From IMG/VR virus record IMGVR_UViG_3300045136_000099: a DNA stretch of 47,636 nt. The stretch is one strand, 5' to 3'. The stretch's first letter is position 1; each line of letters opens with the position of its first letter. The stretch is from a virus. Positions 1 to 47,636 of the stretch are shown piece after piece. The translations under genes were made by a program, and so were the position numbers. The notes under the pieces are model-generated. The model was not told where the DNA came from. It made no database searches and saw only the letters and a program-made list of their open reading frames with translations.

Positions 1-127
1 TTCCACTGGCGTTGTTGACGGTTATATTAACTATTACGGCTATAACGGCGGTATTACGCAGTTTCGCAACTTGCGTATTTGTGACGGCAAAGGGGCTGAT
101 ATTGCGAAATTCACTGGCAGTACCAAG
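1..127. repeat. Terminal direct repeat, left copy (identical to 47510-47636). Consistent with an assembly overlap of a circular or terminally redundant genome
   Basis: Read directly: ttccactggcgttgttgacgg...ttcactggcagtaccaag occurs at both window ends, and the fibre reading frame continues through it. Confidence 0.95.
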
Positions 128-2800
128 CAAGTTGACTTTCTGGGTCCGGTAACCGTTGCCGGTAATGCGACGCTCGGCAACGCCAGCACCGATGCTCACG
201 CGCTGAACGGCACGCTCGCCGCGAATGGCACCGCTGGCACGAACGGTCAAGTGTTGCAGATCGTCGGCGGCCTTCCGCAGTGGGGCGCGCCGTCAACGGC
301 GGGCATCACGACGGGCACAGGTACCACGAGCCGCGTCACGAAATGGACCGGCACCAGTAGCCTCGGCAACTCGACCATCACCGACGACGGTACGAACATC
401 ACGCTGGCTCCGGCGACCGGCGTTCACGTGAGCACTGGGTATCTGTGGCACGGCCCTTCGATCAATACGTACATTAGCAGCAGCTCCGGCATCGGTTTTC
501 ACTTCAACGCCAATCTTGATGATCAGACGGGCTACATAAACTATGTGGGATACGGCGGCGGTACGAGTCGAACTCGTAATCTGATCATCGCCGATGGTAA
601 GGGTGCTGCCGTTGCGACGTTTACTGGGTCCACCAAGCAAGTCAATTTCGCAGGCGCGGTAACCATCGGCGGCAGCGTTACGATCCCCCCGGGCTCTGGC
701 ACGGCCGGAGGGCTCAAGATCGGGAGCGCGGTCGATGCGCTGTATCGCAGCACCGCGGACGGGAATCTGTTTTTGGTCAACCCGTACTCTGTCGGCGGAA
801 CTGGTCCGTATGACGTTGTTATTAAAACGACTTCTACGGACGGCCGCATTCGTTTGCAGGCCGGCGGCGGCGGTGATGATCTAGTGGTCAACGCCGATGG
901 CAGTACGTCGCTATTAGGCAACACGACCATCGGCGATTCCACGTCGGATACTCACACGCTGAACGGTACGCTCAACGCAAACAGTACCGCAGGAAGCAAC
1001 GGTCAGGTGCTCCAGGTAATCGGTGGGCTGCCACAGTGGGGCGCACCATCTGCCGCAAGCATTCCGACTGGTACCGGTTCCACGAACAAACTGACGAAAT
1101 GGACTGGTACCAACAGCCTGGGTGACGCCTCGATCTCGGATACGGGGTCACTGGTTACAGTGGCCAATCCAACCGTTATCAACGGCACGGTTAACAGCAA
1201 CACGTTGACCATCAATGGCTACGACTCTGGCAACCAGAGCGCAGCGGCGATCAAGGTGGTCAACATCGTGGGCGACGCTTTGGTTTCCAACACCGGGAAT
1301 CACGAGCGCTATGGCCTCTATTCGTCGGTTGCGCTGACTCGGCTGAATGCCGAGATTGGCGATGTCACTGCTTATGCCGGTTACTTCAGTGCCGATGTGT
1401 CCGGGGTGCAGGGCGGTGGCACCAAGACAGCCTACGCGCTGTATACGAACCAGGGTCTTGTTCATTTCGCTGGGGACACGAATATCGGCGGTAACCTTGT
1501 CGTTCAGGGCACGGACATCCTTACCACGCTGAACGGCAAGCAGAACGCCGATGACACGTTGACTGCTCTTGCTCAGCTTGACTCCACGACGGGACTCATC
1601 GAGCAGACGGGCGCGGACACCTTTACGAAGCGCGCTATCGGCGTCGGGGCGTCCACCTCGATTCCGACTCGCGGCGACGCGGATAGCCGGTACGTCCAGC
1701 AGACCCGGGCAGTAAACACGACGGCACCCCTCTCCGGTGGCGGTGCGTTGTCCAGCGACCTAACGCTGTCGCTGAGTGATAACGGTATCAGCAATACGAA
1801 GCTGCGTGACTCGGCGGGCTTATCAGTTATTGGTCGCAGTGCGAACACCACTGGTGACCCGGCCGATATTGTGGCTGTGAATGACGGTGATGTCCTTCGT
1901 CGTTCCGGCACGACGCTTGGTTTCGGAGCTATCCCGCAAAGTTCGGTTACCAATCTGACCACTGATCTCGCGGCGAAACTACCGGCGGCGAATGTTAGCG
2001 GTACCAGCGGCAAGCTCGCGAAGTTCACGGGCAGCAACACGCTGGGTGACTCGATCGTTACAGAAAGTGGTTCTACCGTCTCCGTGGCCGGTGATGTGGT
2101 TGCTACGAGCGGTTTCAAGGTCGGCAGCGGCGCGGTCAAGGGGCGTTTGAAGATTGGCCACAAAATCTTCACGTCGAGCGGCACGTATACGCCTACAACT
2201 GGAACTAAAGCTGTCAGGCTGCGAATGGTCGGTGGCGGTGGCGGTGGCGGTGGTGTTAGTGGCAGTGGCTCAGGGGGCGGCGGCGGCGCGGGTGGCAACA
2301 GCGGCACGTACCTGGAGAAGTGGATTGAGCCCGGTACGGACATTACGGGTGGCACCGTAACCGTCGGAGCCGGTGGTTCCGCTGGTAGCACTTCCGGTGG
2401 AGCCGGCGGTAACGGCGATAACACCTCCGTTGTGATTCAGGGAGTGACGTACACGGCGGCGGGAGGTACCGGCGGTCCCGGAGTGGCCACTCGCGCGGGT
2501 AACGTCATGGCGGTAACCCCGGCAGCAAATAACACCAGCTCCAGCGCGGATATCGTTTACTTCAACTACGGTACTCCGGGCTTCTCGTTTGTTGCTGACG
2601 TTGGCGTGCAGTGGTGGTACTCCGGGGCCGGTGCGTCATCGCCGTTTGGCGGTGGCGGCGGCGTGGCCAACACCAGTGTCAACGGTATCGCCGCTAGTGG
2701 CTACGGTGCCGGCGGTGGCGGCGCTGCAAATGCCACTAGTACGGGCAAGTCGGGTGGTGTCGGTTCTCCCGGCATCGTGATTATTGAGGAATACGCATAA
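2..2800 (+). CDS. Tail fibre, C-terminal ~930 aa (same gene as 46827..47636, cut by the window edge)
   Basis: The frame of ORF 71..2800 stays open back to base 2 and matches the frame of 46827.. across the 127-bp overlap. Internal repeats: KFTGS(T/N), GQVLQ.(I/V)GGLPQWGAPS and KWTGT(S/N)SLG, each seen 2-3 times. Gly-rich block GGGGGGGGVSGSGSGGGGGAGGNSG near the C-terminus. Lies after the capsid module. Confidence 0.8.
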   Translation, partial: STGVVDGYINYYGYNGGITQFRNLRICDGKGADIAKFTGSTKQVDFLGPVTVAGNATLGNASTDAHALNGTLAANGTAGTNGQVLQIVGGLPQWGAPSTAGITTGTGTTSRVTKWTGTSSLGNSTITDDGTNITLAPATGVHVSTGYLWHGPSINTYISSSSGIGFHFNANLDDQTGYINYVGYGGGTSRTRNLIIADGKGAAVATFTGSTKQVNFAGAVTIGGSVTIPPGSGTAGGLKIGSAVDALYRSTADGNLFLVNPYSVGGTGPYDVVIKTTSTDGRIRLQAGGGGDDLVVNADGSTSLLGNTTIGDSTSDTHTLNGTLNANSTAGSNGQVLQVIGGLPQWGAPSAASIPTGTGSTNKLTKWTGTNSLGDASISDTGSLVTVANPTVINGTVNSNTLTINGYDSGNQSAAAIKVVNIVGDALVSNTGNHERYGLYSSVALTRLNAEIGDVTAYAGYFSADVSGVQGGGTKTAYALYTNQGLVHFAGDTNIGGNLVVQGTDILTTLNGKQNADDTLTALAQLDSTTGLIEQTGADTFTKRAIGVGASTSIPTRGDADSRYVQQTRAVNTTAPLSGGGALSSDLTLSLSDNGISNTKLRDSAGLSVIGRSANTTGDPADIVAVNDGDVLRRSGTTLGFGAIPQSSVTNLTTDLAAKLPAANVSGTSGKLAKFTGSNTLGDSIVTESGSTVSVAGDVVATSGFKVGSGAVKGRLKIGHKIFTSSGTYTPTTGTKAVRLRMVGGGGGGGGVSGSGSGGGGGAGGNSGTYLEKWIEPGTDITGGTVTVGAGGSAGSTSGGAGGNGDNTSVVIQGVTYTAAGGTGGPGVATRAGNVMAVTPAANNTSSSADIVYFNYGTPGFSFVADVGVQWWYSGAGASSPFGGGGGVANTSVNGIAASGYGAGGGGAANATSTGKSGGVGSPGIVIIEEYA

Positions 2801-3873
2801 TGATCGGTACTGATCTAAACCTGGTGTTGCCGTCACTGTCGGAATCGATGGCAACCAACATCTCGAGAATCGCCACGGCACTCTCGCAGATTGAGGACTC
2901 CATCGCGCAGAAAGCAACCCCGGCCGCCCTGGACATCAACGCACCCCTTGACATGCAGGGTAATGCGCTGACGAATACTACGTCGGTGCAGCTCTTACCG
3001 GGTAACGTCCCGTCGACCGCCGGCTCGATCTACTACTATAACGGCGAGTTCTACTTGATCGACGGTACGGGCACCATTCAGTTGACCGCTAATGGTGCGC
3101 TTAATGCCGCCAGCGTGGGCGGTATCGGTGGTGACTACGGCGGCGTGAATCCCGCGGCAGTTGTGTTTGACGACGCTTCCGGCGAGTACCGATTCACCGA
3201 GGACAACACGCCAACGTGGGCTGACCTGAAAGCGCAGGATGTAATCCTGATGCAGAACGGCGGTACCGGCTACGTGCGTCTCGGCGTCGACGCCGCGATC
3301 ACCGCCGGGCGGACGTTCTATTTCAAATCGTTGCCGAGCTCCGGCGCGAGCATGCTGGTCTATAACGCCAGCACTTCCACGCTCGAAGATGGCGCAGCGA
3401 CTCGTGCCACCGGAACGCAGTTGTTTACCGCAATCGACGCTACGAGCACCGTCAAGGGCGCCGATTTCAAGCACAGCGATGTGGAAATGCCGCTGTCGCA
3501 CATCGGACATAGCGAGTTTGCTAATGGTGGTAGCGCCGTTCAGCGCCCGCATCAGGCGTGGCGGTCGACGGGCAGTGGTACGTGGACGTTCATGCAACAC
3601 CTTCCGCTGAAGGTCGGTGATCGCGTGAAGTCCGTAACGGTACGGCTCGCGAAAACGTCAACGGTACTTGCTAGAATTTACATTTACAAATGGGATGGCA
3701 CCACTCTCACGCAGGTGGCAACCAATACAACGGCTAGTAGCTCGACTGTGGAACTGACCGCAACGGTTGGCACGCCGGTTGCCATCGTGTCGGGTGAGCA
3801 CTGGTACGTGCAAGTTGAGTGGTCAGACGGCCACACGATGGACAAGCTCCGCGCAACGTTCGATAGGCCCTAA
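2800..3873 (+). CDS. Virion/tail-associated protein, function unknown (357 aa)
   Basis: Long ORF with a TAATG stop-start overlap to the fibre gene. No motif recognised. Confidence 0.6.
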   Translation: MIGTDLNLVLPSLSESMATNISRIATALSQIEDSIAQKATPAALDINAPLDMQGNALTNTTSVQLLPGNVPSTAGSIYYYNGEFYLIDGTGTIQLTANGALNAASVGGIGGDYGGVNPAAVVFDDASGEYRFTEDNTPTWADLKAQDVILMQNGGTGYVRLGVDAAITAGRTFYFKSLPSSGASMLVYNASTSTLEDGAATRATGTQLFTAIDATSTVKGADFKHSDVEMPLSHIGHSEFANGGSAVQRPHQAWRSTGSGTWTFMQHLPLKVGDRVKSVTVRLAKTSTVLARIYIYKWDGTTLTQVATNTTASSSTVELTATVGTPVAIVSGEHWYVQVEWSDGHTMDKLRATFDRP

Positions 3874-6800
3874 TGGCGCGTAACAGCTACGCCGAACAGG
3901 AAGCGATTACCTGGCAGACCGTAGGACTGCGACTCGGCGAGATTGGTCTCGACCTCCGCAACCGGACCACGCCGGGGGCACTCACGAAGCTGCTCAACGC
4001 GCGCTTCGAGGCCGATCGCATCGTCCGCCGCAACGGCTACCACGGCATCCGCCTCCAGCACGCGACTCAATTCCCCATCTTCCTTAACGGCGGTACGAGC
4101 ATTTCGTCAGCAATCAATCCAGTTGGGTGGATTTACGGCCACGGTCAGCAGGTCGACCCGAGCAACCCGTACGCGATCGAAACGATGCATTTCCCGGAGC
4201 CGCGCGTGGCCCGGGGCACGTTTCGGTACGAAGGCTCCGACGTTGTTTGGACCGGCGATCGTCTAATGATCGTCCGACGCGATGGCCATTCGGCAGTCGG
4301 CTACTCCGACTTCTGGGGCCTCCTCGTGAAGCACGCCGGCATCCCGGCGTTTCTCCCGCAGCAGGTCGACAGCCCGCCGCCGGACACGGTGACCGGCAAT
4401 TACGTTGAGACGTGTGTAACGGATACACAACGGTTTGTCGCGTGGGCCACCAGTACCGGCGTATCGTTGGTTGTCGTTGATCGCGCAACGGGCGCCGTCG
4501 TTAATCGCACTAGCGTTGGTGGGGCGGCTGCTTACGATATCAGACTGGTTCAGTCGGGCGCGTTTGTGGTCTGCGTGTGGAGGGATGCCAATACGGACCT
4601 CAACATTACAAAGTGGACCGGATTAACGTGGACCGCTGCCTCGCTTATTGACACGAACATCCGAGCGTTCGACCTAGCCCCCGTGCCGGGCGGGTTTCAT
4701 TTGCTGTGGCGTGATGGTGCCACGCTGTACGTCGGCAAATACGCAGGCCAGAACACCAGCAGCACCCCGTATGCTTTCCAAACGGCACTTTCGATTACGG
4801 GTACGCCAAACGGTCCGGTGGCCATTGCGGTCGCACCCGATGACACGCTCTGTGTGGTGTGGCAGTCCACCACGGGGTTGCAGGCCAAGGTGTTTAGTCA
4901 GTCGCTTGCGCAGATTTACGCGCAAACGACACTGAGTGCAACCACCATTTGGGACGGCGGACTATCGGTTTGCTCGCGCAGTTTGAAGGGGTCACCCTCG
5001 GGAGTCGCCGAGCCCTACTATCGATGGGTTGTTCACGCTGGAGACACAAACGGTAGCGTTTGGCTGGTTGAATTCCTGAATCCGGCGTCAGTCACGCGAC
5101 AGGCGACCCGTTACAATTCCAGGCTGGGTAGCAAGTCGTTTCGTGTTGGTAACGAGGTGTTCTGCTGGTTGCGCGCGACCAACTCGAGCACGCTCTACCT
5201 TGTCGGCGGAATCCATTCGGCTGGCATCTACACGCAGGTTTGCGGTATCGCGGATCGTGAGGAGGCGGCAACACGAGTGGTGCAAGACGGCGTGATGGCG
5301 CTGCCGATGGTCGTGCAGGATCCACTCGATGAGCACAGCTTCACGTGGGCGCGCCCGTTCTACACCGGGCAGAGCTACACGCGCGGCGGTAACGCGCGCA
5401 TCGGCGATCTGAACTTCCTCCCGACGTTCTCGGCGGCGCAGTACGGCGACTCGGTCTATATAGCCGGTAGCCACGTGCGATGTTGGGACGGCGTGGAGCT
5501 CGGTGACGCCGGCTTCCACGACTACCCGATCGTCACGGCCGCGACACCCGGCACCGGCGGTAGCCTCACGGTGAACTCGGCGTATCAGTACCGGGTCTAC
5601 CCCGTGCGCTACAATAAGCGCGGCGAGCGGTTCATGGGCGCGGCACTGACGTATGCCGCCAGTACGGGCGCGAGTGACACGAAGCTGACGCTGACCATCA
5701 AGACGCTGCCGGTGACCAACCACGACGACGTGGTATTCGAGGTTTACCGTACTGAGGCAGGACAGACAACCTTCCGTTTGGAGGGTACCGTCGCAAACAG
5801 CCTCACCGCCGGCACGGTGTCGTTCGTCTCGCAGATGTCCGACGCGACGTTGAGGACGCAGCCGGCGGACTCACATGAGGTCGGCGTTTCTGGCCCGGAA
5901 GAAGTCGAGGAGTTCGGCCCAATCGGCTGCGCGTTCCTAGTGGCCGCCGGTGATCGCCTGTGGGGCGCCGGTGGTCAGGTCCCGCGCGGGTTCGTGCAAT
6001 TCTCGAAGCTGAAGGAGCCCAAGGAGGGCGCCGGTTTCGATGCGCTGGCCGGTACGCAGCAGATCGACACTGAGGGCGGCGAGATCATCTCCATCGCCAA
6101 CTTCAGCGACAGCCTTGTCATCTTCGAGCGCGACCGCATCTACGTGCTGTTTGGCGGCGGGCCGGACAACTACGGCAACGGTGCATTCAGCACCCCTCAA
6201 CTCGTGCTAGCTGACGGCGCCGTCTCTCACGCGGGCACGTGTGTTACCCAGCTCGGCGTGCTGTTCTGGGGCGTCGACGGCCCCCGCCTGCTGACGCCCG
6301 CATTCAAAGTCGAACAGATCTGCGACCCCGTCCGCAAGCTCACGGAGACGCTGTCACCCTCCGGTGTGCAGGCGGATCTCGTCCGACGCGAGGTCGTGTG
6401 GTTCACCCGCGAGGGGACCGCAGTGCTGTTCAACTACGCCGGCCAGCGGCCTCGGTGGGCGCAGTGGACGGGCCTGAAGATCGCGGGGTGCTCGGACAGC
6501 GCGCTCGTCACCACGGACGGGCTGCTGCTACAGGAGGACCCCGACGCTAATGGCGACAACGGCGTGCCGTTTGAGTACGGGGGTGCTACTGGTGAGCTCG
6601 ACCTCGAGCAGCTGCTACTTGGCTGTACGGAGCTAAACCGCGTGGGCGTCGTCGGCGAGTACAAGGGGCCGCACCGCTTGCGCCTGCGGATCTACTTCAA
6701 CGGCTCGCCGATGTGGACCGATCAGCAGGTGTGGGACCCGAGGGACAAGACGTGGCTGGCCAGCGTCGAGGACGTTGCGAACCTCACGCCGGCGCAGGTC

Positions 6801-7001
6801 GACGCGCTGAACGCCACCGACCAGTCCGGCAAGTACGCCACTCACAAGAAGGTGTCTCGCCACAGCTGCGCGAGCTTCCGCGTCGAGTGGAGTGACATGG
6901 GGGCCTTCCGCCCGACCTATCAGCTGCATCAGCTCGTGTTCGAGCTCGGCGCGCGCGGTGGTCTCGCCCGAGTGCCCGCCAGCACATTCACCAGGAGCTA
7001 A
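3873..7001 (+). CDS. Large virion structural protein (tail hub/nozzle-like candidate, 1042 aa)
   Basis: Longest ORF in its region, TAATG coupling at both ends, sits in the tail module. The product name is an inference from size and position only. Confidence 0.6.
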   Translation: MARNSYAEQEAITWQTVGLRLGEIGLDLRNRTTPGALTKLLNARFEADRIVRRNGYHGIRLQHATQFPIFLNGGTSISSAINPVGWIYGHGQQVDPSNPYAIETMHFPEPRVARGTFRYEGSDVVWTGDRLMIVRRDGHSAVGYSDFWGLLVKHAGIPAFLPQQVDSPPPDTVTGNYVETCVTDTQRFVAWATSTGVSLVVVDRATGAVVNRTSVGGAAAYDIRLVQSGAFVVCVWRDANTDLNITKWTGLTWTAASLIDTNIRAFDLAPVPGGFHLLWRDGATLYVGKYAGQNTSSTPYAFQTALSITGTPNGPVAIAVAPDDTLCVVWQSTTGLQAKVFSQSLAQIYAQTTLSATTIWDGGLSVCSRSLKGSPSGVAEPYYRWVVHAGDTNGSVWLVEFLNPASVTRQATRYNSRLGSKSFRVGNEVFCWLRATNSSTLYLVGGIHSAGIYTQVCGIADREEAATRVVQDGVMALPMVVQDPLDEHSFTWARPFYTGQSYTRGGNARIGDLNFLPTFSAAQYGDSVYIAGSHVRCWDGVELGDAGFHDYPIVTAATPGTGGSLTVNSAYQYRVYPVRYNKRGERFMGAALTYAASTGASDTKLTLTIKTLPVTNHDDVVFEVYRTEAGQTTFRLEGTVANSLTAGTVSFVSQMSDATLRTQPADSHEVGVSGPEEVEEFGPIGCAFLVAAGDRLWGAGGQVPRGFVQFSKLKEPKEGAGFDALAGTQQIDTEGGEIISIANFSDSLVIFERDRIYVLFGGGPDNYGNGAFSTPQLVLADGAVSHAGTCVTQLGVLFWGVDGPRLLTPAFKVEQICDPVRKLTETLSPSGVQADLVRREVVWFTREGTAVLFNYAGQRPRWAQWTGLKIAGCSDSALVTTDGLLLQEDPDANGDNGVPFEYGGATGELDLEQLLLGCTELNRVGVVGEYKGPHRLRLRIYFNGSPMWTDQQVWDPRDKTWLASVEDVANLTPAQVDALNATDQSGKYATHKKVSRHSCASFRVEWSDMGAFRPTYQLHQLVFELGARGGLARVPASTFTRS

Positions 7002-7678
7002 TGCCAGATGACGTGAGGGCGGCGCGAGTCGCCTATTTCAATCAACTCCGTGCAAAGCAGCTGCTTGGCCAGCCGCTAGCGCCCGAGGAGAAAGAGTATC
7101 TCGAGCGCGTCGCGACGATGCAGGCGGCGAAGAAGCTCGCGAGCGGCAACGTCGACAGCCTAATGGGTGTGTTCCTTAACGGGGTGCGGCGTGGAGCTGC
7201 TCTGGAGGCCCTGAAGCACAAGTACGAGATGCTGCTCCCCAACGCACCCGTGCCGCCGCCGGTTGTGCCCGGAAAGCCGGGTGTGATCATGGCTCGCCCG
7301 GGCGAAGCGGTGGGTATCGACGAGAGCGGGCGTTCGATCGACATTCGCGGCAAGCAGGTGGCCAACACCAGCGTGCCGTACGTCGTGACTCCGTACGGCG
7401 ACGTGCCGATGCGCACCGGCGAGTTGCGCGCGTCGGACATTACGAGTAATCCGATTCAAGCGTATCGCTACGGATCGAACAACGCCTTCATCGAGCAGGC
7501 GCTAGAAGCCGAATTCGGCGAGCACCTGAAAGCGATGGAGGACAATCGCGACGAGAACGGAATGCCAACTGACGAGTTCCCAGCGGACTACTTCAAAGGC
7601 AAGTCGAAGCGCGAACAACAGTACATCGAGTGGGGCGTTGAAGCCCTTCGCAAGCTGCGTCGCGGCACAAGGACCTAA
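7001..7678 (+). CDS. Virion-associated protein (225 aa)
   Basis: ORF coupled by TAATG at both ends. Confidence 0.6.
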   Translation: MPDDVRAARVAYFNQLRAKQLLGQPLAPEEKEYLERVATMQAAKKLASGNVDSLMGVFLNGVRRGAALEALKHKYEMLLPNAPVPPPVVPGKPGVIMARPGEAVGIDESGRSIDIRGKQVANTSVPYVVTPYGDVPMRTGELRASDITSNPIQAYRYGSNNAFIEQALEAEFGEHLKAMEDNRDENGMPTDEFPADYFKGKSKREQQYIEWGVEALRKLRRGTRT

Positions 7679-8553
7679 TGGCAGGATTTGATCTAGGACA
7701 GGGATTTCAGGGCGCGATGGGCGGCGCGATGGCCGGCTCGGCGTTCGGCCCCATCGGCACCGGCATCGGCGCAATCGCGGGCGGCCTAATCGGCGGCTTC
7801 AGCGGGAATCCACAAGAGCAGTATCGCAGGCAGCTCGAGGAGCTCTCGCGACGATACGGTAATCGCCAGGCACCCCAGGCAGGACCAGCGGCGACAGCCG
7901 GCTATTCCGGGTTCCGCACGAACCAGGCGGGCCTAATCGCGCAGCTCGAGGCGATGGCTCGCGGCGAAGGCCCGTCGGCGGCGGCGATGCAGATGCGCGA
8001 GGCGATGGACCGGGCGGCGGCAACGCAGGCATCGGGCGCGGCGGCAGCGGCGGGGCGCGGTGTCAATGCGGGCGCGGCGTTCCGGCAGGCGGCCAACAAC
8101 ACCGCCGCGATTCAGGCCCAGGGCGCTCGCGATACGGCAACGATGCGCGCGGCTGAGCAGCTCAACGCCATCCAGCAGCTCGGCGGCGTCATCAATCAGG
8201 GTCGCGCGGCCGACGAGGGCGTGAGCATGTTCAACGCCGGTCAGTCGAACCAGATGGACCTCGCGAACCTCCAGGCGAAGCTCCAGATGCTCGGTCTAAA
8301 CGACGAGGCGCAGCTTCGAGCTCTCCTGGCCGCGATGGGTACCGCGCCGCAGCCGTTGGGCACCAGCATCCTCGCGGGTGGTGCGCAGGCGTTCCCGTCG
8401 ATCTTGCAGTACCGCCTCGCACAGAAGAATAGCGGGGGTGCGATGGGCTTCGGCCCGAACTACTCCCAGATGAGCCTGCTGCCGGGCGGCACGTACTACA
8501 GCCCGCAGCCGCGGCAATACCCGGCCAACGACTTCACCGGGTACTCGGGGTAA
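7678..8553 (+). CDS. Gly/Ala/Gln-rich internal-virion (ejection)-like protein (291 aa)
   Basis: N-terminal GxxxG-rich hydrophobic stretch, then an A/Q-rich low-complexity region. Lies directly before two very large ORFs, as in podovirus core-protein sets. Confidence 0.5.
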   Translation: MAGFDLGQGFQGAMGGAMAGSAFGPIGTGIGAIAGGLIGGFSGNPQEQYRRQLEELSRRYGNRQAPQAGPAATAGYSGFRTNQAGLIAQLEAMARGEGPSAAAMQMREAMDRAAATQASGAAAAAGRGVNAGAAFRQAANNTAAIQAQGARDTATMRAAEQLNAIQQLGGVINQGRAADEGVSMFNAGQSNQMDLANLQAKLQMLGLNDEAQLRALLAAMGTAPQPLGTSILAGGAQAFPSILQYRLAQKNSGGAMGFGPNYSQMSLLPGGTYYSPQPRQYPANDFTGYSG

Positions 8554-8556
8554 TTC

Positions 8557-10860
8557 ATGAGTGACGACCTGACGCCGCCGAATTTCGACTTCGAGGATGT
8601 TCTCGCCGCGAACACCAGCACTGGCGACCCGGTTCTCGACGAGCTGACGTGGGAGCGGCTGGGTGTCGATCTTAATCATCCGGCCGGTGATGTGCCGATG
8701 CCAGGAGAGCAGCCGACGGAGCCAAGCGCACCCCTCCCACCGAAGGGTAGCATCGCTGGACCCAAGGTGTCGGTCGGTACTCGTGGCATGACCGACGCGG
8801 GTATAAAGCGCGCGAAGGGTGTCTTTGGTGAGGCGGACGCTCGTATTACCGCTCGCGCAGGGGAGCTGGAAACCGAGAAGGACGCTCAAATTGCCAAGAG
8901 CCGTGAGCACTACGCCGCGGTTGGTGAAGCGTTTGATCTTGCGATCGAGAAGACGCGGGAATTCCAGCAGCGTGAGCAGGAGCTTCAACAGCAGGTAATC
9001 GCCTTCAACCAGCAGGCGGCGGAACTCGAGCAGCGGATGGCGGCGCAGGCCCAGGCCGAGCGCGCGGCCTACCTCGCTGAGTACAAGGAGCAGCTAGCTC
9101 TTATTAAGCAGCTGTCGCTTCAGTCGGGTAACCCGATGGGGCAGCTTTCGCGTGCGGAGGCAATCGGTCTCGCAGGGGCGCAGTTTGCTCAGGGATTCCT
9201 CGCCGCACAGGGCGTCAACATCGACGTTGCGGGGCAGGTGGATCGGTGGGTCGAGCGCTCGATCGCCGAGCACCAGATGAAGATCCAGAACGCGCGAACG
9301 GCGGCGCAGGACACGCTGCACCTTTACGAGATCGCGCGGCAGAATAGCCAGGACGAGTGGGAGGCGCGGCAGCGTTATCGCGGCTTCGTGATTGCGGGGC
9401 TTCAGGCGGCCATTCACCTGAATGCGTCGCGGTTCCAGTCGGACATCGCCATCGCTCGGGCGACCGAGCAGATCGCGCGGTTGCAGGTCGAGGCGGACGC
9501 AACGGAGCGCGCCATTAGCGATGCCCACTTCGCTCGCATCAACCAGATCTACCAGTCCGAGTACCAGCGCGCGTACCAGATGGGCCAACTGTCCATCGAG
9601 CAGCGGAAAATTGCACTCGATGAGGCCAAGGTGGCGTGGGACATGGACCCGCGCAACCCGAAGAACCAGGGCGAGGCGCCGCTGACGCTGCCGGCCATTA
9701 GCGACCCGGAGGAGCTCGGACCGGACGGCAAGCCACTGGTCGACGCAAACGGCAACAAGATCCTGAGAAATCGCTGGGTGCTAAACCGCAAGATTCAGGA
9801 TCCGGTACTCGCTCGTCAGGTGTGGTCGGATGCGGCGAAAGCACGCGAGGACTACAAGAACTACCTCAACGCCACCAATGCGCTGATCGAAGCCTACAAC
9901 AAGGCCAAGCCGATCTACGACCAGGTCAACGCGGTCAGCAAGATGACGTGGGGCGAGCTCGACCGACTGACGGATTCGCCGGAAGTCCACGAGTTCATGC
10001 AGGCACTCGATTCATGGGCGATGGCGAAGGTCTACGCCGTTAGCGGTAAGGCGGCGACCAACGAAGAGTTCGCCCGCGTGAAGTCGCAGGCGTACAAGGA
10101 TATGTTCCTCGCGCGCAACGCCAACAAGGGCGAGGTGTCCCACGCGAAGCTCCGCGAGGAGGGCCGCAAGGCGTTCGAGTCGCACATGGAGAGCTTCGGC
10201 TTCGAGGCAGTCCCGGAGAACGACCAATTCCAGCGCACCCCCACAGCAAGCCCGCGCACGGCGGCCGAAGATGAGGCCATCATCTACGGCAAGAAGCCGG
10301 AGCCCGGCCTCGACGAGAAGTTGCTGGGTCAGATCACCGCGCGTGATTCGGAAAACATTAGACGGCCGCTCCACAAGATTTCGGGCGCGTGGGCCGACTT
10401 CAAGGGTGCTGCAAACCTCGGCGAGATCGAGAAGGGCAGTGCGGAAATGAAGAAGTACGCCAACGAGGCGTTCGCGCAGCCCGAATGGTCCGTCGCAACT
10501 GAGCTGCTCGCCGCGTCCGTGGTCGCTCCCAACACCATGTGGAAGCAGGCCGAGGGTTTCGGTGTGAAGGTGAGGGGTGCGAAGGGCGAGGTGGTGAACG
10601 AGCAGTCGCCGTATGAGCTGCGACAGCAGGCGTACAAGGCGCTGAGCTCCATCGCGCGGGGTGAGACTCCGAGCGGTCGGCCGGTTTCGGCGGACACGAT
10701 GGAGTGGGCGTCATACCTGAAGAATCAGATCGACAACGATCCGCAGTTGTCGGCTCTGTTGAATGAGGGCGGCGATCCGAACGCGAAGGGATTCGACGTT
10801 ACGGACGCGACCGACAGTGAGCTTTACAAGCGGCTCGTGGCACGCCCCGGTGAGCAGTAG
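8557..10860 (+). CDS. Large coiled-coil internal-virion/ejection-like protein (767 aa)
   Basis: Long ORF with Q/E/A-rich heptad-like segments. Assigned by position. Confidence 0.5.
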   Translation: MSDDLTPPNFDFEDVLAANTSTGDPVLDELTWERLGVDLNHPAGDVPMPGEQPTEPSAPLPPKGSIAGPKVSVGTRGMTDAGIKRAKGVFGEADARITARAGELETEKDAQIAKSREHYAAVGEAFDLAIEKTREFQQREQELQQQVIAFNQQAAELEQRMAAQAQAERAAYLAEYKEQLALIKQLSLQSGNPMGQLSRAEAIGLAGAQFAQGFLAAQGVNIDVAGQVDRWVERSIAEHQMKIQNARTAAQDTLHLYEIARQNSQDEWEARQRYRGFVIAGLQAAIHLNASRFQSDIAIARATEQIARLQVEADATERAISDAHFARINQIYQSEYQRAYQMGQLSIEQRKIALDEAKVAWDMDPRNPKNQGEAPLTLPAISDPEELGPDGKPLVDANGNKILRNRWVLNRKIQDPVLARQVWSDAAKAREDYKNYLNATNALIEAYNKAKPIYDQVNAVSKMTWGELDRLTDSPEVHEFMQALDSWAMAKVYAVSGKAATNEEFARVKSQAYKDMFLARNANKGEVSHAKLREEGRKAFESHMESFGFEAVPENDQFQRTPTASPRTAAEDEAIIYGKKPEPGLDEKLLGQITARDSENIRRPLHKISGAWADFKGAANLGEIEKGSAEMKKYANEAFAQPEWSVATELLAASVVAPNTMWKQAEGFGVKVRGAKGEVVNEQSPYELRQQAYKALSSIARGETPSGRPVSADTMEWASYLKNQIDNDPQLSALLNEGGDPNAKGFDVTDATDSELYKRLVARPGEQ

Positions 10861-13460
10861 TGGGTAGATACGTCAACGTAGTCCTTCCGTCCGGTCGCGT
10901 TGTCGCCGTGCCGGAGGAGGTAGCCCAGCAGGGCCAGCTCAATCGCGACACGCAGGCGGCGCTCGGCGAGCAGGAGAACGCGCGGCTAAACGCGGAACGG
11001 TCGGCCGGCATTGTCGAGGGCGCGAAGGCATTTGTCGAGGGCGCGGCTGACACCCTGTCGTTTGGCCTATTCGGCGCCGGTCGCGAGCTGCTCGATCCCG
11101 AGGGCGCCCGCACGATGCGGATTCGCGCCGAGGAGCGCGGCGGTGCACGGTTCCTCGGTGAAGCGGCTGCGCTGGCGGTTCCGGGCCTCGGTGAAGCCGG
11201 GGCTCTCGGTCGCGCCGGTCGAGTTGCCGAGTACACCGCGCCGGGCATTGCTCGCTCCGTTGGCCGCTCCATCGGTGGTCGCGCCGGCCAGTTCACCGAG
11301 GGCGCCATCCTCGGCACCGGCGGCTACATATCGTCGACCAACATCACCGGCGACCCGCTCACCATCGAGGCGGCGGTTGAGTCGGCCACCATCGGCGGTC
11401 TCCTGGAGGTTGGCTTCAACGTCGCGGCGAACAAGATCGAGGGCGTCACGTGGGGCATCAAGCGCAGCGCGGCCGAGCATCGCCGTATCGTCGAGATCGC
11501 CGGCACGGCCAAGCGGGCGAAGGAAGTCTTCACGGACACGCCGCCGAGCTGGAACGAATTCGTCGATCTCCACACGGCGCGCAAGAAGGCCGTCCAGGAC
11601 TTCAACAAGGAGGTCGCGCGCGAGGCGAAGAAGTACAACGACTTCTGGCAGAACAACACGAAGCTGACGGAAGCGATCGACTCGGCGCAGGAAGCCGTCA
11701 ACGCCGTCCGCAACGACGTGTACGCGAAGCAGGGTGGGCCGTTTGCCGGAACGCCCGAGACCGTGAAGTACCGCTTCAACAAGGCGGGCCAGGCCGAGAC
11801 CGTCGAACACGTCTACGAGCGCGGCCGGATCAAGTACGACTTCGATGGCAATCCGAACGCGCGCACCACCGTCACCGGCCCCGAGGGCGAGCAGATTCCG
11901 GGCGCGCAGGGTGCTCCTCGCGTCCGCCAGGTCATCTACGACGCCGACGGGCGGCCGGTGATTAGCAACGAGACGCTGGAGAAGCTGCGCGAGTACGAGC
12001 GGCGCATCAGCCGGGTCTACAAGATCAAGTCGGGCGGCTACCGCATCGACGAGAGCGGCCGGTGGATTCGCGACGCATCGGTGCCGCCGGATCCTCAGCG
12101 TGCGCTCGAGGAGCTGCGGGCCATCAAGCAGGATTTCATGGGTTGGCGCTCGAAGTACAGCGGCATTATTCATGAGCTGCCCACACCGCCACGCACCCCT
12201 CTAACCGAGATTCCGGGCGAGTTGCCTAAGTCCATCGAGGACTTCGCTCGGAAGCACATGGACCAGGTCAACGAGATCGCAAACAGCATCAACGACCCGC
12301 AAATGGCAACGGCGCTCGAGCGAGTGATGAAGGACCTGGATCTCCTCGACCCAACGACACCACGCAGTGCGGCCGAGAACCTCAGCGAGCTCCATCGAGT
12401 CTTGCGCGATTACCGCGACAAGATGAAGGAGTTCGCCGAGTACGAGGCGAAGGAGAAGGCGAAGGCCGAAGCGATGCCCGGCATCCTCAAGTGGATCCAC
12501 CGGGCGGCGCGCTACGTTGGCGGTCGCGCGGTCGACACCGGCGGCGCGATGGGTGCCTTCAAACGGCAGGTCGGTGGCACGGCGATCGTGAAGGGGATGA
12601 CGGCGGTCGAGGGCGCGGTCCTCGGCTACGGCGCGACGGGTGACGAGAAGGGCGCGGCGCTGGGTGCTGCCCTGATGTACGGCCGGCTCAGCCTCAAACA
12701 GCGCATTCAGAATCTCATCGGCAAGTACGGGGTGCTGACTGCTGGGTTGGCGCGCAAGCTGGCCTCACCGATGGCCTACCTGGCGACCTCGTTCCCTAGC
12801 GGCGAGAAGGACACCGAAACCGATCCGCGCAAGCTGGCGGTGAATCGCGCGTACGAGCTCCGGGCGGCGGCGATGGCTGCCCCCGATGCCGCGTTCCTGG
12901 CGGTGCAGGGGATGCTCGGGGCGGACGGCGACATCGCGTGGAAGATGCACCAGCACGTCGTCGGCACGCTCAACTACTTGGTGAGCACGCTGCCGAAGGA
13001 CCCGGGCACCGACATGAAGATGTTCGAGTCCAACTGGACGCCGCAGTACCACGAGACGGTTGCGCTGGCACACCGGCTCGAGGCAGTGCAGGACCCGCTA
13101 ACGGCAATCGCGCGGGCCATCGCCGGAGACAGCCACCCGGCGGCGACCGAAGCACTGTGGGCGGTGTACCCGTCGATCATGCAGGAGCTCGCACAGGAGC
13201 TCTCGATCGCGGCGCCGCACATGAAGAACCTGACCTACGAGCAGGCGAGTGCCTACTCGAATCTGTTCCGCACCCCGCTGACGGGTCTCCAGCAGCCGGT
13301 GGTGGTCATGACTATCCAGGGCCTCTACATGAAGGGGCCGCAGCAAGCAGCACCCCCACAAGGACCCGCTGGTGGTGGAGCTTCTAAGAAGGCCGTGGGA
13401 CGACCCCCGGCCGTACAGTCGCCAGTTGCGGGCAGCAACGTGGCGAATCTCACGCAGTAA
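10860..13460 (+). CDS. Large internal-virion/ejection-like protein (866 aa)
   Basis: GTG start overlapping the upstream TAG (cagTAGTGggt). Long ORF, assigned by position. Confidence 0.5.
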   Translation: MGRYVNVVLPSGRVVAVPEEVAQQGQLNRDTQAALGEQENARLNAERSAGIVEGAKAFVEGAADTLSFGLFGAGRELLDPEGARTMRIRAEERGGARFLGEAAALAVPGLGEAGALGRAGRVAEYTAPGIARSVGRSIGGRAGQFTEGAILGTGGYISSTNITGDPLTIEAAVESATIGGLLEVGFNVAANKIEGVTWGIKRSAAEHRRIVEIAGTAKRAKEVFTDTPPSWNEFVDLHTARKKAVQDFNKEVAREAKKYNDFWQNNTKLTEAIDSAQEAVNAVRNDVYAKQGGPFAGTPETVKYRFNKAGQAETVEHVYERGRIKYDFDGNPNARTTVTGPEGEQIPGAQGAPRVRQVIYDADGRPVISNETLEKLREYERRISRVYKIKSGGYRIDESGRWIRDASVPPDPQRALEELRAIKQDFMGWRSKYSGIIHELPTPPRTPLTEIPGELPKSIEDFARKHMDQVNEIANSINDPQMATALERVMKDLDLLDPTTPRSAAENLSELHRVLRDYRDKMKEFAEYEAKEKAKAEAMPGILKWIHRAARYVGGRAVDTGGAMGAFKRQVGGTAIVKGMTAVEGAVLGYGATGDEKGAALGAALMYGRLSLKQRIQNLIGKYGVLTAGLARKLASPMAYLATSFPSGEKDTETDPRKLAVNRAYELRAAAMAAPDAAFLAVQGMLGADGDIAWKMHQHVVGTLNYLVSTLPKDPGTDMKMFESNWTPQYHETVALAHRLEAVQDPLTAIARAIAGDSHPAATEALWAVYPSIMQELAQELSIAAPHMKNLTYEQASAYSNLFRTPLTGLQQPVVVMTIQGLYMKGPQQAAPPQGPAGGGASKKAVGRPPAVQSPVAGSNVANLTQ

Positions 13461-13885
13461 TGGCACTTGAAGAAGTTGGTTACGTTGGCAAGAACGCCGC
13501 GAAGCTGATCAAACTCGCCGAGAACATCACGGCGGCGACCGCGGCTCCGTCGACGGCAGCTGACGGCATCGCCGTCTATCCGAAGGACCAGGTGTTCACG
13601 AGCGACAGCGGCCACTGCTACTCGTCGTCTCCGGCGCAGTGGTCAACGCTGCTCGTCGACATGGCCGGCACCACGCCGTCGTTTACGTTCAAGCTGTGGG
13701 GCTACTTGGCGAAGACGGACAAGTGGTACGAAATCAAAACGTTCGCGGCGATGACGGCGAACAAGGCGGAACTCGTGCAGGAGCTCGGGCATTACAATCG
13801 CCTGTACCTCCAAGCCACCGCTGTTAGCGGCACAACCCCCTCGGCGAACGCCTGGCTGGTGACCTCGCGCACCGTTAGCTACTAA
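13460..13885 (+). CDS. Hypothetical virion protein (141 aa)
   Basis: ORF with TAATG coupling at both ends. Confidence 0.55.
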   Translation: MALEEVGYVGKNAAKLIKLAENITAATAAPSTAADGIAVYPKDQVFTSDSGHCYSSSPAQWSTLLVDMAGTTPSFTFKLWGYLAKTDKWYEIKTFAAMTANKAELVQELGHYNRLYLQATAVSGTTPSANAWLVTSRTVSY

Positions 13886-14043
13886 TGACGGAAGCACTTA
13901 TCACGTTGGCTGCCGCGCTGGGCCAACTCGGTGTTGCGGCAGCGGCGTACAAGATCGCCGTCGAGGTGAAGCGGATGGTCACAGCCCTCAAGGAACGCGT
14001 CGACAATCACGAGGAGCGATTGACCAAGCTCGAGGACAAGTAA
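13885..14043 (+). CDS. Small single-TMD protein (52 aa), holin/antiholin candidate
   Basis: My translation is MTEALITLAAALGQLGVAAAAYKIAVEVKRMVTALKERVDNHEERLTKLEDK. TAATG at both ends. Lies directly upstream of the spanins. Confidence 0.4.
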   Translation: MTEALITLAAALGQLGVAAAAYKIAVEVKRMVTALKERVDNHEERLTKLEDK

Positions 14044-14333
14044 TGGGGTCCATGCCCTGGCTGCTGGGGGTGCTGATTGTTGTCGCGGGAGGGGTGTTCG
14101 CCGTGGTAAAATACTTGCGAGGGGCAGAGCAAAATCGCTCTGACCTGGGCGAGCGTGACGCGGCACTCGAGCTCGAGCGCCAGCGAAAGCGCCAAATGGA
14201 AGCGGCGGCTGCGGAAGCCCGCAAGGCACGCCGAGAGAGGCTGCATGAGATGGCTGCTGGTGCCGACTCTGACGGCATTGATCGCCTGCTTCGGGAGCTC
14301 ACCGAAGCCGAAGACGGTCCCAACGTCAATTGA
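14043..14333 (+). CDS. i-spanin (Rz-like)
   Basis: N-terminal TMD PWLLGVLIVVAGGVFAVV followed by a charged coiled-coil (ERQRKRQMEAAAAEARKARRERL). An o-spanin gene starts inside it. Confidence 0.65.
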   Translation: MGSMPWLLGVLIVVAGGVFAVVKYLRGAEQNRSDLGERDAALELERQRKRQMEAAAAEARKARRERLHEMAAGADSDGIDRLLRELTEAEDGPNVN

Positions 14334-14499
14334 TCCCTGTCAGGTACTCCGGCTGCGTAAGCCGCCACCGTTGCATTTCGCAAATGGCGCCCTACCTCTG
14401 GAGGACCGAAAGGCACTCCTGCTCTGGATAGCCGATGTCGAGGAGACTCGGATCGCTCTTGAAGGCTGTCCGCTGGTGCAGCTGGTCGACGACGAATGA
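14245..14499 (+). CDS. o-spanin (Rz1-like lipoprotein), overlapped architecture
   Basis: ATG at 14245 in the +1 frame inside the i-spanin gene, with GAGAGG 5 nt upstream. Signal plus lipobox MRWLLVPTLTALIAC, and a Pro-rich mature part. Extends beyond the i-spanin stop. Confidence 0.65.
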   Translation: MRWLLVPTLTALIACFGSSPKPKTVPTSIDPCQVLRLRKPPPLHFANGALPLEDRKALLLWIADVEETRIALEGCPLVQLVDDE

Positions 14500-15113
14500 A
14501 GACTGCACTTCTTACTCTCGCACTCACCGCCTGCATCTCCCCGGTCCCCACGCTTCCCAAGGTCGCGGAGGACGCAACGTACGAGCTCCACACGCCGAGC
14601 GGCCAGTGTACCGCCTGGGCCGTGGACGACCACCACCTCGTCACCGCCGGCCACTGCTGCGACGACGAGGGCTCGTATTTCGCGGCGCAGCCGGGGCGGT
14701 CACTCCTACCCGCAGAGGTCGTCATGGGCCTCGATGTCGACTACGAGGCGCAGGCCCCCGTCGATATCTGCTTGCTCAAGACGGAGGCTTTCCTGCCAGC
14801 ATCCCTCGTGCTCGCCGACAAGATGCCGCTGCCCGGCGATCCCGTCGGCTTCGTCGGATACCCAAACGGCAAGTGGACGCACAACAAGGGCGTGTACGTC
14901 GGCGACATCGACGGCCCGTTCCAGTTTTGGAACGACTACGTGGCGACGGCACCCTGCGGCCCCGGCGCTAGCGGCTCGGCAATGTACTCCGAGGACGGTG
15001 TCTACGGAGTGCTGGTGCGGATGGTATTCGTCGGCGACCGCGTGTACCCGGGGGACATTGGGTGCGTGGCCAGTCCGCTCTACCAGATCGAAGCGATTCT
15101 GACACTGCGCTAA
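14496..15113 (+). CDS. Lipoprotein with a trypsin-like (S1) serine peptidase domain
   Basis: Lipobox LALTAC. Catalytic-triad contexts TAGHC, DICLLK and GPGASGSAMY. ATGA overlap with the o-spanin stop. Confidence 0.7.
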   Translation: MKTALLTLALTACISPVPTLPKVAEDATYELHTPSGQCTAWAVDDHHLVTAGHCCDDEGSYFAAQPGRSLLPAEVVMGLDVDYEAQAPVDICLLKTEAFLPASLVLADKMPLPGDPVGFVGYPNGKWTHNKGVYVGDIDGPFQFWNDYVATAPCGPGASGSAMYSEDGVYGVLVRMVFVGDRVYPGDIGCVASPLYQIEAILTLR

Positions 15114-15596
15114 ATGGCAAACATAATGGCCGTCCGCTGGGGCCGCCTGTACGAAGGCACCCCGGCCGAGCTGGCCCTCGAAGACGCCGTGGCCGCTCTC
15201 GGCGTTCCGTACCGGACACAATTTCCGGGCTTCAAATACGGCGTCCGGGCGTTCCCCGACTTCTACCTCCCCACGCTCGGACTCGTGATTGAGGTCGACG
15301 ACCCCAGCCACGAGAAGCTCGAGAAGATGGAGGCCGACGCCGAACGAACCGCGACGCTCAACAAGGAGTGGGGCGTGCGCGTGGTTCGGTGCAAAAACGA
15401 AGAGGCGCTAAACGATCCGCACGGGACCGTTCAACGCCTCCTTCGTGAAGCCGGATTGTGGCCGCTGCCGGAGCGGCTCCCTAAGATTGCCGACGCACTG
15501 CCGAAGCTGAGGCGGGCGCCACAGCGAATCAAGCGCGAGGCCAAGATGGCGGCCCTTCGCGCGCAACGCAAAAAGAAGAAGAGGAAAGGAAGCTAA
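15114..15596 (+). CDS. DUF559/Vsr-like PD-(D/E)xK endonuclease-domain protein
   Basis: FPDFYLPTLGLVIEVDDPSHE...DAERTATLNKEWGVRVVRCKNEE matches the DUF559 pattern DF..(n)..vIEvDG..H...D..R...L...G..vlR. Confidence 0.55.
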   Translation: MANIMAVRWGRLYEGTPAELALEDAVAALGVPYRTQFPGFKYGVRAFPDFYLPTLGLVIEVDDPSHEKLEKMEADAERTATLNKEWGVRVVRCKNEEALNDPHGTVQRLLREAGLWPLPERLPKIADALPKLRRAPQRIKREAKMAALRAQRKKKKRKGS

Positions 15597-15787
15597 TGGA
15601 TCTCGATACGCTCTATCTCGTGGGCGCGATCGTCGCGGCATTCCTGGTCGGCGGCGTCACGGCCCTCCGCTCGGTCGCCCCGCTCACGGAGAACAAGATC
15701 GACGACAAGGCCCTCGAGCTCGGCGAGAAGTCGATGCCCGTGCTGGTCAAGGTGCTCGAGTTCTTCCGCGCTCGCGCCGCCAAGTAA
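15596..15787 (+). CDS. Small single-TMD protein (63 aa), holin candidate
   Basis: TMD LYLVGAIVAAFLVGGVTAL. TAATG coupling. Last gene of the + strand operon. Confidence 0.45.
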   Translation: MDLDTLYLVGAIVAAFLVGGVTALRSVAPLTENKIDDKALELGEKSMPVLVKVLEFFRARAAK

Positions 15788-15825
15788 CTATTCTTTCCGC
15801 TAACAGCCGTTAGTGGAAGGAATAG
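15788..15825 (+). terminator. 17-bp hairpin at the convergence point of the two operons
   Basis: CTATTCTTTCCGCTAAC-AGCC-GTTAGTGGAAGGAATAG. The two imperfect positions are G.U pairs only in + strand RNA. No U-tract follows. Confidence 0.5.
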
Positions 15826-15843
15826 CACCCCTACTTGCCTCGC

Positions 15844-16185
15844 TTACCCTCGGTGGCCTTCGTGGCTGCCGAGGGTTTTATTTTTGCGTATGTTCACGCG
15901 CTGCTCACTTTTAGTAGCCCATCGACAATTGCTTGGCTCGTAATTACCAAAAGGGTCGATTCGATCGAGCGTCATTCCATCTAGTCGTTCGCCCATGTCC
16001 GCCAGGAAGTTGTCGAAGGAGTCCCAGCGCTCGCAAACGCGGACACCGCGCCCGCCATATAGCGGGTAGTTCTCGTGCCTAGGGTTGCGGCAACGTTGCC
16101 GCATAGCCTGCCAACTTATGTACGTTGGTGTTCTGTTTCCGTTGCAGCCTCTATTTGGTTTCGATCGTGGACCTCTGCTTCCCAT
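15844..16185 (-). CDS. HNH homing-endonuclease-like protein (113 aa)
   Basis: YISWQAMRQRCRNP...YGGRGVRVCERW...LDRIDPFGNYEPSNCRWATKSEQ, a pattern common in phage HNH_3-type endonucleases. Terminal position in its operon. Confidence 0.7.
   Translation of the reverse strand: MGSRGPRSKPNRGCNGNRTPTYISWQAMRQRCRNPRHENYPLYGGRGVRVCERWDSFDNFLADMGERLDGMTLDRIDPFGNYEPSNCRWATKSEQRVNIRKNKTLGSHEGHRG
15846..15886 (+). terminator. Intrinsic terminator of the late (+) operon
   Basis: ACCCTCGGTGGCC-TTCGT-GGCTGCCGAGGGT stem (13 bp with two G.U pairs) followed by TTTTATTTTT. It overlaps the last codons of the - strand HNH ORF. Confidence 0.75.
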
Positions 16186-16585
16186 TCGCCTTCGGGCGCT
16201 TCTCTACAAGCGCATATGTATCGTCGGTAAATACAAATTCGCCGCGAGCCCGGCCCTTGTTCAGAGCCGAACGCCCGGCGAATCTCTCTGCCGGCTGAAC
16301 ACCCTGGAGGATGTCGCCGAATCCGCTGGGGCCGTTACGAGCCAGGAACCTCCGCACCCTCGCCGCTACCGTCTCGCTTGGCTTGGAAGGCGCAGTCGAT
16401 TCCGTACTTTCCGACGCGGACTCCGCAGCCCTCCTTCTTCGGCCGTTCTTTGGGCTTGTCGTCCGGGATTCCCTCGAGAACCTTTGCAGGGCCGCCCCCA
16501 GCATCCCCTCCGCTTCCGCTAGGTCCTCTCGGAGCTTCTTCACCCGCGTCGCCAGTGTCACCAGTTCGCTCAGCGTGTCCGTCAT
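16151..16585 (-). CDS. Hypothetical protein (144 aa from MTDTLSELV), possible winged-helix C-terminus
   Basis: Third-position GC rises in this frame from about 16590 downstream. It is the only ORF covering 16186-16334. It overlaps the tail of ORF 16335..17066 by about 250 nt, so the start is unresolved. Confidence 0.4.
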   Translation of the reverse strand: MTDTLSELVTLATRVKKLREDLAEAEGMLGAALQRFSRESRTTSPKNGRRRRAAESASESTESTAPSKPSETVAARVRRFLARNGPSGFGDILQGVQPAERFAGRSALNKGRARGEFVFTDDTYALVEKRPKANGKQRSTIETK

Positions 16586-17066
16586 CGGCGTCAAGGTAGA
16601 GCGAGATGATGTCCTGGTCAACGGGGAACAGGAAGCCATTAGCAGCTAGCGCGTCGAGCATCTCCTGGTCGGGGTCCCGCAGGTACAGCGCGTGAGGGAA
16701 GGGGTTGCTCGACGACTTCACACCCGGCGGTGGCTCGAAGTTGATCCGACGCGCGGGGAACCACACGTGCGTGCAGTGCGGGATCAACTCGGCGAACCAC
16801 TTCGTTGACGGGTCCCACCGAAGAAGGAAGCAGAACCGCGTGTGCCGCCAGTGCTTCACCCATTTGAGAACCTCGCCGTGGGCATACGGATACAGCCCGT
16901 CAGACCCTTCCTCGAGCATCAACCGACGCGACGCCCTTATGTGGCTGCGCGGATTGCTGCACGGATCGAGGTCGAACTTCCCCAGCAGGTCGGCCAGCCA
17001 TTTGGGCGTGCACCAGCTGTCGCGGCCCTCGCTCTTGCCGCTGCCGCCGGCCGGGTTGGCGCTCAC
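16335..17066 (-). CDS. Dam-like (phage N6-adenine methyltransferase family) protein lacking a clear (D/N)PPY motif
   Basis: DSWCTPKWLADLLGKFDLDPCSN and PSTKWF...ARRINFEPP resemble the phage Dam family. Where NPPY is expected it reads DGLYPYAHG. GTG start in a GTGA overlap with the endolysin stop. The C-terminal ~80 codons are low-complexity and overlap the next ORF. Confidence 0.45.
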   Translation of the reverse strand: MSANPAGGSGKSEGRDSWCTPKWLADLLGKFDLDPCSNPRSHIRASRRLMLEEGSDGLYPYAHGEVLKWVKHWRHTRFCFLLRWDPSTKWFAELIPHCTHVWFPARRINFEPPPGVKSSSNPFPHALYLRDPDQEMLDALAANGFLFPVDQDIISLYLDADDGHAERTGDTGDAGEEAPRGPSGSGGDAGGGPAKVLEGIPDDKPKERPKKEGCGVRVGKYGIDCAFQAKRDGSGEGAEVPGS

Positions 17067-17752
17067 CGCATGTACAATTCCGGGTTCACCGGAGCGTAAC
17101 GGTCGACCGGCGAGAGCTCGAAGTGGAGGTGCCGCGCGTCACCGTCCTTCGGGTTGTCGCCGATCAGGCCGAGCTCGTCGCCCGCGTCGACGATGTCACC
17201 GACCGACACAAACAGCGAGTCCAAATGGAAGTAGCCGCTGCGCCAGCCGTTACCGTGGTCGATCCAGCAGCGGTACCCCGTGCCGATCTTGCCGGCAATC
17301 TGCACACGACCCCCCGCAGCCGCGACGGCCGCGGTGCCGTACGGTACCACCCACTTGGGCTTACCATCGGGCGTACGACCAGCGCACCCCTTGTCCCCCA
17401 CGAAGTCCGGCTTATCACCTTCCTGCCAGCGGTAGAAGAGGTCCACGCCGTTGTGATCCGGGCGGCTCGGGTTGACGGACTTGAAGCCCGAGGTCACCAC
17501 CGCGCGGCGCCCACCCGGCAGCTCCGGCAGCGGGCAGTTGAGGAACCGCGTCGGACTGGCGACCGGCACAACGAGGCCGATCGTATGCTCCATCACCTTC
17601 TCGAGCTTCGCCATCGTCTTCGGCCCCGGCTTGCCGTCGACGAACAGGCCGTACGAGTCCTGGAAGTGCTCCACCAGCGCGACGATGTGCCGCGCCGTTA
17701 GCCGGCCTTCCTCGAGCTCGCGCCGAACGTATTCCTCAGCGGTCATCCCCAT
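17063..17752 (-). CDS. Endolysin: peptidoglycan-binding domain plus M23 (LytM-type) metallopeptidase
   Basis: DSYGLFVDGKPGPKTMAKL (PG_binding_1-like), HNGVDLF (HxxxD) and DARHLHFEL (HxH). AAGGAG lies 4 nt before the ATG at 17752. An alternative ATG is at 17746. Confidence 0.75.
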   Translation of the reverse strand: MGMTAEEYVRRELEEGRLTARHIVALVEHFQDSYGLFVDGKPGPKTMAKLEKVMEHTIGLVVPVASPTRFLNCPLPELPGGRRAVVTSGFKSVNPSRPDHNGVDLFYRWQEGDKPDFVGDKGCAGRTPDGKPKWVVPYGTAAVAAAGGRVQIAGKIGTGYRCWIDHGNGWRSGYFHLDSLFVSVGDIVDAGDELGLIGDNPKDGDARHLHFELSPVDRYAPVNPELYMR

Positions 17753-18141
17753 ATGACTCCTTTCGCTTTCGTGATGCCGGCGACGTACCTCCGAAGGTGG
17801 AAGTACGGCCGGTACATCGCGTCGGGTAGAAGGAGGAAGGGAGTGCGCTCCTCCTCCATTAGCAGGCTGTTTGGGATGTCCTCGACGAGTCCGACATAAG
17901 CCGGCTCGGCCATCGGAATCTTCATCAGGCTGAAGACATCCATGTGCGCGCCGAGAGTGGCGAGTTGGGGGTGCACGACCTGGAGACCCAACTGTTTGCC
18001 GTCCTCGAGCTCCAGCACCCCTAACTCGTACTTGTCGCGCGTGGTGATGATGCGCGTGCCGGCGGATAGTGGGGCCATGATGACCGCCACCTGGGGATTC
18101 CGATGGAACGGCGCCGGCAGCAGCTCAATCCACGACTTCAC
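17743..18141 (-). CDS. Hypothetical protein (132 aa)
   Basis: GTG start in a GTGA overlap with the RNA-ligase stop (GGTGCGTGAAGTCG). The rest of ORF 17743..18564 overlaps the ligase gene. Confidence 0.5.
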   Translation of the reverse strand: MKSWIELLPAPFHRNPQVAVIMAPLSAGTRIITTRDKYELGVLELEDGKQLGLQVVHPQLATLGAHMDVFSLMKIPMAEPAYVGLVEDIPNSLLMEEERTPFLLLPDAMYRPYFHLRRYVAGITKAKGVIWG

Positions 18142-19280
18142 GCACCCTTCCGCATGAGGTACTCCGCGCCGACGTACTTCGCCTTGCGACGGGGACCCTC
18201 GAGCGACTCGACGACAACGCCCTCGCGGATCTGGCTGTTGTCGAAGTACGACGGACCATCTGAGAGCAACCTCACGCCGTGTGAGCTGAACTTCAGCGGG
18301 TACCTTCCCGTGATGACCGGAACGGCCGGCAGGTCGCAGTCCGCCAGAACGCACTCGCGCTCGAACGGAATCAGCCATCCGCCATTTGGATGCTGTATGT
18401 CGAAGCACGCGAGACCGGGACCGTCCTCGGGCTTGCGGCCGTAGGTGAGGTCCTGGATCTTCCGCCCGCCGTAGGTGTAGCCGTACAGCTCGCCGTAGAA
18501 GACGTAGCCCTTGTAGTCCTTCGTCTTCTCCGCGAGGCGCATCCGCTCGGCCGCGTCCATCCACACGTCCTCGCCGTACCAGTGGTTGCCGTTACCGCCC
18601 TTGATCGTGCGGTGGCTGCCAACGACGAACTTCCAGCCGATGGGGATACCGAGGAAGCGACGGCGCACCCAACCGAAGCGGAAGTTGGTGCCGTGGATCT
18701 TCTCCGTGATGACGACCGGCTCATCCTCCTCGAACAGCCGTGGCAGCTTCTTCAAGCTGTCGACGGTGTAGACCGGGAACGGCTGCTTCTTCGGCTTCGA
18801 GCTCGGTGGCGTCGGGCCATTTGCGTCCGGCTCAGGCGCCCGGTAGTACGTCACGCCGAAGTGGTCGGCGCACCCCTCGCCAAAGGAGAGCTGCGATGGC
18901 GCGGGCACAAGCAGCCCTTGAGAGAACACGCCGCGCAGCCTCGCCGCCCTCAGCCGAAACACCTCCTTGCTCGCTCCGTCCGGCCGCTCCTTCAGGAACG
19001 CGAACGCCGAGTGGCTCGTCGGCAGGAGGCAGTCCACGCTGAAGTACGCCGCCAGATCCCCCGGGTTGTACTCGCCCTTCCGAACCACCACCTCGTAGGC
19101 CGTCTCGCCCGTCCCCGCCATCTCGAAGCGCGCGATCTCGAGTCGATCCGCGTTCGGGTGCGGAAGGATCCTCGTAATACGGACAATCTCGGCTGTGAAC
19201 TCCGTGTCCGTTCGCTGGCCACATGAATCCGCACTCGACGCAGAACCGAAAATCGATTTGAGCTTGCTCCACAGCTTCAC
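18138..19280 (-). CDS. ATP-dependent RNA ligase family protein with an N-terminal OB/tRNA-binding-like domain
   Basis: Nucleotidyl-transferase motifs ITEKIHGTN (KxxG), FYGELYG and RRKAKYVG. N-terminal ILPHPNADRLEIA is typical of the tRNA-binding OB fold. GTG start in a GTGA overlap with the MazG stop. Confidence 0.65.
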   Translation of the reverse strand: MKLWSKLKSIFGSASSADSCGQRTDTEFTAEIVRITRILPHPNADRLEIARFEMAGTGETAYEVVVRKGEYNPGDLAAYFSVDCLLPTSHSAFAFLKERPDGASKEVFRLRAARLRGVFSQGLLVPAPSQLSFGEGCADHFGVTYYRAPEPDANGPTPPSSKPKKQPFPVYTVDSLKKLPRLFEEDEPVVITEKIHGTNFRFGWVRRRFLGIPIGWKFVVGSHRTIKGGNGNHWYGEDVWMDAAERMRLAEKTKDYKGYVFYGELYGYTYGGRKIQDLTYGRKPEDGPGLACFDIQHPNGGWLIPFERECVLADCDLPAVPVITGRYPLKFSSHGVRLLSDGPSYFDNSQIREGVVVESLEGPRRKAKYVGAEYLMRKGA

Positions 19281-19618
19281 CGATCGTCCCCCGAACCGTG
19301 CAGCACCCCTCGCTCCTTGCGGTCGGCGAGCTTGCGCAAGTTCGTCTCGGCAACGTCCTGGAGATCGATGCCCCACTGACGCGCCACTTCGCTGAGGTAC
19401 CAGAGGGCGTCCCCCAGCTCCTTCTTGAGCGCGAGAGTCGTCTCGACGCGATCACCACGATCACGCCAGAACTTCTTGATCTTCTCAGCCACCTCGCCGG
19501 CCTCGCCATTTAGACCCAGCGCCGGGTAGAGCCCGGGCGGGAGGGGTGCCACTAGGCTGTCTCCCACCGGGTACGCCGCGAACGTTGCGGCCTTCGCCTG
19601 GTACTCGTTGAGCTTCAC
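19277..19618 (-). CDS. mazG: MazG-like nucleoside triphosphate pyrophosphohydrolase
   Basis: LNEYQ...LGLNGEAGEVAEKIKK...ELGDALWYL...NLRKLADRKERG. GTG start in a GTGA overlap with the polymerase stop. Confidence 0.7.
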   Translation of the reverse strand: MKLNEYQAKAATFAAYPVGDSLVAPLPPGLYPALGLNGEAGEVAEKIKKFWRDRGDRVETTLALKKELGDALWYLSEVARQWGIDLQDVAETNLRKLADRKERGVLHGSGDDR

Positions 19619-21852
19619 TTCGCCTCGAAGTAGTTCGGCCCCCAACCGACCGAAACTTGCAAGGGCACCAGCAGAGGGGTGCCATTAGCCGTCGCGCTGA
19701 CCATGTGGTGCTTCAGGATCTCGGCCGCGCGTTCGACGTGCTCGACTGGCCCGATGGCCACCAGCTCGTCATGGACCTGCAAGACGATTCCAAATCCAAT
19801 CCGTTTGAATTCCTCGTCAGCTCCGATTCGCACCATCGCGTCGCTGATGATCTCGGCGCCCGTGGCCTGCATCGGGAAGTTGTAGCCACGGCGGTAGCCG
19901 CGAGCGCGAAGCCAGTCCGGCGCGGATTCGTCGGACTCCTCGTACAGCGGACACCATCGTCCACCGAGCGAGTAGATGCCGCGATTCTCGTCGATGTACT
20001 CGCGGCACCACGCCTGCCACTTGAACGGCCCCGGCACCGCTTCCGCGATACCGGCCAGCATGTCGCCGGCCACCTTCTCACCGATCGGCTTCCCGTCCGG
20101 CCCCGGCAGAATCGAGAACCCGTAAGCCCCCTTGCCGTACTGAAGACCGTACCAAACGGTCTTGATCATGCCGCGCAGAATCGCGCCGTAGGGGTGCTTC
20201 TTGAATTCGCCGCTCGGTATCTCGTCGACGTGCTTCCCGGCGTACGGGCACTCCACCAGCTCGCCGTCCTTGAGGCACTTCTCCGGCACCCGCCAGCCGA
20301 GGTAGTGGCCGAACACCCGCTTGGCGTTCTCGACGTGAATGTCCGGTGCCCCCGGCGCGACCATTGCCTCCAGCTGCGTGTCGCCAAACAGCCGCTTGCA
20401 TAGGTCGGCCAGGATCACGACTTCCAGCGCCGAGTAGTCGGCGACGAGAACCACGTGACCAGGGGGTGCTATGATGGCTTTGCGGACTTGGTAGAGATCA
20501 ACCTCCTCGCGGTTCGTTAGTTGCTGCGCCTCGAGCACCCCTTTCACACCCAGCCGGCCGGTGACGGCACCGTTTCGGTCGTCGCTGTCGCCCGCCGGCC
20601 CGCAGATGGGATTCACCCATCCGCCCGAATCGCGCATCTTGAGCAGGTACTTCTTCTGCCCGCGCACCGCCCGCAGCCGGAGAATGTGCTCAATCAGCTG
20701 CTTCGCCGGCTTGTGGTTCTTCGCGATCCAATCCAGCGCCGCGCCGTCGAGCTTGATTTGGCCCCGCTTGACCTTGCCCTTCTTCCACACGGGCGAGCGC
20801 GGGAACTCGAGCAGGTCGAAGAAGTCCGCCATTTGCGGCGGCGAGCTCCAAATGGCGTCGATGTCCTCGTCGTCGCGGAGGTACCACTCGTTGTCCTCGG
20901 GGAAGACGTTCTTGCGATACCAGCGACGCAGCCACTCCAACTCGGCCGCCTCATCGGCGCACGCTTGGTTGTACTTGTCACTCGCGTACTGGACATCGAT
21001 GGGGAAGCCGCGCCGCTCCATCAGGACGATCTCGTTGACGACCTCCTGGTTGAAGCCCGGCCGCCCGTCGTCGTGATAGACGTACGGTGCTGGGTCGGCC
21101 TCCATCTCGCACAGCTCCTCGACCTCCACGGCGGCAATCGCGTCAACTGCCGCGTAGTCGACGAGCAGCGGATGCCGCTCGTGGCCCGGAACGATGCTCT
21201 CCAGTGAGTACTCGGCGTCTACCTCCTTCTCCTCGACGAATGTCTCGGTGAATTCGCGCTTCGTCTTGATGTGCCCCTTGCGCAACCGGCACCCCTCAAC
21301 ACCACAGGAGCACTCGGTGACCTTCACCTTGCGCTGCTTCTCGACTTGGATCTTCGCCCGGTAACGAACCACGTCGACGAATTCGCAGACCGGCTCGTAC
21401 CCCAGCTTCGACACCATCAACGACTTCAGGCCGAAACCACCCGCCGAAACCAGCTCGGGCCACACCCACCGCGCGAAGTCCAGCGTGTTGATGGCGCCGC
21501 GCAGCTTGATGCCGTGGTTGGCGCATGCGTGGTCGTCCACCGGCTGGTTGTGGATGCACTTGAGGATCGACTCGTCCTCGAGCAGCTCCCGAATCGGCGG
21601 GTACTCTAGAGCAGCAGCAGGTAGCACCCAGCCGCGAGCGCGGTGATAGCCGCGAGGGCTAAGGCGCTTCGTGCGGATCGCGATCGAGAAGACATGAATC
21701 TTCGCTCGTCCGACGCAGGACTGCTTCCGCACGTCCACGTCGTAGAACTCAGTGTCGAACCCGATGATCCGAGCACGACGACAGCGCTCGACCAGCTCAT
21801 CCCACTGCTCGGGTCGATCGAGGTACTTGACCTCATTGATCCCGGATGACAT
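19615..21852 (-). CDS. Family-A DNA polymerase with N-terminal 3'-5' exonuclease
   Basis: Exo I IGFDTEF, motif A DYSALEVVILA, motif B RGMIKTVWYGLQYGKG, motif C LQVHDELV. Confidence 0.9.
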   Translation of the reverse strand: MSSGINEVKYLDRPEQWDELVERCRRARIIGFDTEFYDVDVRKQSCVGRAKIHVFSIAIRTKRLSPRGYHRARGWVLPAAALEYPPIRELLEDESILKCIHNQPVDDHACANHGIKLRGAINTLDFARWVWPELVSAGGFGLKSLMVSKLGYEPVCEFVDVVRYRAKIQVEKQRKVKVTECSCGVEGCRLRKGHIKTKREFTETFVEEKEVDAEYSLESIVPGHERHPLLVDYAAVDAIAAVEVEELCEMEADPAPYVYHDDGRPGFNQEVVNEIVLMERRGFPIDVQYASDKYNQACADEAAELEWLRRWYRKNVFPEDNEWYLRDDEDIDAIWSSPPQMADFFDLLEFPRSPVWKKGKVKRGQIKLDGAALDWIAKNHKPAKQLIEHILRLRAVRGQKKYLLKMRDSGGWVNPICGPAGDSDDRNGAVTGRLGVKGVLEAQQLTNREEVDLYQVRKAIIAPPGHVVLVADYSALEVVILADLCKRLFGDTQLEAMVAPGAPDIHVENAKRVFGHYLGWRVPEKCLKDGELVECPYAGKHVDEIPSGEFKKHPYGAILRGMIKTVWYGLQYGKGAYGFSILPGPDGKPIGEKVAGDMLAGIAEAVPGPFKWQAWCREYIDENRGIYSLGGRWCPLYEESDESAPDWLRARGYRRGYNFPMQATGAEIISDAMVRIGADEEFKRIGFGIVLQVHDELVAIGPVEHVERAAEILKHHMVSATANGTPLLVPLQVSVGWGPNYFEAK

Positions 21853-22279
21853 GGACGAACCCCGACTTGCCCATCCTTCGGGCTTGCTTCACCGTCCAGC
21901 ACCCGCCGCTCTTGACGTGTTCGTCCGTCCCGCAGTGGTAACAGAAGTCGAACCTCATCCCGTCGTAGTGCGGCGGATACGTGGCGATCGTGATGCAGTG
22001 CACCTCCGTACTCGCTCGCGCGATTTGAAGGTTCCGCTTCTTGTAGGCTTCCCAACCTCGGAACTTGGGCGGGAAGATCAGCTTCTCGAGCTCGAGCTCG
22101 TCGGCCACTTCCTCGGCCCAAATGTCAATGCCGCCCAAATGGCAGTGCCCCGACGACACCGCCACCACGTCCGGGCGAGCGAGCAACGAACGGATGTAGT
22201 TCCGCGCGTGCCGCTCACCAAGCGCGGTGAACTTCGCACCCTCGGACCCGACGATCCCGACGACCCTACCTTTCGCCAT
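21833..22279 (-). CDS. Hypothetical protein, possibly SLOG/DUF2493-like with a C-terminal Cys/His cluster
   Basis: VVGIVGSEG...VVAVSSGHCHLGGIDIWAEE resembles a DUF2493-type Rossmann-like fold, with CYHCGTDEH..GGC at the end. Weak call. Confidence 0.35.
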   Translation of the reverse strand: MAKGRVVGIVGSEGAKFTALGERHARNYIRSLLARPDVVAVSSGHCHLGGIDIWAEEVADELELEKLIFPPKFRGWEAYKKRNLQIARASTEVHCITIATYPPHYDGMRFDFCYHCGTDEHVKSGGCWTVKQARRMGKSGFVHVIRDQ

Positions 22280-22478
22280 GCAGGTACTCGTCGAGCCATC
22301 GCTCGTAGCAGCGACGAATCACGCCCTGCGTGAACCCGCCGATGGTGTCATCCACCGCCACCGCCACCTTGACCTTCGTGACGATGTCGTCACGCAGATC
22401 AGCGAGCAGCCAGAGCGTGGCCAACGGATACTTCCACTGGCCTACAGGACGACTCCTTCGTACTTCGTATCCCGCCAT
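22266..22478 (-). CDS. Hypothetical protein (70 aa)
   Basis: ATG preceded by GGAGGCCAA, the same 12-mer GGAGGCCAAATG as at the first early gene. Confidence 0.5.
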   Translation of the reverse strand: MAGYEVRRSRPVGQWKYPLATLWLLADLRDDIVTKVKVAVAVDDTIGGFTQGVIRRCYERWLDEYLHGER

Positions 22479-22870
22479 TTGGCCTCCAGCTCGTCGACCG
22501 AGTAGGTCAGCACGAGCTCACTGTCAGCCGAGTCGGCGACTAGATACCGCTCACCGAGCACCCCAATCACCGCAACCCAATGGTCGCCGGGACTACCGCT
22601 GTTCCAAGCAACCACTGCCGGCCGACCGCGCCTTACCGCGTGTTCGAGCTTCAGCAGTGCTACGTCTCGCCGCGCTTCCCGAAGCACCCACGGGCTACAG
22701 CCGTCGATCTTCGATGCCGCCTTGAGAATCCCGCGTGTGGGGGTGCCATTAGTGGCGCTTGTCCCGCACGCCTTCTCCAGCTCCTCAGCCGACCGCTTGA
22801 TGCCGAGGGCCTCGAGCGCGTTCTTCAGCGCAAACGGCCCGCAGTTAGCCTGAGAGTCCTGCATGCGCAT
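22442..22870 (-). CDS. Peptidase C39-like / papain-fold cysteine peptidase domain protein
   Basis: QANCGPFALKNAL (catalytic Cys context) and GDHWVAVIG (His context). GAGGAGG lies upstream of the ATG. Confidence 0.5.
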   Translation of the reverse strand: MRMQDSQANCGPFALKNALEALGIKRSAEELEKACGTSATNGTPTRGILKAASKIDGCSPWVLREARRDVALLKLEHAVRRGRPAVVAWNSGSPGDHWVAVIGVLGERYLVADSADSELVLTYSVDELEAKWRDTKYEGVVL

Positions 22871-23071
22871 CTAGCCCTCCTCATGTGGCTCCTGCGTCTT
22901 CGCTGGATGTCCCGGCTTGGCAACGAAGTGCATGTGCTCGATGAGCTTGTAGACCCGCGCTGCGACGCCCTTAGCGGCATAATGTCGTGCCATAGCTCGC
23001 GCGTTCGCTTCAGAGAGAAGCGCTACGAGCGCTGGCTTGGGCTGCTCGTCGGAAATGACCACGCACATCAT
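22871..23071 (-). CDS. Hypothetical protein (66 aa)
   Basis: ORF with an ATGA overlap to the upstream stop. Confidence 0.45.
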   Translation of the reverse strand: MMCVVISDEQPKPALVALLSEANARAMARHYAAKGVAARVYKLIEHMHFVAKPGHPAKTQEPHEEG

Positions 23072-23892
23072 CGGTACACGTGCCCCTGGTACTCGAACAC
23101 CGGCCGGTTGTGCCGATCGCGGTGCACCTCGATTTGGTCGATGGTGAATCGCGGGCGACCGTCGATGTAGTAGACCGTCACGATGGAGAACGACTGCTGC
23201 CAGCCGGGGTAACCACCGGTGTACTTCGCATGCGTCAGCTCGATGCTCATGTGGCCGCCACCGAACGCGCCGTACGTCTTCGGATTGCCGTCGTCCGTTT
23301 GCACCGTCCAGAACGTGGCGAACCGGCGGTGCAGGTGGCCGATCATCGTGATCTGATTCGGCGCGAGCTTGCGGATGCGGTTGCCGGGATTCTCACCGCC
23401 GCTACCCGTCGGGAAGAAGCCGTGCCCGTGCTCGATGACCAGCGAACCGAGACGGATTCGCGATTCGCTGTCCAGCACCCTCCAGCCTTCGCCGTCGGAC
23501 GGCAGCCCAAGCAGCTGCTCCACCGTCACCGCACCCGACAGCGACGGGTCGGACTCGATCTTGTCCTCCACCCACCGCTCGTGGTTACCGCGCATCAGCA
23601 CCGACCAGCGAGTGCGCGCCCAATCGTAGATCCAGCGGCCCGGCGTGACCGACTCGTGCAGCCTGCCCAAATCGATCGTGTCCCGTGCGCGCTTGGCGTC
23701 GTGTCGCGAGCTAACGCCGCAGTCCGCGATGTCGCCGTTCAGCACCACGTGCGTCACACCCGCCCGCTCACAACACTCGACTGCAAGCCGCATGGCCGGG
23801 TCGTCGTGAAACGGAATGTGGATGTCGTGGAAGACAGCGATCTTGGAGCCGTCGGGAACGTCAGCCCGCGTCAGCTTGTGCGTCTTGTTCAC
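23068..23892 (-). CDS. Calcineurin-like metallophosphoesterase
   Basis: DIHIPFHD, NGDIADCG, RGNHE, IEHGH and IGHLH. GTG start in a GTGA overlap with the upstream stop. Confidence 0.7.
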   Translation of the reverse strand: MNKTHKLTRADVPDGSKIAVFHDIHIPFHDDPAMRLAVECCERAGVTHVVLNGDIADCGVSSRHDAKRARDTIDLGRLHESVTPGRWIYDWARTRWSVLMRGNHERWVEDKIESDPSLSGAVTVEQLLGLPSDGEGWRVLDSESRIRLGSLVIEHGHGFFPTGSGGENPGNRIRKLAPNQITMIGHLHRRFATFWTVQTDDGNPKTYGAFGGGHMSIELTHAKYTGGYPGWQQSFSIVTVYYIDGRPRFTIDQIEVHRDRHNRPVFEYQGHVYR

Positions 23893-24503
23893 TGAATCCA
23901 AGGGAGCCGCTCGTAGAGCTCCGTCAGGTACTCCTCCTCGGCGCGCGCGGGCGACCAAGGGGTGAAGTTGTCGAATAGCTCGTCCGGCGTGATCTCGAAC
24001 GGCGTTAGCGGACCGGCGTAGTCCTCGCTGATGTCCACGCCGTCACGCATCGCATCGCCGTAGACCACCAGCCGCTCGGTCAGCCACATGCGGTCATCGA
24101 CCTGGCGCACGAGCGGGTCGCCGACAAACAGCAGGTTGAATCGGTCCTCGACGGCGATGTCCCACTTCGACTCGAGCGCCTTGTAGTCCGCAAGCAGACT
24201 CTTGAGCGGCGCCGACACGTCACCGAGCACGTGCTCCGCTGCGTCGTGGATCAAGACGCGCGCCGGCAGCTTCGGCTCACTCTGATAGAACCGGGCCGCC
24301 ATTCGAGCGCCCACGACCATGTGCTGCGCGATGGACATCTCGGTGGCGCCGGTGTACCGATGCACCCGCGCCGCGTGATAGGCGAGGTCGCGCAGGCGAA
24401 TTTGCTCCGGGCTCGGCTGCGCCAAATAGACCTTCTCACCCGAGTGCATGCGGATGTACGGCCCGCGCGGATCCGTCCGCCACTTACTGCCCGGCGTCGA
24501 CAT
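23889..24503 (-). CDS. HD-domain phosphohydrolase (YfbR-like 5'-deoxynucleotidase type)
   Basis: SIAQHM...LIHDAAEHVLGDVSAPLK. Confidence 0.6.
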   Translation of the reverse strand: MSTPGSKWRTDPRGPYIRMHSGEKVYLAQPSPEQIRLRDLAYHAARVHRYTGATEMSIAQHMVVGARMAARFYQSEPKLPARVLIHDAAEHVLGDVSAPLKSLLADYKALESKWDIAVEDRFNLLFVGDPLVRQVDDRMWLTERLVVYGDAMRDGVDISEDYAGPLTPFEITPDELFDNFTPWSPARAEEEYLTELYERLPWIQ

Positions 24504-24768
24504 TCGGCTCCTTCTCGATGATGTCGTACTCGCCGTTAGCGACTCGCGCCTCGGCGAGCTGCTCCTCCGTCGTCTTCGACTCGTCCGGCTCCGGGCGCGG
24601 GATCGAAACGAGCGCCCGCATCTCGTAGCCCTTGTTGGGGTGCCGATCGCGCAGCCACTTCACGGATGCCGCGCACTGCTTCGCGCCCCAATACGTCGGT
24701 TTGAACTTCATCACGGAGACGCCGAGACCGTTGACGATCTCGAAGCCCCGCAGGATCTCGTTACTCAT
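24484..24768 (-). CDS. Hypothetical protein (94 aa)
   Basis: ORF only. Confidence 0.5.
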   Translation of the reverse strand: MSNEILRGFEIVNGLGVSVMKFKPTYWGAKQCAASVKWLRDRHPNKGYEMRALVSIPRPEPDESKTTEEQLAEARVANGEYDIIEKEPNVDAGQ

Positions 24769-24829
24769 GCTCCTCCGTCAGCGCGCACATGAGGTACAGC
24801 GCCAGCAGCAACAGCACCCCTAACCCCAC
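24761..24829 (-). CDS. Possible 22-aa hydrophobic micro-ORF bridging two genes
   Basis: My translation is VGLGVLLLLALYLMCALTEEHE. The GTG overlaps the upstream TAG, and its end overlaps the next ATG. Confidence 0.25.
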   Translation of the reverse strand: MGLGVLLLLALYLMCALTEEHE

Positions 24830-25200
24830 TAGGCCCCCTTGGGGGTGCGCACCAGCTCGGCGGCGGGACCCTTCGGGGGACGGTTGTCGATCAGGAAACC
24901 GCCGTGATAGGCGTCGAGCAGAATCCCGACGCAAGCCGCGATGCCGTCGAGATGCAGCTTGCCGTTTGCACTCTCGGGGTCCACGTCCTCGCCGTCGACG
25001 AACGCCGCAAGATGGCGCTGGATCGCGCCGACGTAGGTCATCGCCTCGACCTTCGTGTTGCGCCAGTTGAACGCGCCGTACTTCACCGCGCCCTCACCAA
25101 ACGCGCGCGCCGCGCCGATGACCAGCGCCGGTGGCACGGTGTGCATCGGCACCTTCTTGTCGCCGTATGCCTGCTTCGGGTTCGGCGGGTTCACGCTCAC
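24829..25200 (-). CDS. DUF5664-like (dATP/dGTP diphosphohydrolase N-terminal-type) protein
   Basis: GAARAFGEGAVKYGAFNWRN...YVGAIQRHLAAFVDGEDVDPESANGKLHLDGIAACVGILL matches the pattern I recall for that family. GTG start in a GTGA overlap. Confidence 0.45.
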   Translation of the reverse strand: MSVNPPNPKQAYGDKKVPMHTVPPALVIGAARAFGEGAVKYGAFNWRNTKVEAMTYVGAIQRHLAAFVDGEDVDPESANGKLHLDGIAACVGILLDAYHGGFLIDNRPPKGPAAELVRTPKGA

Positions 25201-25445
25201 TGGCCCTCCGACTCGTCGACGATCTCGTACTCGTCGCGCTCGAACGCCGCGCCCCAGAAAGGCCCGAGATTCGCCTCGAAGAAATCGTCGGGATTGGCTG
25301 GCTGGTAGCTGGCCGGATCGATCGTGAACATCCCGTTGGCGTCGTAGCCGTCGACGACACCCTCGCATCCCTCGAAACAGCTCTTTGCATTCAGACGCAC
25401 ACGCTGGCCGACTGCCGGCTGCGACTGCGGAATCGCTTCGTACAT
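25197..25445 (-). CDS. Hypothetical protein (82 aa from MYEAIPQ)
   Basis: First ATG after the upstream stop. Confidence 0.45.
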   Translation of the reverse strand: MYEAIPQSQPAVGQRVRLNAKSCFEGCEGVVDGYDANGMFTIDPASYQPANPDDFFEANLGPFWGAAFERDEYEIVDESEGQ

Positions 25446-25450
25446 CTCAC

Positions 25451-25783
25451 TCACTGCGCGGTGCCGCGTGGCCCGCGAATCAGGAAGGCCCATCGAGTGC
25501 TCTCCGGCGTGTACGCCTCGACCACCCGACCCTTGAATCGACTACCGTAGAACTCCCGAGCCCAACGCTCAGCAGCACCCCAGCTCGGGAAGCGACGACC
25601 GGGACCCTTCGCGCGCCCTAATGGCCCGCTAATGACCCAATCGTCGGGATGCCGGTCCGAATAGTTGAACGCGACGCCTTCAACCTCGTCGTCGTCCATC
25701 CAGTATTCGGGTACGAGGTGCTCTGCTTCTGTTATCGGATCGTCGAGCTCGGGGATGTCGTCAGGTCCCGGAAGCGGACGCAT
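25451..25783 (-). CDS. Hypothetical protein (110 aa)
   Basis: ORF only. Confidence 0.5.
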   Translation of the reverse strand: MRPLPGPDDIPELDDPITEAEHLVPEYWMDDDEVEGVAFNYSDRHPDDWVISGPLGRAKGPGRRFPSWGAAERWAREFYGSRFKGRVVEAYTPESTRWAFLIRGPRGTAQ

Positions 25784-25967
25784 TCGCTACTGCCTCGGCC
25801 GCGAGCACGATGTCGTCGATGAAGAAGCTGACATCCGGCGCCATCTCGCGGAGCACCTTCTGGATGTCCTCGGTGATGCGCACGATCGAGCACCCCTCGA
25901 ACTCCTTCGAGTCGATGCTCAGACGAGCCGACGTGGTGCCAACGAACTCGAAGTCCAAACGGCTCAC
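25761..25967 (-). CDS. Hypothetical protein (68 aa)
   Basis: GTG start in a GTGA overlap with the upstream stop. Confidence 0.45.
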   Translation of the reverse strand: MSRLDFEFVGTTSARLSIDSKEFEGCSIVRITEDIQKVLREMAPDVSFFIDDIVLAAEAVANASASGT

Positions 25968-26158
25968 GACAGTAGCTCCTTGTCCTTCTCGTAGGCGCCG
26001 TCGACTTCGAGCTTCGCCGCGCCCTTGTTGAGTGCCTTGGCCATGTCGCGCGCCTGCTCGGCGTTGAGCACGATCGACGCGGTGACCGGCGACGAATTGA
26101 CCATCAGCATCAGCTTCTCGCCGACGCGAACGAGCATCATGGAAAACTCGTGCATCAC
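25964..26158 (-). CDS. Hypothetical protein (64 aa)
   Basis: GTG/ATG start overlapping the helicase stop (AAGTGATGCAC). Confidence 0.45.
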   Translation of the reverse strand: MMHEFSMMLVRVGEKLMLMVNSSPVTASIVLNAEQARDMAKALNKGAAKLEVDGAYEKDKELLS

Positions 26159-27180
26159 TTCTCCTTGCTCGGCAGGTCAAAGAAGCGCGCCGTCTTCAAG
26201 TCGACGCCCACGATGACCTTGCCCTCTGCGCCGAAGTTGTTCTTCGGTCGCGTGATCTCCATGCGGTTGTCTTCGACGTTGCGGCCGGCACGTCGCAAAT
26301 AGCGGCCGGGTCTAAACAGCGCTTGGAAGTCCTTCGCCTCGATGCCGGCGGCGGTGCACCAGGCGAGGTCACTCACACCAAACGGCCGGAAGCCCTCGAT
26401 GTCCGGCTGCGCGTTCGAGTCCTTCCACAACGAGCGCGCCATCCGCTCCTGACCGCGCTCCTCAAGCTGCTTGGTGTTCATCTGCGAAAAGCCGACGCAG
26501 GCACAGCCGTCGCGCTTCGCAATCTCGTTGAACTCGGCGCACCCCTGACGAATGGACTCCTCCATCGTCATGCCCTTGCGCGGGCGTAGGATCTGCCAGT
26601 AGTTGATGACGCGGAGGTCAGCGTCGCTTTCGTCCATGATCCGAAGCGCCTCGTCCATCGACATCGGTTGGTCGTGGTACTCGATGTTCTCGCCCCACTC
26701 CTCGATCTCGCTGGCGGCGATTCCGATCTTCAAGAGGTCGCGCTCATCGACCTCCACGTGCATCATCTTGGCGTTGTTGATCCCGGTGAGCGTCGAAAGC
26801 GAGCGGTCAGCCGTCCGCTCCTTCGGGTCCTCCGGTGCGATCACCTCGACGGTGTAGCCGGCCTTTGCCGCCGCCGAGATGATGTGCAGCATCCAGAGGT
26901 CCTTGCCCTCGCCGCTGTTTGCGCCAATCAATGTTGCGATGCCGCGCTTGATGCCGGCCCGCTTGTCGTACTCCTTCAGCCCCGTCGGGATGATGGCTCG
27001 CGGATCTTCACCGCGATCCTTCGCCTCCTTCTGGTGCTTCAGCTCCTCGTACCGGAGCCGGACGATCTCGCTGTACTTCACGCGGCTCCTCGGGTTGCCT
27101 TTCCGGTAGCCCTTTGCGCTCCCTGTAGCCGCAACTGCACGGGTAGAACCAGTCAAGGTTCGCCGTGCAATCGTCGGCAT
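26155..27180 (-). CDS. DnaB/RecA-fold replicative helicase-like ATPase
   Basis: TGLKEYDKRAGIKRGIATLIGANSGEGKD (P-loop-like, DnaB C-terminal-domain arrangement). Lies in the replication module. Confidence 0.55.
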   Translation of the reverse strand: MPTIARRTLTGSTRAVAATGSAKGYRKGNPRSRVKYSEIVRLRYEELKHQKEAKDRGEDPRAIIPTGLKEYDKRAGIKRGIATLIGANSGEGKDLWMLHIISAAAKAGYTVEVIAPEDPKERTADRSLSTLTGINNAKMMHVEVDERDLLKIGIAASEIEEWGENIEYHDQPMSMDEALRIMDESDADLRVINYWQILRPRKGMTMEESIRQGCAEFNEIAKRDGCACVGFSQMNTKQLEERGQERMARSLWKDSNAQPDIEGFRPFGVSDLAWCTAAGIEAKDFQALFRPGRYLRRAGRNVEDNRMEITRPKNNFGAEGKVIVGVDLKTARFFDLPSKEK

Positions 27181-27200
27181 GCGGTCCTGGCCACCGCTGT

Positions 27201-27680
27201 CTAGATTTCGTCATCACTCAACTCGACCGGCGACGAATCGCGGAGGTGTGGGGTGCTCGTTGCTGGCAGCTCCATCTGCGCCCCCGCGAGCAACTTGTCG
27301 GCCTGGCGAACCAGCGACTCGGCCCGGATGACACCCTTCCACTCGGCGCCGGCCACCTTCGCGATGGTGGTGCAGTCGGAGCGGGTTAGCCCGAGCGCCT
27401 GGATTCGATTCTTCATCTGCCCAAGCACCCCTCTAGCCTCGTATCGCGGCGCCAACAGTCTAGGCCCGAGCACCTCGCGGAACGCCTTGATGGCGTCCGG
27501 CACCGTCAAATAGCTGCGCTGTTTGACCGGCAGCTCAGCGAGTTCGAGCTTCTTCAGCACCGACTCGCCAGCCCTAACGGCCTTGGTGTCACCAACCTCC
27601 GCGTCAGCCTTAACGGCATTCTCAAGCCAGCCCCGCATCCACTCGCGCTCGGCCTTGGTGAACCGAATCGCGCCAGCCAT
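27201..27680 (-). CDS. Hypothetical protein (159 aa), replication-module position
   Basis: ORF only. Confidence 0.5.
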   Translation of the reverse strand: MAGAIRFTKAEREWMRGWLENAVKADAEVGDTKAVRAGESVLKKLELAELPVKQRSYLTVPDAIKAFREVLGPRLLAPRYEARGVLGQMKNRIQALGLTRSDCTTIAKVAGAEWKGVIRAESLVRQADKLLAGAQMELPATSTPHLRDSSPVELSDDEI

Positions 27681-27683
27681 TAG

Positions 27684-28160
27684 TTACTCGGACTCCTGCA
27701 AGTCCTCGTCATCCGCGTCGAGGTCCTGCACCTGGCGCGGCTTCTTCGCGGCGCTCTTCGCAGCCTTCTTGCCGCCCTTCTTCTTGCCGCGCATGCTGCC
27801 GGCACCCGGCTCCCATCCGCGCTCCTTCACTGTCTGGAGGAGGTCAATCGAGGGGTACAGCTCCGCGCGAACAACCTCGAAGCTCACCTTCTCGTTGTCG
27901 TCACCCCAGCGCCGAATCGCTGGGAAGCCAGCGAAGCCCAGCACGTCGCCCTTCTCCAGATGCGACGCGAAGTCCGCCTGCCGATCGTTCACGGCGATCT
28001 CGACCCAGAGGTCGTCGTGGCGTTCGCTGCGCGAGGTGCAAACGACAGTCAGCTTGACGAGCGGCTTCTCGCCACCCTCGATGATCTGCGGATCCTTGGC
28101 CAGCCGCGCATTCTGCATCCACATGCCCGCCTGCGAGTCATATTTCTTATACTCAGCCAT
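27684..28160 (-). CDS. ssb: Single-stranded DNA-binding protein
   Basis: OB-fold-like core (LVKLTVVCTS...LWVEIAVNDRQADF...KVSFEVVRAEL), a basic linker and the acidic tail DLDADDEDLQESE. Start at MAEYKKY. Confidence 0.65.
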   Translation of the reverse strand: MAEYKKYDSQAGMWMQNARLAKDPQIIEGGEKPLVKLTVVCTSRSERHDDLWVEIAVNDRQADFASHLEKGDVLGFAGFPAIRRWGDDNEKVSFEVVRAELYPSIDLLQTVKERGWEPGAGSMRGKKKGGKKAAKSAAKKPRQVQDLDADDEDLQESE

Positions 28161-28430
28161 TCCAAAACCGTCCGCGCACAATGGCGCATACGTGCGAGGG
28201 CGAAATGGAGTACCGCTCGGCAATACGCCGCTGCACGACTCCCTCTTTCGCCAGTGCCCTAATTGCCTGGACTTCATCGGCGGTGAGCCGAGTTGAGCGC
28301 CGATTGCGCGCCTGCTCCTTGGCAGTCGCCCATCGACAATTTCCAGGCTCGTACCCTTTGCTGTTATCGATACGCTCGCAGACAGCGCGACCGCATCGCC
28401 TGCCAGCTGGCGTACTCACGCCTATGCGAG
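28153..28430 (-). pseudogene. Decayed HNH homing-endonuclease gene (internal deletion plus frameshift)
   Basis: One frame reads MPKRSHRREYASWQAMRSRC then stops after LRAYR. Another frame continues ERIDNSKGYEPGNCRWATAKEQ plus an HTH-like tail. Compare the intact copy at 15844..16185 (YISWQAMRQRC ... LDRIDPFGNYEPSNCRWATKSEQ). Confidence 0.6.
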
Positions 28431-29144
28431 CGTTTCGGCATACGCGGGACACGCCCCTTGGCTGTCGCAGAACCGGCACTGCTCCGGCCCGGGGTTCATC
28501 TCGGTGGGGTGATCGAGTGCCCACCGCAAATCGTCGAGGTGCTCCTCGAGCTCGAGCGCCGTCATTAGCGGTCCCCATTTGCGTTCGGGTAGCGCGGCGA
28601 TGGGGTACTTCGGCCACTGCGTGATCGAGCGCTCGGCCTGATAGCTCGGCCGCCAACCGCCGAGTCCGTAGTCGACCAGCCCATACGAGAGCAGCTGTTT
28701 GGTTCGCGGGTCGACCGGCCACCGCCCGGTCTTGAGGTCGTCGATCCACGGCAGCCCGTCCTTGGTGACGCCAACCCAATCGACTGTGCCCGTTAGCCAC
28801 TCAGGTCCAAACTGGCGCTTCCACTCGTCGGCACCATCGCGAGCACCCCGGTACACCTGGATTTCCCGCGTTCGCAGGTTGAGCGCCGCCGTGATCTCGT
28901 GCCGCCCTCTCTCCGGCGGCCACCAGTCGTCACGATCGATGTCCGTCGCTACCAGCTTCTTCTCAAGTAGCGCGATGTCACCGCTAGCTGCCCATGAGGG
29001 GTGAGAATCGCCGGTTTCCTTCCAGTAGTGGACCAGCGTGCCGTAGTCGGTTGCCGCCTTGCTGTTCGGCGACTGCTTGCGGAGGCGAGGGAGCACCAGA
29101 CTCGCGGGGCAAATCACTCCGCGAGGGGTCTCGCTCGCTCTCAC
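28422..29144 (-). CDS. Cas4/RecB-family PD-(D/E)xK exonuclease
   Basis: N-terminal Cys (VICPAS), WIDDLKTG (D..K core) and a C-terminal CRFCDSQGAC cluster. GTG start in a GTGA overlap. Next to ERF and SSB. Confidence 0.65.
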   Translation of the reverse strand: MRASETPRGVICPASLVLPRLRKQSPNSKAATDYGTLVHYWKETGDSHPSWAASGDIALLEKKLVATDIDRDDWWPPERGRHEITAALNLRTREIQVYRGARDGADEWKRQFGPEWLTGTVDWVGVTKDGLPWIDDLKTGRWPVDPRTKQLLSYGLVDYGLGGWRPSYQAERSITQWPKYPIAALPERKWGPLMTALELEEHLDDLRWALDHPTEMNPGPEQCRFCDSQGACPAYAETLA

Positions 29145-29527
29145 CCAGCCGCTAGGCTCGGGTCCATCGCGTTGCGGAAAGCCCAGCCGAACGATTCGCC
29201 GCCATCAGCACCAGTGCCCCAGGTGTCCACCTCGTCGTTTCCGTGCCAGATGTTCGTGGTGTTCCAGCGGCGCAGACCCTCGTTGTTGAGCAGCGTCGCC
29301 GCGTGCCGATAGCAGTCCAGATCAGCCTTCTCGATGTCGCCAGTCTTGACGAGCGCCAGCGCTCCAACGGCGCAACAGCTAACCGGCTTGCTGGTGCCGG
29401 TGCTCGGGTCATACTCGCGCACAAACGTCGTGCCGTCGCAGCCCGTCAGACCATTTGCCTCGGCGGCGGCAATCGCCTCCGCAAGCAGCATCTCGTCGTG
29501 CGGAACCTTGCACTTCTTCGCCATCAC
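29141..29527 (-). CDS. Hypothetical protein (128 aa)
   Basis: ORF with its start overlapping the ERF stop (AAGTGATGGCG). Confidence 0.5.
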   Translation of the reverse strand: MMAKKCKVPHDEMLLAEAIAAAEANGLTGCDGTTFVREYDPSTGTSKPVSCCAVGALALVKTGDIEKADLDCYRHAATLLNNEGLRRWNTTNIWHGNDEVDTWGTGADGGESFGWAFRNAMDPSLAAG

Positions 29528-30252
29528 TTGCCCTTCGCGGCTGCCTTCAGCTGGCGTCGCTTCTCGACATACGCCTCGTTCAGGTCGGGGTCGGCGAACT
29601 CCTCCACCTGCGCCTTGAATTTGTCGGAGAGCTCGTCGGCCGTGCCCTCGAACTTCTCGATGGCCTCCTTCAGTGCTTCCTTGCGACGTGCGTAGGTGCC
29701 TTCGGCCGCGTCGTCCTGCTCCTTCTGCGTCACCTTGCGAGTGCGCCGGGGCTCACGCGGCTCGTAGTCGCTGCCACTTGCTGCCTCGCCGTCGTCATCC
29801 ACCGGCGCAAGACCGAACACCGCCATCAGCTGGTAGCGACGCCCGTAGGTGATCGCGCTGCCGACCGCCTGCGCCGTGAGCTTGCCGCCGTCTTCGTCGC
29901 CACCCTTCTTCGAGCGCTGCTTGCTAACGGCCATCGCCGTTTGGAAGATCAGGTGCTCACCCGACTCGTGGATGAGCATGCCGGTGATCTCGATGGTCTC
30001 GCCGACGATGCGGCCCGGCGTCTGGATGAACGCGAGCTTGTTCTTCGAGAGGATCGGCTTGATCAGCGTCTCGACCGCCTCGAGCGTCGCGTAGTCGTTC
30101 CCGAAGTGCGGGTTGTTGGCGTCCTTCACCACACCAGCCGGGATCTCACTGAACGCTGCCACCAACGCTTTCGCGAGGTTCGGAAGCCCACCTCGCTGCG
30201 TCTGAGCTAGCATCTGTGCTGCGGCGTTGCTCTGTAGCTGCTTTTCCTCCAT
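29524..30252 (-). CDS. ERF-family single-strand annealing protein
   Basis: NPHFGNDYATLEAV...MLIHESGEH...AQAVGSAITYGRRYQLMAVFGLAPVDDDG. AAGGAG lies 5 nt before the ATG. Confidence 0.7.
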   Translation of the reverse strand: MEEKQLQSNAAAQMLAQTQRGGLPNLAKALVAAFSEIPAGVVKDANNPHFGNDYATLEAVETLIKPILSKNKLAFIQTPGRIVGETIEITGMLIHESGEHLIFQTAMAVSKQRSKKGGDEDGGKLTAQAVGSAITYGRRYQLMAVFGLAPVDDDGEAASGSDYEPREPRRTRKVTQKEQDDAAEGTYARRKEALKEAIEKFEGTADELSDKFKAQVEEFADPDLNEAYVEKRRQLKAAAKGK

Positions 30253-30327
30253 CTATCTCCTTGTTAGGCGCTTGTCAGAAGCCCAACGATTGACGCGGCG
30301 CACACATGGACTCAAAATGGAGAACAT

Positions 30328-30456
30328 ATGGCGCTTCAACCTGGTACACGAAAGGAATGCGGCGTGCCCGACAAGATCGTGCAGTATTGGCCCGAGGCGT
30401 GGCGCGCTATGGCCAACCGCCTCGCTCAACGTAAGCTCGATGCAATCGTCGAGTAG
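30328..30456 (+). CDS. Possible 42-aa ORF antisense to the leader of the recombination operon
   Basis: GGAGAA lies 4 nt before the ATG. My translation is MALQPGTRKECGVPDKIVQYWPEAWRAMANRLAQRKLDAIVE. A hairpin follows. A competing frame (ORF 30227..30478) has similar third-position GC. Confidence 0.3.
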   Translation: MALQPGTRKECGVPDKIVQYWPEAWRAMANRLAQRKLDAIVE

Positions 30457-30527
30457 AGGGGTGCTAGCTGTGCGGTGAATAGCTGCTTTGCTGCACCCTA
30501 TCTCTCACCGCCCCTGCTGTCGCGAGT

Positions 30528-30557
30528 ATTATAGCGTGCGTTTCATATGCGCGTCAA
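30528..30557 (-). promoter_or_regulatory. Sigma70-type promoter for the recombination/replication genes
   Basis: On the - strand: TTGACG, 18 nt, TATAAT. It overlaps the last codons of gene 30543..30821. Confidence 0.6.
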
Positions 30558-30821
30558 ATGAAATCTCGCACGGTCCGGTAATTCCTCTGTTTCGCCTGTG
30601 GCCGTGTTGACCTTCCAGCTGTGTCCGCAGCTCGGACAGCTACTCGTGACCTCGGCGCCGCTGAACGTGTGGGCGTTCGTCCGCACATCGCAGAAGTCGC
30701 AAACGACGGTGCCTTCCGTGCGTAGTGCTCCATTCGCGAAGTAAGCGCGCGAGTGCTCGCCGACGAAGTGATCCCACAGCTCGCTCTCGTACTGCGCAAC
30801 CATCTCAAGATCGATTCCCAT
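30543..30821 (-). CDS. Zinc-ribbon protein (92 aa)
   Basis: CDFCD...CPSCGH four-Cys pattern. Confidence 0.5.
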   Translation of the reverse strand: MGIDLEMVAQYESELWDHFVGEHSRAYFANGALRTEGTVVCDFCDVRTNAHTFSGAEVTSSCPSCGHSWKVNTATGETEELPDRARFHLTRI

Positions 30822-30897
30822 CTATATCTCTCGGCGCTAGCAGCGCCAGTACGATGAGCCAGAGTGCGATCAATCCGAGGAATGCGATGATCAGCAT
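30805..30897 (-). CDS. Possible 30-aa membrane micro-protein
   Basis: MLIIAFLGLIALWLIVLALLAPRDIDGNRS. The ATG overlaps the upstream stop (ATGCTGA). Confidence 0.3.
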   Translation of the reverse strand: MLIIAFLGLIALWLIVLALLAPRDIDGNRS

Positions 30898-31100
30898 AGG
30901 CTCAGAAATGAGTGGCCACCGATGATGGTCCACGCAACCCTCCATCGATCCCACCAGTCCAACTCGGCGAGATCGAGGAAGGGGTGCAGCGCGCCACGTT
31001 GATGCACCCGCCGGTAGCACCAGGGAATGCCGGTGATTCGGGACACGTCGATGGCTTCGTCGTCGATTAGATACGCAACCGGGCCGTTGAGGACTGGCAT
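30891..31100 (-). CDS. Hypothetical protein (69 aa from MPVLNGP)
   Basis: ATG preceded by GAGGGGTGCGC in a short spacer after the upstream stop. Confidence 0.45.
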   Translation of the reverse strand: MPVLNGPVAYLIDDEAIDVSRITGIPWCYRRVHQRGALHPFLDLAELDWWDRWRVAWTIIGGHSFLSLC

Positions 31101-31113
31101 GCGCACCCCTCGC

Positions 31114-31254
31114 TCAGCACACCTTGTCGCCGTACACCCATTCGCCGGTCTCCAGGCGACGCACGCGACCACCTTGCCCAGCAGTGGCGTTGTCCTCGTT
31201 GAATGCGATCTCGTAGACGGAACCTGATTGAACCTTGACCTTGATGGTGTTCAT
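31114..31254 (-). CDS. Hypothetical small protein (46 aa)
   Basis: My translation is MNTIKVKVQSGSVYEIAFNEDNATAGQGGRVRRLETGEWVYGDKVC. ATGA overlap with the upstream stop. Below the ORF-track length cutoff. Confidence 0.4.
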   Translation of the reverse strand: MNTIKVKVQSGSVYEIAFNEDNATAGQGGRVRRLETGEWVYGDKVC

Positions 31255-31454
31255 GCTGCTAGCTCCTCGATGCGACGCGCGGCCATGACCGCGTCGTGCT
31301 CGTCGTCAAATGGACCGGCGATGTCCAGCAACTCGCTGGATTCATCGTCATTGATGAAGACGTAGAAGCCGTGGATCGCTGGGGTGCCATTGATGGCTAA
31401 CCCTTCATCGTCGTGGTCCATCGGATGCTTCATATGATAAACATATGTTTTCAT
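31251..31454 (-). CDS. Hypothetical acidic protein (67 aa)
   Basis: ORF with ATGA overlaps at both ends. Confidence 0.5.
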   Translation of the reverse strand: MKTYVYHMKHPMDHDDEGLAINGTPAIHGFYVFINDDESSELLDIAGPFDDEHDAVMAARRIEELAA

Positions 31455-31945
31455 CGATGGGCCTCACGCCCGAACGCTCCCGGCGTATGCAATCGCGTTG
31501 GCCATTTGACCCACGCGGGATCCTTCGCGCGAACCTTCCACGCCTCGACGAGTTGATTGTTCGTCTTGGGCAGCTGGATGCGTCCGACGATGTTGCTGGT
31601 TTTCTGGCGACGTGCGGCGGTAGCCTCCTCGGCAAACGCCAGCTCGCATTCCCACTTCGCCCGAGCTTCATCGAGGTAAGGGGTGCGATTGTCGTAGCGT
31701 GGTCGGGCGAACTCCACCCGCTTGCCCGTCCAACGATGGACGTACGCCAGCTTCTCGTTGTCGCCGATCACGATGTCGGTGACATAGTGGTTGCCCACCT
31801 TGAGCTCGACCTCCTTGATCGGCAGCTCATAGCGCGCCAGCCGCCAGTGACGACCGTGGCCGATGAGGTGCTCTCCACAGAATCGGAGCCCGACCATTAG
31901 CGCACCCCTTTCCTTGTCCTTGATGGACTTCTGACTAGCCGCCAT
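31451..31945 (-). CDS. Hypothetical protein (164 aa; alternative start at 31897)
   Basis: ORF only. The alternative ATG at 31897 is preceded by AGGGGTGCGCTA. Confidence 0.5.
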   Translation of the reverse strand: MAASQKSIKDKERGALMVGLRFCGEHLIGHGRHWRLARYELPIKEVELKVGNHYVTDIVIGDNEKLAYVHRWTGKRVEFARPRYDNRTPYLDEARAKWECELAFAEEATAARRQKTSNIVGRIQLPKTNNQLVEAWKVRAKDPAWVKWPTRLHTPGAFGREAHR

Positions 31946-33119
31946 AGAACGTCCCCTCGCTCGTCAGTCGACGACGAGCAGCGATGATGTGGTCGATGAC
32001 TTGGAACTGCTCGGCGGCCGGCAAACGCGCCGCACGCCGCTTGGCTGCGATGTAGTCCTTCTCGGTCTTGGCATTTGAAATGCACACACCAGAGTCATGA
32101 GTCTCGGTCGATGCGTCGTCAAGAGGCACCAGGCGAGAGATCTGACGGCCGCGCGCTGATTCGATGGCGCCCCCACCAAGGTAGTGCGCTCGTAGCGTGT
32201 CGCCGTCGTCCGCGTGCCCAAGGGCCGCCGCCACCTGTTCGACACCGCCGCCGAGTCGTACTGCGGTGGTCGCTCCCGAACCGCGTAGACCGTGCGGCGT
32301 GACGCGATCCACTCCCGCCAGCTTGCAGAACTTGACCGTCCAGTAGTGCAGCCCGTGGCGCGTCAGGTCGCCGAACAGCTTCTCGCCCGGCTGTTTACCC
32401 GCCGCCAGCTTGAGGAGGCGCTCGCGCAGCACCCCGGGCACTTCGATCTCGCGATCCGAGTGCTCCGTCTTGCTGTCGCGAATCCACAGCAGCCAGCCGT
32501 CATCGTCCAGGTCCTCCACCGTCCGCTTGACAACCTCGCTCGCCCGCAGTCCTAACATCAGTGCCGTTAGCACCGCCGTGGCCTCGAGCTCGTGGGCCTT
32601 CTCCTCGAGCAGCACCAACAAATAGCGCCTGGTGGCGTTGACGCGGAGCTTGGGCTTACCACGCCGCTTCTGCCCGACGGGCTTGATGTCGGCGAACGGG
32701 TTGAGCCGCAAATAGCCGCGCTGGATGCACCAGTCCACGAACCGCTTCACGTAGGACAGCTCGCCGTGATGAGTGTCCGGCGCGACCTCCTTGACTCGAC
32801 GCGCGTAGAGCTCGCGAGCGAGGGGTGCTGTTAGGGCTGCCAGCGGCCGGTCGCCTTCGTCCACCCGAAGGATGGCGCGCAGACGGTAGCGCGCCGTGTC
32901 CTTGCCCTTGCCGGCGTATTCGGCGAGGTACATGTCCAGCGCCTCTAGGACTGTCCGACTGCCCGCCGCCGCGTTGTACGCATCCCTTTCCGCAATGGCT
33001 TGGGCTTCTGTCTCATACGCAACAGTCTCGCTAGCGCCGTTTGCTGCAAAGTAGACAATTCGGAACTTCCGACCGTGCTTGTAGGGTCCAACGGCATGCT
33101 CACGTCCTTGCTTTGGCAT
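31935..33119 (-). CDS. int: Tyrosine recombinase (phage integrase)
   Basis: LGLRASEV (Arg box), HGLRGSGATTAV (HxxR) and LGHADDGDTLRAHYL (His...Tyr). AGGAGG lies 7 nt before the ATG of MPKQGREH. Confidence 0.85.
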   Translation of the reverse strand: MPKQGREHAVGPYKHGRKFRIVYFAANGASETVAYETEAQAIAERDAYNAAAGSRTVLEALDMYLAEYAGKGKDTARYRLRAILRVDEGDRPLAALTAPLARELYARRVKEVAPDTHHGELSYVKRFVDWCIQRGYLRLNPFADIKPVGQKRRGKPKLRVNATRRYLLVLLEEKAHELEATAVLTALMLGLRASEVVKRTVEDLDDDGWLLWIRDSKTEHSDREIEVPGVLRERLLKLAAGKQPGEKLFGDLTRHGLHYWTVKFCKLAGVDRVTPHGLRGSGATTAVRLGGGVEQVAAALGHADDGDTLRAHYLGGGAIESARGRQISRLVPLDDASTETHDSGVCISNAKTEKDYIAAKRRAARLPAAEQFQVIDHIIAARRRLTSEGTFYGG

Positions 33120-33381
33120 CGGGGTACTCCTCCTAAACATTTCAAGGGTGCTAACCCGCTCGTACCCGAAGGGGTGCCACTAATCGCAGCGTTAGGTGCC
33201 GCGATTTGCCGCCGCGATGAGTCCACTGCGGCGGTAGCGACGGAGTGCCTCGGGGCGTGAGTGCGCGCACGGTCCGCGTCGACGACCCACGACTACGGCC
33301 ACGCACCCTTGAGTGGGCGGCGGAACCACGCCAGGTCAAACGCGGTGTATTCCACGGGCCGGGATGCGATGCGGTACGGCA

Positions 33382-33981
33382 TTAGCACCCCTCCTCGATC
33401 TCGGGCTTGTGCGGCGACTGCGAGCACCCGAAGTCGGACAGCACAACGCGGTCACCCGGCCGGATCATGACGTTACTGGCTTTGTAGTCCGTCATCGCGG
33501 TAACGCCGATCGAGCGGAGATCCTCGACGATGCCCAGGATATTCATCGCAGCGCATCCCCACGGCGTGAGTTTGTGCTCGCTCTTGCCACCGTTTGCGAA
33601 GTAGTCGACGATCTCGGGTAAGTTCCACGTCGTTAGCCTGAAACTACGGGGCTGAGTCGGAACGCCGTAGTTGTAAATGCACTCTGGCAATGGTTGCAGG
33701 CGCTTGGCTACGTAGCAGTAGAGCCGTTCGCCGTAGACGTTGTATTTTGGCAACGCCCACACTCGTTCTACGCGCATCAGGTTTGGACACTTGCCCTCCG
33801 CTTGCGCACGACGCGCAAGCTCGGCGGTGTGCGCATCACGCCAATCGTCCGTCACCTTGACCACGCGATGATCGTCCAGCGGATAGACCATCGCGAAACA
33901 CCCGGACCCCAGGCACTCCGTATCAAGCGCCGGAACGGGATAGCCATTTGCCTTCAGAGTGCTAACAGCGTGCCGCAACAT
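33382..33981 (-). CDS. Minimal protein-kinase-fold protein (199 aa)
   Basis: LGSGCFAMVY...VVKV (Gly loop plus Lys), TDYKASNVMI (catalytic loop) and VLSDFG (DFG). AGAGAGG lies 4 nt before the ATG. Confidence 0.6.
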   Translation of the reverse strand: MLRHAVSTLKANGYPVPALDTECLGSGCFAMVYPLDDHRVVKVTDDWRDAHTAELARRAQAEGKCPNLMRVERVWALPKYNVYGERLYCYVAKRLQPLPECIYNYGVPTQPRSFRLTTWNLPEIVDYFANGGKSEHKLTPWGCAAMNILGIVEDLRSIGVTAMTDYKASNVMIRPGDRVVLSDFGCSQSPHKPEIEEGC

Positions 33982-34308
33982 GATGCCTCTCTTGGGTGAG
34001 TGGTTTGTGTGGAATCCATTTGAAACCGTCGAATCTGTCCACCTAGAGAGAGAGCTGGCCCTCCTGCGGCATCGAGCCAGCCGGAGAGACTAGATGGACA
34101 GGTTCGGCGGCTTCAACCGGCCGCCAGCGGCGCTAGAGCGACGGCTGTGGAGCTTGCTCGCGTGCCCCAAGAACCTGATCAGCGGTGATGCCGACCGCCT
34201 TGGACGCCTCGATCAACATCAGCAGCGAGCCGAACGCCGCCGCGAGCTGAACGCCGTGATCCGCGACAGCCACGAGACAACTCAATCGAGGTTAGGTTTC
34301 ATAAAAAA

Positions 34309-34337
34309 TTCATATGAACCAACGAGCGGAGTGTCAA
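34309..34337 (-). promoter_or_regulatory. Sigma70-type promoter inside the early region
   Basis: On the - strand: TTGACA, 17 nt, TATGAA, preceded by GCACCCC. It lies directly after the stop of gene 34345..35184. Confidence 0.5.
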
Positions 34338-34344
34338 GGGGTGC

Positions 34345-35184
34345 TCAATGCTCCACGAGCGCGATCACGCGCCGAATCTCCGCGAGACAGGCATCCCGAT
34401 CGTAGGTCTGGTTTAGCAGGATGGCATCGTGAGGGAGTGCGCCGCACCCCTGTAGACGGTCAAACGTACCGCTGTGGTTCCAGCCGCGCGTCATACCCAA
34501 ACCATCGCCAGCGTCGAACGGAAGCGTAAGACGCGCTCGGAACGTTTGGGTGCGGTGAACGCCCGCATGGCACATGACGCTCGCGATGATGTCCGTGCGC
34601 ACCGGCTCCGTCGTTTCCTTCAGAGTGATCAAGGTGGCGCCCCAATGCGGATCAACTCGAGACTCCACGCACGACGCTCCTAGCAACCGCACGACATAGC
34701 CAGCCGATTCGAGTACGTCGCACACGATGACAGCGCTAGCGCCAGCCCAAAACAACTGCTCGCGCGTGAGCCACCACGGGCCACCACACAGCGCTACCAC
34801 GTCGACGCACGTAACACCGTTGCTCCACACACGATGCGAAGTTCGCCACGCTTGATCCCACTGACCACGAAGCGCGCGATCCACGTCTAGCTCGTCGCCA
34901 TCATCAGCCCAACGCGGGCGACGCTTGCGAGACTTCGCCTCGGGCGGTGCGATCTCGGAGCGGATCTCCGCAAGCCTCTCGGCGCCAGCCGCCCATCCGT
35001 CACGTAGCAGTGCCGTAGCGTCGTGATGCGAGCGGATACCACCGAGATCTATGTCGCCACGCCGATCAACGTAGGTCGCGCGCTCGTAGGAGCGGTTAGC
35101 GTGGTAGAGCGGCTCGCTGTAGACGTTCACGTACTCATCGAACGCAAACAGACGGGCGACCATGTCATCGCTCTGATACAGCAT
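34345..35184 (-). CDS. Hypothetical protein (279 aa), partner of the AAA+ ATPase
   Basis: ATG in a TGATG overlap with the ATPase stop. MoxR-type ATPases usually pair with VWA proteins, but I see no DxSxS MIDAS motif here. Confidence 0.5.
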   Translation of the reverse strand: MLYQSDDMVARLFAFDEYVNVYSEPLYHANRSYERATYVDRRGDIDLGGIRSHHDATALLRDGWAAGAERLAEIRSEIAPPEAKSRKRRPRWADDGDELDVDRALRGQWDQAWRTSHRVWSNGVTCVDVVALCGGPWWLTREQLFWAGASAVIVCDVLESAGYVVRLLGASCVESRVDPHWGATLITLKETTEPVRTDIIASVMCHAGVHRTQTFRARLTLPFDAGDGLGMTRGWNHSGTFDRLQGCGALPHDAILLNQTYDRDACLAEIRRVIALVEH

Positions 35185-36464
35185 CAGCGCACCCCCACCT
35201 TTGAAAGCTCGTCCGTGGTCCACCCTGCCGTAGCGCGACGGAGTGCACGCTCGATCGTCCAGCCGCCCTGCACCATGCGGGCAACGTTGAGGAGGAATCG
35301 CGTGCCGACGATGCGCCGGAGCTTTTGCTCGCTCACGCGATCACGAATCGACCACACACGCACACAAATGGAATCGTCGCCCACTAGCTCGCGTTCAAGG
35401 TCGCGATCGTAGTCGACCTCAATCATCGTGCCCACGAAGCGATCGAGAAACGCCGCGTCCAGCTGGTTGCGTCCGACGTACTGGCGATCGGTACCCGTGC
35501 CCCACGTGTTGGCGGCGCAGATGATCACGCTGTCAGGATGGCGCGTGGCCGTCGGCTGCTCTGCACGGTCCACGAGCGAGAGGTGGCCGTTTGCCGTGGC
35601 CGATTGGATGCAAAGCATCATGTTGGGATCGCTACCGTCCACCTCATCAAACAGGAACACGCCACCACACTCGTACATGCGCACGAAGTCAGTACCCTGA
35701 TAGCTGGTTGCGCCCGTAGTGAGGTTTGGAATTGCGCGCCCAACGATCTTGCCCTCGCTAACACCGGCGCTACACGAGATGCCAGCCCACCCACGAGCGT
35801 TGTCGCGCGTGCTGTCCAGTGCGCGAGCAAGGTCCGCCGCGAGCGTGGTCTTGCCCGAGCCAGCCGGGCCCACAACGTAGAAGTTACGGAACCCCATCGC
35901 GTACAGCTCCATGATCTCCGCGAGCGCCTTGTGAGTGCGCCCGCTCACCTTGGCGACGGTGGTACCGTTCACGCGGAAGTCGTGCACGCGCGCGCCCATC
36001 GCTCCGGTCTTGACGGCGTCCATGATGATCGCCGTGGCGATCTCGCTGGCACGACGCTCGATGTAGGCTGCGATCGTGGTACCGAGCGCTCCGTAGACAC
36101 TGAGATCGATCCCGGGTGCGCTGGTTGGTTTGGAATCCATTTGAATCTCGCCAGCGTCGCCATCATCGAGATCAGGGGTGCTCGTGCTGTCGCTGCTAGC
36201 CGACGCACCCCTGGGCGAGCAGATGCGATAGGGCTTGCCCGCTTTGCCAGCGCTGCACCGCCCGTGCTCGGCGCATTCGCGATAGGTGGAGTACGGCCCG
36301 ACCGTCCAAACGAGCGTGCCGTGGACCGGGCAAGCGGGGTGCTCGGGATCGGCCGCGTTGGTACCCTCAGCGGGGCAACCCTTGTGAGCGGGCTTGAAAC
36401 CTTTGAGGGTGTCGTACGCGACGACGGCGCCGCACGCGTCGCATTTCTTGCTGTACTTGGCCAT
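35184..36464 (-). CDS. MoxR/CbbQ-type (AAA_5-like) AAA+ ATPase with an N-terminal zinc-ribbon
   Basis: Walker A VVGPAGSGKTTLA, Walker B VFLFDEVDG. N-terminal CDACG...CPVHG...C. Start at MAKYSKK just after the upstream stop. Confidence 0.65.
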   Translation of the reverse strand: MAKYSKKCDACGAVVAYDTLKGFKPAHKGCPAEGTNAADPEHPACPVHGTLVWTVGPYSTYRECAEHGRCSAGKAGKPYRICSPRGASASSDSTSTPDLDDGDAGEIQMDSKPTSAPGIDLSVYGALGTTIAAYIERRASEIATAIIMDAVKTGAMGARVHDFRVNGTTVAKVSGRTHKALAEIMELYAMGFRNFYVVGPAGSGKTTLAADLARALDSTRDNARGWAGISCSAGVSEGKIVGRAIPNLTTGATSYQGTDFVRMYECGGVFLFDEVDGSDPNMMLCIQSATANGHLSLVDRAEQPTATRHPDSVIICAANTWGTGTDRQYVGRNQLDAAFLDRFVGTMIEVDYDRDLERELVGDDSICVRVWSIRDRVSEQKLRRIVGTRFLLNVARMVQGGWTIERALRRATAGWTTDELSKVGVR

Positions 36465-36466
36465 GA

Positions 36467-36670
36467 CTAGAGCACCCCCAGCAATGCGTTCGCTTGGTAG
36501 ACGAGATCGGGGCGACGTAGCTCCAACGCCGCTGTTAGCGCGCGATTGACACACGCGCGAGCCAACATCGGGCGACGTAATGCGTATGTCAGCGCGAGAT
36601 CCGTCTCGCAAATAAAGACGTGCAGCATTGTGCCGTCAAGACGGCAGGCGATCCAGGCGTAGCGATTCAT
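36467..36670 (-). CDS. First early gene, hypothetical (67 aa)
   Basis: GGAGG lies 4 nt before the ATG. First ORF of the - strand operon. Confidence 0.5.
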   Translation of the reverse strand: MNRYAWIACRLDGTMLHVFICETDLALTYALRRPMLARACVNRALTAALELRRPDLVYQANALLGVL

Positions 36671-36727
36671 TTGGCCTCCAAATAATTTTTGCGGGACTGG
36701 CGGGAACTAGTGCACGGTGGATGCCAA

Positions 36728-36756
36728 ATGCTATCCATTTGAAATCCGGTCGGCAA
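36728..36756 (-). promoter_or_regulatory. Candidate early promoter
   Basis: On the - strand: TTGCCG, 17 nt, TAGCAT. Weaker match than the other promoters. Confidence 0.3.
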
Positions 36757-37219
36757 CCCTCAAAAAAGTGTGACAAGATGGCGCGAACGGCCACTCGGGA
36801 TGTGGAATTTTGGGACAGCGAAGAAGTGCCACGAGTGCCGCGAGCCAAACAGCACCCAAACGACGCACTCTCGCCTCGCCATCACCGTGCCCGGAGGTCA
36901 CACTAGCCTCGGTAGCTAGCGTGCATGTTAACCGCGCGAAACCACTAGCAGTGGCGGCATTGGAAATGAGCCATCCATTGCCATTGTTTGGCGCAACCGC
37001 GCGTAATCGCTGGCAAACGACGCCATTTGTAGGCGCTAACAGCGCGAGATCGCGCGCACCAGGGGTTTCCCCGCAGGGGAAAGAAGCTGCGCCCGCAGGG
37101 GTCCCCACACGCGCAAAAAATCCCCTCTCGAATATTACCCACATCCACCTACATGACTCGAGGGACGGGGGTACCTCGTCGAGCTCATCACCCCTTGACA
37201 CCGTCGAAAAAATAGCGGC

Positions 37220-37248
37220 TTGACAGCACCATTTGGATACCGTATAAT
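37220..37248 (+). promoter_or_regulatory. Perfect sigma70-consensus promoter (P1)
   Basis: TTGACA, 17 nt (gcaccatttggataccg), TATAAT. Confidence 0.75.
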
Positions 37249-37398
37249 AATAGCGACAGCAGTTAAGGTTTTGGCGGTGCTACGGCGCAGTCAGTGAGGG
37301 GTGCTGATAGCTGAGTCAGCTAGTCACTGACGAGCAGCCGACAGGCCGACCAGCTAATAGTGGCTTGTAAGGCGCTAATGGCTGAGTAGCATAAGCAC

Positions 37399-37611
37399 AT
37401 GCGCTACTTGCTACTCCTACTCGTGGCGTGCTCGAGCTCGAGGGCGGCGCCGAGGCCGCAAGTGCCCGATACGCTAGTGGTCGCCGACGACATCTTCGGG
37501 AGCGTGACCGCCGAGATCGCGTTCGGCCCTGAGCCCGGAGCCTACGATTGCGAGGTGATGACGCCGGCCCCGCGACAGAACCCCAAGCCGGGCGAGATGA
37601 TTCCACGCTAA
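37399..37611 (+). CDS. Small secreted lipoprotein (70 aa), moron-like
   Basis: MRYLLLLLVACSSS is a signal peptide plus lipobox LVAC. Lies downstream of P1 and outside both large operons. Confidence 0.55.
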   Translation: MRYLLLLLVACSSSRAAPRPQVPDTLVVADDIFGSVTAEIAFGPEPGAYDCEVMTPAPRQNPKPGEMIPR

Positions 37612-37668
37612 CGGCACCCCTAAATAGCAGTCTTGTCGCGTCGTTAGTAGTAGGCATATGAAAACCAT

Positions 37669-37698
37669 TTGACAGTGGCAGGTCAATCGCGGTATAAT
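37669..37698 (+). promoter_or_regulatory. Perfect-hexamer sigma70 promoter (P2) upstream of the tRNA
   Basis: TTGACA, 18 nt, TATAAT. Confidence 0.75.
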
Positions 37699-37709
37699 AC
37701 TTACGAGAA

Positions 37710-37723
37710 GTGGGAGCTCCCAC
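37710..37723. promoter_or_regulatory. Perfect 14-bp palindrome at about +5 to +18 of P2 (operator candidate)
   Basis: GTGGGAGCTCCCAC is its own reverse complement. Confidence 0.4.
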
Positions 37724-37797
37724 CCACGCAGGTGACAGCGCAAAGGGAGACACGCTGAGTCGCCGGCCGATTACGGCGGATGACGGAGAAGCGTTGA

Positions 37798-37875
37798 CGC
37801 GGGATGAGGAAGTCCGGTCCATCCGCTCGGGCTCATTACCCGAGAACGCTGGTTCAAATCCAGCTCCCGCTACCA
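37798..37875 (+). tRNA. Initiator-type tRNA-Met (anticodon CAU), 78 nt with encoded CCA
   Basis: Hand-folded cloverleaf: CGCGGGA-TG-AGGA-AGTCCGGTCCA-TCCG-C-TCGGG-CTCATTA-CCCGA-GAAC-GCTGG-TTCAAAT-CCAGC-TCCCGCT-A-CCA. U8, A14, G18G19 and A21 are in place. It has three G:C pairs next to the anticodon loop and a 1:72 mismatch (C.U). The anticodon stem and T loop are identical to E. coli tRNA-fMet as I recall it. Confidence 0.8.
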
Positions 37876-37879
37876 ATTC

Positions 37880-37950
37880 GAGGCCACGTCCATCGCTTGG
37901 AGCCGTTTGCAGGGGTGCAGCGGGACCTCCAACTCGTGGGTGGCCTCAGC
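37880..37950 (+). ncRNA. tRNA-shaped structured RNA E1 (non-decoding cloverleaf)
   Basis: GAGGCCA-CG-TCCA-TCGCT-TGGA-G-CCGTT-TGCAGGGGTGC-AGCGG-GACC-TCCA-ACTCG-TGGG-TGGCCTC-A-GC, followed by TTTTCT. A paralogue, E2, has compensated stems. Confidence 0.65.
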
Positions 37951-37956
37951 TTTTCT

Positions 37957-38030
37957 GACGGGCTGGCTGGTCGCTCTAGGCCACTTGCAGGGGTGCAGTG
38001 GAAGCTCTGGACTCGCCACAGCCCGTCACC
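37957..38030 (+). ncRNA. tRNA-shaped structured RNA E2 (paralogue of E1)
   Basis: GACGGGC-TGG-CTGG-TCGCT-CTAG-G-CCACT-TGCAGGGGTGC-AGTGG-AAGC-TCTGG-ACTCG-CCACA-GCCCGTC-A-CC, followed by TTTTCT. Confidence 0.65.
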
Positions 38031-38117
38031 TTTTCTCCGGTGAACGCACTCCTTGAGACGAGTCTAGGGGCACCGGGAACATTCATCGGTCGACGGTAGC
38101 GCTTCAACGTCGACGAA

Positions 38118-38182
38118 TAGCCCCGGCCGCTGTCGGTAAGTCCCTCGCGAGGGCACGGCGCGGTACCGGGGCGGCGCCTTTT
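38118..38182 (+). terminator. GC-rich extended hairpin plus TTTTCT, third stem-loop/T-tract unit before terS
   Basis: GCCCCGGCCGC...CCCTCGCGAGGG...GCGGTACCGGGGC, then GGCGCC-TTTTCT. Confidence 0.45.
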
Positions 38183-38300
38183 CTACAGCAAGCTGTATCC
38201 AGAGGGTCAATGGAACTCGCATCACGCAAGCGAATGGGTCACCCGCCGGTCCACGTTGACAAGAACGCTAGACGCGCGGTCAGCTACGTGGAGAGCTACC

Positions 38301-38816
38301 GTGCTTAACGACGACGGTAAGCCGCGGCGTGGAAGACCACCGGGTTCCAGGAACAAGCCTAAAGAACGATTGGTACCGCCTAGTCATGTCCCGCTGGAAG
38401 ACATCAGACCTGTAGATCCAGACACCATCGTTGCTCGCCAGCTGACGATGCTCGATTGGGCACAGCAGGCGATGCGCAACGAGATGAAGCGCGCCATGCA
38501 GGCGAAGGGGCAGTGGATCTCCAGCGATGACATCGCGAAGCTCGAGAAGCTGTCGATGGCCATTGTTCGCGCCATCGAAGCGCTGAAGCGATCCTCCGAG
38601 CTGGCTGACGAGCTCGCCGCACGCCTCAACGCGGAGCAGCTGCTCGAGGCCGCCATCCGCAAGATTGAAGGCCAGGATCTCGCGACGCTGAACTACGCGA
38701 TCAAGCGACTAAGAGCCCACCGTGAGCGCCTCGCGCCGGTGGGCGGGTTCGACAAGATCCAGATGGGCGAGCCGGCCACCGCTACGGCTGCAATCGCCGA
38801 GCTGGCCGAGGAGTAA
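38301..38816 (+). CDS. terS: Small terminase subunit candidate
   Basis: GGAGAG lies 5 nt before the GTG at 38301 (the ORF track starts at TTG 38256). N-terminal GKPRRGRPPGSRNKPKE basic arm and a coiled-coil centre. Lies upstream of terL. Confidence 0.5.
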   Translation: MLNDDGKPRRGRPPGSRNKPKERLVPPSHVPLEDIRPVDPDTIVARQLTMLDWAQQAMRNEMKRAMQAKGQWISSDDIAKLEKLSMAIVRAIEALKRSSELADELAARLNAEQLLEAAIRKIEGQDLATLNYAIKRLRAHRERLAPVGGFDKIQMGEPATATAAIAELAEE

Positions 38817-39268
38817 TGCAGTTCGCGACTCCGACCGCCGACGAGCTGAAGCTGGTCTTCGACTCGTGGGCAAACAGCTTCCGCAAATCACCGTGGGCTG
38901 GCTGCATCCCGAATCACCTCTACGACCAGGTGAGCCGCGAGGTGCAGCGAAGCATCATGGACAGGGGTGCGCGTGTGCTGGTCGCCGTCACGCCGATCGA
39001 GGGGCACGAGGCCGAATTCCCGGAGGTGCGGCGCGTGATGGGCTACAGCGTCTCCGAGCCGGAGCGCGGCATCCTGCACTTCCTGTACGTCAAGGCGCCG
39101 TATCGTGGGATTGGCGTCGGTCGCGCGCTCAAGCAGCGGACCGTCATCGACTTCTCGGCAGGCCAGCAATGGACCTACACGTTCCGCACGCGCGCTAGCG
39201 AGCGGTTCCTCAACAGCGACGTACCCGGCGTGTTTCGTTGGGACCCGGTGCCCGCTCGAGTCAAGTAA
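38816..39268 (+). CDS. GNAT-family acetyltransferase-like protein
   Basis: LHFLYVKAPYRGIGVGRAL matches the acetyl-CoA-binding motif A (R/Q-x-x-G-x-G/A). TAATG coupling at both ends. Confidence 0.5.
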   Translation: MQFATPTADELKLVFDSWANSFRKSPWAGCIPNHLYDQVSREVQRSIMDRGARVLVAVTPIEGHEAEFPEVRRVMGYSVSEPERGILHFLYVKAPYRGIGVGRALKQRTVIDFSAGQQWTYTFRTRASERFLNSDVPGVFRWDPVPARVK

Positions 39269-40992
39269 TGTCTCGCACTCTCGAAAAAGCGCTACGGAAG
39301 GAAGCCGGGCGCACTGACGCGCAGAAGGAGGTAGACAAGCGCTGTCGCGAGCGGGCCAAGAAGATGCTCGCGGACCTCCAGCGCGTGAACCCCAAGGCGG
39401 CGGCGATGGTCCTCGATCCGTCTCCGCACGTCGCGGCTATTTGTCCGCGCCGCGCCGGCAAGACGTACGCCGCAGTGCTCGCCGCGCTGATCACCGGCGA
39501 GGCCAAGCCGGGCTCTATCAGCCTGATCATCTCGCTGAATCTCAAGCAGCTGCGCCGCCTCTATTGGGCCGGCGGTCCTTCGGGCCTGTTCACCATCGCG
39601 CGGAAGTACGGACTCCACCTCGAGTTCAACAACACCTTCCTGCGCTGGGAGCACGAGAACGGCAGCATCGGCTACCTCCTCGGCGCCGACGACGACGAGC
39701 AGCTCGAAGTCATTCGCGGTCTCGAGGCCGACCTCTACATCATCGACGAGTGCAAGAGCTTCCAGCCGGTCGTGCTCGAGAAGCTCATCGAGGACATCAT
39801 CGACCCGCAGCGGGCCTCGCGTAAGGGCCGCATCGTGATGATTGGTACCCCCGGTTTCATCATGGCCGGACCGTTCTGGCAGGCGACGTGTCCCGACGCG
39901 ACGTTCGAGATGGAGTACCCCGAGGGCTCCGGTCAGAAGGTTCGCGCGCGCTACTCCGTCGACTACGGGCAGCAAGATCCCTACGGTCGCACCGGTATCC
40001 TTGTTTGGTCGCGGCACCATTGGACGCTCCAGGACAACACTGCGATGCCCCACCAGTGGGAGGAGGCGCTCGCGAAGAAGCGGCAGAAGGGTTGGTCCGA
40101 CGACGACCCGACGTGGATGCGCGAGTACCTCGGCATGTGGACTTCGAGCTCCGAGGGACTCGTCTTCCGCTACCACGAGGAGAAGCGCACCGGTCGCGTC
40201 ACCTGGCAGCCGAAGTCGAAGCGTATCGACCAGACCACTCTTGCTGAGCCGGACGCGCTACCGGAGGACGGTAAGCCCTGGCGGCTGATTGCCGGCCTCG
40301 ACATCGGCTACGAGGCGCCCACCGCGTTAGTCGTTTGCGCCTACTCGTCGAAGCTGCGCCAGCTCCGCGTCATCGCTGACTACTCGCGCAGCCACATGCT
40401 CGTCCCGGACATCGCCGAGATGATCTACGACGCGCAGCGCCGGTACGGACCCATCGAGAAAATCTACGCCGACGTTGGCAACCTCGGCAAGATGGTGGTC
40501 GAGACCCTCGTTCGCGAGTACGGTTTCCCACTCGAGAGGGCCGACAAGCGCGAGAAATACGACCACATCGAGCTCCTCAACGCCGCATTTAGTCGTGGCG
40601 AGGTGCTGGTCATCGAGAATTCCACCCTCGAGAACCAGCTGCTCACGGTTTGCTGGGACCTGCGCGACGACAATAAGGGCGCGAAGGACCTGCTCGCGCG
40701 TCAGGGCAAGCTCCGCGAGGACGACTCGATCCCAAACGACAGCACCGACGCGCTGCTGTACTGCTATCGCGGCTCGCTGCACCACTTCGGATGGAAGCCA
40801 TCTGAACCGCAAGTGGAGCCCGGCACCCCCGAGTGGGTGAAGCAGAAGGAACTGCGCGCGCTCGAGCTCGCCCGCAGACAGCTAATCGACGCGGAGAAGC
40901 GTGGCCCGCTGGTCACCAACGACCTGCCGAGGGGCTCGTACTTCATCCAGCGCGCACTCACGAGGCTGCGATGGTCACTCCCGAAAATCTGA
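39268..40992 (+). CDS. terL: Terminase large subunit
   Basis: Walker A CPRRAGKTYA, Walker B/coupling LYIIDECKSF. About 570 aa, directly upstream of the portal. Start in a TAATG overlap. Confidence 0.85.
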   Translation: MSRTLEKALRKEAGRTDAQKEVDKRCRERAKKMLADLQRVNPKAAAMVLDPSPHVAAICPRRAGKTYAAVLAALITGEAKPGSISLIISLNLKQLRRLYWAGGPSGLFTIARKYGLHLEFNNTFLRWEHENGSIGYLLGADDDEQLEVIRGLEADLYIIDECKSFQPVVLEKLIEDIIDPQRASRKGRIVMIGTPGFIMAGPFWQATCPDATFEMEYPEGSGQKVRARYSVDYGQQDPYGRTGILVWSRHHWTLQDNTAMPHQWEEALAKKRQKGWSDDDPTWMREYLGMWTSSSEGLVFRYHEEKRTGRVTWQPKSKRIDQTTLAEPDALPEDGKPWRLIAGLDIGYEAPTALVVCAYSSKLRQLRVIADYSRSHMLVPDIAEMIYDAQRRYGPIEKIYADVGNLGKMVVETLVREYGFPLERADKREKYDHIELLNAAFSRGEVLVIENSTLENQLLTVCWDLRDDNKGAKDLLARQGKLREDDSIPNDSTDALLYCYRGSLHHFGWKPSEPQVEPGTPEWVKQKELRALELARRQLIDAEKRGPLVTNDLPRGSYFIQRALTRLRWSLPKI

Positions 40993-41252
40993 GCCGCGTC
41001 CTGTTCGACCTGAAGGCGGCCGGCGTGCGCCGCGCGAAGTTCGCCCCCGACGGCACGCTCCAGGAGGTCGAGTTCGCCGAGGAGCTCTCCGAGCCCGAGG
41101 ACCGGAGCACTACGCAGGTGGTTACGGTTCCCACCGCCACCGCCGCAGCACCCCAACAACTGGCCATTAACGGCGTCGTCGTGACTAAGCACCCCGGCTA
41201 CGCCGCGCTGTTTGGAGCCAACACCCCGCGCTTCCGTTCCGCTGACGAATGA
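40971..41252 (+). CDS. Hypothetical protein (93 aa) between terL and portal
   Basis: ORF from MVTPENLS, overlapping the terL end by 22 nt. Confidence 0.45.
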   Translation: MVTPENLSRVLFDLKAAGVRRAKFAPDGTLQEVEFAEELSEPEDRSTTQVVTVPTATAAAPQQLAINGVVVTKHPGYAALFGANTPRFRSADE

Positions 41253-43147
41253 GAACACTCCAGGTACTCAACCCATTGCTACGCCAGCGCTGGTACGAGA
41301 AGGGCAGCGCCTCGAAGGACAAGAAGGAGGACGAGCTCCTCCGCGCGCAGTCCCTCGTCTCGGAGACGGCCGAGATCGAGCAGTATCAGCGCTCGTGGCA
41401 CGAGCTGAACCTCTGGAATGCCACGCTGCTGTTCAACCGCGAGTTGGTTGGGTTCAATTGGGGTGTCACGGAGGTCAACGCCGCGCGCGAGCTGTGGCCG
41501 TACAACCTCCACACCGAGAATCTCATCGAGGAGATCGGCGAGGCGATGATCTCGAAAGCGAGCTCGTCGCCGCTTCGGCCGTCGCTGGTTCCCACCGGCA
41601 AGAGCTGGAAGACCGAGCGCGCCGTTAGGAAGGCCGACAACTTCCTCTACGGACTGTGGCGGCAGACCAAGAGCGAGGACGCCTGCGTTTCGGCGTTCCT
41701 CGATTCGTTCTGGGCCGGCATCGGCGCCGTCATGGACGTGTACGACGAGGACACCGGGCTGCTCTGCACCGAGGCCCTGTTCCCCGACAACATCATCATC
41801 GACAACCGCGAGTGCATGAATCGGCGTTCGCCGCGCACGATTCGCATCCGCTCCGTTGTCCCGCGCGCCAGCATCGAGGCCAAGTACGGCGAGCTGCCGG
41901 CGACGCAGAAGTACGCCGACTATCGGCGTATCGGCGAGGGCTACGAGATCGTCGTCGAGGCGTTCCGTTTGCCGGACGCAAATGGCGAGGGCGGCTGGCA
42001 CGGCATCGCGTGCGGTGGCCGCATGCTGGTGGACGAGCCGTGGACGGAGGACTGGTTCCCCGTCGAGTTCTTCCACTACCGCGACAAGCTCAGCGGTTTC
42101 TACTGCCGCTCCGGCGTCGAGTCGCTCGTGCCGTATCAGCTGCGGCTGAACGACCTCAACAACGCGATCGAGGAGAGCCAGGACATCCGTTGCCATCCGC
42201 GACTGCTGACCCACATGAACACGCAGCTCGACCTGAGCCAGTGGGACAACGAGGCGGGGCGCATCCTGGGCTACGCGGGTGAGAAGCCCGAGCCGTTCAT
42301 TTGGCAAACGGAGCTGGCCGAGCTCTACCAGGAGCGCGAGCGCGTGTGGCAGAAGGCGTTCAACCACGCCGGCCTGTCCGATATGTTCGCGCACGCGGAG
42401 CTCCCTCAAGGGGTGCGACTGGACTCGAGCGCGGGCGTTCGCGAGTTCCACAACATGGAAGACCGCCGCCACTTGCGGCTGTGGACTCGCTTCGAGGACT
42501 TCCGGCTCCGGGTAGCGAAGATGCACCTCAAGGTGCTCGGCCGCTATAAGAGCGCGAAGGCGTACACCGTGGTGTACCCGTCGTCGCGTCTCGCTCAGGC
42601 CGCGAAGAAGGCCACCTACGAGGCCGTAAAGTGTCTCACCGAGGACCAATACAATTGGGACCTCGCCGCCGTTCCGCTGTCGCAGATGTCGCCGGCCGCG
42701 CGCCGCGAAACCCTCCGTGATTGGGTGTCGCGCGGACTGATGGACGACGCGCAGGCGAAGCGGATGCTCACCAACCCAAATCTCGAGCTCGAGGAAGACC
42801 TCGAGATGGCGAGCTACGACGACATCTACCGCCACATCGAGATCATGGAGAACGGTGGGTACGAAGCTCCGACGGAGCTGACCAACCTGACCTACGGCAT
42901 CAAGAAGGTCGTCGCGAACCTTCATCGACTGCGCCAGTTCGAGGAGGAGGACGAGGAGTCCGCCAAGGAGCTGCGCAACGTCATCGAGAATCACGTCAAG
43001 TGGATCGTGCACGCGACCTCGATCCAGCAAATGGCGGTCGCGATGTCGCAGGCTACGCCCGCGCCATTCCAGCCGACGCAGGGAATGCCCGGTACGAGCG
43101 CGTCTATCGGTAATATGGGTCCGATGGCAGCGCCAATGCCCGCTTAA
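41249..43147 (+). CDS. Portal protein
   Basis: 632-aa ORF immediately after terL and before the scaffold and capsid genes. ATGA overlap. Assigned by gene order and size. Confidence 0.75.
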   Translation: MRTLQVLNPLLRQRWYEKGSASKDKKEDELLRAQSLVSETAEIEQYQRSWHELNLWNATLLFNRELVGFNWGVTEVNAARELWPYNLHTENLIEEIGEAMISKASSSPLRPSLVPTGKSWKTERAVRKADNFLYGLWRQTKSEDACVSAFLDSFWAGIGAVMDVYDEDTGLLCTEALFPDNIIIDNRECMNRRSPRTIRIRSVVPRASIEAKYGELPATQKYADYRRIGEGYEIVVEAFRLPDANGEGGWHGIACGGRMLVDEPWTEDWFPVEFFHYRDKLSGFYCRSGVESLVPYQLRLNDLNNAIEESQDIRCHPRLLTHMNTQLDLSQWDNEAGRILGYAGEKPEPFIWQTELAELYQERERVWQKAFNHAGLSDMFAHAELPQGVRLDSSAGVREFHNMEDRRHLRLWTRFEDFRLRVAKMHLKVLGRYKSAKAYTVVYPSSRLAQAAKKATYEAVKCLTEDQYNWDLAAVPLSQMSPAARRETLRDWVSRGLMDDAQAKRMLTNPNLELEEDLEMASYDDIYRHIEIMENGGYEAPTELTNLTYGIKKVVANLHRLRQFEEEDEESAKELRNVIENHVKWIVHATSIQQMAVAMSQATPAPFQPTQGMPGTSASIGNMGPMAAPMPA

Positions 43148-43202
43148 TGGCTAGTGCCGAGTATTATCGCGAGTGGAGACGTAAGAACTCCGAGAAGGTT
43201 TC

Positions 43203-43943
43203 ATGTCCGCAGATAAGGTTGACACTCTCCTTGCCCGTATTGCCGCGCTCGAGGCTAAGCTCGCCGCGCAGCCGGCACCTCAGCCCGCACCCCAGACACA
43301 CTCGGGTCTCGATCCGCAGGTTCTTGCGCGGGCGCTCGCAGCTGACCCCGTCGGCACGATGGCTCAGCTCGGGGTGCCAGTCGATCATGTTTCCCGTGTA
43401 CTCGTCGCCCACACGCTGGGTGACGCCGCCCCGCCCGAGCTGAGGATGCTCGCGCAGCAGGGGCCGCTCGTGAGTGCCACGCAGGCCCTCGCTTCTGACC
43501 TCGCAGCTGTGCGCCAGCGGCTCGAGTCGTTCGAGAAGCGAGACCAGGTAGCCGCGCGTCGTGCAAGTTTCACCGCACTCGCAGCAGACAAGACCAAGTA
43601 CCCACGCCTCAGCGCCGTGATGGAAAAGAACCCCGAGCTGTTCATCAGCGAGGTGGACGCTTTCCAGGGGAACACGGACGCTCTCGCCGCCGAGATCGAG
43701 CGTCGCCTCGAAGCGACCGCCGTAGCACTCGGCGCTACCCCGCCCGCGAGTACGGAACACGCGGAGAATGCACCGGACCAGAGCACGCAGGTCAAGCAGG
43801 CGCAGTCGGGCGTCAGTGGGTTCGATCCCACGCCGCCACCGCTCTCTCAAGGCAAGTCGGGTGTGTGGACTCAGGACATGCACCAGGAAGCGAAGGAGCG
43901 GGTTCTCCGCAAGTACGCACCTGAGGAACTCGCGGGCCGCTAA
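43203..43943 (+). CDS. Scaffolding protein
   Basis: Helical, A/Q/E-rich 246-aa ORF between portal and capsid. GAGAAGG lies upstream of the ATG. Confidence 0.65.
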   Translation: MSADKVDTLLARIAALEAKLAAQPAPQPAPQTHSGLDPQVLARALAADPVGTMAQLGVPVDHVSRVLVAHTLGDAAPPELRMLAQQGPLVSATQALASDLAAVRQRLESFEKRDQVAARRASFTALAADKTKYPRLSAVMEKNPELFISEVDAFQGNTDALAAEIERRLEATAVALGATPPASTEHAENAPDQSTQVKQAQSGVSGFDPTPPPLSQGKSGVWTQDMHQEAKERVLRKYAPEELAGR

Positions 43944-43976
43944 CAGATAGCTTAACGGCAGGCCCGTTGGGGCTGA

Positions 43977-45221
43977 ATGCCTTCAATCAACTACGGTCAG
44001 GCGAACCAGAGTGCCCTGGCCGACTACTTCATCGAGCGGTTCAACATCGTCGGTCGCGATGTCGAGTACGCGAAGAACCGCCCGACGCTGAGCTTCCTCC
44101 CTCGTGACACCGAGGCGCTGAAGCGCGGCAACTATTTCGACGAGACCCTCCGCATCGCCAACGGCTTCACCGGATCACCGGATTGGGTCGAGGGTAACAA
44201 GAACTACACCCCGAGCAAGACGGTCAAGTGGCGCGTCGGTGATCCCTATGCGCAGTACGGCCGGCTGACGTTCGACACCCTTGCGCTCGCGCGCAACCCG
44301 CTCGGCACGCTGATCGACATCAAGGGCGCGGAGGCCGATGGCGTCCGCGACGAGATGCTGAACACCTGCGAGTTCGAGCTGTGGAACGACGGTTCGGGCC
44401 ATCGCGGTACGGTGTCGGCGCTTGGTGGTACGGCTTCGAGCCGCGTCATCACGCTGACGAACGTCGGTGATGTCTACAACTTCCCCTACGGTGCGATCCT
44501 CGCTCCATACACCTCGGGTGGTTCGGCGCGCACCGACAAGTACAAGGTCGTCGACCTCGACCCGGTGAACGGCAAGCTCACGGCGGATCGCGTGAGCGGT
44601 TCGGCGAATGACCTCGCGGCGACGGACAAGCTGTACGTCGTCGGCTCGAAGGACGCCTACATGCCGGGCATCCCGACGTTCATCCCGGACACGGCGCCGA
44701 GCGACACGCTGTACGGCGTGACTCGTACCGGCAACCCGGCTCTGTCGGGCTGGCGGTTCCCGTTCCGCTCGAGCATCAGCGAGACCATCCAGCGCGCGTT
44801 CGCGACGATGGGCCGCTGGGTGAATCGGGCGGCGGGTAAGTTCGTCGTGTGCCTCTCGACCACGGACTGGCTGCTCCTTTCGATGGAGCGCGAGGGCCGC
44901 GTGTTCGAGGATCCGGGGGCGATGCAGAAGTGGGGCCTGGAGGGCCTGACCGTTCGCACGCCGTTTGGTCCGATCACCTGCATCGCGATTCCGCAGCTGC
45001 CGGACGGGCGCGGCTACATCATCGACTGGAGCTCCTGGAAGCTCTACACGCTGAAGAACATGCCGCACGTTGTCGACGAGGACGGCCTCACCTTCGTGCG
45101 CCTCGGTATCGACACGCCGGACGGCTACAAGAACGGCGACGCAATCGCCATGCAGTTCCGGATCTGGAAGGTGCTGCTCTGCCTCCAGCCGATGAGCAAC
45201 GCGACCTTCCCGACGGCCTAA
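43977..45221 (+). CDS. Major capsid protein
   Basis: 414-aa ORF after the scaffold gene. The module ends at the strong terminator at 45677. Confidence 0.75.
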   Translation: MPSINYGQANQSALADYFIERFNIVGRDVEYAKNRPTLSFLPRDTEALKRGNYFDETLRIANGFTGSPDWVEGNKNYTPSKTVKWRVGDPYAQYGRLTFDTLALARNPLGTLIDIKGAEADGVRDEMLNTCEFELWNDGSGHRGTVSALGGTASSRVITLTNVGDVYNFPYGAILAPYTSGGSARTDKYKVVDLDPVNGKLTADRVSGSANDLAATDKLYVVGSKDAYMPGIPTFIPDTAPSDTLYGVTRTGNPALSGWRFPFRSSISETIQRAFATMGRWVNRAAGKFVVCLSTTDWLLLSMEREGRVFEDPGAMQKWGLEGLTVRTPFGPITCIAIPQLPDGRGYIIDWSSWKLYTLKNMPHVVDEDGLTFVRLGIDTPDGYKNGDAIAMQFRIWKVLLCLQPMSNATFPTA

Positions 45222-45248
45222 TCCATGTGGAATAGGTAAGGAGGTCAA

Positions 45249-45668
45249 ATGATCCAGTATCCACTGCATGGATCCTACTCGCCGAGCCAGCTCGTGATGG
45301 TCGGCGCGTTCAAGACGGTCACCTCGGGCAACCCGACGGTTCTGCGCGACGGCACGAAGGTGTCGGCCTCGCAGAAGATGTTCTCGGTGACCCGCAACTC
45401 GGCGGGTCTCTACACCGTGACGTTCGCGTCCGGTTTCCCGCTCCCGAGGCTCCCGTTCATCTACGCGACGCTTCACCAGGCGGCGGCACCCACGAACGAT
45501 GCGGTGCTGCACGTGGTGCGCGACAGCTGGAACACGTCCACGCGATCGTTCCAGGTGCAAATCCAGACGAACGGTACGACTCCGGCGGCCACCGACGGTG
45601 ACGCTGGTGACGTGGTCTCGTTCATGCTCGTCGGCGCGATCGACTCGGTCGGCGTCGACCCGGCGTAA
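45249..45668 (+). CDS. Capsid-associated (decoration-like) protein, 139 aa
   Basis: AAGGAGG lies 5 nt before the ATG. Lies between the capsid gene and the terminator. Confidence 0.5.
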   Translation: MIQYPLHGSYSPSQLVMVGAFKTVTSGNPTVLRDGTKVSASQKMFSVTRNSAGLYTVTFASGFPLPRLPFIYATLHQAAAPTNDAVLHVVRDSWNTSTRSFQVQIQTNGTTPAATDGDAGDVVSFMLVGAIDSVGVDPA

Positions 45669-45676
45669 GAGGTCCT

Positions 45677-45733
45677 ACAGCACCCCAGCCCAACGAGAGT
45701 TGGGGTGCTGTGTGATTGTCTTACGCCTTTTCT
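45677..45733 (+). terminator. Stem-loop built from an inverted GCACCCC/GGGGTGC pair, with a downstream CCTTTTCT
   Basis: ACAGCACCCCA-(13 nt)-TGGGGTGCTGT, then GTGATTGTCTTACGCCTTTTCT. Confidence 0.6.
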
Positions 45734-45741
45734 GAGGGCTA

Positions 45742-46824
45742 ATGCAGTTCGTTGTCAGTGATCTCATCAAAGCAGCGCGCGTTTACAAGGACGACGACCA
45801 CGGCGACGAGGACGCGTGGCTTGACGACGCGGACTGGCTTCGGCTGTTCAACGTCGAGTACGCGAGCCTCTATCCGCGTTGGGTGCGCGCCGGGCTGATC
45901 GTTCCGGACTACGTTGACAAGATTCTCCAGGGGCGGACCACCGCTCTAAACAGCGTACTTGCCATTAGTGGCGTGGCTCGCAAGGACGGCACTCGCTGGT
46001 ACCCGCTCGAGCACCTTCAGCCGCGCCTTGGCCGCGCACCGTTTCTCAACGAGGACACCGGCACGTCGGTTGGCTGGCTGGCTCGCGGGGCCGGCGACAA
46101 CTTCACGCTCGAGCTCACCCCGCCGCCGAACAACTTGCAGTATACGGCCCCGTCGAACGGCACCCCGGCCACGCTGGACATGAGCACCGTGCTCGGTCAA
46201 GGTCTGATGTCGATCGACACTGTGTTGCGGATGAAGACGCCCGGCACCACCGAGATCGGTATCCGCCTGATCCCGGACGCGGTAGGCGGTGACCCCTACT
46301 GGACGCAGCAGAGCGCGGTCGAGTGGCGCTACCATTGGGACTGGACGGCGCACGACACGGAGGACTTCGAGGCGTCCATCGCCGCCGATTCCTCGCTGCC
46401 GTTTGAGGTCGCGACGCCATCGACGGTCAACGAGGCGTGGACCAACTGGAACGACATCCAGAGTCGCACGCTCTGGGCGGTGCAGTTCGTCGGTGGTACC
46501 GAGCCAGTGGAGGAGGCTGGCAACTACTACGTTCGCTACTACGTGCGACCGGACTACTTCACCAGCGCCAGCGATACCGTCGAGCTGCCGTACGGAGTCG
46601 ACGAGCGCATCGTCCTCGGCATGGCGGATCGCGCCGGTATCAAGGACTCAACGGTCAGCCGCAACATCAAGGAGCTGAAGTTCGAGCACGACGCGCAGCT
46701 GAACTTCCTGATCTTCGGGCGCGGCGACGGTCCGCGTGTGCGCCGGATCAATCGCACCCCGCTTCGCACTGACAGGTTCGCGAGCCCGTTCCCGACGGAT
46801 CCTCGCTACTGGCTCTACGTCTAA
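45742..46824 (+). CDS. Virion protein (adaptor/tail-proximal candidate), 360 aa
   Basis: ORF between the capsid module and the fibre gene. Confidence 0.55.
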   Translation: MQFVVSDLIKAARVYKDDDHGDEDAWLDDADWLRLFNVEYASLYPRWVRAGLIVPDYVDKILQGRTTALNSVLAISGVARKDGTRWYPLEHLQPRLGRAPFLNEDTGTSVGWLARGAGDNFTLELTPPPNNLQYTAPSNGTPATLDMSTVLGQGLMSIDTVLRMKTPGTTEIGIRLIPDAVGGDPYWTQQSAVEWRYHWDWTAHDTEDFEASIAADSSLPFEVATPSTVNEAWTNWNDIQSRTLWAVQFVGGTEPVEEAGNYYVRYYVRPDYFTSASDTVELPYGVDERIVLGMADRAGIKDSTVSRNIKELKFEHDAQLNFLIFGRGDGPRVRRINRTPLRTDRFASPFPTDPRYWLYV

Positions 46825-46826
46825 CA

Positions 46827-47636
46827 GTGATTAAGACCCACGCTCTCGTCCACGGCATTAACGACGTTCCCACGCAACGGGCGTTCCGGCAGCTGGAGCT
46901 CACCATCAATGAGCACCACAATGCCATTAGCACCCTCCAGTCAAACGTCGCCAACATTCAGGGCGGTGTGGGAGCGGTCAACAGTGTCAACGCCGGCAGC
47001 AACATGGTCTCCGTGTCGCCGACCTCCGGTGATGTCGTGGTGGACGTGGTGCCGGCGAACTTCAGCGGCATCCCGCAGTCGGCCATCACGAGCTTGACGG
47101 CTGACCTGGCTGCGATGCAGAGCGAGATCGACGGGAAGATCGACGAAGTCATCGCCGGGACCAACCTCTCTGGCGGCGGCACTTCGGGCTCGGTCACGCT
47201 GAACGTGGTGGATAGCCCGACGTTCGCAGGCAACGTCACGGTTCAAGGGGCCACTGGTTTTACGGTTTCAACACCGTTGGGAACCTCGCCGGCAATCAAT
47301 TGGCGGCAGGGAACGCTACAGACGTGGAAACTGTATCAAGTTCCTTCAAATCACACGCTTGCGCTTGACAACAGTTCGGGCGGTAACGTTGCGCAGTTTA
47401 CGTCTGATGCTATTACATGGCAAAAGCCGACCACGTTTATTCAGTATGCTCAATGGGGGTCCTTGGGACCATATTTGACGACTGATCAGACCCTTAATTT
47501 TGGGCGCGATTCCACTGGCGTTGTTGACGGTTATATTAACTATTACGGCTATAACGGCGGTATTACGCAGTTTCGCAACTTGCGTATTTGTGACGGCAAA
47601 GGGGCTGATATTGCGAAATTCACTGGCAGTACCAAG
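46827..47636 (+). CDS. Tail fibre, N-terminal part (continues through the window end into 2..2800)
   Basis: GTG at 46827 (MIKTHALVHGINDVPTQRAF...). No stop before the window end. Same frame as 2..2800 after removing the 127-bp overlap. Confidence 0.8.
   Translation, partial: MIKTHALVHGINDVPTQRAFRQLELTINEHHNAISTLQSNVANIQGGVGAVNSVNAGSNMVSVSPTSGDVVVDVVPANFSGIPQSAITSLTADLAAMQSEIDGKIDEVIAGTNLSGGGTSGSVTLNVVDSPTFAGNVTVQGATGFTVSTPLGTSPAINWRQGTLQTWKLYQVPSNHTLALDNSSGGNVAQFTSDAITWQKPTTFIQYAQWGSLGPYLTTDQTLNFGRDSTGVVDGYINYYGYNGGITQFRNLRICDGKGADIAKFTGSTK
47510..47636. repeat. Terminal direct repeat, right copy (identical to 1-127)
   Basis: Read directly. Confidence 0.95.

Follow-up and report, generated by a model that had tools for sequence, protein, structure and literature searches.

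A recurrent heptamer in a phage genome and its possible link to a structured RNA that bears it

Why does one asymmetric heptamer, GCACCCC/GGGGTGC, recur along a 47,636-nt stretch of phage DNA (the window, analyzed at its full length) and stand at the apex of two small RNAs predicted within it?

Frequency and distribution of the word

Exact counting in the window gave 41 copies of GCACCCC and 33 of GGGGTGC on the + strand (sum, 74), where a first-pass annotation had counted about 37 and 30 by eye. Expected numbers for both orientations were 17.1 from base composition and 8.9, 6.7, and 10.7 under Markov models of orders 1 to 3. The word was the most over-represented 7-mer of the window (order-2 z, 26; rank 1), and in the exact count under a maximal-order Markov model that the annotation had proposed as a check, its z was 7.1, with values of at most 3.6 for the remaining listed words. 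The 8-mer GCACCCCT/AGGGGTGC was present in 38 copies (22 + 16; 1.2 to 3.2 expected), 30 of them within 15.8 to 38.1 kb, in agreement with the by-eye estimate of about 37 versus about 3, with about 30 in that interval. Maximal-order statistics predicted 36.6 copies of the 8-mer from its nested 7-mers, and the enriched core is thus the 7-mer. The word was followed by T at 38 of 74 sites (26 of 40 early-region sites, compared with 8 of 30 across the two late blocks), and no conserved flank was found around the sites outside −1/+7. Word density was 1.55 per kb in the window versus 0.13 per kb in 46 unrelated GC-rich loci, viral and bacterial, of comparable origin (483 kb; 65 words observed, 76.9 expected). 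The sites are as follows (position, strand, description).

1403..1409, −, GCACCCC site (GGGGTGC on + strand), exact match
1724..1730, +, GCACCCCT site, exact match
2941..2947, +, GCACCCCT site, then TGACA (GCACCCCTTGACA), within gene
4762..4768, +, GCACCCC site
6190..6196, +, GCACCCCT site
6485..6491, −, GCACCCC site
6580..6586, −, GCACCCC site
7181..7187, −, GCACCCC site
7870..7876, +, GCACCCC site
8435..8441, −, GCACCCC site
8728..8734, +, GCACCCCT site
10235..10241, +, GCACCCC site
10574..10580, −, GCACCCCT site
12193..12199, +, GCACCCCT site
12729..12735, −, GCACCCC site
13270..13276, +, GCACCCC site
13350..13356, +, GCACCCC site
14067..14073, −, GCACCCC site
15157..15163, +, GCACCCC site
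15825..15831, +, GCACCCCT site, convergent intergenic region at late/early block boundary
17384..17390, +, GCACCCCT site
17968..17974, −, GCACCCC site
18015..18021, +, GCACCCCT site
18870..18876, +, GCACCCCT site
19303..19309, +, GCACCCCT site
19543..19549, −, GCACCCCT site immediately 3' of candidate GTG start (TAGTGGCACCCCT)
19676..19682, −, GCACCCCT site immediately 3' of candidate ATG start (TAATGGCACCCCT)
20191..20197, −, GCACCCCT site
20463..20469, −, GCACCCC site
20535..20541, +, GCACCCCT site
21289..21295, +, GCACCCCT site
22558..22564, +, GCACCCC site
22740..22746, −, GCACCCC site following TAATG stop/start overlap (TAATGGCACCCC)
24637..24643, −, GCACCCC site
24814..24820, +, GCACCCCT site, inverted partner at 24842
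24842..24848, −, GCACCCC site, inverted partner at 24814
25575..25581, +, GCACCCC site
25890..25896, +, GCACCCCT site
26539..26545, +, GCACCCCT site
27250..27256, −, GCACCCC site
27425..27431, +, GCACCCCT site
28843..28849, +, GCACCCC site
30458..30464, −, GCACCCCT site, hairpin 3' arm; 5' arm AGGGUGC (− strand RNA)
30981..30987, −, GCACCCCT site
31103..31109, +, GCACCCCT site, mRNA AGGGGUGC 2 nt before ATG 31100, Shine-Dalgarno (SD)-like
31381..31387, −, GCACCCC site (CAATGGCACCCC)
31680..31686, −, GCACCCCT site
31902..31908, +, GCACCCCT site, AGGGGUGC 4 nt before ATG 31897, SD-like
32429..32435, +, GCACCCC site
32822..32828, −, GCACCCCT site
33171..33177, −, GCACCCCT site (TAGTGGCACCCCT), upstream of recombinase gene
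33385..33391, +, GCACCCCT site, GGAGGGGUGC-UA-AUG at TAATG gene junction
34338..34344, −, GCACCCCT site adjoining TTGACA, − strand (GCACCCCTTGACAC)
34444..34450, +, GCACCCCT site
35189..35195, +, GCACCCC site, GGGGGUGC 4 nt before ATG 35184, SD-like, DUF7192 gene
36175..36181, −, GCACCCCT site
36205..36211, +, GCACCCCT site
36336..36342, −, GCACCCC site
36472..36478, +, GCACCCC site, GGGGGUGC 7 nt before ATG 36464, SD-like, AAA_5 gene
37298..37304, −, GCACCCCT site, promoter/leader region
37614..37620, +, GCACCCCT site, shortly 5' of second consensus promoter
37912..37918, −, GCACCCCT site, E1 RNA apex (RNA: AGGGGUGC)
37990..37996, −, GCACCCCT site, E2 RNA apex (RNA: AGGGGUGC)
38964..38970, −, GCACCCCT site
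40823..40829, +, GCACCCC site
41148..41154, +, GCACCCC site
41189..41195, +, GCACCCC site
42410..42416, −, GCACCCCT site in portal gene, kept in relative L002
43287..43293, +, GCACCCC site
43371..43377, −, GCACCCC site
45680..45686, +, GCACCCC site, 5' arm of hairpin 45670-45725
45702..45708, −, GCACCCC site, 3' arm of hairpin 45670-45725
46160..46166, +, GCACCCC site
46754..46760, +, GCACCCC site

Reading frames, codon usage, and local contexts

All six sense/frame classes were occupied by sites, and orientation relative to transcription was balanced (37:37 in the window and 114:102 across eight relatives). Synonymous-codon shuffling, which preserves each protein and per-gene codon usage, left 33.6 sites (maximum, 41) versus the 74 observed; about 20 of those 33.6 were fixed noncoding sites, and coding sites numbered 54 versus about 14 after the shuffle. 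Codon and amino acid usage do not explain the excess. The earlier view that the word uses every frame, lacks strand bias relative to transcription, and is constrained at the nucleotide level is therefore upheld by frame use, strand balance, and the shuffle, and codon bias, which that annotation had named as a possible sufficient cause, does not suffice.

Several sites do lie in contexts with plausible local roles. SD-like placement 2 to 7 nt before ATG was found for the starts at 31100, 31897, 35184, and 36464, so that the proposed Shine-Dalgarno variant holds for these genes and fails as a general account (4 or 5 of 74 sites). The −35 and hairpin contexts, which were only partly borne out, involve a small number of sites. 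Abutment of a −35 hexamer was found at 34338..34344 (− strand, TTGACA), but the second copy so described, at 37189, reads TCACCCC and falls short of the full word. Of the three hairpins ascribed to inverted pairs, that at 45677-45711 was strong (45670-45725; −28.8 kcal/mol; z, −4.3), that at 30455-30500 stood in part, the word pairing with an imperfect copy (30445-30510; z, −3.2), and that at 24814-24848 was unsupported, the fold of 24805-24860 being no better than shuffles.

It is very improbable that the enrichment is simply the sum of such local functions or an artifact of composition (SD-like sites, hairpin stems, Ala-Pro/Gly-Val codon pairs, and GC richness). Four or five sites 2 to 7 nt before start codons, two to four within hairpins, and three to five after start codons as (A/G)TG-GCA-CCC-C fit such an origin, but these contexts take in fewer than 15 of 74 sites, Markov models to order 3 expect no more than 11, and the coding excess over the shuffle and the occupation of all frames in both senses run against it. 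For the bulk of the sites we reject this explanation on Markov expectation, frame use, and the codon shuffle.

A structured RNA with the word at its apex

Two copies of an RNA family (E RNA) lie in the window with the following neighbors.

37669..37698, +, sigma-70 consensus promoter TTGACA-18-TATAAT (12/12 match)
37798..37875, +, tRNA-Met (CAT) (ARAGORN; Rfam RF00005, 42.1 bits)
37880..37947, +, E1 RNA, 68-nt rod-like structured RNA (model R1, 81.1 bits)
37958..38026, +, E2 RNA, second copy of the family (model R1, 74.5 bits; fold)

The perfect promoter stands upstream of tRNA-Met, E1, and E2, and the tRNA, which shares a transcription unit with E1, lies directly 5' of it. The predicted E1 fold (−36.6 kcal/mol; z, −3.0) has the apex GCA-GGGG-UGC, which carries the word (GGGGTGC at 37912-37918), as does that of E2 (37990-37996); folds and alignment of both thus bear out the reported position of the word at the apex of two tRNA-shaped RNAs. 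The family comprised 19 copies across 14 related genomes, with 94.6% of alignment cells paired, compensatory changes at 20 of 25 pairs, and a covariation of 0.737 (0.20 in shuffled alignments [0/500] and 0.06 to 0.14 when slid), and no match to it was found in Rfam. Its sole invariant run was the apical GGGGTG, with C as the next base in 18 of 19 copies. Judged from alignment and predicted folds, E RNA is a genuine conserved structured RNA whose apex is always GGGGUG(C). In the predicted fold UGC (three of the seven word letters) is paired and only the GGGG tetraloop is unpaired, so that 7-nt pairing would require opening of the apical 3-bp helix.

Even among relatives whose portal proteins are as little as about 50% identical, the apex was invariant, whereas genomic sites turned over, which argues that the apex is under purifying selection of its own. 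Of 60 sites, 17 were kept versus 7.7 expected for random 7-mers, and density in E RNA carriers was about 0.5 to 3.3 sites per kb (highest in L006), with sites on either strand, in all frames, and in noncoding DNA; since sites turn over yet density is kept, selection acts on density rather than position. Early-region sites in the window mostly extend to the 8-mer AGGGGTGC, matching the apex A-GGGGUGC; in other relatives the genomic base before GGGGTGC does not consistently follow the apex.

Joint presence, absence, and change of RNA and word in relatives

In all 14 genomes with the apex GGGGUGC, the word was enriched 2.8- to 6.9-fold (order 3; observed/expected for 13 genomes, 74/10.7, 24/6.3, 31/6.0, 22/6.0, 16/4.1, 42/9.6, 19/6.7, 10/2.4, 23/5.6, 33/6.1, 39/10.8, 26/6.6, and 13/4.6). 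Enrichment was not seen in five or six relatives without E RNA (10/9.1, 8/6.9, 4/8.4, 5/2.3, 0, and 8/8.2), and no replacement word was enriched in the close relatives among them. Five genomes fetched after the hypothesis had been formed (L159 to L162 and L279) all conformed. The clade L162/L133, which lacks E RNA, is nested among carrier clades in a portal tree, which may not stand for the whole mosaic genome, and few independent events, roughly a single gain with one or two losses, underlie the pattern of presence and absence. Pooled over 13 genomes, GGGGTGC was enriched 4.3-fold, GGGGTGT 1.4-fold, GGGGTGA and GGGGTGG 0.8-fold each, and other conserved E RNA blocks taken as genomic words 0.8- to 1.0-fold. 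In L138 the apex reads GGGGUGU, and GGGGTGT was the third-ranked 7-mer (7 versus 1.1 expected) while GGGGTGC was not enriched (2 versus 2.5), a covariation seen in one short lineage (6.9 + 5.6 kb; 7 to 8 sites).

The first-pass annotation had offered three meanings: a host word, the site of a phage protein such as an atypical Dam-like protein, and a target or partner of E1/E2. Among near-complete relatives, the methyltransferase, HNH, integrase, and AAA_5/DUF7192 genes did not track the RNA/word trait, so that the Dam-like protein gains no support, and no protein specific to E RNA carriers was found in the comparison of relatives. The proposed count in related phages, with RNA presence, absence, and one variant tracking the word, lends real comparative support to the third meaning, alone among the three, so that the annotation's interpretation holds in part.

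A host-inherited word (uptake-, Chi-, or KOPS-like or a repair bias) acquired by amelioration or recombination, with the apex match a coincidence or side effect, is improbable. Strand symmetry, frame independence, occasional inverted hairpin pairs, and site turnover would suit it, but the apex stays invariant while sites turn over, close relatives without E RNA show no enrichment, strand polarity is absent, the variant apex of L138 matches the variant word, one-letter variants are unenriched, unrelated GC-rich viral and bacterial loci of similar sources show none, and the density in L006 (up to 3.3 per kb) is above what host signals are known to reach. A search of 185,579 species genomes turned up no host or prophage relative.

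Proposed recognition of the word, and known systems

Because word and apex were gained, lost, and changed together, we conclude from comparative sequence data that they form one accessory system of a clade of uncultured soil phages, and we tentatively favor a mechanism in which the word is recognized either by the apex of the RNA or by a reader common to both. Acting alone or, more probably, in a ribonucleoprotein whose protein is supplied by the host or is a core protein of the phage, the apex would recognize 5'-GCACCCC-3' wherever phage nucleic acid is single stranded or opened (replication or recombination intermediates, transcription bubbles, or transcripts). Such recognition would be orientation blind, which fits the balanced site orientations, and with sites about ten times denser than in unrelated GC-rich DNA the phage genome would serve as a multivalent "self" target, with priming, annealing, protection, packaging, or expression control as candidate outcomes. 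Local functions are secondary and confined to a few sites, as SD-like elements ahead of four or five early genes and as the stems of one or two hairpins. This would point to a previously undescribed RNA-linked genome marking.

Seven base pairs are short for stable recognition without protein, and word identity accounts for the data equally well as complementarity. A less likely, though serious, alternative is that GGGGTGC on DNA is read by a sequence-specific protein, either of the host (such as a RecBCD/AddAB-type Chi reader or another single-strand-scanning enzyme) or a core protein of the phage, with E RNA, which presents the word in a single-stranded apex, as decoy, regulator, or cofactor; being read would benefit the genome by Chi-like protection or recruitment and so enrich the word, and identity rather than complementarity would connect RNA and genome. 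The same coupling in genomes with and without E RNA and the one-letter specificity fit it, as do the same-sense word at the apex, the enrichment in L138 of the identical GGGGTGT only and not of GCACCCC despite possible U-G wobble, and the lack of an accessory phage protein tracking the trait. The 127-bp terminal overlap of the window would fit permuted ends, in which case both orientations of a polar signal could be required. The C-to-T change would, however, require three things, the reader, the RNA, and the sites, to change in concert, and some relatives lost the RNA without a replacement word. A hairpin apex cannot easily mimic the threaded 3' strand on which Chi is read.

Set beside known systems, the phage word is like USS/DUS in strand symmetry, frame independence, hairpin pairs, and turnover. 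As a G-rich asymmetric 7-mer it also resembles known Chi sequences: Chi of Escherichia coli is GCTGGTGG, and the GGTG core of Chi is likewise present in GGGGTGC.

Counts and contexts of the heptamer in the window

Exact counting found the 7-mer GCACCCC 41 times and its complement GGGGTGC 33 times on the + strand of the window, 74 sites in total (both orientations are counted together unless stated), bearing out the approximately 37 and 30 copies that the first-pass annotation had counted by eye. Expected numbers for the two orientations together were 17.1 from base composition and 8.9, 6.7, and 10.7 under Markov models of orders 1, 2, and 3, respectively. The word ranked first among the over-represented 7-mers of the window (order-2 z of ~26), and under a maximal-order model, the check that the annotation had proposed, its z was 7.1, compared with 3.6 or less for the other listed words. 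The annotated excess of the 8-mer GCACCCCT/AGGGGTGC (~37 copies against ~3, ~30 of them in 15.8 to 38.1 kb) was likewise reproduced (38 copies versus 1.2 to 3.2 expected; 30 of the 38 in that region). Because maximal-order statistics based on the nested 7-mers already give 36.6 expected copies of the 8-mer, the core is the 7-mer and not the 8-mer. A T directly followed the word in 38 of 74 sites (26/40 in the early minus-strand block, 4/4 in the promoter/RNA region, and 8/30 in the late blocks). Within 15 nt on either side of the sites, no flank conservation was found beyond −1/+7, which ruled out an extended motif or a hidden repeat.

Word density was 1.55 per kb in the window, compared with 0.13 per kb (65 observed, 76.9 expected) in 46 unrelated GC-rich loci totaling 483 kb. 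The spacing of sites was near random (CV of 0.87 versus 0.98 for random positions; largest gap, 2.3 kb), there was no polarity along the genome and there were no polar blocks (strands 41:33; runs test, P = 0.08 towards alternation), and close inverted pairs were not in excess. Regular spacing, pairing of opposite sites, and polarity were all rejected by this analysis.

According to our own gene calls, which were based on GC3, 54 of the 74 sites were inside genes and 20 outside, and sites occupied all six combinations of sense and frame. In the mRNA sense, GCACCCC and GGGGUGC each occurred 37 times, and in eight relatives the split relative to transcription was 114:102; the annotated use of all frames without strand bias relative to transcription thus held. 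When synonymous codons were shuffled within each gene, with every protein sequence and per-gene codon usage kept, a mean of 33.6 sites was left (maximum, 41), ~20 of which were untouched noncoding sites, compared with the 74 observed. Coding sites were therefore in approximately fourfold excess (54 versus ~14 after shuffling). The annotation had placed the constraint at the nucleotide level unless codon or dipeptide bias sufficed to explain the excess; the excess survived the shuffle, and codon, dipeptide, or composition bias was rejected as its cause by Markov orders 0 to 3 together with the shuffle. Other strand-symmetric words were also over-represented beyond codon usage (e.g., at 20829/20849, 37229, and 37665): CAAATGG/CCATTTG (28 copies versus ~11 by codon shuffle and ~3 by Markov model), CAAACGG/CCGTTTG (26 versus 8), CAAACAG/CTGTTTG (18 versus 7), and CTAATGG (19 versus 8, in part TAATG stop/start overlaps). 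CAAATGG was top ranked also in the closest relatives (L002 to L004) and not in more distant ones.

Start, hairpin, and promoter contexts together accounted for fewer than 15 of the 74 sites. The word was located 2 to 7 nt before the ATG of four early genes (31100, 31897, 35184, and 36464), as annotated, and at a TAATG junction at 33385, and GGGGUG can be used as a Shine-Dalgarno variant at these starts; three to five candidate starts read (A/G)TG-GCA-CCC-C. Among the three annotated hairpins, that at 45677-45711 was strong (inverted pair 45680/45702, after a head gene; z = −4.3) and that at 30455-30500 stood with the word pairing with an imperfect copy (30445-30510; z = −3.2), whereas the pair at 24814/24842 (annotated hairpin 24814-24848) folded no better than shuffles. 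At 37189-37201, where a full word had been described as abutting a −35 hexamer, the copy next to TTGACA at 37189 reads TCACCCC, and it is the following TTGACA, at 37220, that belongs to the consensus promoter.

Genome layout and the E RNA family

The ends of the window (1-127 and 47510-47636) overlap exactly over 127 bp, and the window is therefore a circular assembly of a complete 47,509-bp genome; a few rare AT-rich k-mers were counted twice owing to this overlap.

Layout of the phage genome
1-15.8 kb, + strand: tail and late genes
15.8-37.2 kb, − strand: early, replication, and nucleotide-metabolism block
37220-37248 and 37669-37698: sigma-70 consensus promoters (12/12 each), driving a small ORF and the tRNA/E RNA cluster
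37798-37875: tRNA-Met
37880-37947: E1, small RNA, tRNA shaped according to the first-pass annotation; copy of the E RNA covariance model (R1)
37958-38026: E2, small RNA, likewise described as tRNA shaped; R1 copy
Following E2, + strand: packaging and head genes

The early block encodes an AAA_5 ATPase, a DUF7192 protein, a tyrosine recombinase, ERF, a PD-(D/E)XK nuclease, SSB, a DnaB-like helicase, a dATP/dGTP diphosphohydrolase domain, a dNMP phosphatase, a metallophosphoesterase, PolA, MazG, an RNA ligase, an M23 peptidase, a Dam-like methyltransferase, and an HNH endonuclease. It also contains an 11/12 sigma-70 promoter (30557-30528, − strand) directly upstream of the 30445-30510 hairpin. 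The genes for MazG, the dNMP phosphatase, the N-terminal domain of the dATP/dGTP diphosphohydrolase, and the metallophosphoesterase (19277-19645, 23889-24503, 24829-25368, and 23068-23958, respectively) adjoin PolA, an arrangement that points to elimination of a canonical nucleotide and perhaps to a modified base. Neither PurZ nor any other base-synthesis gene was recognized in the window, and a Z genome or base replacement, an idea prompted by the diphosphohydrolase domain, was rejected in the absence of PurZ and of any tie to the word. The family A DNA polymerase (19615-21852) is a single 745-amino-acid protein in the window and was called as ~460 amino acids, the first 62% only, in most relatives (P0258 to P0360), suggesting that the gene is split or interrupted in much of the phage family.

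Among 50,697 phage records, neither the DNA nor the portal protein had a match, and the polymerase matched only unrelated phages at <30% identity. More than 170 portal homologues were found on 40- to 52-kb metagenome contigs from soil, rhizosphere, and bog samples, and none on longer contigs. No portal relative was present in 185,579 GTDB species-representative genomes, and the family was not seen as a prophage; the tyrosine recombinase ("integrase"; 31935-33140, mid early operon) is kept in several relatives though no integrated family member was found.

E1 and E2 aligned with similarly placed elements of relatives, which likewise lie between tRNA-Met and the packaging genes, and the covariance model R1 detected 19 E RNA copies in 14 genomes. 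In the R1 alignment, standard pairs filled 94.6% of cells and 20 of 25 pairs showed compensatory changes; the covariation score was 0.737, compared with 0.20 in shuffles (0/500 reached 0.737) and 0.06 to 0.14 with partners slid, in an alignment that was fitted to the model and hence favors the structure. An earlier independent MAFFT/RNAalifold run on eight sequences gave 18 of 26 compensatory pairs. In the predicted fold, the RNA forms a rod of 68 nt that has a 3x3 internal loop and the apex GCA-GGGG-UGC, which agrees with the annotated position of the word at the apex of both RNAs. GGGGTG was the sole invariant run in the family, and the next base was C in 18 of 19 copies. A covariance search of Rfam 15 with E1 and E2 gave no match even at E ≤ 10, only tRNA-Met being found, and the E RNA pattern gave only chance matches and no credible RNA in bacterial genomes.

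Other elements accompany the E RNAs. The tRNA-Met is initiator-like by our reading of the cmscan alignment (first acceptor pair mismatched, three G-C pairs in a row at the base of the anticodon stem), and in almost every relative it is the first element of the cluster. Close relatives carry, interspersed among their E RNAs, tRNA-like genes called tRNA-Trp(CCA) by ARAGORN (L002, 4779-4849 and 4928-4997, the latter containing GGGGGTGCT; L004, 6342-6414), elements that the window is without. A third conserved noncoding element lies downstream of E2, before the first gene of the packaging module (window, 38040-38250); it reads CAATAGCC...CGCTTGTCG...GCGGCGCGG...GGCGGCGCCTTTT, has a terminator-like end, and shows compensatory changes in 7 of 15 predicted pairs. 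It occurs in L002 (5075-5200), L004 (6530-6625), L005 (6575-6660), L006 (6010-6125), and L162 (4175-4280) and, unlike E1 and E2, is also present in relatives without E RNA.

The heptamer and the E RNA in related phages

In the first relatives fetched (57 to 77% portal protein identity), GCACCCC was again the top or a near-top 7-mer. Relatives were sampled mostly as 12 to 22 kb around the portal gene, and site positions mostly differed between them; the one site in the window's portal gene was common only to L002, the others having theirs elsewhere. In a comparison of 14 orthologous genes with five relatives, 17 of the 60 sites of the window were conserved, whereas 7.7 would be expected if random 7-mers had diverged equally, and therefore existing sites are under some purifying selection. 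Most sites have nonetheless been exchanged in the course of time, and the property that is kept is density.

Repeating the count in related phages, as the first-pass annotation had suggested, showed that the word was enriched in genomes with an E RNA (E+) and not in those whose tRNA/RNA region was covered and held none (E−).

Occurrences of the word, observed/expected (Markov order 3), in the window and in stretches from related phage genomes (L numbers)
E+, apex GGGGUGC (C apex)
Window: 74/10.7
L002: 24/6.3
L003: 31/6.0
L004: 22/6.0
L005: 16/4.1
L006: 42/9.6
L008: 19/6.7
L009: 10/2.4
L134: 23/5.6
L159: 33/6.1
L160: 39/10.8
L161: 26/6.6
L279: 13/4.6
E−
L162: 10/9.1
L145 plus L151 (one circular contig): 4/8.4
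L007: 5/2.3
L010/L011: 0 observed
L012/L013: 7 to 8/5.5 to 8.2

L133, from the same clade as L162, had 8 copies versus 6.9 expected; the RNA region lies outside its covered sequence. L159, L160, L161, L162, and L279 were fetched after the hypothesis had been formed, and all five were as predicted, the word being the rank-1 7-mer in the three most enriched of them. In the portal tree, the E− clade of L162 and L133 was nested among E+ clades and the other E− genomes were outgroups, so that at least one gain and at least one loss of the E RNA, each matched by the word, have to be assumed; the independent evolutionary events behind the association are few. The early halves of two E+ IMG/VR genomes were enriched as well (17/8.1 and 10/2.7), and the trait is therefore genome-wide there too.

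Enrichment was specific for the precise seven letters of the word. In the 13 C-apex genomes pooled, GGGGTGC was 4.3-fold enriched (372/85.7), compared with 1.4-fold for GGGGTGT and 0.8-fold each for GGGGTGA and GGGGTGG. Enrichment of other conserved E RNA blocks (TCGCTC and GACTCG) was rejected (0.8- to 1.0-fold). The possibility that the base before the word follows the apex, promising in L005, was rejected as inconsistent in L002 and L009, and that of a different RNA with a different word in E− relatives was rejected because the top word of L162, ATGGGGA, is absent from its tRNA/RNA region.

A variant apex was found in L138, a 6.9-kb bog contig with an E RNA at 1081-1149 whose apex is AAGGGGUGUGG (GGGGUGU). 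In this contig, GGGGTGT/ACACCCC occurred 7 times versus 1.1 expected, as the third-ranked 7-mer, compared with 2 GGGGTGC versus 2.5 expected. Together with L137, an overlapping contig from a sister sample, ~8 GGGGTGT sites were present in ~10 kb versus ~1.5 expected, the RNA copy included; without that copy, the Poisson probability was ~1e-3 (our calculation). The variant apex with its matching variant word is in exactly the predicted direction, in a single lineage and 7 to 10 kb of sequence. The nearest relative of this lineage was L279, which has a C apex; no closer long contig (>70% TerL identity) was present in the collections searched, and three scans of IMG/VR for further apex variants with apex-free patterns gave chance matches only. 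The top over-represented 7-mer of L137/L138 was AGCGAAA/TTTCGCT (10 in the overlapping contigs versus 0.5 expected; in L138 at, e.g., 902, 4759, 6494, 6520, and 6832), including two that follow the portal gene and are separated by 26 bp.

Interpretation and comparison with known systems

Translation signals, composition, or host-wide bias acting alone do not account for the word, and coupling of the word to the E RNA is very probable. As to the manner of coupling, we favor the reading in which the RNA apex, probably within an RNP, would recognize the complementary strand of the word. Such recognition would be orientation-blind and act on both DNA strands, the phage genome forming a multivalent target ~10 times denser than background. 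Recognition of the word's complement by the apex would explain why only the exact word is enriched and why the genome follows an apex change; the recognition letter would be changeable (C to U), with the genome then following. Simple pairing is disfavored by the predicted fold, in which UGC of the apex is paired and the apical 3-bp helix must open, and by the shortness of seven base pairs for recognition; pairing and expression of the E RNA are both putative.

Almost as good an explanation is a shared reader protein that would bind GGGGTGC on single- or double-stranded DNA as well as the RNA apex, the RNA being a decoy, regulator, or cofactor, with a host Chi-like reader as the obvious candidate. 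A search for a protein partner by gene-content association with the E RNA found nothing specific, and integrase, methyltransferase, HNH, and AAA_5/DUF7192 were rejected as partners because they do not track the E RNA; a host or core partner would fit with this lack of a trait-tracking accessory phage protein. The MoxR/CobS-like AAA_5 ATPase and the DUF7192 protein are the first early-operon genes (35184-36464 and 34345-35184, respectively); the pair occurred in 7 of 13 E+ relatives (sampled range) and in no E− genome and was missing from two near-complete E+ genomes.

Returning to recognition by the RNA apex, we tentatively suggest, as a possibility, that a phage small RNA reads a 7-nt word sown by selection at ~1.5 sites per kb on both strands of the genome that encodes the RNA, in an RNA-guided, density-based recognition of "self" DNA or transcripts that would be an RNA-based counterpart of Chi or KOPS. 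Self-recognition could recruit or exclude replication, recombination, packaging, or defense factors. The virus appears to maintain a genome-wide signal together with a dedicated noncoding RNA showing the same seven letters, and word and RNA appear to have been gained, lost, and altered together. If the sites are indeed read by the RNA, or by a partner common to the RNA and the DNA word, a new principle for distinguishing self from host nucleic acid would be at work, and the orphan phage RNAs of tRNA clusters, an abundant class, would gain a function. Direct tests are feasible, as the recognition element is seven letters and the targets are countable, and seeking a genome's top over-represented k-mer in its conserved RNA loops could reveal other such systems.

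To our knowledge, genome-wide short signals (Chi, uptake sequences, and KOPS) are all protein-read and all found in cellular chromosomes, and we know of no described system that pairs a genome-wide over-represented word with a dedicated RNA displaying it; literature searches for the word and the concept found nothing relevant. Like Chi sites (RecBCD/AddAB), the word is short (5 to 8 nt for Chi), asymmetric, G-rich, frame-independent, and strongly over-represented beyond composition and codon usage (74 versus 7 to 17; shuffle, 33.6), in the manner of a signal acting by density; Chi is read on single-stranded DNA, and a phage can gain from carrying it. However, Chi is set by a host enzyme and is strand-skewed relative to replication, whereas here there is no polarity (41:33; with permuted ends, polarity may not be required), density is far higher, a dedicated phage RNA bears the word, and loss of the RNA goes with loss of the word.

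With the uptake sequences of Pasteurellaceae (USS) and Neisseriaceae (DUS), the word shares strand symmetry, frame independence, a density of ~1 per kb, and turnover under maintained density. Uptake sequences occasionally form inverted pairs as terminator-like hairpins; here, only one strong inverted-pair hairpin and one imperfect one were found. Uptake sequences are 9 to 12 nt long with flanking preferences and reside in the genomes of competent hosts, whereas here a 7-nt core without flank occurs in phages whose family was not found integrated, and the trait goes with a phage RNA rather than with the environment. In mycobacteriophages, the stoperators of cluster A and the start-associated sequences of cluster K are also short asymmetric sequences in many copies genome-wide, some just before starts, but they are 13 nt long, intergenic, and fixed in orientation relative to transcription, stoperators being read by a repressor; here most sites are intragenic (54/74), in all frames and in both orientations (sense:antisense, 37:37).

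A restriction-modification or methylation target is at odds with a word that is enriched, not avoided, and with the lack of a tracking enzyme gene; the Dam-like protein, which the annotation had offered as an example of a protein that might bind or modify the word, does not track the trait, its gene and that for HNH being missing from the E+ genome c8. As a Shine-Dalgarno sequence, GGGGUG can base-pair with CACCUCC at the 16S 3' end, one of the pairs being G-U, and four or five sites are rightly spaced from an ATG. Shine-Dalgarno elements lie in sense orientation 5 to 10 nt before a start; the word was suitably placed at 31100, 31897, 35184, 36464, and the junction at 33385 and not at ~69 other sites, so that this role covers <10% of sites, and antisense and intragenic copies are equally enriched.

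For the RNA side, the closest analogy is loop-encoded recognition, as in the P1/P7 c4 antisense RNA, which is processed from a tRNA-like context, and the IS110 bridge RNAs: structured RNAs in which a short loop sets the recognized sites and loop and target covary. Covariation of this type was found as predicted in one variant lineage (L138), a single event on 7 to 10 kb. For c4 and the bridge RNAs, the targets number one or two and the partners are known (ant mRNA and the DEDD recombinase, respectively), whereas here no recombinase or other protein tracks the RNA and each genome carries ~70 targets on both DNA strands.

Follow-up and report, generated by a model that had tools for sequence, protein, structure and literature searches.

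The stretch of DNA analysed here (the window; 47,636 nucleotides) is a phage contig of 63% G+C, and we describe the phage as temperate, with a genome of about 48 kb arranged as two divergent gene blocks. The features that frame the locus are:

16.3-36.6 kb, minus strand: gene block encoding PolA, a DnaB-like helicase, an ERF recombinase, SSB, an integrase, an RNA ligase and a MoxR/CobS-like ATPase
18138-19376: RNA ligase gene
23068-23958: calcineurin-like phosphoesterase gene
38.2 kb, over the end of the contig, as far as 15846-15876 (a strong terminator), plus strand: structural genes
38256-38816, plus strand: opening gene of the structural operon, probably encoding the small terminase subunit; its product has an AT-hook-like GRPPGSRN motif
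following the small terminase gene: acetyltransferase-like gene
39238-40992: large terminase gene
41249-43147: portal gene

The true start of the first structural gene is probably a GTG at 38301. The 1.6 kb between the two blocks hold two perfect sigma-70 promoters, the second at 37669-37698; a scan of the plus strand between the leader described below and the terminator at 15846-15876 found no further promoter of the sigma-70 type, and the structural operon extends over about 25 kb. A small upstream ORF was considered as the source of an RNA-binding partner and dropped, its N-terminus being signal-peptide- or transmembrane-like; to judge from their sequences, this ORF and its counterparts in most relatives appear to be lipoproteins or membrane proteins.

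Modular organization of the leader

Ahead of the packaging and structural operon lies a stretch of about 0.5 kb of non-coding leader. Its architecture, conserved in 12 of 12 genomes compared, consists, in order, of a sigma-70 promoter, a 5' box, an initiator-tRNA-like gene, one or two copies of the RNA that we term the rod, a 3' module and, usually, the ribosome-binding site of the small terminase gene. In the window these modules are:

37669-37698, plus strand: sigma-70 promoter (TTGACA, 18 nt, TATAAT; 12 of 12 matches to the consensus)
37712-37749, plus strand: 5' leader box, comprising GGG, b (CUCCC), CCC, CGCAGGUGACAGCGCAAA and c (GGGAG); present in 12 of 12 leaders
37798-37875, plus strand: tRNA-Met(CAU) of initiator type (ARAGORN; Rfam, 42.1 bits)
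37880-37956, plus strand: rod RNA copy E1 (covariance model 87 bits, E = 9e-25; covariation; energy)
37957-38036, plus strand: rod RNA copy E2 (covariance model 80 bits, E = 1e-22; covariation; energy)
38089-38114, plus strand: hairpin GUCGACG-GUAGCGCUUCAA-CGUCGAC with a conserved GGUAGCGC loop box
38117-38184, plus strand: 3' leader module, comprising AUAG, X (GCCCCGG, 38120-38126), an interior, GGCGCGG (38157-38163), X' (CCGGGGC, 38166-38172), GGCGCC (38173-38178) and UUUUCU; present in 12 of 12 leaders

Transcription would start near 37705, and near-consensus promoters occupy the same relative place in two relatives (L010, 2290-2319; L021, 2278-2306). The 5' box has the general form GGG-b-CCC-CGCAGGUGACAGCGCGAA-c, and because b and c covary (the compensatory variants being CUCCC/GGGAG, GCACC/GGUGC, AUGAC/GUCAU, GUACC/GGUAC and GCGCC/GGCGC) it looks like an H-type pseudoknot. 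The 3' module has the general form RUAG-X...GGCGCGG-X'-GGCGCC-UUUU; its X:X' helix of 6-8 bp covaries in 12 of 12 leaders (GACCGAG/CUCGGUC, GCUCUCGA/UCGAGAGC, GACCGCG/CGCGGUC and others), while GGCGCGG...GGCGCC and the U residues that follow are invariant in all 12. The terminator-like end of this module sits just ahead of the first gene, where several one-rod genomes carry, in addition, a strong classical intrinsic terminator. The hairpin with the GGUAGCGC loop is limited to close two-rod relatives (the window, L005, L009, L010 and L015). Spacing is variable, rods lying 2 to about 110 nt from the neighbouring leader modules and 2 to about 100 nt from the 3' module, and no alternative helix joining rod to 3' module was found in the leaders compared. 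Complementarity of the rod tip to the 5' box or the tail, sought by eye, was inconsistent across genomes and was set aside.

The initiator-type gene is itself peculiar. Its anticodon loop, CUCAUUA, is invariant across the clade and has U at position 37; the alignment further reveals a mismatch at 1:72 along with an anticodon stem of GGG:CCC, and the counterparts in relatives have non-canonical T and D loops and are missed by ARAGORN in four genomes (L005, L009, L015 and L019). On these sequence features we class it as an aberrant tRNA-like gene that is conserved in the clade. Besides the arrangement in the window, tRNA genes adjoin rods with spacers of 0-5 nt in several relatives, where they are real tRNA genes: rod, tRNA-Trp, rod in L015; Trp, rod, Trp, rod in L010; rod, Trp in L106; and tRNA-Met, rod in L011 and L107. 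A tRNA-Gly gene lies further downstream in L005.

The rod fold and its conservation

A preliminary description of the window had portrayed the two RNAs as tandem, tRNA-shaped elements directly behind the tRNA, and their placement was confirmed: E1 starts at 37880, 4 nt past the tRNA CCA, and E2 at 37957, directly abutting the E1 tail AGCTTTTCT, which ends at 37956; E2 terminates in ACCTTTTCT at 38036. The two copies do share loops (TCGCT, TTGCAGGGGTGCAG and ACTCG) while their stems diverge yet pair; they are about 76% identical over a 37-nt core, every stem is different, and the 14-mer TTGCAGGGGTGCAG occurs as an exact match at only two sites in the 47.6-kb window, one in each copy. Both copies fold better than their dinucleotide shuffles, E1 with z = -3.1 and E2 with z = -2.7, and 2 of 200 shuffles did as well. 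Covariance models (described below) run over the window matched E1 and E2 only, with E about 1e-22. As had been expected, ARAGORN and Rfam call a single tRNA, the tRNA-Met at 37798-37875; over 37880-38036 neither ARAGORN nor RF00005 makes a call, even at E <= 10. Rfam 15, searched over 37600-38300 both at gathering thresholds and at E <= 10, contains no family matching these RNAs to E = 10, in agreement with the earlier statement that they belong to no described family.

The four-helix cloverleaf proposed for each copy fared differently. Energy minimization turns each into one nested hairpin, of -36.8 kcal/mol for E1 and -38.1 kcal/mol for E2, whereas the proposed cloverleaves reach -27.6 and -26.4 kcal/mol in the same energy model, about the mean of shuffled sequences; the rod is the more stable by 9-12 kcal/mol. 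From its base the rod runs through P1, a G-N bulge, P2, a 3x3 internal loop (CGC/CUC), P3, P4, a bulged U and a CA-GGGG-UG tip, a bulge of 3-4 nt separating P3 from P4 in the minimum-energy structure. The rod is described as rigid, its helices stacking coaxially into a duplex of about 26 bp that the internal loop breaks. TCGCT and ACTCG, read earlier as D loop and T loop, are the facing strands of that one internal loop; the tip loop is GGGG, of 4 nt, and the rod lacks a 7-nt anticodon loop as well as any T loop or D loop consensus. That E1 lends itself to a cloverleaf drawing at all is due only to a chance complementarity between its P2 and P3 strands (CCA / TGGAG / CTCCA / TGG). The elements of the two copies, all on the plus strand, are:

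P1: E1, 37880-37887 with 37940-37947; E2, 37957-37965 with 38019-38027
G-N bulge: E1, GU at 37888-37889; E2, GC at 37966-37967
P2: E1, 37890-37893 with 37936-37939; E2, 37968-37971 with 38015-38018
internal loop: E1, CGC 37894-37896 opposite CUC 37933-37935; E2, CGC 37972-37974 opposite CUC 38012-38014
P3: E1, 37897-37902 with 37927-37932; E2, 37975-37980 with 38006-38011
P4: E1, 37903-37907 with 37919-37923; E2, 37981-37985 with 37997-38001
bulged U: E1, 37908; E2, 37986
P5 and tip loop: E1, GCA/UGC with GGGG loop 37912-37915; E2, GCA 37987-37989 with UGC 37994-37996 and GGGG loop 37990-37993
tail: E1, AGCUUUUCU at 37948-37956; E2, ACCUUUUCU at 38028-38036

Homologues were sought in the terminase neighbourhoods of relatives together with two IMG/VR contigs, leaving out one locus (L104) with too little upstream sequence. 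A first covariance model was built from the first 11 rod copies, and a second, broader model is designated R2. The first model yielded 26 matches with E-values from 3e-7 to 3e-26, of which 19 are distinct and come from about 14 related phage contigs. Two rods occur in the window, L005/L006/L007, L009, L010 and L015, and a single rod in L011, L012/L013, L019, L021, L022, L100-L105 (except L104), L106 and L107.

Comparison of the 19 homologues separates the two structures. For the rod, 96.1% of cells are paired, a level that none of 500 shuffles reached, 21 of 25 pairs are double-changed, and the covariation score is 0.715 (shuffle mean 0.194); controls in which the pairing was slid gave 31-50% paired. 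For the proposed D and T arms the corresponding values are 41.4% paired (shuffle mean 41.7%; 329 of 500 shuffles as high), 5 of 8 pairs double-changed and a covariation score of 0.168, identical to the shuffle mean (0.168); the alignment was fitted to the rod model, and the comparison is nevertheless fair because the D and T arm columns are almost free of gaps. RNAalifold independently predicts the rod and adds two pairs, U14-G66 and U18-A62, the latter flipped to A-U in L100. Read on the plus strand, the rod helices contain 55 G-U and 10 A-C pairs, so that selection must act on the plus-strand RNA, and a minus-strand or DNA-level function, such as a pac or cos site, is disfavoured. This preponderance of G-U over A-C, with the strong covariation, upholds the earlier proposal that selection acts on RNA shape and not on coding or primary sequence.

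E1 and E2 are paralogous copies of a structured RNA of about 70 nt with a rod fold. What stands of the preliminary description is thus the existence of two structured RNAs with shared loops and compensated stems; its cloverleaf is replaced by the rod, and the tRNA shape, with the rationale of tRNA mimicry built upon it, is ruled out by covariation and folding energy, the D and T arms failing in the homologues and both ARAGORN and the Rfam tRNA model being blind to the RNAs.

The invariant positions of the rod, namely G9 in the bulge, U14, C15, C63-U64-C65-G66 and the tip C-A-GGGG-U-G-C, fall in unpaired or tip positions. The internal loop C-G-C/C-U-C is bordered by one U-G and one U-A pair, and its 5' strand is CGC in 16 of 19 copies, CUU in two and CUC in one. 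P1, which covaries only with itself, is followed in most copies by a tail N-N-C, and a U-run lies 3-5 nt beyond the stem, often as UUU, in 16 of the 19 distinct copies, the exceptions being those of L011, L012 and L021. A spacer and U-run after P1, as present in many copies, are features that action in trans would not need, and to that extent they speak against it.

Phylogenetic range and comparison with known RNAs

All rod matches are on the plus strand and share a single position within this one leader; occurrence there alone is equally compatible with a role in cis, and in this respect counts against one in trans. Rods are confined to a clade whose large terminases are at least 55% identical, and 63 IMG/VR loci with terminases at most 51% identical contained none by either covariance model. 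One member, L020, whose terminase is 59% identical by alignment, retains only a short, degenerate rod remnant while keeping all the other leader modules. Among INPHARED phages there was no rod DNA, only a match to the tRNA, and the terminase has no close relative there. In IMG/VR, where most contigs come from no close relative of the phage, rods were found on two contigs only, while the large terminase has hundreds of relatives in recent metagenome assemblies. A pattern scan of GTDB gave three chance matches in coding DNA, the required pattern TGCAGGGGTGCA being too narrow for relatives with TGCC or TGCG; a pattern scan of metagenome_contigs likewise gave three matches, which were rejected because their covariance model scores are all weak and partial, L016 also being chance-like on inspection. 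The carriers are a widespread group of uncultured temperate phages. The rod family is new to the databases searched (Rfam 15) and belongs to one phage clade.

The rods share individual traits with several known RNAs. They adjoin tRNAs, their closing stem leads into an N-N-C tail and a 2-nt bulge comes after P1, all reminiscent of tRNA, yet they lack a cloverleaf and D, T and anticodon loops and escape detection by ARAGORN and RF00005. Phage T4 encodes, within its tRNA gene cluster, the non-tRNA small RNAs species 1 and 2 (rnaC and rnaD), which are presumably matured by the tRNA-processing machinery and for which we know of no function; the rods resemble these as small non-tRNA RNAs among phage tRNA genes, but they show no detectable homology to them, are shorter, and belong to a temperate phage of about 48 kb, in which the 5' leader of the structural operon contains them. 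The RNase III hairpins of T7-type phages are long and imperfect, with an internal loop between stacked helices, and are embedded in a polycistronic phage transcript. These traits are shared with the rods, which differ in having a tip and a loop strand that stay invariant across diverged phages, a feature not required for recognition by RNase III. The C4 RNAs of P1 and P7 and the CI RNA of P4 are structured RNAs of about 70-77 nt that lie in an operon leader and are cut by RNase P out of the transcript they share with that operon. The rods are likewise small structured leader RNAs, for which release by RNase P is proposed below, but they have no Rfam match and no target boxes, and their unpaired stretches are too short for antisense pairing.

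The closest analogy in setting is the put RNA of HK022, a molecule of about 70 nt in which two stem-loops form a V, with a triplex in stem I; its two versions, putL and putR, are paralogous, phage-encoded and similar in sequence, have a sigma-70 promoter upstream and terminators downstream, and do not base-pair with a target (PMC9378689). The put RNA binds the beta' zinc-binding domain and renders RNA polymerase resistant to terminators. Rods and put are alike in being phage-encoded, about 70 nt long, present as paralogous copies and situated between a sigma-70 promoter and terminators. They differ in that put is a V of two stem-loops with a triplex whereas the rod is one continuous hairpin, in that put copies serve two operons whereas rods are in tandem in one leader, and in having no sequence similarity. 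The rods thus resemble a kind of RNA, that of put, nut, C4/CI and the T4 stable RNAs, and match no known family. Several further types (CsrA, SRP, Y-RNA, boxA, k-turn and loop-E) were considered and rejected, GGA, GNRA, GA/AG and similar elements being absent and Rfam giving no match; a type III antitoxin mimic with pseudo-ToxI-type repeats was also set aside, E1 and E2 being about 76% identical rather than near-identical and many relatives having a single copy.

Possible roles of the rods

The reading that we favour, with a probability of roughly 0.38, is that rods are autonomous modules, freed together with tRNAs, that display their invariant loops to a conserved partner in trans. Host RNA polymerase would transcribe the leader from the consensus sigma-70 promoter, and the leader would work as a small-RNA operon. 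Since tRNAs abut rods at 0-5 nt, tRNA cleavage must free the rod ends; RNase P cleavage and tRNA 3'-end processing would then release the rods alongside the tRNA-like and tRNA genes, and the freed rods would persist by virtue of having both ends locked in the G+C-rich P1. In trans they would offer the internal loop and the GGGG tip to a conserved host or phage protein, serving as decoy, sponge or cofactor. We infer in this way the processing, the stability and the trans-acting partner of the rods. What is observed is their modularity, with a copy number of one or two, variable spacing and independent folding; the decay of the rod in L020 beside intact neighbouring modules suggests an accessory leader module and not a core regulatory device. 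Lambdoid phage late-operon leaders also host tRNA genes, for reasons of expression, and the interleaving of rods with tRNAs is for that reason not decisive.

It is also possible, if somewhat less probable, that the rods act in cis as antitermination or anti-pausing RNAs, similar to HK022 put or, should a phage protein be needed, to lambda nut, the nascent rod binding RNA polymerase directly or via a protein and thereby promoting read-through of the leader terminator and the operon of about 25 kb. The rods are indeed situated between the only plus-strand sigma-70 promoters found and a U-tract structure directly ahead of the ribosome-binding site of the first gene, and their loops, invariant across diverged phages, suit a highly conserved target such as RNA polymerase. 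Their size of about 70 nt and their occurrence as paralogues with common loops and compensated stems recall putL and putR; since put works without an RNA tether, tRNA processing nearby would be no obstacle, although the V-shaped architecture of put, with its two stem-loops, is a different one (PMC9378689). The spacer of 3-4 nt and the U-run after P1 would, moreover, set a hairpin-dependent pause about 10-11 nt downstream. Against a role in cis stand the lack of sequence or Rfam similarity to put, the presence of two tandem copies within one leader, the degenerate rod of L020 beside a retained 3' module, and the nature of the supposed target, the terminator in the 3' module being putative and its GGCGC/GCGCC stem only 5 bp long. 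Release in trans is ranked slightly ahead because of the tRNA-array-like packing, the variation in copy number and the decay in L020, and the opposite ranking would come as no surprise.

Taken more broadly, the rods, the initiator-tRNA-like RNA and the two pseudoknot-like modules might together constitute a non-coding RNA operon aimed, in trans or on the polymerase, at a conserved host machine, for which RNA polymerase, translation initiation and an RNA-targeting defence system are candidates; we regard this extension as rather doubtful.

Less likely than any of these is that the rods are elements of processing or stability, either sites of the RNase III or RNase P type at which the tRNAs are cut away from the mRNA, or a 5'-terminal hairpin that shields the processed structural mRNA against 5'-end-dependent decay. 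With its 26 or so coaxial base pairs and an internal loop the rod does resemble T7 RNase III sites, it starts 1-5 nt past a tRNA 3' end in about half of the genomes, and the N-N-C tail would fit. Neither RNase III nor 5'-hairpin protection needs an invariant GGGG tip or C-U-C-G strand, however; in four genomes (L012, L100, L005 and L015) a gap of 80-110 nt separates the tRNA-like gene and the rod, and P1 varies from 6 to 10 bp among copies, with no conservation of a fixed, tRNA-like minihelix of 12 bp. The earlier suggestion of processing punctuation is possible, and since rods abut tRNAs in several relatives it is partly absorbed into the favoured reading of rods released to act in trans.

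We consider it improbable that the rods are intrinsic terminators or attenuators closing the tRNA transcript. This view is invited by the U-run that comes after the G+C-rich P1 in 16 of 19 distinct copies, but the 3-5 nt between stem and U-run, its frequent reduction to UUU and its absence from three copies weaken the earlier proposal of regulated terminators; a terminator scan made no call on the rods, and termination leaves the invariant loops unexplained. Nor do rods overlap or covary with any alternative helix, and a riboswitch or attenuator switch, in which an aptamer helix competes with one of the expression platform, was rejected given that P1 covaries only with itself and that anything from 2 to about 100 nt may separate the rod from the 3' module.

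Very small indeed is the chance that the rods are antisense regulators cut from the leader in the manner of P1 C4 or P4 CI RNA, their loops pairing with target boxes in the same transcript. The layout, in which a strong promoter of constitutive type precedes an operon leader containing a small structured RNA, about 70 nt in size, that could control the operon, is similar to that of P1 and P4, but the invariant unpaired stretches span just 3-4 nt, the Rfam C4 family gives no match, and the 12 leaders and their flanks held no conserved complement to the tip or to either strand of the internal loop; tip, GUCGCU and GACUCG each lacked a positionally conserved complement in the 12 leaders. Independent folding, variable spacing and the lack of both a linking helix and an antisense target make riboswitch, attenuator and C4/CI-type antisense schemes alike poor explanations. 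Least credible is the original view of the rods as tRNA-shaped decoys or substrates for tRNA-targeting nucleases, to which their tRNA neighbours and the hint of RNA-damage warfare in the phage RNA ligase and calcineurin-like phosphoesterase lend some colour, but which cannot be reconciled with a refuted cloverleaf, no 7-nt anticodon loop or T loop, and invisibility to tRNA detectors. The idea of a decoy for defence nucleases, taken apart from tRNA shape, gains no support from these findings, nor do they speak against it.

Few phage non-coding RNAs that combine invariant recognition surfaces with strong covariation are understood mechanistically, and the rods sit at the single entry point to an entire packaging and structural operon, in an unusually elaborate leader that also holds a pseudoknot-like box, an aberrant initiator-tRNA-like gene and a covarying 3' helix with a U-tract. 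The alignment and covariance model make the rod family searchable, and testable under either the trans or the cis model. Should the rods bind RNA polymerase, RNA-only antitermination would have a second, structurally unrelated architecture; action in trans would instead make them a new small RNA of phages, aimed at a conserved host factor; and if the reading of the leader as a non-coding RNA operon is true, they would constitute a new functional class of phage RNA for host takeover or counter-defence.

Promoter-proximal elements of the leader and the region upstream

The leader of this genome is a non-coding tract of about 0.5 kb that opens with a sigma-70 promoter and ends at the structural operon, and its promoter-proximal portion and upstream flank comprise the following features. 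Loci bearing the prefix L are related phage loci from metagenomes, each with coordinates of its own.

36725-37260 and 37655-37680: control region separating the divergent gene blocks, with repeats and a second promoter
37399-37611: small lipoprotein or membrane-protein gene (L005 304-597, L009 1486-1797, L015 1468-1770)
37712-37749: conserved 5' leader box, GGG-b-CCC-CGCAGGUGACAGCGCGAA-c

Covariation of the b:c helix across 12 genomes suggests an H-type pseudoknot-like layout for the 5' box at the start of the transcript; Rfam returned no match to this element. Upstream, the control region contains three copies of a 21-nt direct repeat, AACCGCGCGAAACCACTAGCA (36930-37058), and a CCATTTG(A/G) motif recurs beside or within both perfect sigma-70 promoters (37220-37248, 37669-37698), as well as at the leader promoters of L009 and L010. 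The repeats and motifs could represent operator sites. Upstream of the leader, the two promoters flank a gene for a small lipoprotein or membrane protein, having a signal peptide that ends in LVAC and a sequence that varies between relatives in the manner of a moron.

The initiator-type tRNA-like gene and possible RNA-repair functions

Every leader retains an unusual tRNA-like gene of the initiator type, preceding the rods (hairpin RNAs of about 70 nt; here E1, 37880-37956, and E2, 37957-38036, both on the plus strand). Two further genes of this genome may bear on RNA repair.

37798-37875: initiator-type tRNA-like gene (L005 ~760-835, L009 ~1973-2045, L019 ~2256-2328, and others)
18138-19376, minus strand: RNA ligase, combining an OB-fold domain (PHA02142) at the N terminus with an RNA_ligase domain
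23068-23958, minus strand: calcineurin-like phosphoesterase, with a Pfam match of 21.0 bits, just under the curated cut-off of 21.5 bits

In most members of the tRNA-like family the 1:72 pair is mismatched and the anticodon stem is GGG:CCC; the anticodon loop, CUCAUUA, is invariant, position 37 being U, not a purine. Many relatives have UGCGAUU as their T loop, lack GG in the D loop and encode no CCA; ARAGORN did not call the gene in L005, L009, L015 or L019. It could specify a nuclease-resistant initiator tRNA, or else serve purely as a processing or structural element. The domain combination of the RNA ligase resembles that of the Naegleria/Deinococcus type of RNA ligase, and this enzyme together with the phosphoesterase, identified by a match below cut-off, could constitute an RNA-repair kit.

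Resemblances to the rod tip elsewhere in the window

34440-34458, minus strand: CGUCUACAGGGGUGCGGCG, a hairpin similar to the rod tip (P4 stem, bulged U, then CA-GGGG-UG)

This hairpin lies on the sense strand of a DUF7192 gene, adjoining a MoxR-like ATPase; its covariance-model E-value is 0.3-0.5, and the resemblance may be due to chance. Near-matches to TTGCAGGGGTGCAG (three mismatches or fewer) number 15 in the whole window vs 4.6 +/- 2.3 expected, a count reached in none of 100 shuffles. The 13 additional sites form a heterogeneous set, for which codon or G-rich bias is the probable explanation.

The 3' leader module and the start of the structural operon

38089-38114: hairpin with loop GGUAGCGC, the loop conserved among relatives with two rods
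38117-38184: conserved 3' leader module
38212-38307: region of a 31-codon ORF (ATG at 38212), with an AGAGGG ribosome-binding site in front
L005 1292-1363 and 1537-3052: tRNA-Gly and two extra genes of the L005/L006/L007 group

As DNA, the loop of the first hairpin and the RfaH ops element, GGCGGTAGnnTG, share the core CGGTAG; more distant relatives have only GTAGC. Within the 3' module, helix X:X' (here GCCCCGG/CCGGGGC) covaries in 12 of 12 genomes, and X' sits within the loop of a predicted hairpin, GGCGC...GCGCC, that is invariant and followed by UUUU. Because only 1 nt separates X' from GCGCC, the two helices appear mutually exclusive; if so, they would form a putative antiterminator/terminator pair directly before the first gene.

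That gene probably starts at GTG 38301 (MLNDDGKPRRGRPPGSR, a match to the MDADKRGPGRPPGSR start in L011) and not at TTG 38256. The 31-codon ORF aligns with the first-gene start of relatives; a frameshift, an insertion or an upstream ORF in the window genome could account for this arrangement. In the L005/L006/L007 group, the rods are followed downstream by the tRNA-Gly, and the two additional genes (130 aa and ~372 aa) separate the leader from the small-terminase-like gene. It is thus the beginning of the rightward operon, and not the terminase gene itself, that the leader marks.
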